From NCBI GenBank assembly GCA_043739185.1, contig JAYUEN010000506.1, positions 1 to 64,000 on the forward strand: 64,000 nucleotides of DNA, given 5' to 3'. The position numbers and the translations under genes were made by a program. This DNA is from Bdellovibrionales bacterium. GTDB taxonomy: Bacteria > Bdellovibrionota > Bdellovibrionia > Bdellovibrionales > JAMPXM01. The notes beneath the pieces were generated by a model that searched no databases, had not been told where the DNA came from, and saw only the letters and a program-made list of their open reading frames with translations. Shown here piece by piece: positions 1 through 64,000 of the stretch (the stretch's first letter is position 1; the number at the start of each line of letters is the position of its first letter).

Positions 1-218
1 GCTCTTAAGATTATGCAGAAATGTGGCTACTTAACTCATAGCTACTATCTGCAATCTATTGCCACTACATAGCTAGACCAACCAAAAGAAGAAGGGGCCC
101 GTGAGCTGTCAAAAAGATAGCCAGTTGAGTAGCCCAAAATGACCTTTTAAATATATGAGTGAAGGCTGGTTCGTTAAACGCCTGTGGCTTATGGCATATC
201 TTGCATTTTATAAGCGAT

Positions 219-1376
219 ATGATTGCTTCTTGCCCTTCTATTTCACGCCTCATTTTAGTGGGCTTTTTGAGCTCGTCATTAGCTTTTAGTACGCCGGTTC
301 AAGCGGCCGCTCCTCGCTGCGAAGATTTGTTTGTCGAACAAACTCAGTCGAAGGCTTTTAATCCTGAGCTCTTTGATCAGGCTCTTCGTGAATTTCGTTC
401 GGCTTCGTCGACCTCTGAAATCGAAATTGGATCGCCTGAAAAAATGATGGCTTTTTTGGAGCATTATTCTTCTTATAAAGGTCAATCGACCCTCGGGCTC
501 GAGGCTTTTATTAAAGAGGCGAGCTGGTTACAGATGAAAAAGCTTGCATGGTATACGAGAAGGCTTAGGGGCCAGAATATTTTGACAGAAAAGCACCTCG
601 ATAAAATGGTCGCGAGTGTTTATAGGTTAATTCATCTGCAGGGTGCGCCTTGGGGTTCGATTAAAAATCCTCGGGCAGCGATCACGCGCTTGTCAAATTT
701 GCCTGATCAGTTAGTCAAAGATCGCTTCGATCAGCTTCTTGCTCAGAATGGGCTTGCCACGGCACTCATGCAAATGTTTCGTTTTCAGCCTGGAGCCGTT
801 GTACGAAGCGGTAATCTCACTAAGTTCATGGTTTTTACTTTAATGACTGCCGTTGGAGTTACGGGGACGGCCGGACTTCATCCTATTAAGGGTCTTGATC
901 CTTATATGTTCGATATCGACATTTTAAAAGATAAGATGACGATCGTAAAAGCGGTCGGGCTCGCACATGATTTGGGGTATGAACAAGCTCTTCAGAAGTT
1001 TCAGACGGAGTTGGTTCCAATGGCTAGAAGCCAAAGATCATTTGAAGTGTTCAAACATCTTTATAATTTGTCGGGAAAAATATTAATTTCGGCCTATTTT
1101 TCGATTCATGCTTTGGCAATGGTCGCTGATCATTATGTGACAATTGAAAATTCAAGAACCGAAATAGCTGAGGTCAATCGAGTTGTCCCGATGGCAGATT
1201 TTATTAAGCGCAACTCTGATATCAAAGATTCGGATATGTTGGCTCAGGCACTTTGGGATCAATACTTACAGATTCGAAGAGCTCAAAGTCCCGGGCTAGA
1301 TACATCTAGCCGCGAGATATTGAGTCAACATGATCGCGTCTTTGAAGAAGTCGAAAGACTTCTTCAAGACGAGTGA
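219..1376 (+). CDS. Exported/membrane hypothetical protein with N-terminal CxxLF motif
   Basis: Long ORF (track 159..1376); ATG at 219 gives a signal peptide ending VQA-AAPRCEDLF; two later hydrophobic segments. Confidence 0.75.
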   Translation: MIASCPSISRLILVGFLSSSLAFSTPVQAAAPRCEDLFVEQTQSKAFNPELFDQALREFRSASSTSEIEIGSPEKMMAFLEHYSSYKGQSTLGLEAFIKEASWLQMKKLAWYTRRLRGQNILTEKHLDKMVASVYRLIHLQGAPWGSIKNPRAAITRLSNLPDQLVKDRFDQLLAQNGLATALMQMFRFQPGAVVRSGNLTKFMVFTLMTAVGVTGTAGLHPIKGLDPYMFDIDILKDKMTIVKAVGLAHDLGYEQALQKFQTELVPMARSQRSFEVFKHLYNLSGKILISAYFSIHALAMVADHYVTIENSRTEIAEVNRVVPMADFIKRNSDIKDSDMLAQALWDQYLQIRRAQSPGLDTSSREILSQHDRVFEEVERLLQDE

Positions 1377-1378
1377 TA

Positions 1379-1945
1379 TTATTTTTTATCTTCAGACGAT
1401 GGCAATTTTTCTACCTTCGTTTTTCGGTAATCAATACACAAAGCATCTAATGCGCGGCCGACTCTGTGAAGGCAAGACTGGAGGTCTTTTTGAACCGTAC
1501 CAACGCAAGGCATGTTGCCTTGAAAAAATTCGTGGCTGTTTTCTTTTAAGGTATCGTAGATTTCAATGACTTTATCGCCCGTCTCTTTTTCGATTTTCAC
1601 GCTAGGGCAGGTTTTTACCTGCGATCCGCTGCGAAGGCTTGCAACCACTTCTGGTGAAGACATAACAGCTTCATGAAGCATTTCTTCAACTTTTGAACAA
1701 CTCACGCGATCTTCGATCGCATTTGAGCACATAGCATCTGCTAAAAGTCCAGTTCCTACTGCGAAAATTGCAGCTCCTCCAACGCGAGTCTTCCATTTCA
1801 CATCGAAATTAAGAACTGCTGCAGCGCCAGTGAACATACCTACCTGAGCAGCGAGACGCTCAGAAACACGTCCCGGTTCAGCGTGTGCACCGTGTGGAAC
1901 AAGGATTATAGTAGCAAGTAAAGCCAAAATAGATTTTTTGAACAT
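1379..1945 (-). CDS. Secreted six-cysteine protein, paralog of the C-terminal domain of 21946..22920
   Basis: GGAG RBS, signal peptide ending AHA, Gly/Ala hydrophobic hairpin, Cys pattern shared with 21946..22920. Confidence 0.85.
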   Translation of the reverse strand: MFKKSILALLATIILVPHGAHAEPGRVSERLAAQVGMFTGAAAVLNFDVKWKTRVGGAAIFAVGTGLLADAMCSNAIEDRVSCSKVEEMLHEAVMSSPEVVASLRSGSQVKTCPSVKIEKETGDKVIEIYDTLKENSHEFFQGNMPCVGTVQKDLQSCLHRVGRALDALCIDYRKTKVEKLPSSEDKK

Positions 1946-2242
1946 AAGGTTCTCCGTTTCATGGTTAATTAAACTTTCGAAGGGTGAGATTCAATTGTCG
2001 TACCAGGTTTTTAAAAGGGAAGAATGGATTTAATGCGTTTTGAGATCAGTCAGATGTGCCCGGGGCCCCAAATGGGAGCCTTACGTTTAGAAGTTCAACA
2101 CCTTCGAGGCCTACGCCGAATTTCTAAAAGTTTTTGAGAATATTAACCAGTTACGCATGTTCGAGCATCAGGGCTGTAACGGACTTTCTGCTCACTCTTG
2201 ACGAAAATGTTCCAGAAGAATTTACTTTAGAAAATATTCGCC

Positions 2243-2527
2243 TTAAGGAGTCCGCAGCTGACTCAAATCACTGTCGGTTGTCATATCGCCAATGGTGCTG
2301 CTGAGACTTCCCGTTGGATTTGCTGCTGGCGCAACTGTTAAACTAGCAACTTGGTAGCGATAACCAATTGCTCCGGGCAGAAAGGACTCCATGACTCCAG
2401 CAGTAGCCTTCAATTGGATATTTTGGCTCAAGAGCGTATCAAGGATTTCGACACGAATGGAGTACGAGTTTCCTGCGGCACTTGCCGGAATATTGCTAGT
2501 TCGCCTGAAAGTCGAACTTAAAACGAC
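2243..2527 (-). pseudogene. Possible 5'-truncated gene remnant (C-terminal part of a beta-rich protein)
   Basis: Open frame of ~94 codons directly after an in-frame TGA, no good start/RBS, protein-like composition (NSYSIRVEILD...YRYQVASLTV). Confidence 0.3.
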
Positions 2528-2744
2528 TCATTTTGAATCAAAAGTGATCACCTTTAAGATTAACTTAAATTATTTTAACATTAATCAATACAATATATAC
2601 CATTATTATTATTGATCTTTTTAATATTCAATCTATCTATAGTGATCACTAGCTGGATCATTTTAATGTTTTTTCAGAAAGAATTGTGAGAACATGAATT
2701 TGTAGGACGTTTATGAAACAAAAAACTTTAAAAAAGGGGATTTT

Positions 2745-3299
2745 ATGAAAACAACGCAACTTACTTCAATGGCAATCGCACTCTTACTAAGCCTTAATGT
2801 GAAGGCCCAAAGCCTGTCATCAGTGGGACCAATTTCAACGATTTCAGCCAAAGCTGCTCAACTTGAATTGGATTTTTTCACTCTCAACCTAGGCTCAATT
2901 ACTGATAAGTTCAACGACTACGCAAGTTCAAAAGTTTTGTTTGATGCAAAATCAATTGAAATTGATATTCAAAAACGCGCCCCCAAATGTGGTCCAAATA
3001 AAGTTTGTGTTGATATGGTCTTAGCACCAACAAGTATTAAGTTAAATGTAGTTGAAATTGTTAGACAGCCTTGCAGCGATGTCTATTATGCTTCCTCAGG
3101 CGCCGGCGGAGACATAAATTTGGTAGAGCAAATCAGACTTGAAGATTTCTCAGTGGGTCGCTGTGAGTACGCAGGCCTTCTTGCGCCAGAGAGCCAGCTC
3201 ACATATCGCGTACTAGAAAATGGCAATATCAATAAACCTGAGCGTGCCGCATATATTGATTTCTCAATGGATTCAATGTTGCCAACTTCCACTAAATAA
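2745..3299 (+). CDS. Secreted hypothetical protein
   Basis: AAGGGGG RBS, signal peptide ending VKA, 4 Cys. Confidence 0.85.
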   Translation: MKTTQLTSMAIALLLSLNVKAQSLSSVGPISTISAKAAQLELDFFTLNLGSITDKFNDYASSKVLFDAKSIEIDIQKRAPKCGPNKVCVDMVLAPTSIKLNVVEIVRQPCSDVYYASSGAGGDINLVEQIRLEDFSVGRCEYAGLLAPESQLTYRVLENGNINKPERAAYIDFSMDSMLPTSTK

Positions 3300-3340
3300 T
3301 TTTCAACTTAAGTTCAAATTCAGATCATACTAAAAATATA

Positions 3341-3400
3341 GGGAGATTCGGTTGTGAGGAGTCATTAGGGATTGAACCCTAAAACACAACTGAATCTCCC
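3341..3400. other. Long two-tier hairpin between convergent genes (terminator or small structured RNA)
   Basis: GGGAGATTCGGTTGTG pairs with CACAACTGAATCTCCC (16 bp, one G-U on +); inner TTAGGG/CCCTAA stem; AGGAG in the internal loop. Confidence 0.7.
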
Positions 3401-3423
3401 AAAAGTAATTTAAAATACCAAGG

Positions 3424-3915
3424 CTACTCTTGAATGGCAGGAGTCGAACTATGCTTTAGTATGAGCCATCCCTGCTCAGTTTTTTCATAAATAAAAGTAT
3501 AACGAGCACGAGTTGCAAGGCCATTAGCAAAACTAAATACATAATAGCCGGATTCGGTTGCATGATCGGTTCCTAAAAAATGAAAATAGCTTTCGTCTTC
3601 AAACTGAAGTTTCGGTCCCAAAGAAAGAAATTCAATAAAATACGCTCGAATCCGCTCTGGGCTTTCACGCACAACATTCGAACGAGTTGGCAGAAGCGTA
3701 GCATGGCTGCTATATTTGGCCACAACCGCATCCAAATCTAACCTCATTACTGAGTCGGCCCAGCCCATTTTTAGGCTATGAATTTGCTCTGCCACCGCTT
3801 GCAGGCCGTCTGCAAGAAAGAGCCTTCGACATGAGCCCGTTGCACCAAAGCTCATAGGTGTAAATAGACTCAACTGTGTGACAATTAAGGCTAAGATGAT
3901 TGCGCGGATACTCAT
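3424..3915 (-). CDS. Exported NTF2-like protein (SgcJ/EcaC / CaMKII association-domain family)
   Basis: Motifs ATLLPT.S...R....I..YF..FL, SGYYVF, ARYTFIY, WLI..HSS; signal peptide followed by SCRRLF. Confidence 0.8.
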   Translation of the reverse strand: MSIRAIILALIVTQLSLFTPMSFGATGSCRRLFLADGLQAVAEQIHSLKMGWADSVMRLDLDAVVAKYSSHATLLPTRSNVVRESPERIRAYFIEFLSLGPKLQFEDESYFHFLGTDHATESGYYVFSFANGLATRARYTFIYEKTEQGWLILKHSSTPAIQE

Positions 3916-4065
3916 ATTTAAAGCTCTCTCTAGGCAAAGCAAACGACCATTTTTATTTTAAAGCGATCTCCCAGTTATTAGTTTCAATATTGCGGCCAAC
4001 TTAGCTTTCTCGCAGATGGCAACCGAATTGCAACTATCTCGACCCTATAGACGTATCCTTAAAAT

Positions 4066-4971
4066 GTGCCAGAGGTCGACTTGAGAATTTTTGTCCTTTT
4101 ATTATTTTGCCTCTTCAATTCAGCGGCTCAGGCCCTCCCCAGCGGCTTTGAAAGGGTCTCAGGCTTTGAATCCTTTGCTCCTTTTCACGGCGGCCCGAAT
4201 TGCTTTAATCTTGCGCTCGTTTTAAACCATATTTTACCAAGTTTGCGTTTTTCATCCCCGGATGAAATCGGTTTTTATATTAATTCCCCTCTATGTCGCA
4301 AGCTCCAAGACGGTGAGCCAAGAAGATATGGAGACATCGGCCTAATCTATCTGAGCTCCAAAAAGCCAATTGAGGAATATCACGGCTTTATTTACATAAA
4401 TGAAAATTTGGCTTATTCAAAAAATGGCGATGGAATTTTCAAGCCAAGTTCGTATTTACTACAGAGCCTCGAAAATGTTTATAATACTTATGATGTGCCA
4501 CTCACTTCAGAATGCCGTCAGAATCAATTGAAAATTCCGAGTAGATGCGGGCAAGCCGCATCTTTTCACCGTTGCGAATCAATGCAAAATTATTTATCGC
4601 GAAAGCCAAAGCTATCTATGCCGATTCAAAAAATCAATAAGGCCGTATTAAATTTCGAGAAGGATCTCGAGTCATTCGCCATTTATGATAAGCAAATATC
4701 TTGGTCCGCGCAGAAATCTATCAAACATGCATCCAAAGAATTTAGTAAGTATTTGAAGAATTCTAGAAATGAAAAACTCCCACTTGATTGTCACGGACAA
4801 TTTATTTTAGGCGTTTTACAAATGCATTTTGAAGGAATTTCTGAGCAGCTGGCTTATTCAACTATATTTATAAATGACTATAAAATACTCTCTGACCAAC
4901 TCAAACAAACAGCGCAAGATGCTCAAATATTCATTCAAACTCACGTGGCCACTGGCACTTGCCAGGGCTAA
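4066..4971 (+). CDS. Secreted hypothetical protein, possible papain/NlpC-like Cys-His hydrolase
   Basis: Signal peptide ending AQA; GPNCFN, GDIGLI, YHGFIY, YSKNG motifs; start may be TTG 4081. Confidence 0.7.
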   Translation: MPEVDLRIFVLLLFCLFNSAAQALPSGFERVSGFESFAPFHGGPNCFNLALVLNHILPSLRFSSPDEIGFYINSPLCRKLQDGEPRRYGDIGLIYLSSKKPIEEYHGFIYINENLAYSKNGDGIFKPSSYLLQSLENVYNTYDVPLTSECRQNQLKIPSRCGQAASFHRCESMQNYLSRKPKLSMPIQKINKAVLNFEKDLESFAIYDKQISWSAQKSIKHASKEFSKYLKNSRNEKLPLDCHGQFILGVLQMHFEGISEQLAYSTIFINDYKILSDQLKQTAQDAQIFIQTHVATGTCQG

Positions 4972-4999
4972 AGTTTCGTATTTCATGCGAATAAACTGC

Positions 5000-5869
5000 T
5001 TACCTCTGAGCACCGCAAATCCGGGGGTCATTGATATCTTCGCTGACATCACAGCTTCCTGGAGTTCCAGTCAGCAGAAACCATGAGCCCGTGTTTTGGC
5101 AAAAGTATGAATACCCCGAGACATTCATGAGATCATAAAAAATAGATGATGCCGGAAGCGCGACATTTGTGCTGCTCACAACAATCGTATCGCCAGAATT
5201 TCCAGACGCATTTAGATTGACTAAAATTGTGCCCGTCGAAGTTGAGTGAAGCGTATCTCCGTAGCAATAGCGATGGATCCTGCAGCTCATCCCAACACTT
5301 GCGGGGTTACACATATAAGAAGCTGGTGTCGGCGTGGGTGTCGGAGTTGGCGTGGGTGTCGGCGTGGGCGTCGGAGTTGGCGTGGGTGTCGGAGTTGGCG
5401 TGGGCGTCGGAGTTGGCGTCGGAGTTGGCGTTGGGCTTCCGGCAATAGTTATATTGATAAGAGCGCCTGTGACAATTGCGTTTGTTGCGTCACTCACATA
5501 AACCGAGACCGCAGCGTTCGTACTAAAAACAATTGAACATGTATAGTTTAGTTGTGAAGAATTGATTTCGATATTATTGGGACAAGTAGAGACTCCGGTC
5601 GAGGTATAGCTAAAATTGTATTTATATGGAGCTTTACCGCCAGTAACCACTGCTACAAAGACTTGCGAAGACGTCGGATCTGAAGTTCCCGAAATGCGAT
5701 TCAATACCACAGAAAAATGAGATGGGGTTGGACTCGCAGTGCCTGTCGAATTCGATTGATTTGCTCCTACATTCCAAGCTGAATTTCCGTCTGACGACTG
5801 ACCACAGTTTTGAAATATGAAAAGGCTAGCCAACGAAAAAACCAGGACGCTTATTTTGATGTGTCTCAT
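5000..5869 (-). CDS. FQNC-type surface lipoprotein with Ig-like domain, Pro-Thr linker and Cys-rich C-terminal domain
   Basis: AAGGGAG RBS before ATG 5869; hydrophobic leader ending FIFQNCG; (PT)n tract. Confidence 0.85.
5325..5435 (-). repeat. Coding hexamer repeat encoding a (Pro-Thr)n linker
   Basis: Degenerate GGYGTN/GGAGTT hexamers inside CDS 5000..5869. Confidence 0.95.
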
Positions 5870-6099
5870 TATGACTCCCTTAGTGAATACCTGCAGCAAA
5901 AGTGAACTTTTAAGCTTCTACATGCTATACAAACTGCAATCAAATAGCCAAATAGATAGCTAACAAAAGACGTTCTTAGGAGCACGGAATGTTTAGATGT
6001 TGTGGACCTATCAAAAGAATGAACAGTTTCATCCCAAATGAATTTCGACGTCTCGAAATCAGACATTCCCGAAGTGGTGAGTCGCTCGCATTAATAGAT

Positions 6100-6969
6100 T
6101 TACCGACAGGCTAATATTGCAGGAACCCGTGTTTGAATAGCATTGGTCGCCGCAAGATGAAGCTTCGTATAGTAAGGCTGCCGAACCTGATAGAGATAAA
6201 CCGGATGATACAAATTTTTAAATCCCTCTAAAATATGATAATCTTTTTTCTCTGAGATTAAATGAAGAGGCACCACCGCTCGCCCAAAGCCTTCCGAAAC
6301 ACCATCTAATATTCCGTAAATATCACCCATAAAGGAACGCTTGAGAGAAAGATTTTTTTTGCCATTTAATTTGAAAAACTCGAAGGTCGTTTGATCTTCA
6401 CCATTATTATCTAAATAAACATCGGATACTGTGTTTTTCTTACTAGACTCAATCAGAACATACTCTTCTTTGCCTAAGGAGATCTCCTCTAAATTTGCTG
6501 CATTGATACGGCTATCTATGACCACAAAATCGACCTGAGCACTTGAAATCAAGCGTGGCAGCTCGGAGGCTTCGCGAATTGAAATTTCAATTCGAATATT
6601 AGGATGCTTTCGCACGAGTTCGCTGATGGCAGGGATAATTGTTGCACGCATCAGGCTTGACACCCCTCCTATACGAAGAGTGCCGGCCAAACTTTCTCGT
6701 GCATTTTTTTCAGGTCGAAGCCCTTGTAAAAACTCTTCTTCAGCTTGGGTTTGTACTCTGCAAAATTGCAATAGACCTGCCCCACGCTCCGTTAGTCGAA
6801 CTCCGTTTCCGGACCGAACAAAGAGAGAGGTTTCAAGATCCATTTCTAAATTACGGATACGATGGGAAAGTGCAGATTGGGTCAGATTCAATTGTAGCGC
6901 GGCCTTGGTAAAGCTTGAGTGACGGGCTACTTCTTGAAAGGCTTCGAGTTGAATTTGTGATAGCTTCAT
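6100..6969 (-). CDS. LysR family transcriptional regulator
   Basis: SFTKAA..LNLTQSALSHRIRNLE...LFVR HTH; GTLRIG substrate-binding domain. Confidence 0.95.
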   Translation of the reverse strand: MKLSQIQLEAFQEVARHSSFTKAALQLNLTQSALSHRIRNLEMDLETSLFVRSGNGVRLTERGAGLLQFCRVQTQAEEEFLQGLRPEKNARESLAGTLRIGGVSSLMRATIIPAISELVRKHPNIRIEISIREASELPRLISSAQVDFVVIDSRINAANLEEISLGKEEYVLIESSKKNTVSDVYLDNNGEDQTTFEFFKLNGKKNLSLKRSFMGDIYGILDGVSEGFGRAVVPLHLISEKKDYHILEGFKNLYHPVYLYQVRQPYYTKLHLAATNAIQTRVPAILACR

Positions 6970-6994
6970 AGATATGAATTTAATTCATATCTAT
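6968..6994. promoter_or_regulatory. LysR-type operator (perfect palindrome with T-N11-A core)
   Basis: ATAGATATGAAT-TTA-ATTCATATCTAT overlapping the LysR start, between divergent genes. Confidence 0.75.
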
Positions 6995-7072
6995 ATTAAA
7001 TCAATGAATTTGATGTTGGAGCCTAAATCAGCGATAACTCGCTCGGACAATAATTTATCAAAGGAGCTCATT

Positions 7073-7468
7073 ATGAAGTTTAAAGTTTTATTAGCCGTTT
7101 TATTAGTAAGTGCCACGGCAACGGCCGATATGAATTGTCAAAATCACCCTGCGCCTGGAGGTGAATATTTTGTGGTCCAAGTTAAGGGTGAGCAATATCA
7201 TATCACCCACTATGGACATAGTCGAAATTCATATGAGGCAATCTACAAAGCCCAAAACTGCTTACCTACAAGATACGGTGGGTTTTGCCATCTTACTAAG
7301 ACTAAAGATCTTTCAACCTGGAAAAATATGCCCATTCAACTCGAGGTATCAAGATATGTCGACTACAGCGGAGAAAGTCTTTCAATAGTTGTTTCTGGTT
7401 TTACTGATTTAGCCGTGCCCTCGGTCTCATTTGCCAATTCGGATTGCAAAATAACAAATGGCTTTTAG
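7073..7468 (+). CDS. Small secreted protein divergent from LysR
   Basis: AAGGAG RBS, MKFKVLLAVLLVSATATA signal, 4 Cys. Confidence 0.85.
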   Translation: MKFKVLLAVLLVSATATADMNCQNHPAPGGEYFVVQVKGEQYHITHYGHSRNSYEAIYKAQNCLPTRYGGFCHLTKTKDLSTWKNMPIQLEVSRYVDYSGESLSIVVSGFTDLAVPSVSFANSDCKITNGF

Positions 7469-7488
7469 GCTACAAACAAAAGCTTTTC

Positions 7489-7875
7489 TCAACAGAGTTT
7501 AATCTCGTAATGATGATCTTTTACGCTGTCCTCTACGGTAATGGTATCTCCTTGCGCAACTTTTAAGAGTTGCTCTTGTGAAAGTATGACTTGATGTTGA
7601 TGCAAATATGCAATGCTAGTCATTATCTTCACTCCTTGAGTCGGAGGATTTTTAAAAATGGCTGTTTCAATATTGAGGTAGTGAAAGTGCCCTGGCAAGG
7701 GCGCATAGGCCGAGGGACCCGAGAGAATATTCAATTCGGCCCCACAATTGAATTCTGGTGAATTCATTTGTGCACTAGCCTTTTTCAATAAAACTGGTAT
7801 CACTTGCAGTGTAACTACGCTGACACCAAGAGTTTTCAAAAATTGACGTCTTTTCAAATTCATATCTTTTTTCAT
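7489..7875 (-). CDS. Tat-exported His-motif protein (possible metal binding)
   Basis: AAGGAG RBS before ATG 7875; KRRQFLK twin-arginine signal ending ASA; GHFH, HQH and HH motifs. Confidence 0.8.
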   Translation of the reverse strand: MKKDMNLKRRQFLKTLGVSVVTLQVIPVLLKKASAQMNSPEFNCGAELNILSGPSAYAPLPGHFHYLNIETAIFKNPPTQGVKIMTSIAYLHQHQVILSQEQLLKVAQGDTITVEDSVKDHHYEIKLC

Positions 7876-7988
7876 TTTGAGCTCCTTTAGATGTTTCATT
7901 TCACTCCGCCGAGTGTATAAATAAAGGTACTTATTTGCCAATAAATTAATAAAAGTTCCTTATTTGGGTACTTTTTTAAGGAGTTCGG

Positions 7989-8747
7989 ATGCCATTAAAT
8001 CAAAATCAAGATTTCAAAGCCATAACCGGAGTCATGAAAAACATTTTGCGCGAACGCAAAATCACCTATCGCAAATTGGGCGCGCAAATTGGTCTCACTG
8101 AATCCGGAATCAAAAAGATTTTTGCAGCTGAAGATGGCTCCTACAAGCGCCTGACTCAAATTGCAAATATTTTAGGTGTTAATCTCCTTGAGGTCTTGGG
8201 CGAGATTCAACAGGCAAGCCTTGAAAATGTGCGCTTCACTCAATCACAACAAAATCACTTTCTAAAGGATCCCCTCTTGTTTTCGCTCTATTTCAAATTG
8301 GTAATTGAGCGCATTTCGGCTGAAGAGGCGAAGCATGAGTTGGAGTTCAACGACCACAATTTTTTTAAATATTTAAAAATGCTAGATGATCTGAATCTGA
8401 TTCAGCTTTTAGCACAAAATAAAATTAAAATTCCCAATCTGAAAATGGTAAAAAGCTTCGGCGATGGTCCCTTCCTTTCAAAACTATACCGCGATTGGGG
8501 ACGCGAACTGGTAACTGAATTGGCAGATCCAAAACACCAAAGCTCTGGTCAATTTATCGTGCGTTGTTTGAAAATGAAGCCAGCAACCTATCTTGAATTT
8601 CTAACAAGGCTGCGCGAGCTAGATGACGAATTTACAAGACGCGGAATTCAAGAAATGCGCATCAATCTGAAAAATCTAAAAAGTATGCGTTGGATCTCAA
8701 TAACCGACCAGAATAGCTTTGTACGAGGTAAAAAAGCTGGATCTTAA
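7989..8747 (+). CDS. XRE/Cro HTH transcriptional regulator with C-terminal domain
   Basis: ITYRKLGAQIGLTESGIKKIF HTH; GGAG RBS. Confidence 0.88.
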   Translation: MPLNQNQDFKAITGVMKNILRERKITYRKLGAQIGLTESGIKKIFAAEDGSYKRLTQIANILGVNLLEVLGEIQQASLENVRFTQSQQNHFLKDPLLFSLYFKLVIERISAEEAKHELEFNDHNFFKYLKMLDDLNLIQLLAQNKIKIPNLKMVKSFGDGPFLSKLYRDWGRELVTELADPKHQSSGQFIVRCLKMKPATYLEFLTRLRELDDEFTRRGIQEMRINLKNLKSMRWISITDQNSFVRGKKAGS

Positions 8748-8910
8748 ATCAAGGCACCCGCATCGCTAGTAATACTTGAGTTTCACGAAGGGCTTTTTGT
8801 TACCCACATGTCTTTGCCGCGTAATTGAGTAAGCGAGCAAAGCCGCAATCCAACTAGCAGCCATTAATTCGGCTATTGAAATAGTCAGTCGAGGCAGCCG
8901 CTCTAGTTAC

Positions 8911-9882
8911 TTATGGTGCGAACTGACCATCCATTTTGGCTGAGCCATTTTGCTTAGTCGAGCCATTTGTATAGATTAAATCCCCGCTAAAACGCGGATT
9001 GCTCCCAAAGTTATTTCGCTCTAAAACAAACGCGTAAACTCCACCTGTCGCTTTGCCATTTAATATTTCTGGTACCTTAAACTTGAGTGCCCGACTCTTA
9101 TGGCTATAAGAAACATCAAAGATTTGCCCATCTTTAAAGGCGGCGCCATCATAAGTCGTTGCGCCTTCAACATTAGATTGATAGTTTTTGGCATCGCCAA
9201 AGCCATCCAAGCGAAGTTCGACTTTGTCTCCGCCAGAATCTTGAGTCAAGATGATCGAAGACCCATTTGGATTTTTAAAGCTCTTATAATTTGTTTGAAT
9301 GCCTGTCTTTTGGTATTCAGGATCAATTCGATAAAGAATTTTGGCAGTGAGCTCTAAGCCCGATGACATGAGTTTATCCAAGCTTGCTTTTAAACTTACT
9401 TTCGAGTCAGTGAAATCTCGACAAGCGGTATAAGACTTTTTCAATTCCTCAGTTGGCGCCTGCTCTACGCTTGAGTAGACCCAATTTTGAACGGTATCAC
9501 TATTGAGTTGAACATCGTCACAGCTTGCCATTCCTGAGGGCGGCGCAGATGAACAAGCTTGTTCGAAGTTTTTAAAGCAAGGAGCGTAGTCGAAACCATT
9601 TGCATTGAGCGCATCCAACTGGCCTTGAGTCTTTTGTCTTTGCAGCTCAAGTTGGTCTGATTTGGCAGCATTGGTAGCAACTTCGCTAAATAGTTTAACA
9701 GCTTCTGCTGATGATTTAGTTTCAGGCCACAAAAATATAGAGACACTTGTTAGCGATATTTTGCCGTACTCGGCACCAAGACTTTGTACATTGGTGAAGT
9801 CTGGTGGCGTACTGACGATTCGATCGTTTTGAACCGAACACGCACTTGCTAAAATGGCTAAACTCACAATTTTGTATTTCAT
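8911..9882 (-). CDS. Lipoprotein of unknown function
   Basis: LASAC lipobox; GAGG RBS; coiled-coil segments with 4 Cys. Confidence 0.85.
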   Translation of the reverse strand: MKYKIVSLAILASACSVQNDRIVSTPPDFTNVQSLGAEYGKISLTSVSIFLWPETKSSAEAVKLFSEVATNAAKSDQLELQRQKTQGQLDALNANGFDYAPCFKNFEQACSSAPPSGMASCDDVQLNSDTVQNWVYSSVEQAPTEELKKSYTACRDFTDSKVSLKASLDKLMSSGLELTAKILYRIDPEYQKTGIQTNYKSFKNPNGSSIILTQDSGGDKVELRLDGFGDAKNYQSNVEGATTYDGAAFKDGQIFDVSYSHKSRALKFKVPEILNGKATGGVYAFVLERNNFGSNPRFSGDLIYTNGSTKQNGSAKMDGQFAP

Positions 9883-9922
9883 AAAACCTCAATCAATCAA
9901 ATTTTAATTCAAAAATCGAAAA

Positions 9923-11182
9923 CTAGAAAAACAGAGACATTGCTGCCGAATACATTTCGGTGGTATTAACATTTCGACCTGAAAAAACATTTGCATAGCT
10001 CACTGTTACTTCAAGTGGCACCGGAAAACTCTTAGCTTTGTACAAGGAAATGGTGCTGAAATTCAATCCCAATTGTCCTGAAAACATGACTTGTTCGGTA
10101 TTGATCGACATCCAATCGTAATGAGTCGAATCAAACTGCGCTCCCGAATAAACATCCGCAGATTTATATTGATAAGCAAGCGCTCCACCAAGAGTAAAAA
10201 GCGGGGTGATTTTATATTTGGGACCAATTTGGCCAGAATAAATATCGCCAAGCTCAACTCGTGTTGATTGATCGACATCAGGTGAAGAGGTCATAGTTGG
10301 ATCAAAAGGAATTCTTTTTGCGCGATAAAACGGAATCTGTTTGGTAAATCCTACTGATTGAACAACTGAAAACTGACCATCAAATTGATAGCTCTGAATC
10401 GCAGCAATACCGATATCCCATGCGCCAGCGCCGGGAGCCACATCGATTAATTTATTTACGTCTGCGGTCACTCCAGTAGGCAAGACAACTTTGGGAACAA
10501 TCGCAAGCGAATAATTGTCCAATTTTACAGCCCGATATTTTGCTGCTATGGTCACGTCGCCAAGATCGGTGCGTGTTTCATTTTGAAGCGGCGAATAGCC
10601 TTTTGATGCGACGTCAGTTGCAACAACATTCATAAGTTGCTGTTGATTTTGCAAAATTCTACCGCTCTTACCGTCGGCTGAAAATTGGGCGATGGCCATA
10701 TTAAAATTTTGATTGGCGGCCCAGCCGGTCGAAACATTTAGATTAGAATAAAGTATGGGAACGACCACGGCGAGAGTTAAGTTATCAGTCACGCCGTAAG
10801 CAATTACCGGAATTGTACCAGTCACTCGTATGTCCACCACGCCGTAGGCATTACCTACGATATCACCCATGCTGTAACCTTTAGATTGAACATAGCCTTG
10901 CAAACTATTTTTTTCATAACCTGCTTTTTGGGCATTGATAAGATCACCCCACGTAACCGATTTATTAAATGGTCCCCCAACGGCGACATCATTTGACCAA
11001 CCGTTTTTCGCATCTGATACGTCGGTCGTGAAACTCGCAATGGTGACATTGCGAATTCCTCTTGGCAGGGTTTCTGTTGAGTCCATCGAGAATGGCGCAA
11101 CCAGACCGCCTGCTTGAGCCGAGGTACTGAGTAGACTTAACGCAAGGAAAATATTTCGAGCTACAGCATTGAATGCTTTCAT
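9923..11182 (-). CDS. Outer-membrane beta-barrel, putative hydrophobic-substrate transporter
   Basis: Signal peptide, DLGDVTI..KY and LPTG motifs, alternating beta-strands, C-terminal Phe; TAATG overlap with upstream gene. Confidence 0.75.
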   Translation of the reverse strand: MKAFNAVARNIFLALSLLSTSAQAGGLVAPFSMDSTETLPRGIRNVTIASFTTDVSDAKNGWSNDVAVGGPFNKSVTWGDLINAQKAGYEKNSLQGYVQSKGYSMGDIVGNAYGVVDIRVTGTIPVIAYGVTDNLTLAVVVPILYSNLNVSTGWAANQNFNMAIAQFSADGKSGRILQNQQQLMNVVATDVASKGYSPLQNETRTDLGDVTIAAKYRAVKLDNYSLAIVPKVVLPTGVTADVNKLIDVAPGAGAWDIGIAAIQSYQFDGQFSVVQSVGFTKQIPFYRAKRIPFDPTMTSSPDVDQSTRVELGDIYSGQIGPKYKITPLFTLGGALAYQYKSADVYSGAQFDSTHYDWMSINTEQVMFSGQLGLNFSTISLYKAKSFPVPLEVTVSYANVFSGRNVNTTEMYSAAMSLFF

Positions 11183-12132
11183 TAGAGCTTCCCTAAAACA
11201 TCGCGCGCTTCTTTTTGTGTTTTCAAAATATCTACCAACTCTTCTTGTTGGGGAAATATTTTTGAATCCTTCGGATCAGCCGCTACAAAAGCACTGAGCA
11301 GAGTTTTCGCTAGTGGCGACTTATTATTGGCACGAAGTACATCTGATAGATAAAGATTGTTATATCCATTGGTGCTAAAGCCCAAAGCTTTGCCTGAGGA
11401 ATCTACTGCCATAGTACTTTTAACTGCCATATCAAGAAACTTTTCAGCCTTCACTTTGTCTCCGCCCAAAAGGCCTGGGATAACGTAAAAGCCGCGACCA
11501 ACGATTCGATATCCCGCGAATGAATGCACAGATTTATAAGAAATCGGAGTTGCGCTGTCTTTTGAAATGTATGAAAGCTTACTGATGAAGTCAGTAATAT
11601 TACGAAGTTCTGGCCATCGAACCAAAGCACCGACAACATCTGTCTGACCCCATTGACCCATATTTGCAGCTTTTTGATAAAGGGCTTCTATCAAAATATC
11701 CATTTTGTCTTTATTTGAAGAAAGTTGTGAATTGAGGCTTTGAGCCAGAGCGTCTGTCAAGGTTGAGGCCTTGGTATCACCGATGCCAAAGTTTTTAAGA
11801 ACGCTGTCTGACATATCCATACCACTCAAAAAAATCTGCTTCTGAGTTGCTTTATCAGTATTATTATCACCGATAAAATAATTTGATTTGATGATGCCCA
11901 AATTAAATTGAGATACCAAATCTTGGTCAGAAGTCATTTTTGAAAGCTGGCTAAATTTGTCCATTGCAGACTGTGCATGGGCCACTCCGCCCGGAGTATA
12001 ATCCCGTTGTGCATATTCGGCATCGGCTTGAGACTTTAGTTCTTCAATGCTCAGACCCGCTGCTTTCACTGTATTCGAATAAGCACCCGCCATTACTACA
12101 AGTGTTAAAAATGCCGTAAAAATTTGATTCAC
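11182..12132 (-). CDS. Periplasmic TPR-like helical protein (TatT/BstC-like)
   Basis: GGAGG RBS, GTG start, signal peptide; GR.FY..PGLLGGD..KA..FL..A motif. Confidence 0.65.
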   Translation of the reverse strand: MNQIFTAFLTLVVMAGAYSNTVKAAGLSIEELKSQADAEYAQRDYTPGGVAHAQSAMDKFSQLSKMTSDQDLVSQFNLGIIKSNYFIGDNNTDKATQKQIFLSGMDMSDSVLKNFGIGDTKASTLTDALAQSLNSQLSSNKDKMDILIEALYQKAANMGQWGQTDVVGALVRWPELRNITDFISKLSYISKDSATPISYKSVHSFAGYRIVGRGFYVIPGLLGGDKVKAEKFLDMAVKSTMAVDSSGKALGFSTNGYNNLYLSDVLRANNKSPLAKTLLSAFVAADPKDSKIFPQQEELVDILKTQKEARDVLGKL

Positions 12133-12286
12133 AAATCCTCCGTTAAATATTTTGATATTTACAAAATCTTGAATTGGAAGATTGATTCTATCAAAATACG
12201 GCGCGGAGTTCCACGGCGAAGCCTTGCTCTAAAAATTATTCCAGAGCTGGTGACAAGTTTTGACCCTTATTTTTTCGAGGCCACAA

Positions 12287-12613
12287 TTAGCGCGAGCAAG
12301 GAACTTTATACGCGAACAAAAAATTCGCATAGCCGCTCGGCAACCCAAGAGTCGCCCCATTTACATCGCCGGCCCCACAATAATGACCTGTGGGCTGAGC
12401 TTGCTTAGCTTGAATGGTCGCAATCTCCTGTTGAATTTCGCTGATTTGAGCGCGCAGTAGCTGGTTGTCTTTTAGCAGGGCTTCGACGTTAGCAATTAAC
12501 CAAGCTTGAGTATCCGGAACTGGGCGGCTCGCAGCTAATGAAGTATGCGGCGATAGGCTGATGATAAGCGAAAGCATCCCGAGCCCAATAAATAACTTAG
12601 TTTGTCGTTTCAT
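12287..12613 (-). CDS. Small secreted coiled-coil protein
   Basis: AAGGGG RBS, signal peptide, heptad segment, two C-terminal Cys. Confidence 0.75.
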   Translation of the reverse strand: MKRQTKLFIGLGMLSLIISLSPHTSLAASRPVPDTQAWLIANVEALLKDNQLLRAQISEIQQEIATIQAKQAQPTGHYCGAGDVNGATLGLPSGYANFLFAYKVPCSR

Positions 12614-13086
12614 AAATTTTCCCCTTTTTTAAGTTTTGATAACTGATAAAGTCCTGAGGCTACTCAAAAGTAGCCCAGGCTAAACTCATACCAAGGAGGA
12701 TTGCCAGAATTGTACCAATTAAATTTGCTAAGACTTTAAGCTAAAGTGTCTGTTTGGCTCCACTTTTTTGAAGCCATTAAAGACGTGATTAATTATTTAC
12801 AAATGAAAATGCCGGGGCATTGATCCCGCAATCTCCACCACCCGCAACAACTTTGCCGGTCGCATTGACTACGAATTTTGCCCGACTGGTAGACGAGATA
12901 ACCAAGGGAGCACCTAACTTGATCCCATTGCCATCGCCCGCAGTGACGGGGCGCTTGGCTTTTTTAAAAAAAATACTAGCGGAGCATTCGAATCAAAACT
13001 TCTTTTTTGGCTTAGACCCTTTGCACTCTCAACTCGCCATACAAAACTTGACTGGAGAAATTTCAGATCTTGAAAGAGCTTCCAAC

Positions 13087-13515
13087 TCACTTTAAACCAA
13101 GCGGTTTCGACAAGAAAAATCTTTGATTGTCTTTCGGAAACTGATCTAAGACACCGAACACAGAATAATCTAATTTTTCATAAAAGCCTCGAGCTCGAAC
13201 GCTAAAGGTATCAACCCAAACGCCATGACAATCGCGTTTCACGGCCGCATTTTCGGCCGCAAGCACCAATTCGCGCCCTAAGTTTTGGCCGCGCATTTCT
13301 TCTGAAACCCATAGCAATCTTATGTAAAGCCAACCCCAATTAGTTGAAGCACCTAGGCCCGCAATGATGTCGCCGTCTTCATTTTTACAAATGATATTAA
13401 GCGCTCTTCTTTCACCCGCTAATTCAGGGCCATTGAATTCTGATATTTTGTTTTCAAGAAACTTGAGGTCCGCTGGCACATCTTGGTCATGAACTTCAAA
13501 CTTATGTTTTCTCAT
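13087..13515 (-). CDS. GNAT family N-acetyltransferase
   Basis: LYIRLLWV...RGQNLGRELV, VDTFS..A.GFYEK. Confidence 0.92.
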   Translation of the reverse strand: MRKHKFEVHDQDVPADLKFLENKISEFNGPELAGERRALNIICKNEDGDIIAGLGASTNWGWLYIRLLWVSEEMRGQNLGRELVLAAENAAVKRDCHGVWVDTFSVRARGFYEKLDYSVFGVLDQFPKDNQRFFLSKPLGLK

Positions 13516-14537
13516 TGATCAAAGGCTTCGTGAATATCCGAAAATTCACTCTTCATATTCGGATTTTTTGCCATATCCTCGTAGAGCAACTGCAGGCCTC
13601 TCGGCTCATTGCCATTTCCGTGCACTAAAATAAATGAACCTATCTTTGGAACTTCGCCTAAAGCAAGCCAAGCGTTAGCGCCTAACGGAATAAGCCCCCA
13701 CTGTCTTAAAAGCTCAACATCTTCTTGATCTGAAACTAAGCCCGGAAAGCGAAAAAATACCGATGGGACGATTCCGTGTTTCAAAAGTAAAATTTCATTT
13801 TCAAAAACTTCACTTGCAAAATTAACATCATTCTCTAATACAAAGTTGTGATTATTCGGAAGTTTGGGGTCATAAGGATGAGTGAAGGAATGATTGGCCC
13901 AAGTTATTTTAATTTCGCCATTTGCCTCCATTTTCATTAAACTATTTAAATCGTTGAGGTGAGCTTTCAGCCAAGAACCCGAAATTGAAATTACAACTGG
14001 GACTGGTTTTTTGCCACCTTGAATTTTTTTAAAAAGCTCAATATCTAATGGTTTATGAGAAGGGCAAAGATCAACCGTAAGATACATACTTTTATTATCA
14101 TTGATTTCGTGAGTCGCGCCTGCGTTTTGTAAGGCGTTGATATTTTCAATACTCACACTTGCCAAGGCATTCATATAATCTGACATCTTTGGTTTTGCGG
14201 CATCTATTGATTTTGGAGCAACTGCCTCTCGACAAAAAGACAATGACTGGGCATTAACAACTGAGGTCTCAAGGCTATCATCATCTACAACGAGTGCGAA
14301 ATTTTCATATTGCTCCCGGGCTGTTAAGCTTCTAAATTTTCTGATTTGAGTAACCGCAGTGCCATCACCCAGCTTACAGTTACGAAAGGTCGGCAGATAG
14401 CTGCTTTCTTCTAAAGAATGCAAAACCACCTTATCAGTCGAATTTTGCCCAATTGGATCGGTGTCTCCGCTCAATCCATAAAAGCAAATGAGAAGAGCAG
14501 AAAAAATTTTCAAATATTCACTGGAGCTATTTTTCAT
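13512..14537 (-). CDS. Polysaccharide deacetylase family protein
   Basis: YLTVDLCP, WANHSFTH, FFRFPG, LVHGNG NodB-like motifs; ATGA overlap with GNAT gene. Confidence 0.85.
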   Translation of the reverse strand: MKNSSSEYLKIFSALLICFYGLSGDTDPIGQNSTDKVVLHSLEESSYLPTFRNCKLGDGTAVTQIRKFRSLTAREQYENFALVVDDDSLETSVVNAQSLSFCREAVAPKSIDAAKPKMSDYMNALASVSIENINALQNAGATHEINDNKSMYLTVDLCPSHKPLDIELFKKIQGGKKPVPVVISISGSWLKAHLNDLNSLMKMEANGEIKITWANHSFTHPYDPKLPNNHNFVLENDVNFASEVFENEILLLKHGIVPSVFFRFPGLVSDQEDVELLRQWGLIPLGANAWLALGEVPKIGSFILVHGNGNEPRGLQLLYEDMAKNPNMKSEFSDIHEAFDQ

Positions 14538-14649
14538 ATATTAAAAACCAATTTTGCAAATTATCTTGTTATTTGTTCTATGAGGGCTGTGCGATAAATG
14601 TGCCAAACTCGGGGAGAATTTTAAGCGGCTTAGCAATGAACTTTGAGTC

Positions 14650-14838
14650 AATTGAGTGACCAAAATGGCTCTTGAATCGCGGGATTTGTTTCGCGGAAAC
14701 CAATCAGTGAATCCAATCAGTGAATCAAATCAGTTTTCGCGGCAGCTGCGGCGGTACTCAGTTTAACTGTTTCAGTCTTGGGGTACTGAATCCGCTGCCG
14801 TTAACCGATTCCGGATTGTCGGCCCCTGAGATTTTTCA
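14650..14838 (-). repeat. Dispersed structured intergenic repeat, copy A (includes a 13-bp tandem triplication at 14700-14734)
   Basis: Aligns by eye to 22949..23116 (about 38/51 identity in the first block; shared GCTGCCG..AAAACTGA and CC.TTTTGGTCACTC). Confidence 0.7.
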
Positions 14839-14870
14839 TATTTAATCGATTGAAGCTAACAAAAAGCACT

Positions 14871-15551
14871 TTAACGGGCGGAGATCAGCCAAATCCTAAG
14901 GCTTTCTGGATCATTTAATTGACTGACCATGAGGCGAGTTGAACCCTTTGCTTTTGGATCCGGGTCCGGAATGGCTCTACAATTCAATTTGATATTGGTT
15001 ACTCCCCAAGATATTTCGCAAACCAAAGTTATATTAGCTAAGGCTTTTGGCAATTCTTTATTGAGTCGCATTCCGCCGCTTGAAATATCAATGGTGTGAC
15101 ATTCGAAAATAATGTGCGCTGCTTTGATGACAACTCTATAGTTTCTTGCGAGCCGTGGGCCCCGTCTCTTGATTTCAAATTCTTCACTGTCGGATGTGCT
15201 TTTTGAACGCGAAAGATTCTCACCATCCATTTCAAAACTCGGAGTGCTATTTATACTTGAACTATCAGACCTAAATTTTCTGGGTTCAGACTTTTTTACC
15301 TTCGCAGTATTTTTAATCGCTTCGAGTATAGCTGTTTCTTCAGAAAAGTTGGCGACCTTTAAATCTTTGAGTTCGGCAAACTTTGTAACTGATTGCCATT
15401 TGGTTTGCCCTTCATGCCAAGCCTTCCATTGTGCCAATTGCTCAGGAAACAAACCCGAAAGTGTCGACTTCACTTCGGCCAGGTCTAGACCATCAAGCTG
15501 TGTATTCGTATGCCTATTGAAAAGGCTCCACTTGGGATTTTCTTTTTTCAT
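14871..15551 (-). CDS. PilZ domain protein (c-di-GMP receptor) with GYF_2-like N-terminus
   Basis: RRGPR (RxxxR) and DISSGG (DxSxxG); W.AWHEG..W N-terminal motif. Confidence 0.88.
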   Translation of the reverse strand: MKKENPKWSLFNRHTNTQLDGLDLAEVKSTLSGLFPEQLAQWKAWHEGQTKWQSVTKFAELKDLKVANFSEETAILEAIKNTAKVKKSEPRKFRSDSSSINSTPSFEMDGENLSRSKSTSDSEEFEIKRRGPRLARNYRVVIKAAHIIFECHTIDISSGGMRLNKELPKALANITLVCEISWGVTNIKLNCRAIPDPDPKAKGSTRLMVSQLNDPESLRIWLISAR

Positions 15552-15741
15552 CGTATCATCCAAATTCCTAACGAGAATGTTTCAATTTGAAACGCTCATC
15601 TTAAAATATTCTCTTTATATTTTAGAATTGTTGTCGAAAAGTGTCTACAAAATTTTACAAAGTTTGAGCGCTAAACATGCCAAGAAATTGGTTTAATTTA
15701 GTTGTATCGAAATGGGTCTGAGAGCTTGTTTCTAGATTCAA

Positions 15742-17400
15742 TCAATGCGTTTGGCTAGCAAAGTCGAAAAATATTTTTTTCAACCATCTCGGAAAGTTCG
15801 CTCCAATTTGATAATCGGGTAAATCGGAGGCTGCAAATTGCCAACCGAAGATCATCACCCCTTCAAATTGGGCATTGGCAATATCAAACTGACCTCTAAT
15901 AAAGTTGGCAAAAGCATTGTTAACTGCAAGTCCCGGATTGATCGAAACCTCTGAGTCGCTTGGGTACCAGCTCGCATGAGCAAATCCTTGCATCACCAGC
16001 CAGCGCTCGATGCCGGGGTTTGCCTTTCTTGCAAAGATCGCAGAGTTCGTGGTGATATTATTTAAATTATCTAGAGAAAAGGCTCCGCTGTTGCTCATAT
16101 CAAAAGTATAGGGGTCAACGGCCATCCAGCTAATTCGCGCCATGAGTGCCGCCGTACAATCTGTTAGTTTCTGATACTTGTTATTTACATTTGCTTCTGA
16201 CAATACTGAAAGATAAGCATAGGGTGAAAATACAATCCCCAGCTTGGCTTTTGGAAACACACTTTGAACTAAACTTACAATTGCGTGCGCGTCCGTACAG
16301 GCGGTATCTATTTGTGCCTCGGTGCCTACGCCTGATCCATCCGTTCGCCAGAACACCTCATCTAGAATCCAAATTCTCCTACTAAGTGTTGATAAAAGCG
16401 GGCGTTTGGCTTTTTCAGAAGCTAAAATTTGTGCGGCGTCTGGTTTCAGTGCTTTATTTAAGGTGAAGTCGCCAGGGACCATAATAAGCGATCGTCCTGC
16501 GCCTTCAATCGATGCCTCATCAGCAGTATTCATTGCTATAGAAACTGAAGTGGGAAAGTCCGCAGTATTTAGATTTGCTGCCGCAGGCAACAATTCGCCT
16601 ATGAGTCGATCTGCAACATTTTGATTACTAGGTGCTGGCGTTGGCGTTGGTGTAGGCGTCGGCGTTGGCGTTGGCGTTGGTGTAGGCGTCGGCGTTGGCG
16701 TCGGTGTCGGCGTTGGCGTCGGTGTTGGCGTCGGTGTTGGCGTCGGTGTTGGTCCTATTTGAGAAACGATAGTCCATTGAAAAGCATAAGTTAAGGAATT
16801 AAGCCCTGCTCGGTCTCTCGCTCGTACCGAAACTCGGTGAGTTCCGAGGCTCAAACCGCTAAAGTTTTGATTGCTGCTACAAATATTTTCAAGAGTTTGA
16901 TCTAACTGACAAAGGAAGGCTGATATTCCGCTTCCGGCATCTAGCCCCGATATTTTCAAATTAATTTGTGTCAATTGAGTTTGCGCGCCAACATCTGGCA
17001 CTACATTTAGAGTAGGCGGAGTTTTATCCAACATAAAAACAAAAGTCTTTTGCAGGATGCTTGAAACGGTCTTAATTTGGAGAACAATTTGATGTGGACC
17101 ATCAGACAGACCATTGATGCGAAATGGACTTTGGCAAGCCTTGAACGCAGCCTGATCTTGGCTACAAGAAATCTCATTGATGATAGCAGGATTCTTAGAA
17201 ATAACCGTGAAGCTAATATCATTTTGAGTGGTAAAGTCTTGCGGAGGATTATCAACTCTCAAAGTTACTTCTGAGTTTGAAACTACAATGCTGCTAGAGT
17301 TTGTCATTGAATTATTTAGAGCTTCAAATCCGCTGCTACATCCAAAGAGAAAAAAGCAAACGACTGAAGGTAAAGTGATTTTAAATTTGTTACTTTTCAT
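15742..17400 (-). CDS. Lipoprotein with two Ig-like domains, Pro-Thr linker and glycoside-hydrolase-like TIM-barrel C-terminus
   Basis: FLFGC lipobox; DKTPP and VRARDRAG Ig motifs; ILDEVF, WMAVDPY, WLVMQGF, GVMIFGW. Confidence 0.75.
   Translation of the reverse strand: MKSNKFKITLPSVVCFFLFGCSSGFEALNNSMTNSSSIVVSNSEVTLRVDNPPQDFTTQNDISFTVISKNPAIINEISCSQDQAAFKACQSPFRINGLSDGPHQIVLQIKTVSSILQKTFVFMLDKTPPTLNVVPDVGAQTQLTQINLKISGLDAGSGISAFLCQLDQTLENICSSNQNFSGLSLGTHRVSVRARDRAGLNSLTYAFQWTIVSQIGPTPTPTPTPTPTPTPTPTPTPTPTPTPTPTPTPTPTPTPAPSNQNVADRLIGELLPAAANLNTADFPTSVSIAMNTADEASIEGAGRSLIMVPGDFTLNKALKPDAAQILASEKAKRPLLSTLSRRIWILDEVFWRTDGSGVGTEAQIDTACTDAHAIVSLVQSVFPKAKLGIVFSPYAYLSVLSEANVNNKYQKLTDCTAALMARISWMAVDPYTFDMSNSGAFSLDNLNNITTNSAIFARKANPGIERWLVMQGFAHASWYPSDSEVSINPGLAVNNAFANFIRGQFDIANAQFEGVMIFGWQFAASDLPDYQIGANFPRWLKKIFFDFASQTH
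16637..16753 (-). repeat. Coding hexamer repeat encoding a (Pro-Thr)n linker
   Basis: GGYGTN hexamers inside CDS 15742..17400. Confidence 0.95.
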
Positions 17401-17792
17401 TTTCGAGGCTCTCTATGTTCATCTCTAAGTGTTCATATTTTTTCTGCTTAAACTGATCATAACAATTGCGCCAAAAAACCCAGATTGGATTCGAAACGGG
17501 TATCAAATTAGGGCAACAAAAGCTGACATTTTACCAAGAGTTAGACACCTAGATTTTTACACTGAATCTGACGCGCCTCTGCGTATCACAGTGATACTTC
17601 TCTAACCAAAATAGCAGCTATAACAAAATCTTTTGTTCATCTTAGGTTTTTGATCTTTTGCTCCAAATGCAGGCGACTTTTGCACAAATTGAAAGGCACT
17701 GTCACAAATTCTGTTGTCAAAGTTCGCAAAGCTAGACTAGCTTTTGGTCGTGTTTAAATGGAATTAAAATACACTTTCAAGGGGGATCTCAA

Positions 17793-18740
17793 ATGTTTTT
17801 AAAGAAAGCGCTACTCATAGCCTTAGTGACAATGGCTTCGACTGGATTCGTAAAGAGTACAGAACAAGGCATGCCGATAAATAAATTTGTTAAAGCCGAT
17901 GGACCTCACTGCAATTTCTTTCCAAGAAATAATATGAGGTTTTCAGTTAGCTTTGACGGCAACCAAATGACTGAGACCGACTTCAACAGCATTTTAGATT
18001 TGGTCGCCAATGTTTATACTCCAATTTTTAATCAGTATGGGTTTGGACTATTCCAAATCGAAAGACGTTGGACAGATGATACTGTTAACGCATTTGCAGA
18101 TATCGGCAATGCCACTGATCCTAAAACTGGTAAAACTGTACCAGCTCGATTCATTCATATGTTTGGGGGCTTAGCTCGTCACCCTCTTATGACAAAAGAG
18201 GGTTTCTTGCTTGTTGCCTGTCATGAAATCGGTCACCACCTTGGTGGATACCCAAGATACGGCGATCAAACTTGGGCCTCTGATGAAGGTGAATCTGACT
18301 ATTACTCAACTTCAAAATGTGCGCGTTTTGTTTTAGGAAAACTTCCTTCAACTCCGGGCTGGCAACAAGTTCACTTTAATGAAGTCGATCCTACGGTTAG
18401 TGCACAGTGCAATCAAAGCTGGCCAGGAAATTTGGTTCAATCAACAATGTGTATGAGATCTTCTGTTGCAGGCTTGAGCCTGGGTCGCGTTTTGGGTTCA
18501 CTTGAAGGCAATGCAAATGTTAATTTCAATACCCCCGACAAATCAGTTGTAACTCAAACTTATGACGGTCATCCAAAAGCTCAATGTCGACTTGATACTT
18601 ATTTTCAAGCGGCACTTTGCCAGAAATCTGAAACTGAGCGCATGGGTTCAGGCCCAGGACAGGGTGCTTGCGAAGCTCCAGCACGTGGCGCGCGCCCAGC
18701 CTGCTGGTACAAAGCCACCGCCGGAATTGCAAGACGCTAG
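17793..18740 (+). CDS. Secreted zinc metallopeptidase (HEXXH, M48-like)
   Basis: TVNAFA, MFGGLARH, ACHEIGHHLGG, EGESDY; Cys-rich C-terminus; GGGGG RBS. Confidence 0.88.
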   Translation: MFLKKALLIALVTMASTGFVKSTEQGMPINKFVKADGPHCNFFPRNNMRFSVSFDGNQMTETDFNSILDLVANVYTPIFNQYGFGLFQIERRWTDDTVNAFADIGNATDPKTGKTVPARFIHMFGGLARHPLMTKEGFLLVACHEIGHHLGGYPRYGDQTWASDEGESDYYSTSKCARFVLGKLPSTPGWQQVHFNEVDPTVSAQCNQSWPGNLVQSTMCMRSSVAGLSLGRVLGSLEGNANVNFNTPDKSVVTQTYDGHPKAQCRLDTYFQAALCQKSETERMGSGPGQGACEAPARGARPACWYKATAGIARR

Positions 18741-18763
18741 TAAAAATTTCTTATTGAGATTCC

Positions 18764-18794
18764 AAAAAAGCGGCGTTCACGCCGCTTTTTTTTT
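18764..18794. terminator. Bidirectional intrinsic terminator
   Basis: AAAAAAGCGGCG-TTCA-CGCCGCTTTTTTTTT between convergent genes. Confidence 0.92.
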
Positions 18795-18805
18795 AAGATA
18801 AGCCT

Positions 18806-19618
18806 TCAACGCTGTACCACTTTTAACAACTCAACTTCTGCCTCACTCAGTCGATTCTCATTCTTGAAGATTGCAAGAATGCGATAGCTATAGATTTGGG
18901 TAAAACTTAAAATATTTTTAAGCCCGCCCAGAGGAAGAAAATCTGGCACCAAACAGCTCCCGCCAACAGACTCGGCTAGCTTTTGGGCAATAGACCAACT
19001 CTCAATTTCAATTTGCGAGTCGTAAGACTTTTTTCTCTTACTCAACATTTTCAGCAAAACATGGGTTTCTGGTCGCGCTTCACTTGTAATCAGTGGTTCA
19101 ATAAATTGGCCGCGTTTTGAGCGCAGCACGAATTGCCCGTCCGCAATTTGCTTAAAATCCAATCCAAAGGTCGCTTCATCGTCAACAATGAAGCCCAAGT
19201 TTACTGTTCCTTCTGAAACCAGTTGCCGAACTTTTGAAGTGATTCCGATTCGAATTTGTGTCTGTTTTAAATTATTTTGTTTTTTAAACGCTGGAATAAT
19301 TAGGGCCTCTGCCAGCGCACCCGAACAAGCGATTTTAAGTCGACCTTCAATTCGAGAGTCGACTTTCACTGAGTTTTGAAATGACTCGACACCAATTTTA
19401 GCTCTTTGATAAAACCGCCGGCCCTCAGGAGTCAGCATCAATTCATTTTTAGAATGTGAAATGACGTCAAATCCAATAATCTCTTCAATTCGGCGAATGG
19501 CCTGACTAATGGCCGAACGTGAAATGTGATTTTTCTCGGCAGCTAGAGTTAAACTATTTAACTCGATGCTATCGATAAAATATTTAAGTGCATTGAGATT
19601 TAGATCAGCCCAATTCAT
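18806..19618 (-). CDS. LysR family transcriptional regulator
   Basis: SLTLAAEKNHISRSAISQAIRRIE HTH; LTPEG, GRLKIA. Confidence 0.92.
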   Translation of the reverse strand: MNWADLNLNALKYFIDSIELNSLTLAAEKNHISRSAISQAIRRIEEIIGFDVISHSKNELMLTPEGRRFYQRAKIGVESFQNSVKVDSRIEGRLKIACSGALAEALIIPAFKKQNNLKQTQIRIGITSKVRQLVSEGTVNLGFIVDDEATFGLDFKQIADGQFVLRSKRGQFIEPLITSEARPETHVLLKMLSKRKKSYDSQIEIESWSIAQKLAESVGGSCLVPDFLPLGGLKNILSFTQIYSYRILAIFKNENRLSEAEVELLKVVQR

Positions 19619-19706
19619 GATTAGTAAAACTTACCACTTACTTAATTATTAGTCACTTTTAATTATCCACAATTTAGTTTACACCTGCTCAAACAAAGGA
19701 GAATTT

Positions 19707-20114
19707 ATGAAGCTTACTACTTTACTTATTGGACTTTTCCTGGCTGATGCCGCTCAGGCGCAGAGATTCTATTGCCAGAGTGATTCGGATTGTGGGACCT
19801 GGGCGCACTGCTACCAAGGCGGCCAATGCATCGAGGACGAACAAAATGGCTTTATCGGCGCCAATTCTCTGCCGCTAAACAAGAATGATTTAATTCGAAA
19901 GTGTATTACCTCAGCCAAAAACTATGCCGATAAAAATCATAGCCTTTGGAATTCAAGCGCACATTATGGGGGCGTTCTTTACAACTCCTGTTATGTCCGC
20001 GTAACGAAGCTTAGGCCAGGGACGAACTCATGTAGTTACAAATACAATGTCGATATGAGTTCGTGGTCGGTTCGATATATTGAGGACATCGGATGCGGCG
20101 ATAACCATTATTAA
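19707..20114 (+). CDS. Small secreted cysteine-rich protein divergent from LysR
   Basis: AAGGAG RBS, signal ending AQA, CQSDSDC...C...C module plus 4 more Cys. Confidence 0.85.
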   Translation: MKLTTLLIGLFLADAAQAQRFYCQSDSDCGTWAHCYQGGQCIEDEQNGFIGANSLPLNKNDLIRKCITSAKNYADKNHSLWNSSAHYGGVLYNSCYVRVTKLRPGTNSCSYKYNVDMSSWSVRYIEDIGCGDNHY

Positions 20115-20141
20115 AATCCACAAAGAGCGGCAGCGGACTGA

Positions 20142-20516
20142 TTATACAAGTTCGTGCCTCGCCGCACGATAATGTAAAATGTAGCGATACCAAGCTCCTT
20201 CAGGCATCAAGGGCTCAACGTGAACTTTCTGTTGCCCCCGACCATTTGAACTGTCACTGCCCCATTGACTTGGATCAAGTGAATTCCACGTTACTGTCCA
20301 GTAAATTGAGTCTGCACCTTGGCGAGTAAAGCTGAGAGAGTACGGCGGATAAGTATCTCCGTTTTCAGGTGAATGCGCTTGTAAGACGAGCATCGAATCA
20401 TCGTTGCTATCAGGTGAGTCTGGCATGGATCCGCCTACTTTTCTCATCACGGCTGCGGCTTCCCATACGTCTATTCCTGGTGGCCTTGGTTCGCTTCCGA
20501 GTCCGCAAAAATGGCC
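20142..20516 (-). pseudogene. Possible fragment of a polysaccharide-lyase/lectin-like beta-sandwich gene
   Basis: Frame opens after a TGA with no signal or RBS; LVLQAH and GAWYRYILHY resemble jelly-roll lyase motifs; looks more GC-rich than neighbours. Confidence 0.35.
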
Positions 20517-20648
20517 TCATCGTAAAAACCCTAAACAAGGGAGTCACGTATAGAATCATAGGGGTCGAGCTAAGTGACTAGCTTTACTTGTTTAAATCCT
20601 TGTTTGCTAAATTGAAAGGGCGGTGCGAACTTTGCTTAAATAAGCTTG

Positions 20649-21854
20649 ATGAATTTTATGCTGGTGCTCCTTTCTATTTTGATTTCTCTCAGCAGTCACG
20701 CGGCACTGGTTGATTTTACCCAAACTGGTGATGACGTCGATTATTTTCGTCGAATCAAGCAACTAGCGCCGGGCGACGAAATTGCATTTTTCTCCGAAGG
20801 AAAATTAAGAATTATTGGCTTAGAAAAGGAGCTTGGCGTGGGCCAGGGTTTTGGTTCAAGGGTCTTTAGCATCAAAGGATCAAACGAAAAACAAATCGTC
20901 AAGATTTCAAAAACTCCCACCCCTCCAACGCCGAACTTCTCACTCATTGCTGAAGCCAGGTCTTTAGAGGCTCATAGGGCAATGGGAATTTTAGCTCCGC
21001 AAGTAGATCTCATTTCAGATCAACAACAGATTTTGGTTAAAGCCTTTGCTCCGGGTGAGCTTGGCACCCGACTCGTTGAAGAAATTGAAAATATGCCCGC
21101 TACTGAAACTCTAAATAGACTTCTGGCTCTTGAAACCTTATTTTCAATTTATGAAGAAAATCTTATTTATCCCACTGACCTTACGCCAAGTAATTTCACC
21201 TTTGTTGAAGACGGCAATCGCGTCGAGGTGTTTGACCCAGGGCCGCTCGCGCGGCGCTCATGGCAAGAGGGAATATCTTATCGCAAGGCTTTGGTTCACT
21301 TTCGCTTCACAGCAATGTCTTTATGGGCCGCAATCTTATATTTTAAATCGATCGATACCGATGTCGACAATCATAAACTCAAATTGCGTATGCAAAATTT
21401 GTTAAGTGAAATGGGTGGTTTTGATACGGCTCATTTTGCAAAGCTCCTTTATTTTGAAAATGACAAAGAGCACCTGCCACTTCGAAAGGCTATCCTAAAA
21501 TCAATGAACTATTTTTCAAAAGAATTTAAATATTTTGAGGGGCCTCAAAGTATTAACTCCGGAGATCTTGAATCTCTCAAAGCTGAACTTGTTAAACGGC
21601 TTTTAGCAACCCAAACTCCAGTGGAGTTTTTAAATTTAAAAAATCGCATCATTAAGTTGAAATTTCCCAATGCAAATGAGATTTTGAATTTAAATTCGGT
21701 ACTTGCGCACTTTTCCAAACTCAATCCAAATAGAGCTGAACAGTTTTTAGGTCGCTTTGAAATGGCTTCGAAGTTCTTAGTGGGCGTAAGAAATATGTTT
21801 TCATTCCCTTCAAATGCTAGTAGTTCGTCTAGCTGTATCGCCTTATTTAATTGA
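20649..21854 (+). CDS. Secreted protein-kinase-like protein with C-terminal CxxLF motif
   Basis: Signal ending SHA; GQGFGSRV loop, IVKISK, alphaC Glu, DLTPSN, FDPG; ends SSSSCIALFN. Confidence 0.75.
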   Translation: MNFMLVLLSILISLSSHAALVDFTQTGDDVDYFRRIKQLAPGDEIAFFSEGKLRIIGLEKELGVGQGFGSRVFSIKGSNEKQIVKISKTPTPPTPNFSLIAEARSLEAHRAMGILAPQVDLISDQQQILVKAFAPGELGTRLVEEIENMPATETLNRLLALETLFSIYEENLIYPTDLTPSNFTFVEDGNRVEVFDPGPLARRSWQEGISYRKALVHFRFTAMSLWAAILYFKSIDTDVDNHKLKLRMQNLLSEMGGFDTAHFAKLLYFENDKEHLPLRKAILKSMNYFSKEFKYFEGPQSINSGDLESLKAELVKRLLATQTPVEFLNLKNRIIKLKFPNANEILNLNSVLAHFSKLNPNRAEQFLGRFEMASKFLVGVRNMFSFPSNASSSSSCIALFN

Positions 21855-21945
21855 TTCTCTACTCGCTCTACGGCCAAATATTTATGAATTTTTGAATAGC
21901 TCCCCATTGTGTAATATCATGAATTCATCTTTACGTAGGATTCAT

Positions 21946-22920
21946 ATGTTTATAAAATTTTTATGTTTTGCATTTTCATTTTTAGTTCCGCTTGTCTGCG
22001 TTGCAGGACAAATTCAAAGCCCGAACGAAAATCTCTCTCGCTATATTAAATCTTATCAGTCGCAGAGCACCCTTCACGGATTTATGGCTGAATTGAAAAA
22101 AATGAGTACTCCTGAATCCTTTGCCCATTTGCAGAAATATGTGGCGGCCTACGACAATGCGAAACTAATCAAAGTCCAATTTGACGGCAATTCAACTGTG
22201 AGCTTCGAAATTAACGGTCAAAAAAATCAAATTAAATTTGCTTCAATAGATGACAGCAAAATAAGCGTTAACGGTAAAAACTTAAGCTTTTCAAGTCATC
22301 AGACCTTCGAAGAACGATGGAACAATCTTCTTAAACTTTTAGAAACAAAAACAGAAGATCGCAATGCTCTTCTAGAAATGATAATCCCCTCTGCGAATGC
22401 CGAGGAAGCCCCTGCGGCCAATATTGCTGGCCCTCCTATTTCGGTTACCGGTGCTGCGATGCTAACTGACTTTGAGAAAGCGTGGAAAATTAAAAAAACC
22501 ATCGTGCCTTTGGGCATTTTTGCTTTAGGCGAAAATTTTATAAATGATGGCGTTTGCAAGTCTATGCAAGACGACCTCCCCGAATGCTTCAAGTTAGAGG
22601 AAGACATTGTATTATTGCTATCTGCTTTCCCTGAGAGAGAAATGGCTAGTAAAAAGGATTTAGAAGTTCCTCATTGTGCACAAGGAAACGAAAGGCCCCT
22701 TATTGACAAAGACGCAACCGAAAATTTCTCTAAGTCTTTTCGCGGCCTCGCAAATCGCGACCAAGAGCTCTCTCAAAGAGTTTCAAGCTGTGAAGGAAGT
22801 CTAAAAGGCGATCTCAATGAATGCCTTTCGAGTATCGGAACAGCATTAAAGTATCTGTGTGTTGATCTCGAAAAGAAGAATATCAAAAGTCTGACAAGAA
22901 TTCCCGCAAGTACAAAGTGA
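21946..22920 (+). CDS. Secreted two-part protein: N-terminal leader domain, internal IIPSANA site, six-Cys domain
   Basis: AGGA RBS before ATG 21946; signal peptide; C-terminal domain homologous to 1379..1945. Confidence 0.85.
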   Translation: MFIKFLCFAFSFLVPLVCVAGQIQSPNENLSRYIKSYQSQSTLHGFMAELKKMSTPESFAHLQKYVAAYDNAKLIKVQFDGNSTVSFEINGQKNQIKFASIDDSKISVNGKNLSFSSHQTFEERWNNLLKLLETKTEDRNALLEMIIPSANAEEAPAANIAGPPISVTGAAMLTDFEKAWKIKKTIVPLGIFALGENFINDGVCKSMQDDLPECFKLEEDIVLLLSAFPEREMASKKDLEVPHCAQGNERPLIDKDATENFSKSFRGLANRDQELSQRVSSCEGSLKGDLNECLSSIGTALKYLCVDLEKKNIKSLTRIPASTK

Positions 22921-22948
22921 TTTTTGAAGTCGATATGACTTCAAGCCT

Positions 22949-23116
22949 TGAAAAACTCAGCGTCAGGCATTCCGAATTCAGTCAACAGCAGCTGATCCGA
23001 AAGCAGAGTCTGTACACCGAAACTGGCAAGCGGTTGACTACCGCTGCTGCCGTTAAAACTGACTTATCCCCGCTCTGGCTAAGGCTTAGCCAGCGATAAC
23101 TCCTTTTTGGTCACTC
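22949..23116 (+). repeat. Dispersed structured intergenic repeat, copy B
   Basis: Aligns to the reverse complement of 14650..14838; contains CTGGCTAAG-G-CTTAGCCAG hairpin (23075-23093). Confidence 0.7.
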
Positions 23117-23278
23117 CCAATTTTTGGCACCTATTTCAATAAAAAACGATTTTGAATAAGGCTTAAGACAGAGCCTTTCCGTCCTAATTTCAGGTGCTTG
23201 CGCGATATTTCAAGGCTTGCTTTCTATAAGCCTTAGGCACATTCCTTGAAGTTACTAGTATTTAGGATCGAGGTATTC

Positions 23279-24550
23279 GTGGGTCTTTGGGCCAAAATCG
23301 CTTTTGCAGTCTTCACTTTCGCCGTGTGCGGTAGTCGGCCTGCCATTGCTCAAAGCTCAATGCAATTTTCATATTTGCCCCCTGGCTTCACTCCTGGCGC
23401 AAGTTTATTTCATGAAAATTCAAATACGAATGATTCAAAAACCGAACTCAAATTAGATTCCCTCGAAAATTCAAACGGCAATACATCTAAAATGAAGTAT
23501 CAGCCGAGTCTATTTTCTTCAAAGAATTTTGAGTTGGAATATTCTTTGATCATGCTTGGCCTCGAACAAGAATCGGCTTACGAAAGCTATCAAATTCTTT
23601 CGTTTCGAATTTACTCAACGATGAAGTATCGAATTTCCGAAGACTTTGTTCTGTTTGTTGAACCATATATTATTTTTCGTACAGGCGCAGATCAAGAAAC
23701 CGATGGCAATTCACACAACGGAACTGTTTTTTTTCCAAAGGATGCTTCGCTCATTTGGACACCTCTCAAATGGTGGCAAGTGCGCGGTGGAATTTTAGAT
23801 CAAAATTATGTGCACAGTTTTTTGATGACTGAAGATCAAGCTTTTCCTGGCGTGCGCTCAAGCCTGTATTTAGGCGCTAAAGATTTCGGTACATCCCTAT
23901 TAGCCGAGCAATCTATTTTGACTTATTCATCTAATACGAGTTCTACAAATCAACTTGAAAAAACTCCGACGCTTGAGTCTGCAGCAATTGAATCTCATTA
24001 TAGTTTCAATCGCTCTAATCGAATTAAATTGTCCGCCGGCTATTGGCAATATGATAATCTTCCCTCCTCACTTGCGGCTTTGGCGATGCTCGGCGGAAAT
24101 ACCGTGAATCGAACATCTGATACCTATTCAGTTTTTGCTTATCAATTCAAAGGCGCTGAACTCAGATCACGCCTTGAACTGGGGCTCGGCCCAATTGATC
24201 TCAATCTCTATTCGGAAGGTCTTTACAATGAAGCCGCTCCAAAAGGGCTTAATATCGCCTGGAGCGCTGGCTCCGAACTCAGTTTACGAAGCACTCAAAA
24301 TAGAAAATATGGAATCAACTTTGAATATTTTCATGTCGAGCCAGATGCCGCGGTTTCAGCTTATAATTCAGTCGAATTTGATCGTAGCAATCGCAATGGC
24401 ATCATGGTCATGCCCTACTTCAAGTGGGGAAAAAAGCAAAACAAGCTAAGCTTACGATATGTTCAAAGTAGCCTCATCTATAATAATGCACCTCAGAGTG
24501 AAGTGACCCAGTTTCGTTTAAGATGGGAGACCGATTATGATCTCCTTTAG
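23279..24550 (+). CDS. Outer-membrane beta-barrel (putative porin)
   Basis: GAGG RBS before GTG 23279, signal ending AIA, amphipathic aromatic beta-strands throughout. Confidence 0.75.
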   Translation: MGLWAKIAFAVFTFAVCGSRPAIAQSSMQFSYLPPGFTPGASLFHENSNTNDSKTELKLDSLENSNGNTSKMKYQPSLFSSKNFELEYSLIMLGLEQESAYESYQILSFRIYSTMKYRISEDFVLFVEPYIIFRTGADQETDGNSHNGTVFFPKDASLIWTPLKWWQVRGGILDQNYVHSFLMTEDQAFPGVRSSLYLGAKDFGTSLLAEQSILTYSSNTSSTNQLEKTPTLESAAIESHYSFNRSNRIKLSAGYWQYDNLPSSLAALAMLGGNTVNRTSDTYSVFAYQFKGAELRSRLELGLGPIDLNLYSEGLYNEAAPKGLNIAWSAGSELSLRSTQNRKYGINFEYFHVEPDAAVSAYNSVEFDRSNRNGIMVMPYFKWGKKQNKLSLRYVQSSLIYNNAPQSEVTQFRLRWETDYDLL

Positions 24551-27500
24551 AATCTTAAAATCAGTTTTGGCACTTTCGACCCTTTTCGGTCTCTTGGGTT
24601 GCTTCCCAAAATCCCAAGACAGGCCCGATGAAACAAATGGCGGCAATGCCAATTTCGCCGTCTCTGCGGTCAGTGGTACTATAGGTGGCTCTCGAAATAT
24701 CGGTGACTTTCCTCTCCCAGGAGAAAAGACCTATAATTTCAAAGCTTGCTTGATCGATTTTAGCCGGCGAACAAATATTCCGAATGCCAAGTTTTTAATA
24801 AAAGAAATCGAACAAGAGATTGTAACTGATGCACAAGGCTGTCTCAATTGGCCCGAAAGTATTAAGTTTAATTATCTTGCCGATTCGATTTGGATCAAAA
24901 TGACTCGAACCCTAGTCGCAAGAGGCTTGCAGCGCGGGTCTCGCCCAATTCATTTTGCAATCAATCCTTGGTCACACGGAGAGAACTTAGCTGAGGTTTT
25001 AGATCTTTCAAAACAAAGTACACCTTACTTACTTGATAATGAAAGAGAAATCGCCCTTCGTCTCGAAGGAAAAGATGCCGGCAACAATGTGAAAGCACGA
25101 AATGTTTGGGTTGAGAATGGCGAACTCAATGTCACCAATGGCAAGCTCATCGGACGCTCTTACTCCTGGCATGATCAGATTTTTTTAAAGCCGCAAATTT
25201 TATTTACTAAAACAGATGCAACTCCCGTTTTAGTACCTATTCTTCATGGCAGTTTCAGAGTTGAAATCAGTTTGATTTCAGAAGATGTCAAAAATCAAAA
25301 AATTCAAAGGGACGTTTTGGCCCAACAGATTATCAACAAGGTTGAACTTGCAAATCAGACGCTTATGTTAGACGTGGATTTCATATTGAAGAAAGTCCCC
25401 ACCAGTGGGCAAGCCATTTTGGGTGTGAAGTTGATTCCTCTTGGTGCTCCCGAGGGGCTTCATCCTTTTGAGGGCGTCTTCCCATTGGGAAATTTTCAAG
25501 CCTTTACGCAATCAACCTCTCTCAAAATTAGCGAAGTGGTGGCTCGACAAAATGCGAAGGGACAATTTTCTTTGAATCAGTTTGTCGGCGGCAAAAATGC
25601 AAATTTAAACTCGACTCAGGTTAATTCGCAGGGAACCGGATCTTTTTCAAATAACCATATGGAGTCCGCCGGAGTTTTTGTAGAACACTTTCGTATTGAT
25701 GACTTTAAAATCGTAAGTGAAACCACTCTCAAAAAGATTTGGAGCTATCGAATTCACGCTTGTCTTACGAGTACAATCGCAAATATCGGACTGACCCATC
25801 AAGATTTCAAAGTGCAAATTTCAAATGAGGACGGCCAAGTTTTAGAATCTAAGACCGTCACCACCGAACATGATTCGTGTTTTTATTTTGAAGCACGTAC
25901 TCAAGAGTTTGATCAAAACGAATGCCATCACTATTTGAAGACCTCTATTCAAATCACCAATACAGACCTACTTATGAATGAGACCGAATCTATTCTCATC
26001 AATCCGTGGATGGAAAAAGCAATTGATTTGCGAGCTGCACAAGACGCAAGTCAGTATTCGACGACTTGTCAAAATAAATCAGACAATCTCATCTTTTTAA
26101 AAACTATGATGCTTCAACGAATCTCTTATCGCCCGCAAGTTCTAGATAAGAGTTTACAGATTTCTCAACATGGAGTTTATCAAATCACCATGGGAGATTC
26201 AGGAATTAAAGATCCAAGCAATGAGCACACTGGCTTGGTTGCCCTTCCCAAGGCTTTTCCCGACGGGAAATATCTATTGAGACTTGCCTTTGTTCGCTCT
26301 TCAGATGTCAGACCCGATCATGGATACGTCACTCATTCAGACGTCGTGATGACTGCTGATGGCGGAACCCTTCAAGGAATAATGGATGTCGATATTAAAG
26401 ATTTGCAATCTACTATGGTAAGAAAAATGGTGATTGCTCAGCTTTTTCCTATTAAAATGGATCTGATTAAAGAAGTGAACTGGCACGCCCGAAATTTTAA
26501 TTTTGAAACTTTAATTGATAGTGATAGCAAACTCATTTCGCCTGCCTATTTTGCCAGTACTGTCGTTTTAGGTAATCCGGGTGCGCCCATTTATCTCAAT
26601 CGCAATTTGAGCGATTTCCCCACTCTAGCTGATATCATAACAAAGGGTTTTAAGGCTGAACAGGTATCAAGCTCATTGATTAAAGATATTGTAAATGCGG
26701 GAGAGACCGCGCAATCAGCTCTCATAGGGAAAAACTCTTTTAAAGAAAACGACCCACAAGCCTGGGCCGATTGGGCAAAAAAGCAAAACTTAGAGCTCTT
26801 TTGGCTACAAGACAAAGCTTCGCTTGAAAAGTCCAAGCAGTCTCTTCGTATTGTTGGCGACGCAAAAGCCGAACTGCAAGAATTAATTGATATCGACCGA
26901 CTCGACGCCAAGTGGGCCTTACAGTTTTGCAAGATTTTGCGAAACGATGTTTGGAAGAACCTGATTGATACCAAGTCGCTTTTTTATTTGACCTCGCGCT
27001 TGAGTAGCCATGACTCTTTTATGCAAACTTGCCAAGATCTCATCAAAGAAAATCCGAATGCATTCATACGCAAAACCAATGTGTATCGAGTGCTTCATAT
27101 GATGGGTCCGGGCGTGATGAATCCAGCCAATCTAGCAATTTCAAATTTGAGTGTCTCGAGCGGTTATGGTTTTACAACTGGTCACACCGAACTCGATGGC
27201 ACGCAATCAAGCTTATCTATTTCCGCCGGAATTTCTGGTACCATCGGCAAATTTTTTACCGCCGGATTCGGCGGCAGTTATGGCTCCCTACATATGGAGA
27301 CCGATGATCGCAATCGACACAGCACCACCGATTTGGGAACATCTGTTTCTCTGGGCGTTACACGGTGGCAATTCGATTTGCCGGTTGATCGCTACCAACG
27401 CTGTAGTTTATTAAGAGTAAATCCAAATGTATTTCTCTATAAATCGACAACCTCTAGAACTGGCCTCTTGAGTTTCGAATACAATAAAATGTTACTCCGA

Positions 27501-27938
27501 AAATATGTTGATCGCGCCAAATTATTTAAATTAAGCGAAGAAGAAAATCCTTTTACACATGGCTGGATGATTTGTTCAGATCAAATTTTAACAAACCCAG
27601 TCAATTTGCCTGAAACATACTATATGATATCGCAAAGCAATGCTGACTCTGAGAGCTTTGATTCTTTTGACGGAATCAATCGTAGATTTTTCCTTCCTCT
27701 ACGTGGCACTTCAGATATGGCTCGCTTTAAATCCGTCATGTGTGAATCTCGAAACTATCCTGATTCGGGTGAATTGACAGATGAAACGGTTTCGGATCTT
27801 GCTGCCCAGATTTCACCGCTTATAAGAAGGATGGATTCTGGACCATCATTGATAATTTACGATCCGAACTTTAAACTGCCAAAAACCAAAGGCGACGAAT
27901 CGACTTGGCTACCAAAGAAAGAAGAAGAAATTAAGTAA
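24537..27938 (+). CDS. Large (1133 aa) lipoprotein of unknown function
   Basis: LLGC lipobox, GGAG RBS inside the upstream gene (overlap), two related KAC/HAC...TD..GC..INPW modules. Confidence 0.88.
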   Translation: MISFRILKSVLALSTLFGLLGCFPKSQDRPDETNGGNANFAVSAVSGTIGGSRNIGDFPLPGEKTYNFKACLIDFSRRTNIPNAKFLIKEIEQEIVTDAQGCLNWPESIKFNYLADSIWIKMTRTLVARGLQRGSRPIHFAINPWSHGENLAEVLDLSKQSTPYLLDNEREIALRLEGKDAGNNVKARNVWVENGELNVTNGKLIGRSYSWHDQIFLKPQILFTKTDATPVLVPILHGSFRVEISLISEDVKNQKIQRDVLAQQIINKVELANQTLMLDVDFILKKVPTSGQAILGVKLIPLGAPEGLHPFEGVFPLGNFQAFTQSTSLKISEVVARQNAKGQFSLNQFVGGKNANLNSTQVNSQGTGSFSNNHMESAGVFVEHFRIDDFKIVSETTLKKIWSYRIHACLTSTIANIGLTHQDFKVQISNEDGQVLESKTVTTEHDSCFYFEARTQEFDQNECHHYLKTSIQITNTDLLMNETESILINPWMEKAIDLRAAQDASQYSTTCQNKSDNLIFLKTMMLQRISYRPQVLDKSLQISQHGVYQITMGDSGIKDPSNEHTGLVALPKAFPDGKYLLRLAFVRSSDVRPDHGYVTHSDVVMTADGGTLQGIMDVDIKDLQSTMVRKMVIAQLFPIKMDLIKEVNWHARNFNFETLIDSDSKLISPAYFASTVVLGNPGAPIYLNRNLSDFPTLADIITKGFKAEQVSSSLIKDIVNAGETAQSALIGKNSFKENDPQAWADWAKKQNLELFWLQDKASLEKSKQSLRIVGDAKAELQELIDIDRLDAKWALQFCKILRNDVWKNLIDTKSLFYLTSRLSSHDSFMQTCQDLIKENPNAFIRKTNVYRVLHMMGPGVMNPANLAISNLSVSSGYGFTTGHTELDGTQSSLSISAGISGTIGKFFTAGFGGSYGSLHMETDDRNRHSTTDLGTSVSLGVTRWQFDLPVDRYQRCSLLRVNPNVFLYKSTTSRTGLLSFEYNKMLLRKYVDRAKLFKLSEEENPFTHGWMICSDQILTNPVNLPETYYMISQSNADSESFDSFDGINRRFFLPLRGTSDMARFKSVMCESRNYPDSGELTDETVSDLAAQISPLIRRMDSGPSLIIYDPNFKLPKTKGDESTWLPKKEEEIK

Positions 27939-28506
27939 ATACGGCCTGCGATAGTTCGAATGTATGTTGTCGAACATCCTTTGGCCAACTTTCAATATGA
28001 ATCCGAAATTTTTCAAGATCTCTTTTGTATAGTGCTCGCAAAGCCTCCTCGAAGCCATTGAGATCACCCGCAATCACGGACATAAATTTGTAAGTTCTGT
28101 CTTGCGCCTGTTTGATTGAAACTTGCGTACCCTCTTTTTTTCTCGCCTCTTCAATGAGCCTGCGAATTGTTGCGGATGCGCCGCCACTTTGCGTGGCCAA
28201 CCATTCCCAATGCCGTGGTAAAAGCGAAATTTCTCGCGAAACGACACCTAACTTCGGTCGACCTGGACCCTGACTTTCGATTGAGTCTTTACTCCCAATA
28301 TAAACTTCAAGGCGCTTCAATAACTCTCTTTCACTACCTTGAAAATTGAAGTCAAATAATTTTCCTGTCGAATCGCTGAAAATAAGGATGTGGCAATTGT
28401 CTGCTTTGCCTAACCGCTTTTTGGTTTTAATAATCACCTGATCGAGTGTTCCTCGATAGAGTACTCGACCTTGCTCAAACGCCGTATACAAATGTGGACT
28501 CGCCAT
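27931..28506 (-). CDS. DUF2239 family protein (probable DNA-binding)
   Basis: GPGRPKLGVVSREISLLPRHWEWLATQSGGASATIRRL and AGDL.GFEEA.RALY; GGAGG RBS before ATG 28506. Confidence 0.9.
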   Translation of the reverse strand: MASPHLYTAFEQGRVLYRGTLDQVIIKTKKRLGKADNCHILIFSDSTGKLFDFNFQGSERELLKRLEVYIGSKDSIESQGPGRPKLGVVSREISLLPRHWEWLATQSGGASATIRRLIEEARKKEGTQVSIKQAQDRTYKFMSVIAGDLNGFEEALRALYKRDLEKFRIHIESWPKDVRQHTFELSQAVFT

Positions 28507-28525
28507 TGGCCCTCCTGCCATTTGT

Positions 28526-28570
28526 GTTTTACCCGGGTAAATTTAAAATGTCAATATCACCCGGGGAAAA
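28526..28570 (-). promoter_or_regulatory. sigma70 promoter with two ACCCGGG operator palindromes
   Basis: TTGACA (28554-28549)-17 nt-TAAAAC (28531-28526); TTTACCCGGGTAAA at 28528-28541 and TCACCCGGGGAAAA at 28557-28570. Confidence 0.7.
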
Positions 28571-28668
28571 TAGTCTGGACCGGACTTTTCGCTAGCGGGT
28601 TTTAAGATGTTTGAACTGCCGGAACTTAATGTTTAATTCATTGAGAAATACTTGAAATTCATAGAGAA

Positions 28669-30018
28669 TTGAAGTTGATGTCAGATCCTTTGAACTTTCA
28701 AATTTTAGCGCTCGGTTTGAATAAAAAACTCGAAGAGTTTATTGAGTCTTGCTTTATCAGCGGTGGCACTCTTGTTAAAATTTCAACAGCTGATGAATTT
28801 TTTGATAAGTTTGAACAGTGGCATGATGGTGACTTTGCCGGCATTTTTTGTGGTAGTGATATACCTGAGCTGTCGGGCAAAGAGTTGGGACAGGGCCTTC
28901 AAAATCAATGCCCCAATACTCATAAATTCTATGTGACAAATGACTTAACCGACTACCAGCCCTCAGTGCTTTTAAAAAATGGTTTTACCAATGTCTTTTG
29001 TTTGCCTCAAGACAAAGAATTATTGATTCGATCGATAAAAGAAGAAATTCTAACAAATATTTCTGGCAAACAATCCTTGCGACCAATCAAGATAATGGAT
29101 GTGGGTTCAGATGAAAAGCTAGATTTCGGCACCTTTGTTTTCTTGCCGTTGAACAATCGATTTGTGCCCTTTTCGAAATCCAACGAAAAGATAGATGAAG
29201 AACGTTTAAAGAAACTCAGCAAACATCAAGTGGGCAGTCTTTTCATTGATAAAAATGATCTCAATCGATTTTATACTTACTCTGCTAACCGCTTGCGCGA
29301 CGCAACCAAACCCGGGATGGGCGCGACTGAACGCCAAGCAAAGCTTGAAACTCATGTTCGTGGTTTGTTCAATTCAATATTTGATCAAGCCATTAAAACG
29401 GATTTCGCCGGCGGCAAAGAGATGGTCGAAAACTGCCAAAATATCATTTCAAATTTTATTACAAAGGGTTCTTCAAATGATTGGCACTTGCGCTTGCTGG
29501 CCTCAATTGGGGACTTGACCGATCCTTATAATCACGCCTCTCGCGTTTCAACTCTGGCCGCGCTTTTCGCCGTCGGATTAGATCACCCCAACCCCGAAGA
29601 TTTGGCAATGGCAGGTATGTTTCACGACGTTGGGATGATTGATATTCCGGATATAATTTTAGACAAGCCTGAGAACGAATGGAGCCCAGAAGATCGGGCC
29701 ATTTACGAAGGACATCCCGAAAGAACCATGTATTATTTGAAACAAAAAAGAATTAGTCTTTCAACCGAAGTTGAAAAGGCGATATTGCAACATCACGAGA
29801 AGGCCTCAGGAAAAGGATATCCAAGAGGGATGAGTGAACGAATAACCGTTGAAGCGCAAATCTTATCTTATGCCGATCAGTTTGATTATTTGACTCGCAT
29901 TGAACCAGGCAAGAAGAACTTATCTCCTTCAGAGGCCCACGAGGCGATTGCAGCCACGCAAAGTATTGAGACAGAATTACTCGAAAAATTACAGAAGCTG
30001 GTGAACGGTGAAGTATAG
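28669..30018 (+). CDS. HD-GYP domain phosphohydrolase with degenerate receiver-like N-terminus
   Basis: HASRV, MFHDVG, HP, QHHEK..G.GYP, ADQFD. Confidence 0.88.
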   Translation: MKLMSDPLNFQILALGLNKKLEEFIESCFISGGTLVKISTADEFFDKFEQWHDGDFAGIFCGSDIPELSGKELGQGLQNQCPNTHKFYVTNDLTDYQPSVLLKNGFTNVFCLPQDKELLIRSIKEEILTNISGKQSLRPIKIMDVGSDEKLDFGTFVFLPLNNRFVPFSKSNEKIDEERLKKLSKHQVGSLFIDKNDLNRFYTYSANRLRDATKPGMGATERQAKLETHVRGLFNSIFDQAIKTDFAGGKEMVENCQNIISNFITKGSSNDWHLRLLASIGDLTDPYNHASRVSTLAALFAVGLDHPNPEDLAMAGMFHDVGMIDIPDIILDKPENEWSPEDRAIYEGHPERTMYYLKQKRISLSTEVEKAILQHHEKASGKGYPRGMSERITVEAQILSYADQFDYLTRIEPGKKNLSPSEAHEAIAATQSIETELLEKLQKLVNGEV

Positions 30019-30030
30019 TGGTCTAAATAT

Positions 30031-30435
30031 TTATCCCGCACGCTTTGAGGTTTTTGCGTAAGCCTCTGCCAGTTTTGTTTTTAAAACCTCAGAGGTAAAT
30101 GGTTTGACGATATAGTTGTCGACACCAGCTTTTAGAGCCTCCGCAACACGATGACCATCGGATTCGGCAGTAAGTAATACAAAGGGCATATTTTTAAAGC
30201 GACCATCGCCACGCACCCGCTTAAGAAGATCTAAGCCTGTGCAATTTGGCATATCCCAATCTGAAATGATGAGTTCGATCACATGCTCTGAGCTATTTAA
30301 GATTTCCCATGCTTTTTGGCCATCAGTGGTATCAATCAAATTTGTAAATCCGATATCGCGGCATGCGCGTGATACGATTTTTCTCATCGTCAACATATCA
30401 TCAACCAGCAATACTTTTATTTTCGGATCGTACAT
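30031..30435 (-). CDS. cheY: CheY-like single-domain response regulator
   Basis: VLLVDDM.TMRKIV, ISDWDMP, LTAE, YIVKPF. Confidence 0.88.
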   Translation of the reverse strand: MYDPKIKVLLVDDMLTMRKIVSRACRDIGFTNLIDTTDGQKAWEILNSSEHVIELIISDWDMPNCTGLDLLKRVRGDGRFKNMPFVLLTAESDGHRVAEALKAGVDNYIVKPFTSEVLKTKLAEAYAKTSKRAG

Positions 30436-30489
30436 TGAGTTTCCTTTGCTTTATCTTGCATCAATTAATCGGCTCTTTCATAGGTGAAC

Positions 30490-30512
30490 TCAATTAACAT
30501 GGTGTTAATTGA
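30490..30512. promoter_or_regulatory. Perfect palindrome, candidate operator between cheY and tonB-like gene
   Basis: TCAATTAACA-TGG-TGTTAATTGA. Confidence 0.5.
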
Positions 30513-30759
30513 ACGAATTCACTCTTGATATTTTCAATTTGAGACATTTGAGGGTGATTTTCATCTCGTGACAGTTGATATTTTCTTAAAAATTCAATTT
30601 TCACTCTCTGAAAAGATTTCAAGACTTCGGCTCGAAACGTCACCTTTCTCACTATTCATTGTACTCAAATCTCATTTGCTTAAGGCAGACTTGGCCCTGT
30701 TTTTGTAAATGTATTTTAGGTCGAGATCTCCCTGGATCAGGAATTAAAACGAGGTGGCT

Positions 30760-31950
30760 ATGTCGCAGAAAAATCAATTTCGCTTTTTAGTCTGTTTTTT
30801 ATTTTCAATTCTGGCGCATTCAAGTGTCTTGGTGGCTTCATTCTTTTTTACTCAAGCTATTGCCGAAGAACCGCAGGGCGCAATTGTAAAAGCCGCCGCA
30901 GGCTCTTCTGCAATTCAGGCCATGAATTCGCCCACCCTACACAGTGTCGAATTGACTGATATCAAAACCTCCCAGCATTCGATTCCTGACTCTGTACAAG
31001 TAGCAGAGCTCGCTCAAAAATTACCTGAAAAATCGCCCGATAAATTTAGGGCTCTTGCAAAAAATGATATCATTTTGGCAAAAGCAGATGACCCAACCGC
31101 GGTCGAAATCGAAAAGCCGATTCCACAAGCCTTGCCGGTTGTAGCTCCCGCAAAAACAATTGCTGAAACAAAAAAGTCGCATGTGAAAAAGAAGCCGAGT
31201 CATTTAGCAAAAGCGGCTCTACCCAAAAAAGAAGTATCCAAGCCCATAACCTCTGAAAATCTGAAAGACGATACTATTGTGGCACAAGCAGAAGAATTAA
31301 CCCCAGTTAAAGATCGCGTGGATGCGCAAGCTAAAGACGAAGTAGCGGTTGAAGCAACTCTTGCGCCTATTACTGAAACTCAAACCAAAGAAGCACCCGC
31401 ACCTGCAGAGAGCACTCCCATTCAAGTAAGTAAGGCTGCCGAAGAAGAAGAAAACACAAGAGTTGAAGAGGCCGCGCCGACTCCAAGTAAGCTCGCAAAA
31501 CCTATTGCCAAATCAAATTCAACTCACGGTGATGCGCGTGCCTTAAAAGCAAAGGGTGAAGGAGATTTAGCAGAGTCGGTAGGAGCCGGGTCGGCACAAG
31601 CTTCGAGTCCTGGCGGCGCACCCGAAGGTGTTCGTGATGGGGACAGTCTGGTCGAATTGACCGGAAATATTCGACCGCTTTATCCAGTTGAAGATCGACG
31701 AGCTAAACGTGAAGGTACTGCGGTATTTATTGCTCGCATAACTCACGATGGACGAGTTCAAGAAATAAAGCTTGAATCCCCGGCCACCGCCGCAATGAAC
31801 GCAGCGGCATTAAAGGCCTTTGGAAGCTACCACTACAAAGCGGGACAAGAAGGCTGGGTACGTAAGAAATTTGTTTTCAAAATCACTGGCGAAGCAGAAG
31901 AACCAGCCCGCCTGCGAAGAACTTCGAAAAATGATTCAACTTCACGCTAA
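30760..31950 (+). CDS. TonB family energy transducer
   Basis: N-terminal TM with S...H, long P/E/K/A-rich linker, PLYP..DRR.KREG..V...I..DG.V C-terminal domain. Confidence 0.85.
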   Translation: MSQKNQFRFLVCFLFSILAHSSVLVASFFFTQAIAEEPQGAIVKAAAGSSAIQAMNSPTLHSVELTDIKTSQHSIPDSVQVAELAQKLPEKSPDKFRALAKNDIILAKADDPTAVEIEKPIPQALPVVAPAKTIAETKKSHVKKKPSHLAKAALPKKEVSKPITSENLKDDTIVAQAEELTPVKDRVDAQAKDEVAVEATLAPITETQTKEAPAPAESTPIQVSKAAEEEENTRVEEAAPTPSKLAKPIAKSNSTHGDARALKAKGEGDLAESVGAGSAQASSPGGAPEGVRDGDSLVELTGNIRPLYPVEDRRAKREGTAVFIARITHDGRVQEIKLESPATAAMNAAALKAFGSYHYKAGQEGWVRKKFVFKITGEAEEPARLRRTSKNDSTSR

Positions 31951-31952
31951 AA

Positions 31953-31981
31953 AAAATGGCAACCTCAATGGCTGCCATTTT
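31953..31981. terminator. Probable bidirectional terminator
   Basis: AAAATGGCAACC-TCAAT-GGCTGCCATTTT between convergent genes. Confidence 0.7.
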
Positions 31982-32010
31982 CAAAAATTACAATTTAAAG
32001 ATTAATTAGA

Positions 32011-32142
32011 CTATTTATCGCCGAATAAAGCTTTGCGAGATTTCGTCGTGCCCTTAGTGCGAAGTGCGGCTTTTCTTTTTTTACCACGAGCCCCAGCTTT
32101 ACGAGTGCGGATTGTTTCAGTGCGTTTTGTTTTTGAAGCCAT
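32011..32142 (-). CDS. Small highly basic protein (43 aa), not in the ORF track
   Basis: AGAGGA RBS, ATG..TAG; MASKTKRTETIRTRKAGARGKKRKAALRTKGTTKSRKALFGDK. Confidence 0.75.
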   Translation of the reverse strand: MASKTKRTETIRTRKAGARGKKRKAALRTKGTTKSRKALFGDK

Positions 32143-32172
32143 AGTATCCTCTTTTCTAAAGAAGTCTGAGTA

Positions 32173-33051
32173 TCAAAAGTGCAACCACAAGTCAACGAAT
32201 TGCCTAAAACCTGATCCGACCTGAACATCTTTCTGATAAGTATAGTCGATGCTAAGGCGTGGGCCTTTATAACCGATTCCAAAGCTAAAAAGCTTCTCCT
32301 CAGTGCCGACTTCTCGCCATTGCCATCCCGTCCTAACCACAAAATCATGGCGAAAATTGGTTTCTAGGCCCAGCTGGGTATTGAGCCGGTGGCCCTCATT
32401 AAATTTGTCGGGCCTCACAATATCAAAACAAAAGACAAAGCTGGATTCATATTTAAATGAAGTCCCGAGGGCCAGGGTAGGAATCGTCTGAAATGCTTGA
32501 GGTACCGAATCGTCGCCGCCCATAATATCGTAGGCTACGAAAGCAAATGAAAACTGCCTTGAGGGCGCAAAGATAGTCCCAATTGTGGCGTTGTTTTGCG
32601 CATATGCGCGGCTGTTATTATCTAAAAATAAATTGCGGTGAATTGAAACTCCAACTCCAAAACTGTCTGAAGGGGCAAAGGCAATTCCCAATTGAAAGTC
32701 CTGAAGATTCGCCGAGAATCCATTGGTATCTGAAACGCGCTTTTGAACATAAGAAAACTGCCCAGGAAAGGATTTGTCAGGCGTGCCATCTGCAAGCAAA
32801 GCTGAAAATTCAGTGATTGAACCATCTATTGGATGGTCACCCCAATCTGTCGAAACAGACCCATAATAATTTCGAAGTTCCGCAAGACTTGCAGGATTTA
32901 AAAACGCAGATTCACTGGGAACATTTCCGGCGCGCCCAGCACCGCCCATAGCATTGGCGATTCCTCCTGTATAAAACTGGGCCTCGGCTCGAAAATGAAG
33001 CAAAGATAGGGATAAGTATAAAAGCGCTGCGATTTTAAAATTTCTAGACAT
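32173..33051 (-). CDS. Outer-membrane beta-barrel, FadL/PorV-like
   Basis: ANAMGGAG...SAFLNPASL hatch motif, beta-strands, C-terminal Phe. Confidence 0.8.
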   Translation of the reverse strand: MSRNFKIAALLYLSLSLLHFRAEAQFYTGGIANAMGGAGRAGNVPSESAFLNPASLAELRNYYGSVSTDWGDHPIDGSITEFSALLADGTPDKSFPGQFSYVQKRVSDTNGFSANLQDFQLGIAFAPSDSFGVGVSIHRNLFLDNNSRAYAQNNATIGTIFAPSRQFSFAFVAYDIMGGDDSVPQAFQTIPTLALGTSFKYESSFVFCFDIVRPDKFNEGHRLNTQLGLETNFRHDFVVRTGWQWREVGTEEKLFSFGIGYKGPRLSIDYTYQKDVQVGSGFRQFVDLWLHF

Positions 33052-33091
33052 GGCACAAAGCTATGCCAACTAGGATCGAGGGTCAAAGAAA

Positions 33092-34354
33092 TCATCGATA
33101 ACAAATGCTCGCGAACTCAACAAATAGATTATTTTTTTGACCGGGAGGAAAAGCCGGCGACGCAATATTATAATTTAAAAAGTCATTCGCATAAGTGTTA
33201 TTCGCTGGTGGAATGGGAGGCGTATTAGCCGGAATACCAACGCTTGCATTGTAGCATCCTGCCCCAGCTTTTTTAGGAATAAGACAACGATTCGCCATAT
33301 CCACATACCAATCCTGAGCTCGAAAACTATTGCGTACGATCGCAAGTTTTGAATCATTGGGGTTGTCAACACTGAGGGCACAGCCCGCCTGGCTCAGATC
33401 GGCAGTTAAATTAGTTCGCAAAATTCGAAATTGCATAGAAGGATCACAAGTCCATGGATTGATAGTCGAAGGCACGCCTCGGCTTTCAAGATTGATTTCT
33501 GAAACACTTGCCAGGGTACTAATTGGATAACCGCCACTTGAACCAACGGGTTGCCGAAATTGAATTTGATAGCCACGGCCAAACACAGAAGTTCCTGAAG
33601 GCGAGGTACTCAATCCATAATCCGTCGGTGATCTCGCTTGGTACTTACCGGCGGCGCCAACATAAGTAACCGCAAGTAATGCTGTACCATTGCTGATTGT
33701 GGTTTGCAGCCCGGTCACTACTGACCATGAGTTATTGAGCGCGATATTGGCCTCAAAGCGAACGCCACGAGCCTGTTCGGTTCGGAGATAACGAACCCCA
33801 TCACCGCTATTTGCCGTCAGCACGGCCATAGCAAAATCAGGATTATCCATAGCTGTAAAAAAAGTAGAATAATCCTGCCCCTCAGTCCCTGACGATCCCT
33901 GCGATGAAAGAAGTGGGATTTGAAAGTTAGCAAAAGTTCTAATTGCAAGCTGGGGAAACGCGCCAACTACAGCCGGGATCTGCGTTAAAACTGAAACCTG
34001 ATCGCTTGTACGCGCACCAGCCACATTCTTATTGCTCATAAACGCAGGTGTAACTTGCACACCCGAGCCGGCTCGATAAGCCCCCGCACGAAAACTAAAA
34101 TAAGCACTTGGATCATAAGTGCCCGCAGCTTGCTGGTTACAAGACATATAGGCAATCTGGTCAATTTGGCTATCATAAGGAAAATCAACACTTGCAAGGC
34201 TGGCAGCAAGCGAATTTCCGCTTGGCGTTGCTGGATTCGAACAGTTTTGGAATATCAAACCCGAAAGAACTAGGGCTATAATCGAAGCCGCAAGTATTTT
34301 CTTCTCTTCACCGAACTTCCCAGAAAACTTGCTCAATTTTTCAAACTTAGACAT
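33092..34354 (-). CDS. FQNC-type Cys-rich surface lipoprotein
   Basis: Leader ending LIFQNCS; D.IAYMSC, YFSFRAGAY, SICYR. Confidence 0.85.
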   Translation of the reverse strand: MSKFEKLSKFSGKFGEEKKILAASIIALVLSGLIFQNCSNPATPSGNSLAASLASVDFPYDSQIDQIAYMSCNQQAAGTYDPSAYFSFRAGAYRAGSGVQVTPAFMSNKNVAGARTSDQVSVLTQIPAVVGAFPQLAIRTFANFQIPLLSSQGSSGTEGQDYSTFFTAMDNPDFAMAVLTANSGDGVRYLRTEQARGVRFEANIALNNSWSVVTGLQTTISNGTALLAVTYVGAAGKYQARSPTDYGLSTSPSGTSVFGRGYQIQFRQPVGSSGGYPISTLASVSEINLESRGVPSTINPWTCDPSMQFRILRTNLTADLSQAGCALSVDNPNDSKLAIVRNSFRAQDWYVDMANRCLIPKKAGAGCYNASVGIPANTPPIPPANNTYANDFLNYNIASPAFPPGQKNNLFVEFASICYR

Positions 34355-34553
34355 TTCTTTTTACTCCGCGTTTTAAACCGAGAAAGCGTCTTAATATGAT
34401 AGTACCTATCGGCTCATTCTGGACTTTTCTGGATCAAAAATGAGTCAATTTTCAAAAAAATCCGTCTTTTTATAAGACGCATTGAGCTTGAAAATGGAGC
34501 TTAAAAAGGGTTTGGACTTGTCTTGCAAGCCTGCTCGTGTTCCATTTTGAGAC

Positions 34554-35441
34554 ATGAGTCCTCAAGTTCGAAAAGCCATCATTCCAGCCGCAGGTCTTGG
34601 CACGCGATTTTTGCCCGCGACCAAAAGCATTCCGAAAGAGATGCTACCAATCGTAGATCGCCCCATCATTTTATTTATTGTCGAAGAAGCGGTTCGAGCT
34701 GGAATTGAAGATATCATTATTATTCAAGGTCGACACAAAACCGCGATCGAAGATTTTTTTGATGTTTCGTATGAGCTGCAAGATAAACTGATGAAAGATG
34801 GCCGATCGGAATGGCTTGAGTCTCTACTAAAAATTCAGTCGATGGCCAATGTTATGAGCATTCGACAAAAACAAGCTCTCGGCTTAGGCCACGCCGTCTA
34901 TTGCGGTAAACCTATTGTCGGCAATGAGCCTTTTGCAGTTTTGCTTGGTGATGAAATTATGTTGGCTTCTCCGCAACAGCAAACGGTGACTGAAATTTTG
35001 GTGCGTGGCTTTGAGAAAACTTCGCAATCTTGTGTTGCCATCATGAAAGTTGAGGAGTCTGAAGTTTCAAAATATGGCATCGTTGAAACCACTTCTGCTG
35101 CGAATGGCCTTGGACATAAAATCACAAAAGTTATTGAAAAACCGAATGCGGGTCAGACTCAAAGTCGTTGGGCACTTCCGGGAAGATATGTTTTTAGCGC
35201 CGAAATTTTTGCTTTTTTGAAAGATACAAAACCCGGAAAAAATGGCGAAATTCAACTGACCGATGCGATGATGGCCCTCATTTTGAAAAATGGTATGCTC
35301 GGTTTTGAATTTGATTCTAAACGCTACGACGCCGGCGATAAATTTGGATATTTACAAGCCAATATTGAAATTGCACTTGAACATCCACAGCTCAAAGCTC
35401 AAATGAAAATTTATCTCCAAAAATTGGCAAAACAGCTTTAA
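34554..35441 (+). CDS. galU: UTP--glucose-1-phosphate uridylyltransferase
   Basis: KAIIPAAGLGTRFLPATKSIPKEMLP, GLGHAV, IEKP, GEIQLTDA. Confidence 0.97.
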   Translation: MSPQVRKAIIPAAGLGTRFLPATKSIPKEMLPIVDRPIILFIVEEAVRAGIEDIIIIQGRHKTAIEDFFDVSYELQDKLMKDGRSEWLESLLKIQSMANVMSIRQKQALGLGHAVYCGKPIVGNEPFAVLLGDEIMLASPQQQTVTEILVRGFEKTSQSCVAIMKVEESEVSKYGIVETTSAANGLGHKITKVIEKPNAGQTQSRWALPGRYVFSAEIFAFLKDTKPGKNGEIQLTDAMMALILKNGMLGFEFDSKRYDAGDKFGYLQANIEIALEHPQLKAQMKIYLQKLAKQL

Positions 35442-35461
35442 ACTCCATAGGTGATTAGACT

Positions 35462-36322
35462 ATGACTAAAATATTTTTCTCTCTCTTTACTATAGTGATT
35501 TGCCTAGCCGGCTCAGCCTTTGCCTCAATTCCCACGGCCAGCACAATTCTCGGAAGATACACCCACCACAACGGCAAATCCGCTTATATCATTGAACAAG
35601 AGGTGCAATTTCAAACCGATGCTGAACAATATGTCTTACGTGAAAAGTGGATGATTGAAAATGCCTCCTCGATGTATTTGATCGTTGGCAGCGACCAAAC
35701 CGGTAATGGTGCCGCCCATATGGAGGTTCTCTACCATGACAATCGCCGCGTTTACTTTGATAATTTTGGAAGTGTTAAGTCCGCCGGTCTAAGTACCGAA
35801 TTCATTGAGCCCTTTATGTTTTTTCACTCCGCCAGAGGCTTACTCGATGCTCTTCAGGCCGCCAAGATTCTACCAGCCTCGTTTGGCTTAGAAAAACCGC
35901 ATATTACAAAAATCGAAACCTATAAACCTCAAGTTGAAAGCTTAGTACAACTTTCGCGATCTGGTGGCGTAATCACTTATCAATTTGGCGAGTTGACTCC
36001 ACCAAATATCGAAAAACTCAATCCTGCATTTTGGATAGATCAAGACTCCTTTAATTTTCGTAGAATGCGTTTTCCGACGCAAGCAGAAGTCCTAGCCGAT
36101 AAGCACGCACAGTTTTCAGGTGGATTACATTTGCCACGTGAACGCACTGTCAACTGGGATAATCACTCTGCTATCATTCGAGTGCTTTCCGTTAAGCTAT
36201 TGCCTAAATCTTCACGCGCTTGGTTTTCTCCGAATTACCTAACCGGTCATGCGGGTCCCACGCAATCTTTGAAGTTACCTCCTTCACAACAGGTGACAGA
36301 GTTCTATTCTAGGTTCAGATGA
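35462..36322 (+). CDS. Periplasmic hypothetical protein (possibly LolA-like fold)
   Basis: Signal ending AFA; FWIDQD.F...R motif; overlaps the priA start. Confidence 0.7.
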   Translation: MTKIFFSLFTIVICLAGSAFASIPTASTILGRYTHHNGKSAYIIEQEVQFQTDAEQYVLREKWMIENASSMYLIVGSDQTGNGAAHMEVLYHDNRRVYFDNFGSVKSAGLSTEFIEPFMFFHSARGLLDALQAAKILPASFGLEKPHITKIETYKPQVESLVQLSRSGGVITYQFGELTPPNIEKLNPAFWIDQDSFNFRRMRFPTQAEVLADKHAQFSGGLHLPRERTVNWDNHSAIIRVLSVKLLPKSSRAWFSPNYLTGHAGPTQSLKLPPSQQVTEFYSRFR

Positions 36323-38358
36323 GCCGCTTTTGGAATGTGGCCGTCGATGCGCCCTTACCTAAGGCGCTCACCTATATAGTGCCAGAGCATTTGGCCACTG
36401 CACGATTAGGTTTAATTGGTCAATCCGTATTGGTTCCCTTGGGAAAAAGACAAGTCAACGGGGTTCTACTCTCTGAAGTCACGTCCCTTGAGCCCAGCGA
36501 ATTCAAAGTGAAAGAAGTATTCGAATTTCACGAAAATCGACCCCAACTTTTAAGACATCAACTCGAATGGCTGAGTTGGCTTTCTCAATATTATTTTTAT
36601 CCGATTGGCCAAGTTTTTGAAATGAGTTTTGCTCCCTTAGAAAAGCAGCTGAAAGAGAGAAAGTCTAACAAACGCCCCGTCATAAAAGCGGCTGCCGCCA
36701 TAGCTGCACCCAAACATACGCAAGAGCAAAAAAAAGTTATTTCAGATATCTCAGCCCATTCAGACTTTTCAACTCATCTTATTTTTGGAGTAACCGGCTC
36801 CGGTAAAACTGAAATTTATATTTCACTTTTAGAGAAAGTCATTGCACTGGGAAAACAAGCCATTGTTTTGGTTCCAGAAATTTCTCTCACCCCACAGCTA
36901 ATTGATCGCTTTTCAGCCCGTCTTGGCGATCACATTGCCGCCATTCATTCACATCTCACACCTCGAGAAAAGACCAATCAGTGGTGGCTAATGCAAACCG
37001 GACAAAAACAAATTCTCATTGGCGCTCGCTCTGCACTTTTTTGCCCGATACAAAGCCTTGGACTGATTGTTATAGATGAAGAACATGAATCGAGCTTCAA
37101 ACAAGATGAAAAGCTGCGCTATCATGCACGAGACAGCGCGGTGATGCTTGGCAAATTTTCGAATTGCCCGGTGGTTCTCGGATCAGCAACACCCAGTCTT
37201 GAGAGCTGGAACAATGTTTTAAACAAACGCTATCATCTTCATGAACTCAAAGAACGTGTTGAAAATCGCGCCATGCCTGAAGTTGAGATTGTTGACTTGA
37301 AACTTGAGCGCGATCAAGAAAAGCAAGCCGGCATCAAAACAGATCGACCCTTTTGGATGAGCCTGAGAATGCAAGAGGTGCTCAACGAAACTTTCGATAA
37401 GAAAAAACAATCTGCGATTTTTTTAAATCGCAGAGGTGTCGCCCAATCGGTTGTCTGTCCTGCCTGTGGCGCAACTCCAGAGTGTCCAAACTGCGCAGTC
37501 AGTCTCACCCTGCACGGAAAAAATCATTTGCTCTGTCACTATTGTGATTACCGCGAAGTACTCACAAAGAAATGCAAGGAGTGCCCAGACGGAGAGCCTC
37601 GTCCACTCGGCCTCGGCACCGAATTGATTGAGCAAGATATTCAAAAGCTTTATCCCAGCGCTTCAGTTTTGAGAATGGATCGCGATGAAATCAATACTCG
37701 CGAAGAACTTGAAGAGGCTATCTCCTCCATCGAATTCGGCGATGTTGATTTTGTTGTGGGCACGCAAATGATTGCAAAGGGACTTGATTTTCCGAGGCTA
37801 ACCACCGTGGCGATTGTGATGGCGGACGTGGCATTCAACCTTCCTGACTTTCGCGCCAGTGAACACAGCTTTCAATTGCTCACGCAAGTCAGTGGCCGCT
37901 CTGGCCGGCACTTGAGTGAAGGCGCCGGCAAGGTACTTGTTCAAACCTACAATCCGGATCACCCCAGTATTCAATTTGCAAGTCGTCATGATTTTATCAA
38001 TTTTAGCAGCCATGAACTCGATTTTCGAAAGGCACTCAATTATCCGCCCTTCGGAAAACTTGCGGTTTTAAGAATTCAGGGATTGGATCTCGATTCGACG
38101 CAAAAGGAATGTTTGCGCATTCGAAGTTTGAGCACCCGTTTGAAAGACTCAAATGTCGAGTATGCTAAAGTTGAAATTCTAGGGCCGGCCCCAGCACCAC
38201 TACAAAAAATAAGAAATAAATATCGCTTTCAAATGTTGCTCAAGGCTTCAGACGCTCACAGTTTGACTCATTTTTGTCGGCAATTGATGAAGTATTATAA
38301 ACCAAGTTCGACTCGACTATCGGTCAGTCTAGACATCGATGCCATTCATTTGCTTTAA
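36319..38358 (+). CDS. priA: Primosomal protein N'
   Basis: GVTGSGKT, VPEISLTPQ, DEEHE, two CxxC zinc clusters, GTQMIAKGLDF. Confidence 0.98.
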   Translation: MSRFWNVAVDAPLPKALTYIVPEHLATARLGLIGQSVLVPLGKRQVNGVLLSEVTSLEPSEFKVKEVFEFHENRPQLLRHQLEWLSWLSQYYFYPIGQVFEMSFAPLEKQLKERKSNKRPVIKAAAAIAAPKHTQEQKKVISDISAHSDFSTHLIFGVTGSGKTEIYISLLEKVIALGKQAIVLVPEISLTPQLIDRFSARLGDHIAAIHSHLTPREKTNQWWLMQTGQKQILIGARSALFCPIQSLGLIVIDEEHESSFKQDEKLRYHARDSAVMLGKFSNCPVVLGSATPSLESWNNVLNKRYHLHELKERVENRAMPEVEIVDLKLERDQEKQAGIKTDRPFWMSLRMQEVLNETFDKKKQSAIFLNRRGVAQSVVCPACGATPECPNCAVSLTLHGKNHLLCHYCDYREVLTKKCKECPDGEPRPLGLGTELIEQDIQKLYPSASVLRMDRDEINTREELEEAISSIEFGDVDFVVGTQMIAKGLDFPRLTTVAIVMADVAFNLPDFRASEHSFQLLTQVSGRSGRHLSEGAGKVLVQTYNPDHPSIQFASRHDFINFSSHELDFRKALNYPPFGKLAVLRIQGLDLDSTQKECLRIRSLSTRLKDSNVEYAKVEILGPAPAPLQKIRNKYRFQMLLKASDAHSLTHFCRQLMKYYKPSSTRLSVSLDIDAIHLL

Positions 38359-38443
38359 CCACGACTAGTCGAACTGGTGTTCTAGTGTCATAATAAAAGG
38401 GCCTTTCCTTTAATATTGTTTACCGAGAGCCAGGAGAGAGATC

Positions 38444-39310
38444 TTGATTTGCCCGAACTGTGGAGAAGAAGCTGAGTCGCTAAGTCCGGTTGATGCCGGT
38501 CTAAAGCTTCGCTTGCAATCCAACGGCGAATTGCAAAATATTCCTCTAGAAATTTGCAGCAAATGTATCAAAAAGCTTTCAAAATCTCTTTCGCAAGGCG
38601 CGCTTTTAAGAAAAAATGCACAAGCAAAAGAGCAAAACAGATTGATGCTATGGCGCTCAAGAGTAAATTTGGTAAAGCAAGCCAAAACCTATATGAAAAA
38701 GAAAAGTTTTTCTGATGCCGCGGTTACTTATGAAAAATATCTACGTGTCTTAGAGATTGTCTATGACAAAAAAGCCGGTGAACTGACTCCTGATCTTTTC
38801 AATAACGAAGCTCGTAGATCTGAAATGACGGTTATCGCTTCCGTTTATTGGGACCTGATGCGCATTTACGATACCAGCCCAAAGCATATCGAACGTCTTG
38901 ATAAGTCGGGCGAGAAACTGGCTGCCTTTGCTCGTTTCACTCCCATCTACACGAGCATATTGAGACGTGCCGAAGCCGAAGTTCGCAATGCTCAAAATCC
39001 AAAATCTTTCAAAAAATTTCTGTCGAGAGCGCAAACGCTCAGAAGTCGATGTTTCATTGCCACCTCTGCCTTTAATTACGAAAGTCCGACTGTACTTATA
39101 CTATGCCGCTTTCGGGATGAGTTTCTTTTAAATTTTTCGCTCGGGCGAATTTTAATTAATTTATATTATTTTTTTGCGCCTGCTTGCGCGCGCGGCCTTG
39201 ATCGGTTGTCACTTTTTAAACCCTTGATTCGAGTCATACTTTCCGGACTCGGTCACTTAATTAGCTTATTTTTAACGCCCGAGAGCCAATCAGATAAGCA
39301 TCTTCTATAA
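38444..39310 (+). CDS. CFI-box-CTERM domain protein with N-terminal zinc finger and TPR-like core
   Basis: CPNC..CSKC; C-terminal CFIATSAF...LCRFRD..L....GR....YY..AP; AGGAG RBS, TTG start. Confidence 0.85.
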   Translation: MICPNCGEEAESLSPVDAGLKLRLQSNGELQNIPLEICSKCIKKLSKSLSQGALLRKNAQAKEQNRLMLWRSRVNLVKQAKTYMKKKSFSDAAVTYEKYLRVLEIVYDKKAGELTPDLFNNEARRSEMTVIASVYWDLMRIYDTSPKHIERLDKSGEKLAAFARFTPIYTSILRRAEAEVRNAQNPKSFKKFLSRAQTLRSRCFIATSAFNYESPTVLILCRFRDEFLLNFSLGRILINLYYFFAPACARGLDRLSLFKPLIRVILSGLGHLISLFLTPESQSDKHLL

Positions 39311-39356
39311 AATTATTATCTTGAATCCTGACAAAATTTTAGGGATCGTAAAGCCT

Positions 39357-40502
39357 ATGGCACAAAAACTTTCGACAAACGAATTTGATCTTATCATTGT
39401 TGGTGGCGGACTCTCGGGACTTCTCTTTGCCTCTCGCCTTATCAATTCTCAAAAAAAAATTGCTCTTGTGGATGCGGGTGAAGACTTAGGTGGGAACTCA
39501 AAGGCCTTTACCACCACGTATGGCCAAATGGATTACGAACTCAAATTTTTGCCAAATACCCCTACTTCTGATGCGAGCATTGCTTGGCTTGAAGACTGTT
39601 TAGATCAAAAAATAGGTGCCCAATTGATTGAACGAACTCCGCAGAGTTATGACGCGGGAAAATTAAAAAGTTTCATCGGCTTTGGCGACAATGCTGCAAA
39701 ATCTTGCCACGAAATTAATTACTACGCGGCCGCAAATTTCTATGAATTTGATAAAACGCCTAAGGATTGGGTTCAAATACTCAAAGCTCGAATTGCCGAG
39801 CAAAAAAATATTCATATTTTCAACAAAAGTGAAGTCACGGCCTTGTTAAACCAGGGACATAAACTCAGCGGTGTCGTATTAAATGCTCATCAAAACCTGA
39901 GTGCTCACGAGTTCATTTGGACAGCCCCTATTCATAGCCTTGCCAATTTAACGAATGAAGAAAATTTGCCACTTCGGCAAAAACAAAAATTAGCAAAAAC
40001 AAGTTTTTTTGCTTCAGTTCATCTTGATTTAATTTTTTCAAAAAAAGTCAGCGCGCAAAATGAGATGCTCATTCTACAGGGGGCAAATGAAGAACCTTTA
40101 GTCGGTCGCTTTTCAGATTTAGCTGGCGGTCAGCAATTGTCACAATGGGTTTGTTTAATTCCTAATCAAGAATCTGACAGTGAGGAATTGGTGGCTTCAA
40201 TATTAAAATATATGAAGCGCCAAATCACTCGTGTTTATGATAATGGCATTATGGCTTTCAAAATCTATGAACGCATCACACTCAATAATTATACTCACGG
40301 AAAACTCAGCTTTGATCGCGAAGATTCCCAGTTTGGAAAGTTTGAAAACCTTTGGGTAAGCCAGGCATCTCTTAGCCAAATTGGCAATTTACTTGGTTGC
40401 CTAGAACAATCTGAATTGGCTTGGAGAAATTATAAGAAAACCCAAATCGCTTCTTCTGAACTTCAGGTTGCGCGCACGTTCCACTCAGAATTCACAATCT
40501 GA
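39357..40502 (+). CDS. FAD-dependent oxidoreductase-like protein
   Basis: FDLIIVGGGLSG...LVD...LGG Rossmann motif. Confidence 0.75.
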   Translation: MAQKLSTNEFDLIIVGGGLSGLLFASRLINSQKKIALVDAGEDLGGNSKAFTTTYGQMDYELKFLPNTPTSDASIAWLEDCLDQKIGAQLIERTPQSYDAGKLKSFIGFGDNAAKSCHEINYYAAANFYEFDKTPKDWVQILKARIAEQKNIHIFNKSEVTALLNQGHKLSGVVLNAHQNLSAHEFIWTAPIHSLANLTNEENLPLRQKQKLAKTSFFASVHLDLIFSKKVSAQNEMLILQGANEEPLVGRFSDLAGGQQLSQWVCLIPNQESDSEELVASILKYMKRQITRVYDNGIMAFKIYERITLNNYTHGKLSFDREDSQFGKFENLWVSQASLSQIGNLLGCLEQSELAWRNYKKTQIASSELQVARTFHSEFTI

Positions 40503-40664
40503 ATAGTAACTCCTCGCCGTTTTTTTCGGCTCTCAATTTAAGACAAAATTAAATCATTCAAATTTTGTCTATTTTTTTACTTAGGAAACACTTAGTTTCT
40601 AAAAACTTTTTCTAATCGCTAAGTTCACCTAATCTAAATGTAACAATTCAGAATGGGAGTCTTT

Positions 40665-41702
40665 ATGAACTTCGGGCAGAACTTTAAATATCTTTTATGG
40701 ACCTTTTTTTCTTGCGTGCTCACTTCAAGTTTTTTTCAAAACTGCAGTATGGATAAATTCGACGTACGCCCCAATGAATCTGTGCAGTCAAATTTCCTCC
40801 CAACTGCGCCATCTGCTTCAGCCAACCTCCCCGTACAACCGCAGCCTATCAATACTACAAACGGCAGCAATAGTACTTGCGTGAAGCCGGCACGTTTCAC
40901 GGATCCAAGCTTCGATCCCTGTGAAGACTTTGGACCCTTCGCAACGGACTTGCAAAACTATTGCAACTGTAAAAATCCTCCTACCGGAGCCAATTCGGGC
41001 ACGGGGAGTTCAGGTAAATCTTGCCTGTTCAACGGCTTATCTGTTCCTAGTGGCACGAGCTTTTTGGCCTATCAATCAGCGAATGTGGCATACGGATTGT
41101 CTTGTATTTCTCAACAAAGAACCTGCAGCAACGGAAGCCTCAATGGCAGCTTCAACTTTGTTTCTTGTAGAGTTGACCCACCGGCCGCGCCTATAGACCA
41201 AGCCACTTGTGCAATCGGAGCGGCGCCAGAAGTAGAATTTAATCTAACTGACGGTTATCTAGCATTCTCAACCGGTTCGGCGTCTACTAGCGCCATCAAT
41301 AATGGTTATCGCAATGAAATCTATCCTGACTTTGGCAACAATAATGTTCTGGTTTTTAAAATGAATGTCCCCTCTCTGTTTTCGACTGTGGGCAAAAATT
41401 ATCTTCCAGGTCTTGTGGCTTCGAATTCGCCAGTCACTCAAATTTCAACAAGAACCGTTAGCGTATCTGAATGTCCAAATGACTTTTCTTCAAGCTCTGT
41501 TTTAGTATCTCAAGGCAACAGTGATTTTGTGGTTAGTTTCACGACCGAAATCAATCGAGCCGGAAACGGTGTTGCGCTGGTTAAGCCCAACAAAGTGTAT
41601 TTTTTAAACATTAAAAATACAAACTGCCCGGTACTAAATCCTCGAAACCCTAATGCAGGAATTTGTCACTTAGATGGCCAATATAGAAATTGGAATCAAT
41701 AG
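40665..41702 (+). CDS. FQNC-type surface lipoprotein, tandem paralog 1
   Basis: GGGAG RBS, FFQNCS, SCLFNG...RTCSNG.L.GS Cys module, C-terminal domain shared with the next gene. Confidence 0.85.
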   Translation: MNFGQNFKYLLWTFFSCVLTSSFFQNCSMDKFDVRPNESVQSNFLPTAPSASANLPVQPQPINTTNGSNSTCVKPARFTDPSFDPCEDFGPFATDLQNYCNCKNPPTGANSGTGSSGKSCLFNGLSVPSGTSFLAYQSANVAYGLSCISQQRTCSNGSLNGSFNFVSCRVDPPAAPIDQATCAIGAAPEVEFNLTDGYLAFSTGSASTSAINNGYRNEIYPDFGNNNVLVFKMNVPSLFSTVGKNYLPGLVASNSPVTQISTRTVSVSECPNDFSSSSVLVSQGNSDFVVSFTTEINRAGNGVALVKPNKVYFLNIKNTNCPVLNPRNPNAGICHLDGQYRNWNQ

Positions 41703-41870
41703 GCGTGAGTAGCTAAATAAAAATTTTTAAATCTCATTTTGAAACAAATTTTCATCAACATATAACTCGCAATTAAAAGGAAACACTTTTCTCGGAGTCC
41801 TCGCCAAATAATTTAAGCTGCAACTCAAGTTTCTAGACCTTTGTGCCGAAATGAGAAGTAGGGAGAAATA

Positions 41871-42893
41871 ATGCGCGTAACCCACCGAAAGATCGTAGCA
41901 TTTATTGGATTTGGCTTATTTGCTGTCGCTTTATTATGGCAAAACTGTGGCGATATCAATCTGTCAAAAGGCAATGTAGATGCTTCTGCTTCTTTGGTCT
42001 GCCCCGATTTTGCAAATTCAAAACCTGAAAATATTTACGAAGATGCTTCACTCGATCCATTAAAAGTATTGTTTAAAGTAAATGAATTAGATTTGAGTAA
42101 TCAATTGATTTCCTCACAGAGAACTTTTCAGTGGTACATCAATGACTCTTTGATTTCATCTGGTCCGAGTCTTGAAAAAAATCTTTCCGACTTTTCTTTC
42201 TGTCAAAGTCAGAATATCCAGGCCAAATTAGTCGCATGTGGCAATACTTACGTTTGGAAAAAATCATACTTGAAATCGAATTCTACTTGTATGCCGACGC
42301 CGACGCCGACGCCTACACCAAGTCCCACACCAACCCCGACGCCCCCGCCCGGCGCCACCGTCTCTTGTCCTGCAAGTGCTAGCCCCAATATTATTTTCAA
42401 TACCGGCACAACAAATTATTTTGCATTCTCGACAGGTATTTCAAGTACGAGATCAATAACAGGCGATGATCCTGTTATTGTCTCCCCTGATAGCGGTTAT
42501 AAAAATCGCATTTATGACGATTATGGACGAGGCAATGTTGTTATTTTCAAGATCATCGTCGACTCCAATTTCTCAACCGTCGGCAAAGTTTATTTACCTG
42601 GCATTGTGGGAGCCAATTCTCCGGTAAGCCAGATCTCAGTTAGAGCTATTACAATTTCTGAGTGTCCTAATGATTTTTCCTCGAGAGCTGTGCTTATCTC
42701 GGATTCCTCTAGTGATTTTGTAATCAGCTTTACAACTGAATCGAGTCGCGCCGGCATCGGCAAAGTCTTAGTACAACCAAACAAGGTTTATTATTTAAAC
42801 ATCAAAAATGTAACTTGCCCACTGGCAAATCCGCAAAATCCGTACTCTGGAATATGCGATTTGGACGGCCAGTATCGAAACTGGAATCAATAG
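41871..42893 (+). CDS. WQNC-type surface lipoprotein, tandem paralog 2
   Basis: GGGAG RBS, LWQNCG, Ig-like domain, PT linker, shared C-terminal domain ending LDGQYRNWNQ. Confidence 0.85.
   Translation: MRVTHRKIVAFIGFGLFAVALLWQNCGDINLSKGNVDASASLVCPDFANSKPENIYEDASLDPLKVLFKVNELDLSNQLISSQRTFQWYINDSLISSGPSLEKNLSDFSFCQSQNIQAKLVACGNTYVWKKSYLKSNSTCMPTPTPTPTPSPTPTPTPPPGATVSCPASASPNIIFNTGTTNYFAFSTGISSTRSITGDDPVIVSPDSGYKNRIYDDYGRGNVVIFKIIVDSNFSTVGKVYLPGIVGANSPVSQISVRAITISECPNDFSSRAVLISDSSSDFVISFTTESSRAGIGKVLVQPNKVYYLNIKNVTCPLANPQNPYSGICDLDGQYRNWNQ
42294..42350 (+). repeat. Coding Pro-Thr repeat linker
   Basis: CCGACG hexamers in CDS 41871..42893. Confidence 0.9.
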
Positions 42894-42909
42894 CGAAACC
42901 TGTCGTACG

Positions 42910-45135
42910 CTAAAGATTTCGCTCAAAAAAATCAACCACTGTTTTGAAAACATGGGTTTGATTTTCTTTACCACTTATTCCGTGCTTAGCTCCAGGATAA
43001 GTTACGGACTCATAAAGCTTGCCAGCCATTTGCAGCTGCTTAAAAAGTAAAGTCGTGTTCGTAAAAAGTACGTTATCATCGGCCATTCCATGCATAACCA
43101 ATAACTTGGCTTTTAGAGCTGAAACTTTTTCTAAATTATTCGCCCGCTTATAAGCCTCGACTTCTTCTTTGGGCTTCCCCATATAGCGTTCAGTATAATG
43201 AGTATCGTAAAGTGCAAAATCTAATACTGGCGCAACCGCAACATTGGCTTTATATAGATCTGGCTTTTTCAAGGCGAGGCTGACTGAAAGATAGCCTCCG
43301 TAACTCCAGCCAAAAAAACCGACGCGCTTTAAGTCGATAAAGCCAAGCGAGGCCAAATGCTCGACTCCCGCGGCTTGATCTTCAACTTCAACGCTGCCAA
43401 ATGCCCGATCCAAATAATTTTCAAACTTTTTACCGCGCCTTGCAGATCCCCTATTGTCAAACGAAGCAACTATAAATCCCTTCGTCGTCAGAACTTCTGA
43501 CACCATTTCCATTTTGCCGCCCCAAAATTTGCCAACGACTTGCACATGAGGCCCTCCATAGCCAATCACCACCAAGGGATATTTCTTTTTAGCGTCAAAA
43601 TTCTTTGGCTTATATATTCTGAAATAAATGTCGTCTCCCGAAGGACCTTTAAAATTGCCGTACTCGGGACCTACCAATGAATCGTTGAATTCAAAAAGTG
43701 GATGCCCTTGCTTCACTTCATTTTTTGAAAGTACCGCAACCAGCTCGCCGCTGGCTTTGTTCAATGAGACTTGTGGCGGGATCAAAGGCGCTGAATACGT
43801 GTGAACAAAAAAGCTCGCAGACTTATTCATTGCAGCCTCGTGAAAGCCTGCTTCATGGGTCAGACTTTCAGGCTCCCCTGGGCTTTCGAGCGAAACGCGG
43901 TAAAGATGTTTTTCTAAATTATTCTTTTTATTAGAGGTGAAATACACCCAACCCTGATCCTCATCAACTCCAACCAAGGAGTCGACTAAGTATTCGCCTT
44001 GGGTGAGTGGGCGAATAAGTTCGCCGGTCTTTTTATATAAGTAAAGATGACGAAATCCTGAACGCTCTGAACTCCAAATGAGTCGAGGAGTTTTTTTAAG
44101 CCAGCGCCAATTCGCACTCAGATTGATCCAATGAGGATCCTTTTCCGAAAAAAGTTTCACTGTGGTTTTATTCAAAGGATTGTATAAAAAGCATTCTAAA
44201 GTCTTTTGGTCACGACTTTCAATTTGATAAAATAGCTCGCCGGTATGAGTCCACGCAACATCAGCTAAATAAATATCGGTGTTTTTGCCAAGCGGAACCC
44301 ATTGAATAGTGGGCGCGCCTTTTTTGACGCTTTCTACTTTGACAACAGCCAATTGAACAATGGCATTGGCAGAGCCTGCCTCGGGGTAACGCTGCTTTCG
44401 AACCACAACCGAATCCGCCTGAATATCATAGCGATCAACGATCTTGACCGGTGATTCATCTACTCGGGTATACGCTATATACTTTTCGTCTTGTGACCAC
44501 CAGTATCCCGTAAAGCGATCCATTTCTTCTTGTGCAATGAATTCGGCAACGCCGTTTGAAATGCTTTTTTTGCCGTCAGAGGTAATGCGAAATTCTTTTT
44601 TACTCGCTTCTTCAAGTAAAAATAAATCTTGGCCCCGAACAAATGAAATATAGTGGTCTTCGGGTGAAAACTTCACATCGGTTTCAGAAGCGTGTTTTTG
44701 CGTGAGCGGCAAAAGTTTGCCACCAAATTTATAGAGAAAAAGATCGCCACCTGCCGGAAAAACAATCTGATCACCCTTATTCGACCAAAAATATTCGACA
44801 ATACCCTTGCTCGAAATTCTCATGCGTTCTCGTCGAGCCTTTTCAGCTTCTGAGAGTTCGCCAAACTTCAAAGAATTGGAGTCAACCAAGAGACGTGGCT
44901 CACCAGTCTTGAGATCAAATTCCCACAGATCTAAGACTTCATAATTGTCAGTCTTGGGACGTAAAAAAGACAGCCTGTCCCCGCTAGGCGAAAAGCGCAG
45001 GCCCGTTGGGGCCGATCCATTTAAATCTGGACTCGAAAAGACCCGCTCAATACTAAGGGTATTTGAAAAACCAGATTGATAAGATAAAAGAATAAACCAC
45101 AAACTTAGCGTCGTTATTGTTTTCATAACTGACAA
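42910..45135 (-). CDS. S9B dipeptidyl peptidase IV family serine peptidase
   Basis: EEMDR.TGYWWS, GWSYGG, DDNV, terminal His; start may be ATG 45126. Confidence 0.95.
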   Translation of the reverse strand: MSVMKTITTLSLWFILLSYQSGFSNTLSIERVFSSPDLNGSAPTGLRFSPSGDRLSFLRPKTDNYEVLDLWEFDLKTGEPRLLVDSNSLKFGELSEAEKARRERMRISSKGIVEYFWSNKGDQIVFPAGGDLFLYKFGGKLLPLTQKHASETDVKFSPEDHYISFVRGQDLFLLEEASKKEFRITSDGKKSISNGVAEFIAQEEMDRFTGYWWSQDEKYIAYTRVDESPVKIVDRYDIQADSVVVRKQRYPEAGSANAIVQLAVVKVESVKKGAPTIQWVPLGKNTDIYLADVAWTHTGELFYQIESRDQKTLECFLYNPLNKTTVKLFSEKDPHWINLSANWRWLKKTPRLIWSSERSGFRHLYLYKKTGELIRPLTQGEYLVDSLVGVDEDQGWVYFTSNKKNNLEKHLYRVSLESPGEPESLTHEAGFHEAAMNKSASFFVHTYSAPLIPPQVSLNKASGELVAVLSKNEVKQGHPLFEFNDSLVGPEYGNFKGPSGDDIYFRIYKPKNFDAKKKYPLVVIGYGGPHVQVVGKFWGGKMEMVSEVLTTKGFIVASFDNRGSARRGKKFENYLDRAFGSVEVEDQAAGVEHLASLGFIDLKRVGFFGWSYGGYLSVSLALKKPDLYKANVAVAPVLDFALYDTHYTERYMGKPKEEVEAYKRANNLEKVSALKAKLLVMHGMADDNVLFTNTTLLFKQLQMAGKLYESVTYPGAKHGISGKENQTHVFKTVVDFFERNL

Positions 45136-45192
45136 CTAACATAGGGTGGGAAACTAGAACAATAACAAATGAAACTCAGACTCTGGCTTGGT

Positions 45193-45549
45193 TTAGTAGC
45201 CCAGGGCCGTTAAATTATCGATTACCGATTGGATTTTTGCAGATGTAATTGTCATCGGAGTATCCGTCAATGAACTCGTCGATACAGCCCGGGCCTCACA
45301 ATTGATGCCGGGATACTTTGACTGAAAAGACTGCGCCATTGATTTGCAGTCTTTGGCACTTGCATCTGAACTCATGTATTTGCATTTGATTACGACACTA
45401 TTATAGTCGTCGACAACCTGAGATCCGCACGGGCCACTCAGAAAATTGCTGACTGGGTCAAGATTCGCACTATCAGAGCCACTTTTTCCGCAAGCAGAAA
45501 GATTGAAGGCGAGCGCTAAAAAAAGGATGCTGAGAACAGACGATTTCAT
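45193..45549 (-). CDS. Small lipoprotein
   Basis: LSAC lipobox, GGAG RBS, 4 further Cys. Confidence 0.85.
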   Translation of the reverse strand: MKSSVLSILFLALAFNLSACGKSGSDSANLDPVSNFLSGPCGSQVVDDYNSVVIKCKYMSSDASAKDCKSMAQSFQSKYPGINCEARAVSTSSLTDTPMTITSAKIQSVIDNLTALGY

Positions 45550-45681
45550 TGGGATCTCCCGGTAAAAATTATTTCGCTATTTTAAAGAATGCTCATACCA
45601 CACTATTGGTGCGCTGCGCCATTTTACTTTTAACTATGAACTTATTTCATACTTAGAAAACTTCAGATTTTGAGGATTCTA

Positions 45682-45710
45682 TTGCCCGTCCGAACGCCGC
45701 GTGCTACACC
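45682..45710 (+). promoter_or_regulatory. Probable sigma70 promoter of the rpsB operon
   Basis: TTGCCC-17 nt-TACACC with extended TG and a GC-rich discriminator. Confidence 0.55.
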
Positions 45711-45743
45711 AAGCGCCTGGGCAAATTTTATTTGTTCAAATTC

Positions 45744-45882
45744 GCACACTTCCCGCGTTTTGGTCCCCTTTTAAAATGGGGTATTGGGGTCTTAAAAACT
45801 CTTTTTAAGAACTCACGGTAGAGGTGGAGGCAAACCATAACCGCCATGATTTTATTGTCTTGGCAAAGAAAGAGAGACGCCT
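45744..45882 (+). promoter_or_regulatory. rpsB (S2) autoregulatory leader RNA
   Basis: GCACAC...GTGGAGGCAAACC pattern as in proteobacterial rpsB leaders, with internal hairpins. Confidence 0.65.
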
Positions 45883-46824
45883 ATGGCTCAAGTTACGATG
45901 AAAGAAATGCTCGACGCCGGAGTCCACTTCGGACACCAAACTCAAAGATGGAATCCAAAAATGAAGCCTTATGTGTATACCGCGCGCGGCGGAATTCACA
46001 TTATCGATCTTCAAAAATCAGTTGCCAATGCAAAGAAAGCTGCTGATTTCGTAAAATCAGTAGCTGCCAATGGCGGCCGCATGATTTTCGTTGGAACTAA
46101 AAAGCAAGCTGTCGAGCCCATTCAAGAAGCCGCTAAGAAATGTGGTCAATTTCATGTGACTAAGCGCTGGCTTGGCGGAATGCTCACAAACTTTACAACA
46201 ATTAAAGAATCAATTGATCGTCTTCGTAAAATTGATCAAATGCGCGAAAAAGGCGAGCTTGATTATTTTTCCAAAAAAGAACGCGCAGGCATTGAAAAAG
46301 ACTACTTACGTTTGACTGAATATCTTGATGGTATCCGTGATATGAAAGAGTCTCCATCGGTAATGTTCGTTGTTGATCTCAATAAAGAGCATATTGCGGT
46401 TCTAGAAGCCCGCCGATTGAACATTCCAATCGTTGCGATTGTTGACACCAATGTAGATCCTGAACTTATTGATTTCCCAATTCCAGGGAATGATGACGCC
46501 ATTCGCTCCATCAAATTATTCTCGCAACTTGTTGCTGATTCTTTTATCGAAGGCGCTGAAGAATATGAGCAGAAGCTTCGCAGTTCTTCTGATAAAGGTA
46601 GCGATCTTGAAAAGGAAGCGAAACCACAAGCAAAAGAAGTTCGCCCAAGACGCGCGGCTCCTGCTGCTGCGGCTACTGCAAAAGAAGAAGCTAAGAAACC
46701 ACAAGGTCCTACGGTTGTTAAAGCAAATAAGACCCGCAAACTTGTTGCTGCAGGCTTGGCAGATGTAGTTGAGATTGAAAAAGAACTTGAAGAAGAAGCG
46801 AACTCTCAACCTAAAGACGAATAG
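45883..46824 (+). CDS. rpsB: 30S ribosomal protein S2
   Basis: [31 protein letters not shown]. Confidence 0.99.
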
Positions 46825-46880
46825 TTAAAATTTTTTGCTATATTTTTTTAATTTAATTTCTTAAAAAGTGAGATTTATAT

Positions 46881-47534
46881 ATGGCCGTATCTGCTACTAT
46901 GGTGAAGGATTTACGAGAAAAAACAAGTGCGGGAATGCTCGATTGCAAAAAAGCACTTGAAGAAACTCAAGGCGATTTTGAAAAGGCGATTGATTGGCTC
47001 AGACAAAAAGGTTTGAGCAATGCAGGCAAAAAAGCAGGCCGCATCGCTTCTGAAGGCATTGTTGAAGCCTATATTCATGGCGAAGGTCGAATTGGAGTTC
47101 TACTTGAAGTGAATTCCGAAACTGATTTCGTGGCTCGCAATCCTGGCTTTAGAGATTTTGTCAAAAATGTTGCTCTTCATATCGCGGCCACCAATCCGAT
47201 TGCTGTTTCTCCCGAAGAAGTTCCTTCAGAGGTTGTTGAACGTGAGCGCCAGGTATTAATGGCAAAGGCACGTGAGCAAGGTAAAAAAGAAGAAATGCTC
47301 GGTAAAATCGTAGATGGCCAAATCAAAAAGTTTTTCGCTGAAAGCTGCTTGCTCGAGCAGGCCTATGTTAAAAATCCTGATTTGACTATTGGCAATTATT
47401 TGAAAGAAACCATCGCTAAAATTGGCGAGAATATCGTTATTCGTCGCTTTGTGCGTTTCGAACTAGGTGAAGGCTTAGCTAAAAAGAGCGAGGATTTCGC
47501 AGCTGAAGTTGCCGCCCAAGTAAAAAAAGGTTGA
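46881..47534 (+). CDS. tsf: Elongation factor Ts (short form)
   Basis: VKDLREKT.AGM.DCKKAL, EVNSETDFV, IRRFVRF. Confidence 0.99.
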   Translation: MAVSATMVKDLREKTSAGMLDCKKALEETQGDFEKAIDWLRQKGLSNAGKKAGRIASEGIVEAYIHGEGRIGVLLEVNSETDFVARNPGFRDFVKNVALHIAATNPIAVSPEEVPSEVVERERQVLMAKAREQGKKEEMLGKIVDGQIKKFFAESCLLEQAYVKNPDLTIGNYLKETIAKIGENIVIRRFVRFELGEGLAKKSEDFAAEVAAQVKKG

Positions 47535-48254
<720 letters not shown>

Positions 48255-48271
48255 CAGCGAGGTATTGAATC

Positions 48272-48829
48272 ATGATTAATGAAATGAAAAATAGTGCAAA
48301 GGCTGGAATGGAAAAGGCGTTGGCATCACTGGCTGCAGAACTTAAAAAAGTTCGCACCGGTAGAGCGCAAGTTTCTATGCTTGATAATATTAAAGTGAAT
48401 TACTACGGAACGCTTACTCCTCTGAATCAAGTGAGTGCCGTCTCAACTCCAGACGCAAAAAGCTTTTTAATTGCGCCTTGGGAAGCTCCGATGCTTAAAG
48501 AAATTGAGGCATCAATTACTAAAAGTGACCTCGGCATGGCTCCGATTAATGACGGAAAAGTAATTCGCTTAAAACTCCCAGATTTGACTGAGCAGCGCCG
48601 AAAAGAGCTCGTAAAAAACACCAAAAAAGTTGTAGAAGATGCCAAAGTTGCTGTACGCATGGCTCGTCGAGATGCCAACGAATTTGCCAAAAAGGCGCTA
48701 AAAGATAAATCTATGAGTGAAGATGATAATAAACGCGCTCAAGATGATATTCAAAAAATGACTGACCAATATATTGAAAAAGTTGATAAGTTGGCAGCTG
48801 AAAAAGAAAAAGAAATCATGACTATATGA
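48272..48829 (+). CDS. frr: Ribosome recycling factor
   Basis: VRTGRA, VNYYG, P.NDG..IR, LTE.RRKEL. Confidence 0.99.
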   Translation: MINEMKNSAKAGMEKALASLAAELKKVRTGRAQVSMLDNIKVNYYGTLTPLNQVSAVSTPDAKSFLIAPWEAPMLKEIEASITKSDLGMAPINDGKVIRLKLPDLTEQRRKELVKNTKKVVEDAKVAVRMARRDANEFAKKALKDKSMSEDDNKRAQDDIQKMTDQYIEKVDKLAAEKEKEIMTI

Positions 48830-49602
48830 GTTCGAGTGATCATTCGACTTCTCAATTGAAACATCTTGCCATCATCATGGATGGCAATGGCCGCTGGGCG
48901 AAGAACCGTGGGCTCGATCGTGCCTATGGTCACGTTAGAGGGGCGCGTGTTGCTAAAAGGATTATTGAGAGTGCTGCCAATCGCGAAATTAAATTTTTAA
49001 CATTGTATGCGTTTAGCACTGAAAATTGGTTGCGTCCGCTTCAAGAAGTTAATTTTTTGATGCGACTTCTTGCCAGGCATTTGAAAAAAGAACGTCAGTC
49101 TTTGATTAAAAATAATATCCGCTTTCAGACGATTGGTGATTTAAGTAAATTGCCAGAGCTTGTTCAAACTGAAGTGCGCGAAACGATTATTGCGACCTCA
49201 ACTTGCACGGGCATGAATTTAATTTTTGCTTTGAGTTACGGCGGCAGGCAAGAACTGACCGAAGCCTTTAAGGGTCTGGCACTTCGATTGCAAAAAAAAG
49301 AAATCAATATTCAAGATATAAACGAGAAATTTGTTCAAGAACATCTTTCTACTGCTCAATTCCCTGATCCGGATTTGATCATTCGAACCAGCGGCGAATA
49401 TCGACTATCGAACTTTCTCCTATGGCAATCCGCTTATAGTGAGCTCTATTTTACGCCGACACTTTGGCCGGATTTTAAAGAACGCGACTTGCAGACTGCC
49501 ATTGATTTTTATAACAGTCGCGAGAGACGCTTTGGAAAAGTTAATTTTCATTGTGAGTCTAAGCCACGCGCCATCCTTGAAAACCAAGCCGAACAATTGT
49601 GA
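48826..49602 (+). CDS. uppS: Undecaprenyl diphosphate synthase
   Basis: HLAIIMDGNGRWA, AFSTENW.RP, IRTSGE.RLSNFL. Confidence 0.98.
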   Translation: MSSSDHSTSQLKHLAIIMDGNGRWAKNRGLDRAYGHVRGARVAKRIIESAANREIKFLTLYAFSTENWLRPLQEVNFLMRLLARHLKKERQSLIKNNIRFQTIGDLSKLPELVQTEVRETIIATSTCTGMNLIFALSYGGRQELTEAFKGLALRLQKKEINIQDINEKFVQEHLSTAQFPDPDLIIRTSGEYRLSNFLLWQSAYSELYFTPTLWPDFKERDLQTAIDFYNSRERRFGKVNFHCESKPRAILENQAEQL

Positions 49603-50423
49603 TCATTCGAAGCCTCTCTGCTCTCACTGCCATTCTCATACTTGTAGCCGCCTATATTTTTTTTCATGAGAAAGGCTTGATGGCGATTTGCTCATTGATC
49701 GCACTGGCAGGAATTTTCGAATATTCTCGCCTTAGTTTTAAACCTCAGAAAGCGCCAAATTATATTCAAGCGGCCTTTCTTATTCTCAGTACTATTATTT
49801 ATTTTGTAGTTTTGGATCAGGCTTTATTCTCGCATTTACTAATTGCTTTGAGTTCTTGTGTTTTCTTAGCAATTCCACTTTTACGTGTCACAAAGAAGGA
49901 AGATCTCAATACCACATTGCAGGTCCAAATGGCTGGACTTATGGGTTTTGTATATGTTGCTTTGTTTCCGGCCCTGGTTGTCAAAACTTTGCAATTTGAA
50001 AACGGACTCAATTGGTTTTTGTGTTTGCTTTCAATTGTTTTTGCCGGCGATACCTTTGCTTATTTGTTCGGTAAAGCTCTCGGCAAGAATAAACTTCTCG
50101 AGGCGGTTTCTCCTAAAAAGACGCTTCAAGGTTCGGCAGGTGGCCTGGTCGGCTCGATTTGTGCCGGCTGCTTATTTCAGTATTTTTGGATTCATGAGAT
50201 TCCGCTTTATCTGATGATTTTGCTTGCCGTCGTCACTGGGGTCTTTGCCCAAATCGGAGATCTTTTTGAATCCTTACTTAAGAGAATCGCCGATGTAAAA
50301 GACTCTGGCTCCATTATGCCTGGGCACGGAGGGATACTCGATCGCGTTGATGGAGTCTATTTCGCAGCTCCGGTTTTTTATATCATCGTTTTTTTCATTA
50401 CCCAAATGCGAGTTCTTGGTTAA
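49599..50423 (+). CDS. cdsA: Phosphatidate cytidylyltransferase
   Basis: DT.AY..G, SPKKT, GDLFES.LKR...VKDSG..MPGHGG.LDR.D. Confidence 0.98.
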   Translation: MIIRSLSALTAILILVAAYIFFHEKGLMAICSLIALAGIFEYSRLSFKPQKAPNYIQAAFLILSTIIYFVVLDQALFSHLLIALSSCVFLAIPLLRVTKKEDLNTTLQVQMAGLMGFVYVALFPALVVKTLQFENGLNWFLCLLSIVFAGDTFAYLFGKALGKNKLLEAVSPKKTLQGSAGGLVGSICAGCLFQYFWIHEIPLYLMILLAVVTGVFAQIGDLFESLLKRIADVKDSGSIMPGHGGILDRVDGVYFAAPVFYIIVFFITQMRVLG

Positions 50424-50586
50424 AATTCAAAAGTGTCCCATTCTGTGACACTCTCAAATCATTTTATTTTTCTTAAATTGATAAGTGATTAGATTACATG
50501 TGTAAATATTCTACTCACTGGTTTCTACCAGGACAAATCCGGGGATGACAATTTCTTGCATCATCAATTCCAAAGAGGGGTGCAAA

Positions 50587-51813
50587 ATGAAAAGCGATAC
50601 TAGGAAACGGACTTTACAGATTAAGAATGTCATCTTACTCAAAGTACTTTTGATCAGTTTTGCATTTTTCTTTAGTTTTCAAAATTGCGACAGCGGTGCA
50701 CCTCCGGCAAATAAAGTCACCGTACAGTCATACCCTGACCCCGCGCCAAGTATTCAAATAAATATTGTTTGTCCTTTGAGTGTAGTCGCCAATATTTCGA
50801 ATTCTTGTTCTGCGACTGCAACGGGTACTCTGCAATCTGGCTATTGGACAATCAACGGAACCAAACAAGCCAATCCACCAGGCGTTGTTCTTCCTGCAAG
50901 TTTTGCGTTTTCTCAACCTATCGGCAGCTATACTATTCAAGCAGTGGGACTCGATGCACAAAACAATTCTTTTTATAGTAACTCTCAAATTGTTCAGGTA
51001 AATGCGGCGGCAGCAGCTTCGGTTAGCATCAGTTGCCCAAGCGCTACTGTGAGCATGGGTCTTTCTTTGGCTTGTACGGCAGTAACAACTGGAGCAATTA
51101 GTTCTGGCTATTGGACTCTTGATGGCGTCAAAATTTTAGGTAGCGATAATCAGTTAGCCTTTAATTATAGCCCACCAAGTTCTGGGAATCACATTCTACG
51201 TGGCGTCGTTCAAGATGCTCAGAGCAATATATATTTTAGCAATCAATTGACCATTAATACGCCTGTCGCTTCGGCGGGAACACTTGCCATTACTTGTCCG
51301 GCAAGTGTCCAAGCGCCAGCGGACGGACTGTGTAGTGCTGTTGCAAGTGTTACGCTCACCTCAATTTCTTGGACAGTCAACAGCGGTATTCCAGAAGTCG
51401 GAAGCATTGTAACACCCCTGCAACATACTTGGACTTCTCCTCCAGCTGGCACTTATTCAATCCAAGCGGTAGCCTTAGATTCTTCGGGAAAGTCAATTGC
51501 AAGCAATAGACAAACAGTAACTGTAATTCCACAAGCTTCGCCTTCCATTTCAATTTCTTGTCCTACCAGCGTTGCGGTCAATACAATGGCATCTTGTACA
51601 GCTTCTGCAAATGCTTCAAGTATCTTAAACTTATCACAGCCCTATTATTGGACGGTCAATGGCACTCAGGACAGTGCGCACATTTCAACCTTTAATCCGA
51701 GCTGGTCGATAACGCCGGCAATGAGCGGAATGCAGTATACCATTCAGTTTGTGGGTTTCGATTTGGCCGGTAACTTTATAAAAAGTAATGCGATTGTGGT
51801 GAACGTCCATTGA
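50587..51813 (+). CDS. FQNC-type surface lipoprotein with four Ig-like repeats
   Basis: AGAGGGG RBS; FSFQNCD; four ~88-aa units I.CP.SV...C.A....WT.NG...G.Y.IQ.V..D....SN. Confidence 0.85.
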   Translation: MKSDTRKRTLQIKNVILLKVLLISFAFFFSFQNCDSGAPPANKVTVQSYPDPAPSIQINIVCPLSVVANISNSCSATATGTLQSGYWTINGTKQANPPGVVLPASFAFSQPIGSYTIQAVGLDAQNNSFYSNSQIVQVNAAAAASVSISCPSATVSMGLSLACTAVTTGAISSGYWTLDGVKILGSDNQLAFNYSPPSSGNHILRGVVQDAQSNIYFSNQLTINTPVASAGTLAITCPASVQAPADGLCSAVASVTLTSISWTVNSGIPEVGSIVTPLQHTWTSPPAGTYSIQAVALDSSGKSIASNRQTVTVIPQASPSISISCPTSVAVNTMASCTASANASSILNLSQPYYWTVNGTQDSAHISTFNPSWSITPAMSGMQYTIQFVGFDLAGNFIKSNAIVVNVH

Positions 51814-52042
51814 GGTTTGAAAAATTACTGACCTGTTTGGCATATCTCGCGACAAGTTACGAAGGAAATCTTTTCAGAACGAGCCATTTTGGCGCATCGC
51901 TCTTGGCTAGAAATTTGACACAGGTCTACTGGCCGGGCTGTAAACTCGACCAAAATGAATGCGCCTGCTTTTTTAACTTAAAGAACCTATTTGAAATAAA
52001 AAGTTCTGGTACTGAGAGCCCAAGAGTTCTAAAATAAAACCT

Positions 52043-53746
52043 ATGAATATACTCCATACTCTTCTCAATAAAGTCCAAGGTGTTTTTGAAGCTTCTATTC
52101 CAACTGTTGTGCTGTTGGGCATACTCATTTTTGTCCATGAGTTGGGACACTTTTTAGTTGCTAAGTATAATAAGGTTCGCGTTGAAACCTTTAGCTTGGG
52201 ATTCGGGCCCAAGCTCTTAAAATACAAATGGGGCGAGACCACATATTGTTTGTCTCTTATTCCACTTGGCGGCTATGTCAAAATGTTTGGCGACGACCCC
52301 ACGGCGGTGATTTCAGAAGAAGATAAACAGTTTTCATTCACCCATAAAAAATTAAAACAAAAAACAGCCGTGGTTTTGGCTGGGCCCTTGATGAATTTCT
52401 TTTTTGCGATTCTGATTTATACGGTCATGGCTGTTTACGGCGAGCAAGCTGTAAGTCCTGTCGTCGGTGATCTCGAAAGCGGAAGTGCGGCGGCACAAGC
52501 CGGCTTCAAAGCAGGCGATACTATTTTAAGCGTATCTGAAACTCCTATCAAAACTTGGGAAGAGCTGGATCAGAAGATTGAGGAAAATGGCGGACAAAAG
52601 TTAAAGTTCGATTTGATTCGCGAAGGAACTTCTGAAAAAACCAGTATTGAAGTCATGCCGCAAACAGTTTCAAATAAGAATATTTTGAGCTGGGACGATA
52701 AAGTTGGAGAAGTTTCGGGATTGAGCTTTTTCTCGAGAGTTAGCTTTGTCGGCATCTCATCTACAAAAAGTATTGCCTACCTCGCCGGTATGCGAACGGG
52801 TGATTTGATCGTCGAAGTGCAGGGGCAAAAAATAGATAAATGGCGCAGTCTTTTAATGCAAGTAGAGGCCGCTCGCACGCAAGAAAAAATTGAAATTAAA
52901 GTTCAGCATGATGCCGCCTGGGGTGCCTCGGACAAAGAGGCGCCAACGACTAAAATCAGCATTGATGTTCCAAAGAGTTTAGCATCGCAAACCGGAAGTG
53001 CCATTCTTGAAGAATTAGGAATTGAGTCCCCCGAAGTATTTTTGGCGGAACTTGAAAAAGATTCACCAGCGTTTAAAGCAGGAATGCAAAGAGGCGACAA
53101 AATCCTTTCAATTGATGGCAAAGAGGTTAAAAGCTTTGATGCCATTGCGAAATCAATTCAATCCTTTTCAGCAGAGAAGTCGAAGGCTCTCAACATTGTA
53201 GTCAGTCGTGAAGGTCAAGTGGTTAAAATTCCCGTACAGCCAACTTTGAGAGAGCGCTCATCTGTGCCAGGCAAAGAAGAAATTCGCTATGAAATAGGAA
53301 TCAAACCCCTCATTTCAACAACGCAGACAACATTTATTTTGTCTGCTGGCAATCCATATGAAGCCATTAAGCGAGGAATGTCCCTTACTATTAAATGGAC
53401 AGGTGCAACGGTTTTGAGTTTTGTTCGCTTAGCTCAAGCAAGAATATCTCCTAAAAATATTGGTGGCTTCTTTTCAATAGGTATGATGGCCAAACGCTCT
53501 TGGCAAATTGGTTTCTCGCAATTTTTGAGTACCATGGGAATATTATCTTTGAATTTATTTATTTTAAATTTATTGCCGATCCCAGTATTAGACGGCGGTC
53601 ATCTTTTATTTTATACGATTGAGTTCGTTCAAGGTGCACCTCTGTCACTTAAACGCATGGAGATGGCGCAACAAGTGGGAATGCTTTTGCTCCTCGGATT
53701 AATGGTTTTTGCGATGTTTAACGATATCACACGACTTTTGTCTTAA
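52043..53746 (+). CDS. rseP: RIP metalloprotease RseP with three PDZ domains
   Basis: VHELGH, FSLGFGP, PLGGYVKM, AGP, NLLPIPVLDGG. Confidence 0.97.
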   Translation: MNILHTLLNKVQGVFEASIPTVVLLGILIFVHELGHFLVAKYNKVRVETFSLGFGPKLLKYKWGETTYCLSLIPLGGYVKMFGDDPTAVISEEDKQFSFTHKKLKQKTAVVLAGPLMNFFFAILIYTVMAVYGEQAVSPVVGDLESGSAAAQAGFKAGDTILSVSETPIKTWEELDQKIEENGGQKLKFDLIREGTSEKTSIEVMPQTVSNKNILSWDDKVGEVSGLSFFSRVSFVGISSTKSIAYLAGMRTGDLIVEVQGQKIDKWRSLLMQVEAARTQEKIEIKVQHDAAWGASDKEAPTTKISIDVPKSLASQTGSAILEELGIESPEVFLAELEKDSPAFKAGMQRGDKILSIDGKEVKSFDAIAKSIQSFSAEKSKALNIVVSREGQVVKIPVQPTLRERSSVPGKEEIRYEIGIKPLISTTQTTFILSAGNPYEAIKRGMSLTIKWTGATVLSFVRLAQARISPKNIGGFFSIGMMAKRSWQIGFSQFLSTMGILSLNLFILNLLPIPVLDGGHLLFYTIEFVQGAPLSLKRMEMAQQVGMLLLLGLMVFAMFNDITRLLS

Positions 53747-54444
53747 TGCTTACTTTGGCCTTTGACACTTCTACATCGTTTGGAAGTGTCGTTTTATTCG
53801 AAAATCAAAAAATTCTTTTTGAAAAATCTTGGTTTCGTGAAAAGTCTCATTCTGAGATGTTGACCGACGCGATTGCGAGTGCCTTTCGATCCAGTTTGAA
53901 AAAGCCCGCAGATCTGCGCCGCATATGCGTGGGCATTGGTCCAGGAAGCTTTACTGGCATACGGGTAAGCGTAAACGTGGCGAGAAGCCTTGCTTATGGG
54001 CTCAATTTAAAAGTCATCTGCCTAGACCTTTTTGATCTGCTTGCTTTAAGCAACGAGCCCCAGAATACCGAGCAGCCAAAGCTCTTGGGGCTTGTCGATG
54101 CTTTTAATAATGAAATATTCTGCGCCTCCTTCGAAAAAAACAAAGGGGTCTGGAACAAAATTTCAATGTCTCAATCTAAGACATTGAACCAATTGGCTCA
54201 GGATATTCACTCTCCCCACCTATGTGTAGGCGAAGCCTATAATCAATATGAAGCTTATTTTTCAAGTGAACTGAAAAAATATTTGATTCGAGAACCTCAT
54301 GTTCATCACTTTCCACAACTAAAGAACCTCGCCTTTAAGTCTGAATTTCTCGAAGCTCACGGCTCGCCCTTGGCCTGGAATCAGGTACAGGCCCTTTATA
54401 TTAAAGCCTCAGCTGCCGAAGAGAAGTTGAAGGAATCCAAGTAG
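53746..54444 (+). CDS. tsaB: tRNA threonylcarbamoyladenosine biosynthesis protein TsaB
   Basis: LAFDTS, HSE.L, GPGSFTGIR. Confidence 0.93.
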   Translation: MLTLAFDTSTSFGSVVLFENQKILFEKSWFREKSHSEMLTDAIASAFRSSLKKPADLRRICVGIGPGSFTGIRVSVNVARSLAYGLNLKVICLDLFDLLALSNEPQNTEQPKLLGLVDAFNNEIFCASFEKNKGVWNKISMSQSKTLNQLAQDIHSPHLCVGEAYNQYEAYFSSELKKYLIREPHVHHFPQLKNLAFKSEFLEAHGSPLAWNQVQALYIKASAAEEKLKESK

Positions 54445-54478
54445 ATTTGTGATCATTATTGAATGGGGCAATTTTTAA

Positions 54479-55444
54479 GTGAAGTTTAAATCTTTAGATC
54501 ATATACATTCAAAGAAATTTTTGAACCCGGCTGGTAAGCTTGTTATCGCCACTGGTGGCGGAAAAGGCGGAATTGGCAAAAGCTTCATCAGTTCGAGCCT
54601 CGCCATTTCACTTGCTCGCATAGGTAAAAAAGTAACGCTCATCGATCTCGATTTAGGAAGCGCAAACCTTCACACATTTTTGGGAGTCAAAGTCCCAAGT
54701 CATTGCATTTCAGATTTTATTTCTGGGGCCGTGCCCGATCTAAATGACATTTCTGTAAAAACCGAAATTGACGGACTTCGTTTTATCAGTGGCTTCAATG
54801 ATTCGCTTAATATTGCGGATCTTGGAATTGATGCCCGAGAAAAATTGAAGCGAGCAATTCAAACTCTTTCAACTCCGTTTGTGGTTTTAGATCTTGGCGC
54901 AGGAACTTCTGAAAATACTCTCGATTTTTTCTTGAGTGCGGACCAAAAAATAGTTGCTGTTGTTCCAGAACCTACGAGCATTGAAAATGCTTATCGCTTT
55001 ATCAAAACTGCCTATTATCGGAAGTTGAAAGAGGCGGAATCAAATCTTGGGATTACCAAATTAATTGAAGCCGCAATGGATAATAGAAACCAACTTGGAA
55101 TCAAATCGCCTTCTGATCTTATTCATTATATTTCTAAAATTGACCCGGTTGCTGGGGCACGATTAGTTGCGAAAATATCAGATTTACATATAGAATTGGT
55201 TTTGAATCAGGTACGATCGAGAAATGATATCGAACTTGGCAATTCGATTAAATCTGTTTGTCGCAAATATTTTGGAATTGAAGCATATTTTGCTGGATAC
55301 ATTGAGTTTGATAATGCCGTTTGGCAATCGCTCAGAAAGAAAAGGCCACTTCTTCTTGAGCACCCATATAGCAATATCGTCAGTCAGTTTATGGAGATTA
55401 CTAAAAATATTATTCACGCTAAAAATGTGAAAGTTGCTATCTAA
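54479..55444 (+). CDS. MinD/FlhG-like ParA family ATPase
   Basis: GGKGGIGKS deviant Walker A, DLDLG.ANL, LDLGAG, PEPTSIENAY. Confidence 0.9.
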   Translation: MKFKSLDHIHSKKFLNPAGKLVIATGGGKGGIGKSFISSSLAISLARIGKKVTLIDLDLGSANLHTFLGVKVPSHCISDFISGAVPDLNDISVKTEIDGLRFISGFNDSLNIADLGIDAREKLKRAIQTLSTPFVVLDLGAGTSENTLDFFLSADQKIVAVVPEPTSIENAYRFIKTAYYRKLKEAESNLGITKLIEAAMDNRNQLGIKSPSDLIHYISKIDPVAGARLVAKISDLHIELVLNQVRSRNDIELGNSIKSVCRKYFGIEAYFAGYIEFDNAVWQSLRKKRPLLLEHPYSNIVSQFMEITKNIIHAKNVKVAI

Positions 55445-56203
55445 ATGATTGGGCGAAAAGATACCACTAATTACTATGAGATTCTTGAGGTTCGGACAGA
55501 CTCTGCCCAAACCGAAATCTACCGCGCCTATCAGCGTGCGAAGGCCACCTACTCACAAGAAAATCCCGCGCTCTACAGCATGTTTTCTCCTGAAGAAAGC
55601 AACGAGCTTTTGAAGTTAATTGAAGAGGCCTATTCGGTATTAAGCAATGCTGCTCTCCGAAGAAACTATGATGATAATTTAGCCTCGAGCCGTGCCGGAA
55701 TTGAAAATAATATTGCAAATTTCATTCGCGATTCGGGCGGACCCGGTCACGTTGCCACTGAACCTATGAAATCTAATTATTCTCAAAATACAAAAGCCGA
55801 AGTTGAAGATCCTTCGAAATTTCAGACTCTCGAAATGAATGACGACTACATCATTCGTCGCAAGGGAAGCGGCACTCAACTCCCAGAAGGTTTCGGTAAA
55901 ACCTCACTTTCAACTTTTAAAATCGACGCCGAAAAAGAAGAGGCCATTTCTAAAGTTGAAAATATGGATGGTGCTTTTTTAAAAATGGTTCGTGAATATA
56001 AAAATTTGAGCATTGAGAGAATTAGCGATGCCACTCGCATCAGTCGAACTTATTTGATGGCGGTTGAAGCCAATGACTATCGCGAACTACCAGCTCCAGT
56101 TTTCGTTCGCGGCTTTATTGTACAGATGGCAAGACTTCTCAATCTAGATGAAAACAAAGTCGCCAATTCCTATCTTCAAATTTATAAATCCAACAAAAAG
56201 TAA
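55445..56203 (+). CDS. J-like domain plus RodZ-type HTH protein
   Basis: NYYEILEV...EI..AY and EAY.VLS...R..YD (no HPD); G..L...RE...S...IS..TRI...YL.A.E...LP..VF.RGF. Confidence 0.85.
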   Translation: MIGRKDTTNYYEILEVRTDSAQTEIYRAYQRAKATYSQENPALYSMFSPEESNELLKLIEEAYSVLSNAALRRNYDDNLASSRAGIENNIANFIRDSGGPGHVATEPMKSNYSQNTKAEVEDPSKFQTLEMNDDYIIRRKGSGTQLPEGFGKTSLSTFKIDAEKEEAISKVENMDGAFLKMVREYKNLSIERISDATRISRTYLMAVEANDYRELPAPVFVRGFIVQMARLLNLDENKVANSYLQIYKSNKK

Positions 56204-57196
56204 ATGAGCCCAAAAAAATCGCAGAAGCTCAGCTTTTCAGTTACAGAAAATATGCTCTCTGAACGTGTCGACAAAGCACTCGCCAACATTCCTGAAATTG
56301 GCTCGCGCTCACAGGCTTTGAAGCTCTTGCAAATGGGAGCTGTACGTAAAAACGGTAGAATCATTAAACCCTCTTATAAAATTGTGGCCGGTGATTGTTT
56401 TGACCTTGATATTCCAATTATCGAAACTGAGCATCTTCTACCTTATGATTTTCCCTTGGATATTGTATATGAAGATTCCGATTTGATAGTTTTAAATAAA
56501 CCGGCGGGCCTCGTTGTTCATCCTGCTTATGGCCACGCTCAAGACACTCTCGTAAACGCACTTTTGAATTATACAACGGACCTTTCACTTGGATACAATG
56601 AAAAGCGACCCGGCATAGTACATCGAATTGATAAGGGCACAAGTGGCCTATTGGTCATCGCCAAAAACGACAACGCCCAAAGAGTTTTGGCAAAACAGTT
56701 TCAAAAAAAAACGACACATCGAATTTACTATGCAATCACATACGGAGTTTTTAAAAATAAATCAGACCGCATTCAAAGTTATTTGAGTCGACATCCGGAG
56801 AATCGACAAAAAGTCATATCAACGCCAACAGAACCCGGACGACACTCGATCACTCACTACCGAGTACTTGAAGAACATAGCGGGCTCTCTCTTGTCGAAC
56901 TCAAACTTGAAACTGGACGCACTCATCAAATTCGCGTTCATTTAAGTGAGTTGGGTCACCCCATTATTGGTGATCTCGTTTATGGTTCTGGTCGTCGATC
57001 CAAAAATTTGAAGTCCTTGAAAATTAGAGCTTTTGCCGAGCAACTGCCGCGCTTTGCTTTGCACGCTGCCGAGCTTGGCTTTGTTCATCCCAGCAGTTCT
57101 AAAGAAATGATTTTCAAAGTCGGTTGGCCTTCCGACCTTATTGAACTGGTTCGACTTTGCGGCTTTAGAGAAAATCTAACTACCGAATTGAAGTAA
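56204..57196 (+). CDS. rluD: RluA family pseudouridine synthase (RluD-like)
   Basis: S4 domain, NKPAGLVVHP, HRIDKGTSGL, GRTHQIRVH. Confidence 0.92.
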   Translation: MSPKKSQKLSFSVTENMLSERVDKALANIPEIGSRSQALKLLQMGAVRKNGRIIKPSYKIVAGDCFDLDIPIIETEHLLPYDFPLDIVYEDSDLIVLNKPAGLVVHPAYGHAQDTLVNALLNYTTDLSLGYNEKRPGIVHRIDKGTSGLLVIAKNDNAQRVLAKQFQKKTTHRIYYAITYGVFKNKSDRIQSYLSRHPENRQKVISTPTEPGRHSITHYRVLEEHSGLSLVELKLETGRTHQIRVHLSELGHPIIGDLVYGSGRRSKNLKSLKIRAFAEQLPRFALHAAELGFVHPSSSKEMIFKVGWPSDLIELVRLCGFRENLTTELK

Positions 57197-57223
57197 TTCC
57201 GCGACCATCTCAAGCTTTCACAA

Positions 57224-57814
57224 TTAGTCAGACAACCAGTGAATGCGAGCCTCGGTTTGTCGTGGAGCCTTAGGTGGATCATGATCAGGATATCCCAAAA
57301 CCAAAGCGCATAAAAGTTCGAGTCTCTTATCTTTGTATTCGGGCAAATCAGTGACACCAATAAATTCATCAACCTCTGCTCGAATTTCAAGGGGAGCACC
57401 CATGGTGCACGTCCCTAAGCCTTCTGCCACTGCTGCTAAATTCATATTTTGCACGGCCATATAAACCGAACCAATGCTGGTCAAATATCTCTCCTGGGGG
57501 TCATTGTGCGAATAACATAAAATCACCACTGGAGCATCGCCAAGTGTGAAGAAAAATCTCTCAGTAAACTGAAATAGCGAGGGCTTTAATTTCTTTTCTA
57601 GAATATCTTTGAGACCCAACCATGATTTTTGCGATAGCTTTAAATATTGATCGCGCTTCTTTCCCTGCAAAACATAAAAGCGCCAATTTTGTAGATTTTT
57701 TCCTGAAGGCGCATGCATTCCCGCTTCTATAATTTTTTGAATGACTTCCTTAGGTACCGGAGTGGCTTTGTACTTACGAATTGATTTCCGAGCTTGGATT
57801 AGTTGGTAGAGCAT
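57224..57814 (-). CDS. Nitroreductase family protein
   Basis: RKSIRKY, APSGKNLQ.W.F, A..EGLGTC, LGYP; ATG at 57814. Confidence 0.92.
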   Translation of the reverse strand: MLYQLIQARKSIRKYKATPVPKEVIQKIIEAGMHAPSGKNLQNWRFYVLQGKKRDQYLKLSQKSWLGLKDILEKKLKPSLFQFTERFFFTLGDAPVVILCYSHNDPQERYLTSIGSVYMAVQNMNLAAVAEGLGTCTMGAPLEIRAEVDEFIGVTDLPEYKDKRLELLCALVLGYPDHDPPKAPRQTEARIHWLSD

Positions 57815-57815
57815 A

Positions 57816-57882
57816 GCCAGAATGTACCTGCTTCTTTTTGGAGGCGCAATGCGCCTCCAAAAAGAAGCAGGTACATTCTGGC
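57816..57882. repeat. Perfect 67-bp palindrome (REP-doublet/REPIN-like)
   Basis: GCCAGAATGTACCTGCTTCTTTTTGGAGGCGCA-A-TGCGCCTCCAAAAAGAAGCAGGTACATTCTGGC, 33-bp arms. Confidence 0.9.
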
Positions 57883-58079
57883 ATGTCCACGCATTTGACA
57901 CTTTCAACACTCACACGACAGCTCGCTTTTATATCAATTTCTCACGTGTTTTCGATATCTTAACTTATGTCGGCTCAAGCAAGTGCAGAGATCTCATTCA
58001 GGCATCCCCCTATGAGACAGACGGCGACAGTCTAAGTCATTAATATTACTAATTTTTATTGGCCTTTTGTGGCTGGGCT

Positions 58080-58095
58080 TGGCACGAAGCTTGAA
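58080..58095 (+). promoter_or_regulatory. Candidate sigma54 promoter
   Basis: TGGCAC-GAAGC-TTGAA about 30 nt before the ATG at 58127. Confidence 0.5.
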
Positions 58096-58126
58096 TTAGT
58101 AAGAAGGAAAGCTCAATGGGGGAACG

Positions 58127-58576
58127 ATGATAAAAGCCAAAATACTCAAACTAATTTTTGTAGGCCTTCATTCGCTTTCACTTATTAGCGTTTTTTATCC
58201 CGGCATTAGAGGGGCAATTAAATCTGCATTTAAAGGCTCGAGTCGCAGTGTTTTGTCATCGGTGAATACCAAGTTAGATTCAACTGAAACTGAATACAAT
58301 ATTTTAAAAGTACGTTCGGAAGGCAATCTCTTCTTAGAAATTTACTCGACCGATTTGGTGGGGACGATTTCTCTTCTTGAAAAATATCAACTTCCGGATG
58401 ATCACGATGCCTATTTTAATTTCGGTGGAACGATGTCGAACCTTGTCGTCGCTGATATTGAAAAAACTGGTCTGCCGCAAATCGTGGTTCCAAGTTTCGA
58501 CAAAGATCTTGTTGGCCACCTCAATGTTTTTCAATTCGATAGTGGCAGCCGCAGCCTCATGAAATTCACTCGCTAA
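58127..58576 (+). CDS. Membrane-anchored hypothetical protein
   Basis: GGGG RBS, N-terminal hydrophobic segment, FG-GAP-like ADIEKTG.PQIVV. Confidence 0.8.
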   Translation: MIKAKILKLIFVGLHSLSLISVFYPGIRGAIKSAFKGSSRSVLSSVNTKLDSTETEYNILKVRSEGNLFLEIYSTDLVGTISLLEKYQLPDDHDAYFNFGGTMSNLVVADIEKTGLPQIVVPSFDKDLVGHLNVFQFDSGSRSLMKFTR

Positions 58577-58595
58577 TCCGTCAAAGACAAATCAC

Positions 58596-59651
58596 TTATT
58601 TTTTTACAGTTTTATTTTTAAGATCTCTCCAGGATTTGCCTTCGCGTGCTTTTGGGTCTAACTGAAATTTTCCAACTGCCGCCTGATGTCCGCTAAGATC
58701 TTTTGAAAAGACGTGCGTGCCATCATTTCGGCTCACAAAGTATAAATAATCGGTCTGCGCAGGATGAAGGGCCGCATAAAGCGATGCCTTTCCTGGGTTC
58801 GATATGGGTCCGAACGGAAATCCATAATTGGTATAGGTATTGTATCTTGTGGGCGTCTCAAGATCGGAGCGATGAATATTTCCGTCATACTTCCTGCCGG
58901 CATCTAAAATGCCGTAGACCACGGTGGGGTCCGTTTGCAATTTCATTTTAATTCGGGTGCGGTTAAAAAATACACTTGCAACTTGAGGGCGCTCCGCATC
59001 GGCACCAGTTTCTTTTTCAATGATGCTTGCAAGTATAATGTGTTGATGACGTGTGAGTTTGATCTCAGGATTTTGCTCCACGCTTGGATAAACTTCTAGA
59101 AACCTAGTCACCATTGCCTTTACCAGTCCGCGGGCTCCCGTATACTTCGTCAAATAATAAGTCTCAGGATACAAATACCCCTCAAGGCTAGGAACTTCTT
59201 CGCCGAGCAATTCTTTAATGAGTGACTTACTTTCAACTAATTTTAGAAACTCTTCTCGTGAACCAAGTTTCTGTTTAGCTAATTGATCTGCAATATCCCA
59301 TTTATTGTATCCTTCAGGAATGGTCAGCGCGTATTCAATACTCTTTCCTGAATCCAATACACTCAAAATTTCTTTTGGAGTCATATTTTTTGAAAGTAAA
59401 TATTCTCCCGTACGCACCCGTTTATTTGTCGTCAGCCGTGAGTAAATTTGAAATTTAAATGCACTTGTTACTAAGGACTTCTCTTCGAGCATGCGAGCAA
59501 TTCGCTTTAAGCTTGTTCCTGGCATAACTTCAAATACCACATCTTCTTTGGTGATCGAGGTTCGAGAAGATACAAACAAAACCGCTTCAAAAGCCGCACC
59601 AGCTAAAGCAATAAGTCCAAGTAAAATTATAAATACAAAAAATTTTTTCAA
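58596..59651 (-). CDS. mltG: Endolytic transglycosylase MltG
   Basis: TIPEG, LEGYLYPETY, ASIIEKET, LQTDPTV, YNTY...G.P.GPISNPG, YLYFVS. Confidence 0.97.
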   Translation of the reverse strand: MKKFFVFIILLGLIALAGAAFEAVLFVSSRTSITKEDVVFEVMPGTSLKRIARMLEEKSLVTSAFKFQIYSRLTTNKRVRTGEYLLSKNMTPKEILSVLDSGKSIEYALTIPEGYNKWDIADQLAKQKLGSREEFLKLVESKSLIKELLGEEVPSLEGYLYPETYYLTKYTGARGLVKAMVTRFLEVYPSVEQNPEIKLTRHQHIILASIIEKETGADAERPQVASVFFNRTRIKMKLQTDPTVVYGILDAGRKYDGNIHRSDLETPTRYNTYTNYGFPFGPISNPGKASLYAALHPAQTDYLYFVSRNDGTHVFSKDLSGHQAAVGKFQLDPKAREGKSWRDLKNKTVKK

Positions 59652-59668
59652 ATACTCACTGCCTTTCT

Positions 59669-61186
59669 CTACTTAATAGGATCGTAGGTTAAGCCAGGCA
59701 TTGAAGCCTTGACATCAAATCCCGAGGTGTCCTCAAGCGAGGCCACCGGGATCGTACAGTAAAACACGGCATAATGAGCCGTCGGCCGATCGTTGCCGGA
59801 TTTACCTAGGCCCCCAAACGGCATTCGTGAGCTCGCTCCATTGGTTGTGCGATTCCAATTCACCATGCCGACTTTCGCTCTATTGGCGGTGGTTTCGTAG
59901 AGCTCGCGACTTTTTGAAAACACCGAAGTAACCAAGCCAAATCCGGTAGAATCATTAATTTGCAAAGCCTCTTCAAAGTCGTCGACTTTATAAATGGCCA
60001 CATTTGGTCCAAAGATTTCTGATTTTTGATAAACCGAATTGGGGTCAAAGGCCTTGGTCAAACAAATGCTTGGCGTCACATAGTGACCCCGGTGTGAAGT
60101 TTCAAGCTCTTTTCCTCTCATAAGTCTCTCGCAACCCTCGCGACTTGCGATTTCTTGAAAGCGCAGATACTTCTCAACTGCCGCCGAATTGATGAGGGGG
60201 CCCATGAAATTGTTTTCTTTCCAATGCCCAATGCTTAGTTTCTTGGCCGTCTCGTAAAACTTCTCGACAAATTGATCATAAATTTTAGAATGTAAAACAA
60301 TGCGACTGGTGCACGAACATCTCTGCCCGGCAGAGATAAAGGATCCTATAGTACTTTCATAAATTGCTTTGTTGAGATCGGCATCGTGCCAAACGATCGA
60401 AGCATTTTTTCCACCCATTTCAAGTGCCAGAAGCTTCCAATGATGTTCGATAGTTTTTTGTTTAATTTTGAGTCCGGTTTCGTAAGAGCCCGTAAAAAGA
60501 ACGCCATCGACATTTTCATCAGCAACCAATTTGCGCCCGGTTTCAGCTTCGCCTTGAACTAAATTGACGACACCCTTTGGGAACTCTGCCTTTTCAAATA
60601 ACTGCGCCATCAACTGACCAATTGCAGGTGTCAATTCACTGGGTTTAAAAACCACCGTATTACCTGTCACCAAAGCAGGAATGATATGTCCATTAGGAAG
60701 ATGACCAGGAAAATTAAAAGGCCCTAGTACTGCCATCACTCCTCTTGGTCGATGACGAATATACCCGTCTACATTCGGAAGAGCATTTGCAATTCGCTCT
60801 TCTGCCACTAACTTGAGTGAGTATTCTAGGGTAATATCAATTTTATTGATCATCGCTTTGGCTTCTGTGGCCGACTCCCACAAAGGCTTTCCGGTTTCCC
60901 GTGCAATGACTTCAGCAATTTGCTCGGCATGGGCCCCATATACGTCTTTCAGTTTTTTGATAAGGGCGACGCGCTTTTCAAGAGGTTCTTGTGACCATGA
61001 TTTAAAAGCCCGCTTTGCCGCCAAACAGGCCAGTTCGACATGATCATGTCGGTAGCTAAGTTTCATAACTTGGTCCTTCAGATCCGAAGGACTTATATCT
61101 AAAAACTCACCATCTGGGCGATCAGACTTCAGCCATTGGCCATCTATGTAATCACCTAAAAACGGAATCGGTTTCAATTCACTCAT
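59669..61186 (-). CDS. astD: Succinylglutamate-semialdehyde dehydrogenase
   Basis: GPFNFPGHLPNGHI, KPSE, FTGS, LEMGG, GQRC, TNGASS.MPFGG; next to astA. Confidence 0.9.
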   Translation of the reverse strand: MSELKPIPFLGDYIDGQWLKSDRPDGEFLDISPSDLKDQVMKLSYRHDHVELACLAAKRAFKSWSQEPLEKRVALIKKLKDVYGAHAEQIAEVIARETGKPLWESATEAKAMINKIDITLEYSLKLVAEERIANALPNVDGYIRHRPRGVMAVLGPFNFPGHLPNGHIIPALVTGNTVVFKPSELTPAIGQLMAQLFEKAEFPKGVVNLVQGEAETGRKLVADENVDGVLFTGSYETGLKIKQKTIEHHWKLLALEMGGKNASIVWHDADLNKAIYESTIGSFISAGQRCSCTSRIVLHSKIYDQFVEKFYETAKKLSIGHWKENNFMGPLINSAAVEKYLRFQEIASREGCERLMRGKELETSHRGHYVTPSICLTKAFDPNSVYQKSEIFGPNVAIYKVDDFEEALQINDSTGFGLVTSVFSKSRELYETTANRAKVGMVNWNRTTNGASSRMPFGGLGKSGNDRPTAHYAVFYCTIPVASLEDTSGFDVKASMPGLTYDPIK

Positions 61187-61197
61187 ATATTTACCTC

Positions 61198-62214
61198 TTA
61201 GGGAATTTGCGAAATAAAAACTTTTTCTCCGGCTTCAACATCTAATACTTTTTGAGTCATTGTCGGCATTGAAATCATTGAGTCTTGAATATTGCAAAGA
61301 GTATTGATGCCGCGAAACTCTCCCTCGCGCTTAAAGCCCACAAGGGCTGTGCTATTAAATCCAGGCTTTTCAACTTGGGTTACAGTTAGCCATTTGCCAT
61401 TTTTTACCAAACTAACTTCGTCTAGCTTCGCGCCAAAGTGAGGGCCGCCGTCAAAAGGATCAACTTCATGCAAATACTTAAAACCTATTTTTTCAAGCAA
61501 GTGCTGTGCGGGAAGAGTTTCATCACCCACACGCCCAAGTACCAAACGCGAGCGAGAGTCTAAAAGAGTCATATAAATATCTTGTTCGGGAAAGAGACTG
61601 CTGATGAATTCTTTGTTTTTTTGTGAAATCAAATCGGCCTCTTGGTAAGGCAAACCAGTAAACCTTCTGCCAAGAGCTTCCCAAAATTCGCTTCTGCCGG
61701 CTTCAGCAAGTGGAGGCGTTAACTCACAAAGCAAACGGTTTTCAAAATCTTCGCGAAACATTCCCATATAAACAAAGCGAATCAGGGAGATTTGTTTTCC
61801 TAATTTCTCCGGTCGTCTTCGGTAATTGCGATCAACTAAGAGTCCCCCAATTTCGGTGGGCCCATCGCAATCCTCTTTGAGTTGCAGGACTTGATGAATA
61901 AATCCTATGCCCAAATCTTCACTGTAGCGATCTTTCTTCACTACTTTAAAATAGTAATGTGGAACATCTTCAGTCCCATGTTTTGCCAAGATAAGAGAGC
62001 TTCCGACGATCATGCTCTCTTCGAGGTCCTCACATACAAAAAGATATTCTGCTTCTCGCGGGGGTAATTCCCCTGCAAAAGAAGCCATACTTCTTTCAAT
62101 TTTTTCGGCTAGGACTTTCTTATCAGCGGGTAAATTCAATAACGAAAACTGCCCGGCCAAGTCACTCAATTGCTTCAAATCCTGAAGGTGAACATTTCTT
62201 AAAACAAAACTCAT
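61198..62214 (-). CDS. astA: Arginine N-succinyltransferase
   Basis: NLPAD, YLFV.ED, S.FWEALGRRF, DPFDGGP. Confidence 0.92.
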   Translation of the reverse strand: MSFVLRNVHLQDLKQLSDLAGQFSLLNLPADKKVLAEKIERSMASFAGELPPREAEYLFVCEDLEESMIVGSSLILAKHGTEDVPHYYFKVVKKDRYSEDLGIGFIHQVLQLKEDCDGPTEIGGLLVDRNYRRRPEKLGKQISLIRFVYMGMFREDFENRLLCELTPPLAEAGRSEFWEALGRRFTGLPYQEADLISQKNKEFISSLFPEQDIYMTLLDSRSRLVLGRVGDETLPAQHLLEKIGFKYLHEVDPFDGGPHFGAKLDEVSLVKNGKWLTVTQVEKPGFNSTALVGFKREGEFRGINTLCNIQDSMISMPTMTQKVLDVEAGEKVFISQIP

Positions 62215-63554
62215 AAACAGATTTTCTCCACAACTAATCGGTAAAATTCAATGGCCGTCATGAGATCACTTATTTTGACATGTTCATTGGGGGCATGGGA
62301 ATTTCCCACTCCCTGCCCTGGGCCGGTGACAACACATTCAATACCAAAGCGACTAAACACATTGGCTTCATTGGTGATGGCTTGGGTTGCTGGCTGACTA
62401 TTCAAGCCCAGCTTTTCTAACTGCTGTTGGCAAAGGGCCATGAAGTCCGAAGGTCCCAAATTTTTAAATGGCTGCTTATAATCAGTGATGCGAAAAGTCC
62501 CACCAATCGAGACACAAGTATCCTGAATCATTTTCATCCAGTTTTCGAAATTTTCATTGGTAATATTTGGTGGAATTCGAAAGCAGCCAGACAACTTAAT
62601 ATGATCAGGCAGCGTTCTTACCATACCTATATTGAGCGTAGGTATGGCTGGATCAAAATTTACGTCAGGAAAATTTTTAAATTCTTCTTCGATTTGCGCA
62701 ATAATTTTAAAAACCTTGTTGAGTTTTTTACCTATGGCATCTCGAATGCCACCCACCACGTCAATTTCTAAAACAGCATTGGCCGGAACGGTATTGCAAT
62801 TGATGCCACCATGCATCTCCATGAGCATTAGATCTTCGGGGAGCTTCTTGAAATACTCGAACATTTTACTAATTGCGTTTTCTCCCATTTCAGGAGCTGA
62901 GGAATGCGCGGCCCGTCCCACAAAAATTTTACTTTGGGTACTCGAGCTTTCGCTTTCATCATGCAGACTGCGATATTCTATTTCTTCTGCAGAAAAAGGA
63001 ATCTCAATTTCAATTGTTCCGTAACCCTTGCCTGCACTAATCAGTCGCATACCACTTGGTTGGCCAATGAGAGCTTTTTTGGCGGCAATTTTCTTTTTTC
63101 GTATGAGCTTAATCGCTCCTTGCATTCCAATTTCTTCGCCGAAGGTGCCCACCAATACAAAAGGCAATTTCAATTGTGAGCCTATGATTGGCCTCACCGC
63201 TTCAAGCTTACATAAGAAATCAAGTTTCACATCCGCCGTACCCAAACCATAAATCGCATCTTGAAAAATACTCGCATTGAAGGGGTTGGCGTCGGTTTTT
63301 TTCCAAAGTGAAAAGTCGCCAGATTCAGGGGTGTCGAGGTGCCCTTGAAGCATAAATTCATCTTTGGGAATCTCTTTCGTCGGCCGCGCGATAATATTGG
63401 ATTGCAAAATTCCGTTTTGATATTCATGTTGAATTTCGACTTTCAACCCAGCTTCACGGCAAAGTTCGGCCGCATATTGAACGAGCTCCCAGTTACCGCT
63501 GCTGGGACTCGAATCAATTGAAATGAATTTTCGACAGGCAGATATAAAGTCCAT
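62211..63554 (-). CDS. M20 family metallohydrolase (ArgE/DapE-like)
   Basis: GHLDT, GLGTADVK, GEEIG, GRAAHSS, HAPNEH. Confidence 0.9.
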   Translation of the reverse strand: MDFISACRKFISIDSSPSSGNWELVQYAAELCREAGLKVEIQHEYQNGILQSNIIARPTKEIPKDEFMLQGHLDTPESGDFSLWKKTDANPFNASIFQDAIYGLGTADVKLDFLCKLEAVRPIIGSQLKLPFVLVGTFGEEIGMQGAIKLIRKKKIAAKKALIGQPSGMRLISAGKGYGTIEIEIPFSAEEIEYRSLHDESESSSTQSKIFVGRAAHSSAPEMGENAISKMFEYFKKLPEDLMLMEMHGGINCNTVPANAVLEIDVVGGIRDAIGKKLNKVFKIIAQIEEEFKNFPDVNFDPAIPTLNIGMVRTLPDHIKLSGCFRIPPNITNENFENWMKMIQDTCVSIGGTFRITDYKQPFKNLGPSDFMALCQQQLEKLGLNSQPATQAITNEANVFSRFGIECVVTGPGQGVGNSHAPNEHVKISDLMTAIEFYRLVVEKICL

Positions 63555-63574
63555 TAATATAATTCCAGCACGAG

Positions 63575-64000
63575 TTACTTCATCATTTCATGAATTGATT
63601 TTTCAATAATTTTCCCGGCGGCCTCAATGTCCTTCGTTTCAATAATCGCCGGCACCAGAAATCTCACGCGGTACGGATTTTGTCCGCATGAAAACGCAAT
63701 CATTCCGTTTTGATAAAGCTTTTGCAATAATGTGTTGACCGTTTCTTTCCCGCCATCCAAGGGGGTGAAGGCAATCATGAGGCCCATGCCGCCAGCTTCA
63801 GTGACTTGACCCTTGCAGGTGCTGTCGTTCAAGCGGTTTAACATTCCGACAAATTCATTGTGCACTTTACTGATTTTTCCGTTTGGGCCTAAATAGCCTT
63901 CATTAACTAAAATATTCATGCCCTCAATGCCGGCAGAAATAGCGGCTGAAGCACCTGAAAATGTTCCCGAAACCAAGCCCGGCTTTGGATTGTATTCTTC
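63575..64000 (-). CDS. Class III aminotransferase (AstC/ArgD-like), C-terminal part; runs off the window
   Basis: SGTFSG, G.GLMIAF, RFL.P motifs; frame open to the window end. Confidence 0.85.
   Translation of the reverse strand, partial: EEYNPKPGLVSGTFSGASAAISAGIEGMNILVNEGYLGPNGKISKVHNEFVGMLNRLNDSTCKGQVTEAGGMGLMIAFTPLDGGKETVNTLLQKLYQNGMIAFSCGQNPYRVRFLVPAIIETKDIEAAGKIIEKSIHEMMK

What the first reader, a model, noticed from the sequence alone, without database searches (positions are those of the whole stretch)
1379..22920. Paralog pair reveals an internal signal-peptidase-like site separating a leader domain from a six-Cys cargo
Seen: the mature part of 1379..1945 aligns with residues ~153-324 of 21946..22920. 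FAVGTGLLADAMCSNAIEDRVSCSKVEE matches FALGENFINDGVCKSMQDDLPECFKLEE, and CVGTVQKDLQSCLHRVGRALDALCID matches CEGSLKGDLNECLSSIGTALKYLCVD. The short copy starts with a normal signal peptide (IILVPHGAHA|EP). The long copy has its own N-terminal signal, a ~130-aa extra domain, then a second signal-like C-region LLEMIIPSANA|EE (22381-22401) at the equivalent position. Both cargos begin with Gly/Ala-rich hydrophobic segments. Inference: a two-stage export system in which a leader domain carries a membrane-active cargo released by a second AxA cleavage, possibly at a prey membrane; the leader may be a reusable module on many cargos.
Basis: partly seen in the sequence, partly recalled or inferred. Interest (0 to 1): 0.75.

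Follow-up and report, generated by a model that had tools for sequence, protein, structure and literature searches.

The report
Predator leader domain, second signal site
The gene belongs to a large, unannotated family in predatory bacteria in which an exported protein carries a folded leader, then a second signal-peptidase-like site, then a variable cargo that often starts with a greasy membrane-type segment; a distant member has been scored as needed for predation in a published screen.

Summary
Confirmed, and much larger than the pair. The two window genes are paralogs (28% over 149 aa, six aligned Cys); the long one has a folded ~115-aa leader and an internal hydrophobic-P-x-A-x-A site. 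A leader profile built without the motif matches 127 of 401 Bdellovibrionota genomes. In held-out hits the motif follows the leader in 52 of 75 (shuffles 2.5%). It obeys the type I signal peptidase rule: -1 Ala/Gly in 41 of 45 blindly located sites, no Pro at +1 in 120. Cargos are diverse (85 clusters among 119), mostly even-Cys, and 56 of 117 start with a membrane-grade hydrophobic segment (ordinary exported proteins: 5 of 263). A long subtype is single-copy in 44 of 44 Bdellovibrio genomes and is Bd2058: attack-phase enriched, low predation fitness in published Tn-seq (one condition normal; not complemented). No Pfam, NCBIfam or clear fold match. Best reading: Sec export, then a second signal-peptidase cut that unmasks a membrane-inserting N-terminus. 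Cleavage, toxicity and whose peptidase cuts (predator or prey) are not shown; the site lacks a membrane-spanning h-region.

The parts
1379..1945 (-). Short, leaderless paralog, 188 aa (P0002)
   Evidence: ORF, translation; ortholog with the same neighbour in L002
1880..1945 (-). N-terminal Sec-type signal peptide of the short paralog, residues 1-22, ending AHA
   Evidence: sequence; by inspection, no SignalP available
1382..1879 (-). Six-Cys cargo of the short paralog
   Evidence: 28% to long cargo, E 1e-17; Cys spacing
21946..22920 (+). Long gene, 324 aa (P0001): signal, leader, internal site, cargo
   Evidence: same architecture in P0004 and L021
21946..22005 (+). First signal peptide, residues 1-20 (ends V-x-A)
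   Evidence: sequence; hydrophobic signal-like stretch upstream of 120 of 140 leaders
22006..22350 (+). Leader domain core, residues 21-135: three helices, five-strand meander, helix
   Evidence: AlphaFold2 pLDDT 90.6, pTM 0.74; profile hits; no Pfam or NCBIfam
22369..22401 (+). Internal signal-peptidase-I-like site LLEMIIPSANA, predicted cut after Ala152
   Evidence: top-scoring motif match among the genome's ORFs (this sequence was in the training set)
22402..22917 (+). Cargo: Gly/Ala-rich segments, then a three-helix bundle with six Cys, ending in a small-residue/basic tail
   Evidence: model; generic helical-bundle matches only; tail statistics

Best explanation
A two-cut export module of Bdellovibrionota. 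(1) The first signal peptide sends the protein through Sec (inferred from sequence). (2) The leader folds on its own (predicted) and sits in front of a hydrophobic segment that, with folded domains on both sides, cannot insert into a membrane from one side (inferred). (3) A type I signal peptidase, most simply the predator's own, cuts after the internal A-x-A (inferred from the motif; not shown). (4) The cut frees a new hydrophobic, Gly/Ala-rich N-terminus that inserts into a membrane or binds a target from the periplasmic or outer side and displays a disulfide-bonded cargo there (inferred), much as a cut exposes a viral fusion peptide (recalled analogy). The short window gene is a copy that lost the leader, so its ordinary signal peptide makes the equivalent N-terminus in one cut. 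About 0.8 that the internal site is a true type I peptidase site; the confidence given is for the whole account with the predator's enzyme.
For: Motif-free profiles hit 56 of 301 order genomes and 127 of 401 phylum genomes. Held-out motif score 6 or more in 52 of 75, against 2.5% of shuffles and 1.3% of 4,158 genome windows. Site located from positions -11 to -5 only (45 of 75): -1 Ala 38, Gly 3; -3 Ala 35, Val 4, Ser 2, Thr 1; +1 Pro in 0 of 120. Pro at -5 in 64%. Four tandem copies in G037 are 93% identical up to the site, 19.5% over the next 45 columns, 65.5% after. Hydrophobic segment within 8 residues of the site in 56 of 117 against 5 of 263 ordinary exported proteins. Even Cys number in 94 of 103 complete Cys-bearing cargos (145 of 204 for signal-peptide proteins, 500 of 1,021 for other ORFs); two cargos hold a lytic transglycosylase behind such a helix: both point to cargo outside the cytoplasm. 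The linker and site lie outside the folded domains (pLDDT under 50). Site kept after a ~70-aa insertion in 19 of 19 Bd2058-type loci. Three intact signal peptidase I genes in the genome. Precedent for peptidase sites without an upstream transmembrane helix: Erns/E1 (PMC3937272, passages), RsiV (PMC8844934, passages).
Against: No cleavage data. The stretch before the site is not a membrane-spanning h-region (median uncharged run 4; rough insertion score 9.9) and its hydrophobic moment is no higher than shuffles (0.266 against 0.280 +/- 0.011), so how it reaches the peptidase is unexplained. 20 cargos have a helix hydrophobic enough to stop Sec transfer, yet 11 of them have 4 or more Cys behind it: the topology is unresolved. 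31 of 151 leaders failed the strict finder (11 long-type with a later site, many with Val/Ser at -3 by eye, about seven with no clear site), and that loose finder also rings in 58 of 151 shuffles. The window's own cargo is only weakly hydrophobic. If the predator's own inner membrane were the target, a plain signal anchor would do and the leader would seem needless.
Confidence: 0.5

Rival explanations
1. Prey-activated effector: the precursor leaves the predator uncut, and the prey's own signal peptidase cuts it at the prey inner membrane, where the freed N-terminus inserts.
For: Explains why a masking leader is needed. Hypervariable segment starts exactly at +1 in a tandem array. Transglycosylase cargos. 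Bd2058: attack-phase induced 41-fold and fitness 0.0002-0.003 in all four mini Tn-seq conditions (PMC6561027 supplement rows); most abundant in attack phase (PMC12546842 supplement row).
Against: The site is a strong A-x-A in a flexible linker and would meet the predator's own peptidases first. No consistent small downstream gene in 96 loci (by inspection). The leaderless paralog makes the same N-terminus in the predator. Bd2058 has a C-terminal transmembrane-like helix and stays abundant all cycle (8.7 to 8.0 log2), more like a surface or envelope protein; its full-library fitness on biofilm prey was 1.05.
Confidence: 0.2
2. Membrane-protein biogenesis aid, Erns/E1 style: the helix after the site is a stop-transfer anchor in the predator's inner membrane, the leader is a translocation handle that is cut off, and the cargo faces the cytoplasm.
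For: Fits the short Cys-free cargos with a strong helix and basic residues behind it (15 of 118 complete cargos have no Cys; mean net charge +1.75 after the 20 strongest helices). Matches the Erns/E1 layout.
Against: Even-Cys bias and transglycosylase cargos need the periplasm; the leaderless paralog is a plain exported protein. Probably true of a subset at most.
Confidence: 0.12
3. The motif is not cut: it is a binding or sorting element (for a chaperone or an outer-membrane export machine), or the remnant of cargo genes' old signal peptides kept after fusion.
For: No h-region and no amphipathic signal; a few clades lack a clear site (P0014, P0020, L047, L138, L150). A conserved C-terminal tail hints at a separate sorting system.
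Against: A remnant would decay, yet the motif is the best conserved feature of a family at about 15-20% identity (A130 and A132 the only near-invariant columns in A4, which was built from motif-bearing rows; independent test). The -1/-3 asymmetry and the ban on Pro at +1 are peptidase rules.
Confidence: 0.13
4. The site is cut, but by another protease or by a dedicated signal peptidase paralog.
For: Three tandem lepB genes in the genome; 2-5 matches in most genomes of the order.
Against: 8 of the 13 leader-bearing genomes of family f16 have a single signal peptidase I match, and family f18 has 2-3 matches but 0 of 29 leader hits.
Confidence: 0.05

Closest known systems
Pestivirus Erns/E1 signal peptidase site (PMC3937272, passages read)
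   Same: An internal von Heijne-type site on the exported side with no upstream transmembrane helix, followed by a hydrophobic segment of the next unit.
   Different: Eukaryotic viral polyprotein; the upstream element is a long amphipathic helix (not supported here); both products are fixed proteins, not a reusable leader with exchangeable cargos.
Bacillus anti-sigma factor RsiV site-1 cleavage (PMC8844934, passages read)
   Same: A bacterial type I signal peptidase cuts a site that is not part of an ordinary N-terminal signal peptide and that can be masked.
   Different: RsiV is tethered by an upstream transmembrane helix and the cut starts its destruction; here the site follows an exported folded domain and would mature a cargo.
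Polymorphic toxin systems with conserved N-terminal trafficking domains (LXG, MIX and the like; recalled, LXG seen in a search listing only)
   Same: Conserved N-terminal module, variable C-terminal cargo, tandem paralog arrays.
   Different: Sec signal plus second peptidase-type site; 97 of 99 cargos have no Pfam match over cut-off; no consistent immunity gene.
Cleavage-activated membrane insertion: class I viral fusion peptides, pro-forms of pore formers (recalled)
   Same: A cut would expose a Gly/Ala-rich hydrophobic N-terminus ahead of a helical bundle.
   Different: No sequence or specific fold similarity found; analogy only.
Bd2058 (Q6MLF3) of Bdellovibrio bacteriovorus
   Same: Homologous leader (profile-profile probability 94-96%, E 1e-7 to 4e-9, 102 columns), internal site, Cys-rich cargo, small/basic C-terminal tail.
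   Different: A ~70-aa insertion before the site, an unrelated cargo that does not start with a hydrophobic helix, a C-terminal transmembrane-like helix; not an ortholog, and not found in the window's genome (best E 0.03). Listed as hypothetical with 'No signal sequence' in PMC6561027.

Membership tests
Type I signal peptidase substrate (internal site) | Small residues at -1 and -3, stricter at -1 | tested here: met
   blind location in 45 of 75 held-out: -1 Ala/Gly 41; -3 Ala/Val/Ser/Thr 42
Type I signal peptidase substrate (internal site) | Helix breaker at -4 to -6; no Pro at +1 | tested here: met
   Pro at -5 in 64%; Pro at +1 in 0 of 120
Type I signal peptidase substrate (internal site) | Membrane-spanning h-region directly upstream | tested here: not met
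   median uncharged run 4; rough insertion score 9.9; so it is not a classical signal peptide
Type I signal peptidase substrate (internal site) | Cleavage observed | not testable with these tools
   peptide-level data for Bd2058 not seen in the supplement rows read
Erns/RsiV-type site behind an amphipathic helix | Amphipathic helix before the site | tested here: not met
   hydrophobic moment 0.266 against shuffles 0.280 +/- 0.011, 120 segments, one window (-15 to -6) tried
Erns/RsiV-type site behind an amphipathic helix | Membrane tether next to the site | tested here: inconclusive
   hydrophobic segment right after the site in 56 of 117 (83 at a lower bar), absent in the rest
Polymorphic toxin system | Conserved N-terminal module with variable C-terminal cargo | tested here: met
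   119 cargo sequences in 85 BLAST clusters; tandem arrays
Polymorphic toxin system | Toxin domain in the cargo | tested here: inconclusive
   2 of 99 cargos match SLT transglycosylase, 97 have no match over cut-off
Polymorphic toxin system | Adjacent immunity gene | tested here: not met
   no consistent small downstream gene in 96 loci, by inspection; none between the four G037 copies
Class III (pilin) signal peptides (definition recalled) | Gly at -1 and Glu at +5, cut on the cytoplasmic side | tested here: not met
   -1 Ala; +5 Leu/Ala/Gly/Val
Known folds for the leader (MlaC/NTF2-like, copper amine oxidase N-domain) | Structural match over the domain | tested here: inconclusive
   best Z 4.8, rmsd 4.4, 107 aligned, Ttg2D; Atlas TM under 0.4 on a poor model
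Saposin-like six-Cys membrane proteins (recalled) | Saposin fold for the cargo | tested here: inconclusive
   cargo models as a long three-helix bundle; listed matches are generic bundles, best Z 9.9, rmsd 2.3, 81 aligned

The most novel reading that the evidence does not exclude
Bdellovibrionota keep a phylum-wide class of masked membrane effectors: a dedicated leader carries the protein past the predator's own membrane, and the prey's essential signal peptidase, which the prey cannot easily lose, makes the activating cut that plants a variable hydrophobic N-terminus and a disulfide-bonded cargo in the prey envelope; a conserved C-terminal tail is the sorting signal, and Bd2058 is the core predation member.
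Probability: 0.2. Interest if true: 0.95.

Novelty: categorically new. Interest (0 to 1): 0.82.

Why it matters
How predatory Bdellovibrionota deliver proteins to or into prey envelopes is largely open (PMC12622784, passage: secretion 'largely unexplored'). This gives an unannotated domain family with an exact, cheap test (one predicted new N-terminus per protein) and ties it to Bd2058, a core Bdellovibrio gene already scored in a predation screen but listed as hypothetical without a signal sequence. If the cut is real, bacterial signal peptidase I acts as a maturation protease behind a folded exported domain on a phylum-wide scale, and the leader marks a large set of new envelope-active cargo candidates.

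Tried and rejected
Chance fusion of two secreted genes: rejected. Dedicated peptidase paralog: not needed. The motif as a general second site in other exported proteins of this genome: not enriched, 8 of 498 against 33 of 2,359, p 0.68 (heuristic signal calls that missed P0001 itself); a simple regular expression is also at chance genome-wide, 29 against 15-32 in shuffles. Amphipathic helix: not supported. Leader-cargo complex prediction: no verdict, score 0.02. Library searches without a match over cut-off: Pfam, NCBIfam, solved sequences (52, best E 0.003 to a designed protein), Foldseek PDB, BFVD (77), wide structural search of the leader (79, no Z of 5), Atlas features (12, 54), phages. 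Word-based protein searches found few relatives (1, 11 and 8 proteins), so the range outside Bdellovibrionota was not properly tested. The search for related loci could not use the broad alignment. L071 was dropped as a false hit. Earlier scan findings: none. Ten paper searches listed no paper describing this family or site; 'Bd2058' was in no main text. A separate alignment of the cargo family was not made; cargo relationships rest.
Full report
OBSERVATION. Both genes are there. The short one (1379-1945, minus strand, 188 aa) and the long one (21946-22920, plus strand, 324 aa) align at 28% over 149 residues, E 1e-17, are each other's only significant hit among 19,281 six-frame ORFs of the genome, and share six Cys with nearly the same spacing. 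The internal motif LLEMIIPSANA is at 22369-22401. Neither protein matches Pfam or NCBIfam over cut-off.

I built leader profiles that stop before the motif, so that finding it is an independent result. Nine seeds gave matches in 56 of 301 genomes of the order; a 67-row profile gave 127 of 401 genomes of the phylum, in the window's order and in four families outside it, with up to six matches a genome (nine in one genome with a motif-bearing profile). Names returned for member proteins are Bdellovibrio, Pseudobdellovibrio exovorus and Halobacteriovorax marinus, all hypothetical or 'putative exported', so the phylum is Bdellovibrionota. I fetched only part of the listed matches. After dropping one false hit (L071), two repeat-protein artefacts, five ORFs with tails under 45 residues and near-duplicates, 151 leaders remained; a loose finder saw a site within 45 residues in 120, but also in 58 on average after shuffling. 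The sharper test is a weight matrix trained on 60 early hits: 52 of 75 held-out hits score 6 or more, against 2.5% of shuffles and 1.3% of 4,158 genome windows; at 12 or more, 42 of 75 against 0.15% and 0.1%. Nine of the held-out misses are a long subtype with the site further down. A hydrophobic signal-like stretch precedes 120 of 140 leaders.

THE SITE READS AS A TYPE I SIGNAL PEPTIDASE SITE. Profile: hydrophobic at -11, -8, -7, -6; Pro at -5 (64%); His/Tyr/Glu/Gln at -2. When the site was placed from positions -11 to -5 alone (45 of 75 held-out could be placed), -1 was Ala 38, Gly 3 and -3 was Ala 35, Val 4, Ser 2, Thr 1; +1 was never Pro in 120 sites. That asymmetry is the (-3,-1) rule (rule as stated in PMC8844934, passage; tolerance at -3 and the +1 Pro ban are recalled). 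Against it: there is no membrane-spanning h-region (median uncharged run 4; score 9.9 on a rough recalled scale), and the segment is not more amphipathic than its shuffles. About seven members have no clear site. Outside the family the motif is not enriched in this genome's exported proteins (8 of 498 against 33 of 2,359).

CARGOS. 119 sequences fall into 85 BLAST clusters; the window's cargo groups only with the short paralog, P0004 and L021. P0004 and L021 carry the leader, and the short paralog is as close to P0004 (32%) as the long one is, so loss of the leader is the simpler history (inference from four sequences plus the ortholog in L002). A segment with a 19-residue hydropathy of 1.6 or more starts within 8 residues of the site in 56 of 117, against 5 of 263 ordinary signal-peptide proteins of this genome; Gly+Ala is 30% against 14%. 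In G037 four tandem copies are 93% identical up to the site, 19.5% over the next 45 columns and 65.5% after. Cys counts are even in 94 of 103 complete Cys-bearing cargos (controls), and two cargos hold an SLT transglycosylase domain, the only matches over cut-off in 99: cargo lies outside the cytoplasm. Yet 11 of the 20 most hydrophobic helices are followed by four or more Cys, which a simple stop-transfer model does not explain. No consistent small downstream gene was seen in 96 loci. Members also end in a small-residue tail: last residue Lys/Arg/Gln in 63% against 30%, pattern match 46 of 146 against 16 of 358, 11 of 61 in the later-fetched set (pattern chosen after seeing a few tails).

STRUCTURE. 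The leader models well alone (pLDDT 90.6, pTM 0.74; three helices, five strands, helix) without a clear match (Foldseek none at E 0.001; best Z 4.8). In the full model the site and the hydrophobic segments are low-confidence and the cargo is a three-helix bundle with generic matches only.

LINK TO A MODEL PREDATOR. A long subtype has a ~70-residue insertion before the site; its leader is homologous to the short-type leader (probability 94-96%). It is single-copy in 44 of 44 genomes of the genus Bdellovibrio; 19 of 19 loci examined keep the site and end in GGVR, GGTR or SGVR. One member is Q6MLF3/WP_231839118.1, which is Bd2058 (supplement rows of PMC12546842 and PMC12034629). In PMC6561027 (passages, supplement rows and part 1 of Data Set S4) its fitness is 0.145 on planktonic and 1.05 on biofilm prey in the full screen, a borderline hit, and 0.0002-0.003 in all four mini-screen conditions; it was not among the complemented strains named in the passage read, follow-up assays are 'ND', and the table gives 41-fold attack-phase induction. 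It falls to about 0.55-fold on prey entry and in host-independent growth (PMC2797640 supplement rows) and is abundant throughout, highest in attack phase (31 peptides). This concerns a distant relative with another cargo; the window's genome shows no such ortholog but has two more divergent leaders (C316, E 1.5e-6; C461, weak). Two supplement files of PMC12546842 could not be searched, and bioRxiv supplements are closed; peptide lists there could settle the cut.

MECHANISM. Shown: a conserved, independently folding leader, a conserved peptidase-type site, exchangeable cargos with hydrophobic starts and disulfide-type Cys. Inferred: Sec export, a second cut by signal peptidase I, and insertion of the freed N-terminus. 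I put about 0.8 on the site being cut by a type I peptidase: 0.5 by the predator's own enzyme with the cargo outside the cytoplasm, 0.2 by the prey's, 0.12 as an Erns-like anchor with cytoplasmic cargo. The genome has three intact lepB genes, but a special paralog is not required: 8 of 13 leader-bearing f16 genomes have one match, and f18 has 2-3 with 0 of 29 leader hits.

COMPARISON AND NOVELTY. It works like the Erns/E1 site (PMC3937272, passages) and RsiV site 1 in using a peptidase site outside an ordinary signal peptide, and like polymorphic toxins in its modular build, but it is a member of neither: no amphipathic helix signal, no immunity gene. Ten searches of the open library (listings only unless stated) showed no description of the family; subscription papers are not covered. 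The range outside Bdellovibrionota was not properly tested. Verdict: a real, unannotated, phylum-wide module with a directly testable processing step; interest 0.82.

Noticed in passing
G000:C116:31332-33650 (L176-L178): Three tandem signal peptidase I genes directly after lepA, each with Ser and Lys catalytic motifs; 2-5 matches are usual in this order.
   Followed up: partly
family C-termini; L179-L197: Members end in a Gly/Ser/Thr-rich tail with a basic or Gln last residue; GG[VT]R or SGVR in 19 of 19 Bd2058-type loci. Possible sorting or tail-protease signal.
   Followed up: partly
G000:C100:4127-5143 and 6014-7000 (-), in L075: Two paralogous lipoproteins with the same kind of internal site about 55-60 residues after the lipobox, followed by an 8-Cys domain; no leader homology. 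Genome-wide the motif is not enriched, so chance is not excluded.
   Followed up: partly
G000:C105:10927-13095 (-): 723-aa exported protein with a strong motif match at residue 224, then Gly-rich hydrophobic segments and 11 Cys, behind an unrelated N-terminal domain: possibly a second leader type.
   Followed up: no
G000:C155:89954-91879 (+) and C211:9810-11795 (+): Paralogous exported proteins with an HEFVH metalloprotease-like motif, both with a strong motif match near residue 460.
   Followed up: no
G000:C316:4857-5696 (+) and C461:1939-2865 (-): Two more divergent leader-family members in the window's genome, each with the site at residue 157 of the frame and a hydrophobic helix after it.
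   Followed up: yes
L120 and L122: Leader, site, strong hydrophobic helix, then an SLT lytic transglycosylase with the catalytic Glu motif and 14 Cys.
   Followed up: partly
L156:1407-1889 (+) and L044:391-1101 (+): Leaders that end with almost no cargo and no site; the L156 one lies head to head with a full member.
   Followed up: no
L034, L047, L052, L053, L138: Subfamily with Gly-rich, nearly Cys-free helical cargos; two lack a clear A-x-A.
   Followed up: no
window 159-1376 (+): 405-aa exported protein tail to tail with the short paralog; the same pair is kept in L002. No Pfam match.
   Followed up: partly
window 20646-21854 (+): Signal-peptide protein with kinase-like motifs by eye, directly upstream of the long gene; no Pfam match over cut-off.
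   Followed up: no
window 5000-5899 (-) and 15742-17400 (-): Two lipoprotein-like genes with long Pro-Thr repeats.
   Followed up: no
window 23246-27938 (+): Overlapping pair: a 434-aa beta-barrel-like protein and a 1,133-aa lipoprotein-like protein, neither with a Pfam match over cut-off.
   Followed up: no
G000:C38 (L175:1414-1758): YajC here begins with a signal-like stretch ending A-x-A just before its membrane helix, a layout like site-plus-helix.
   Followed up: no
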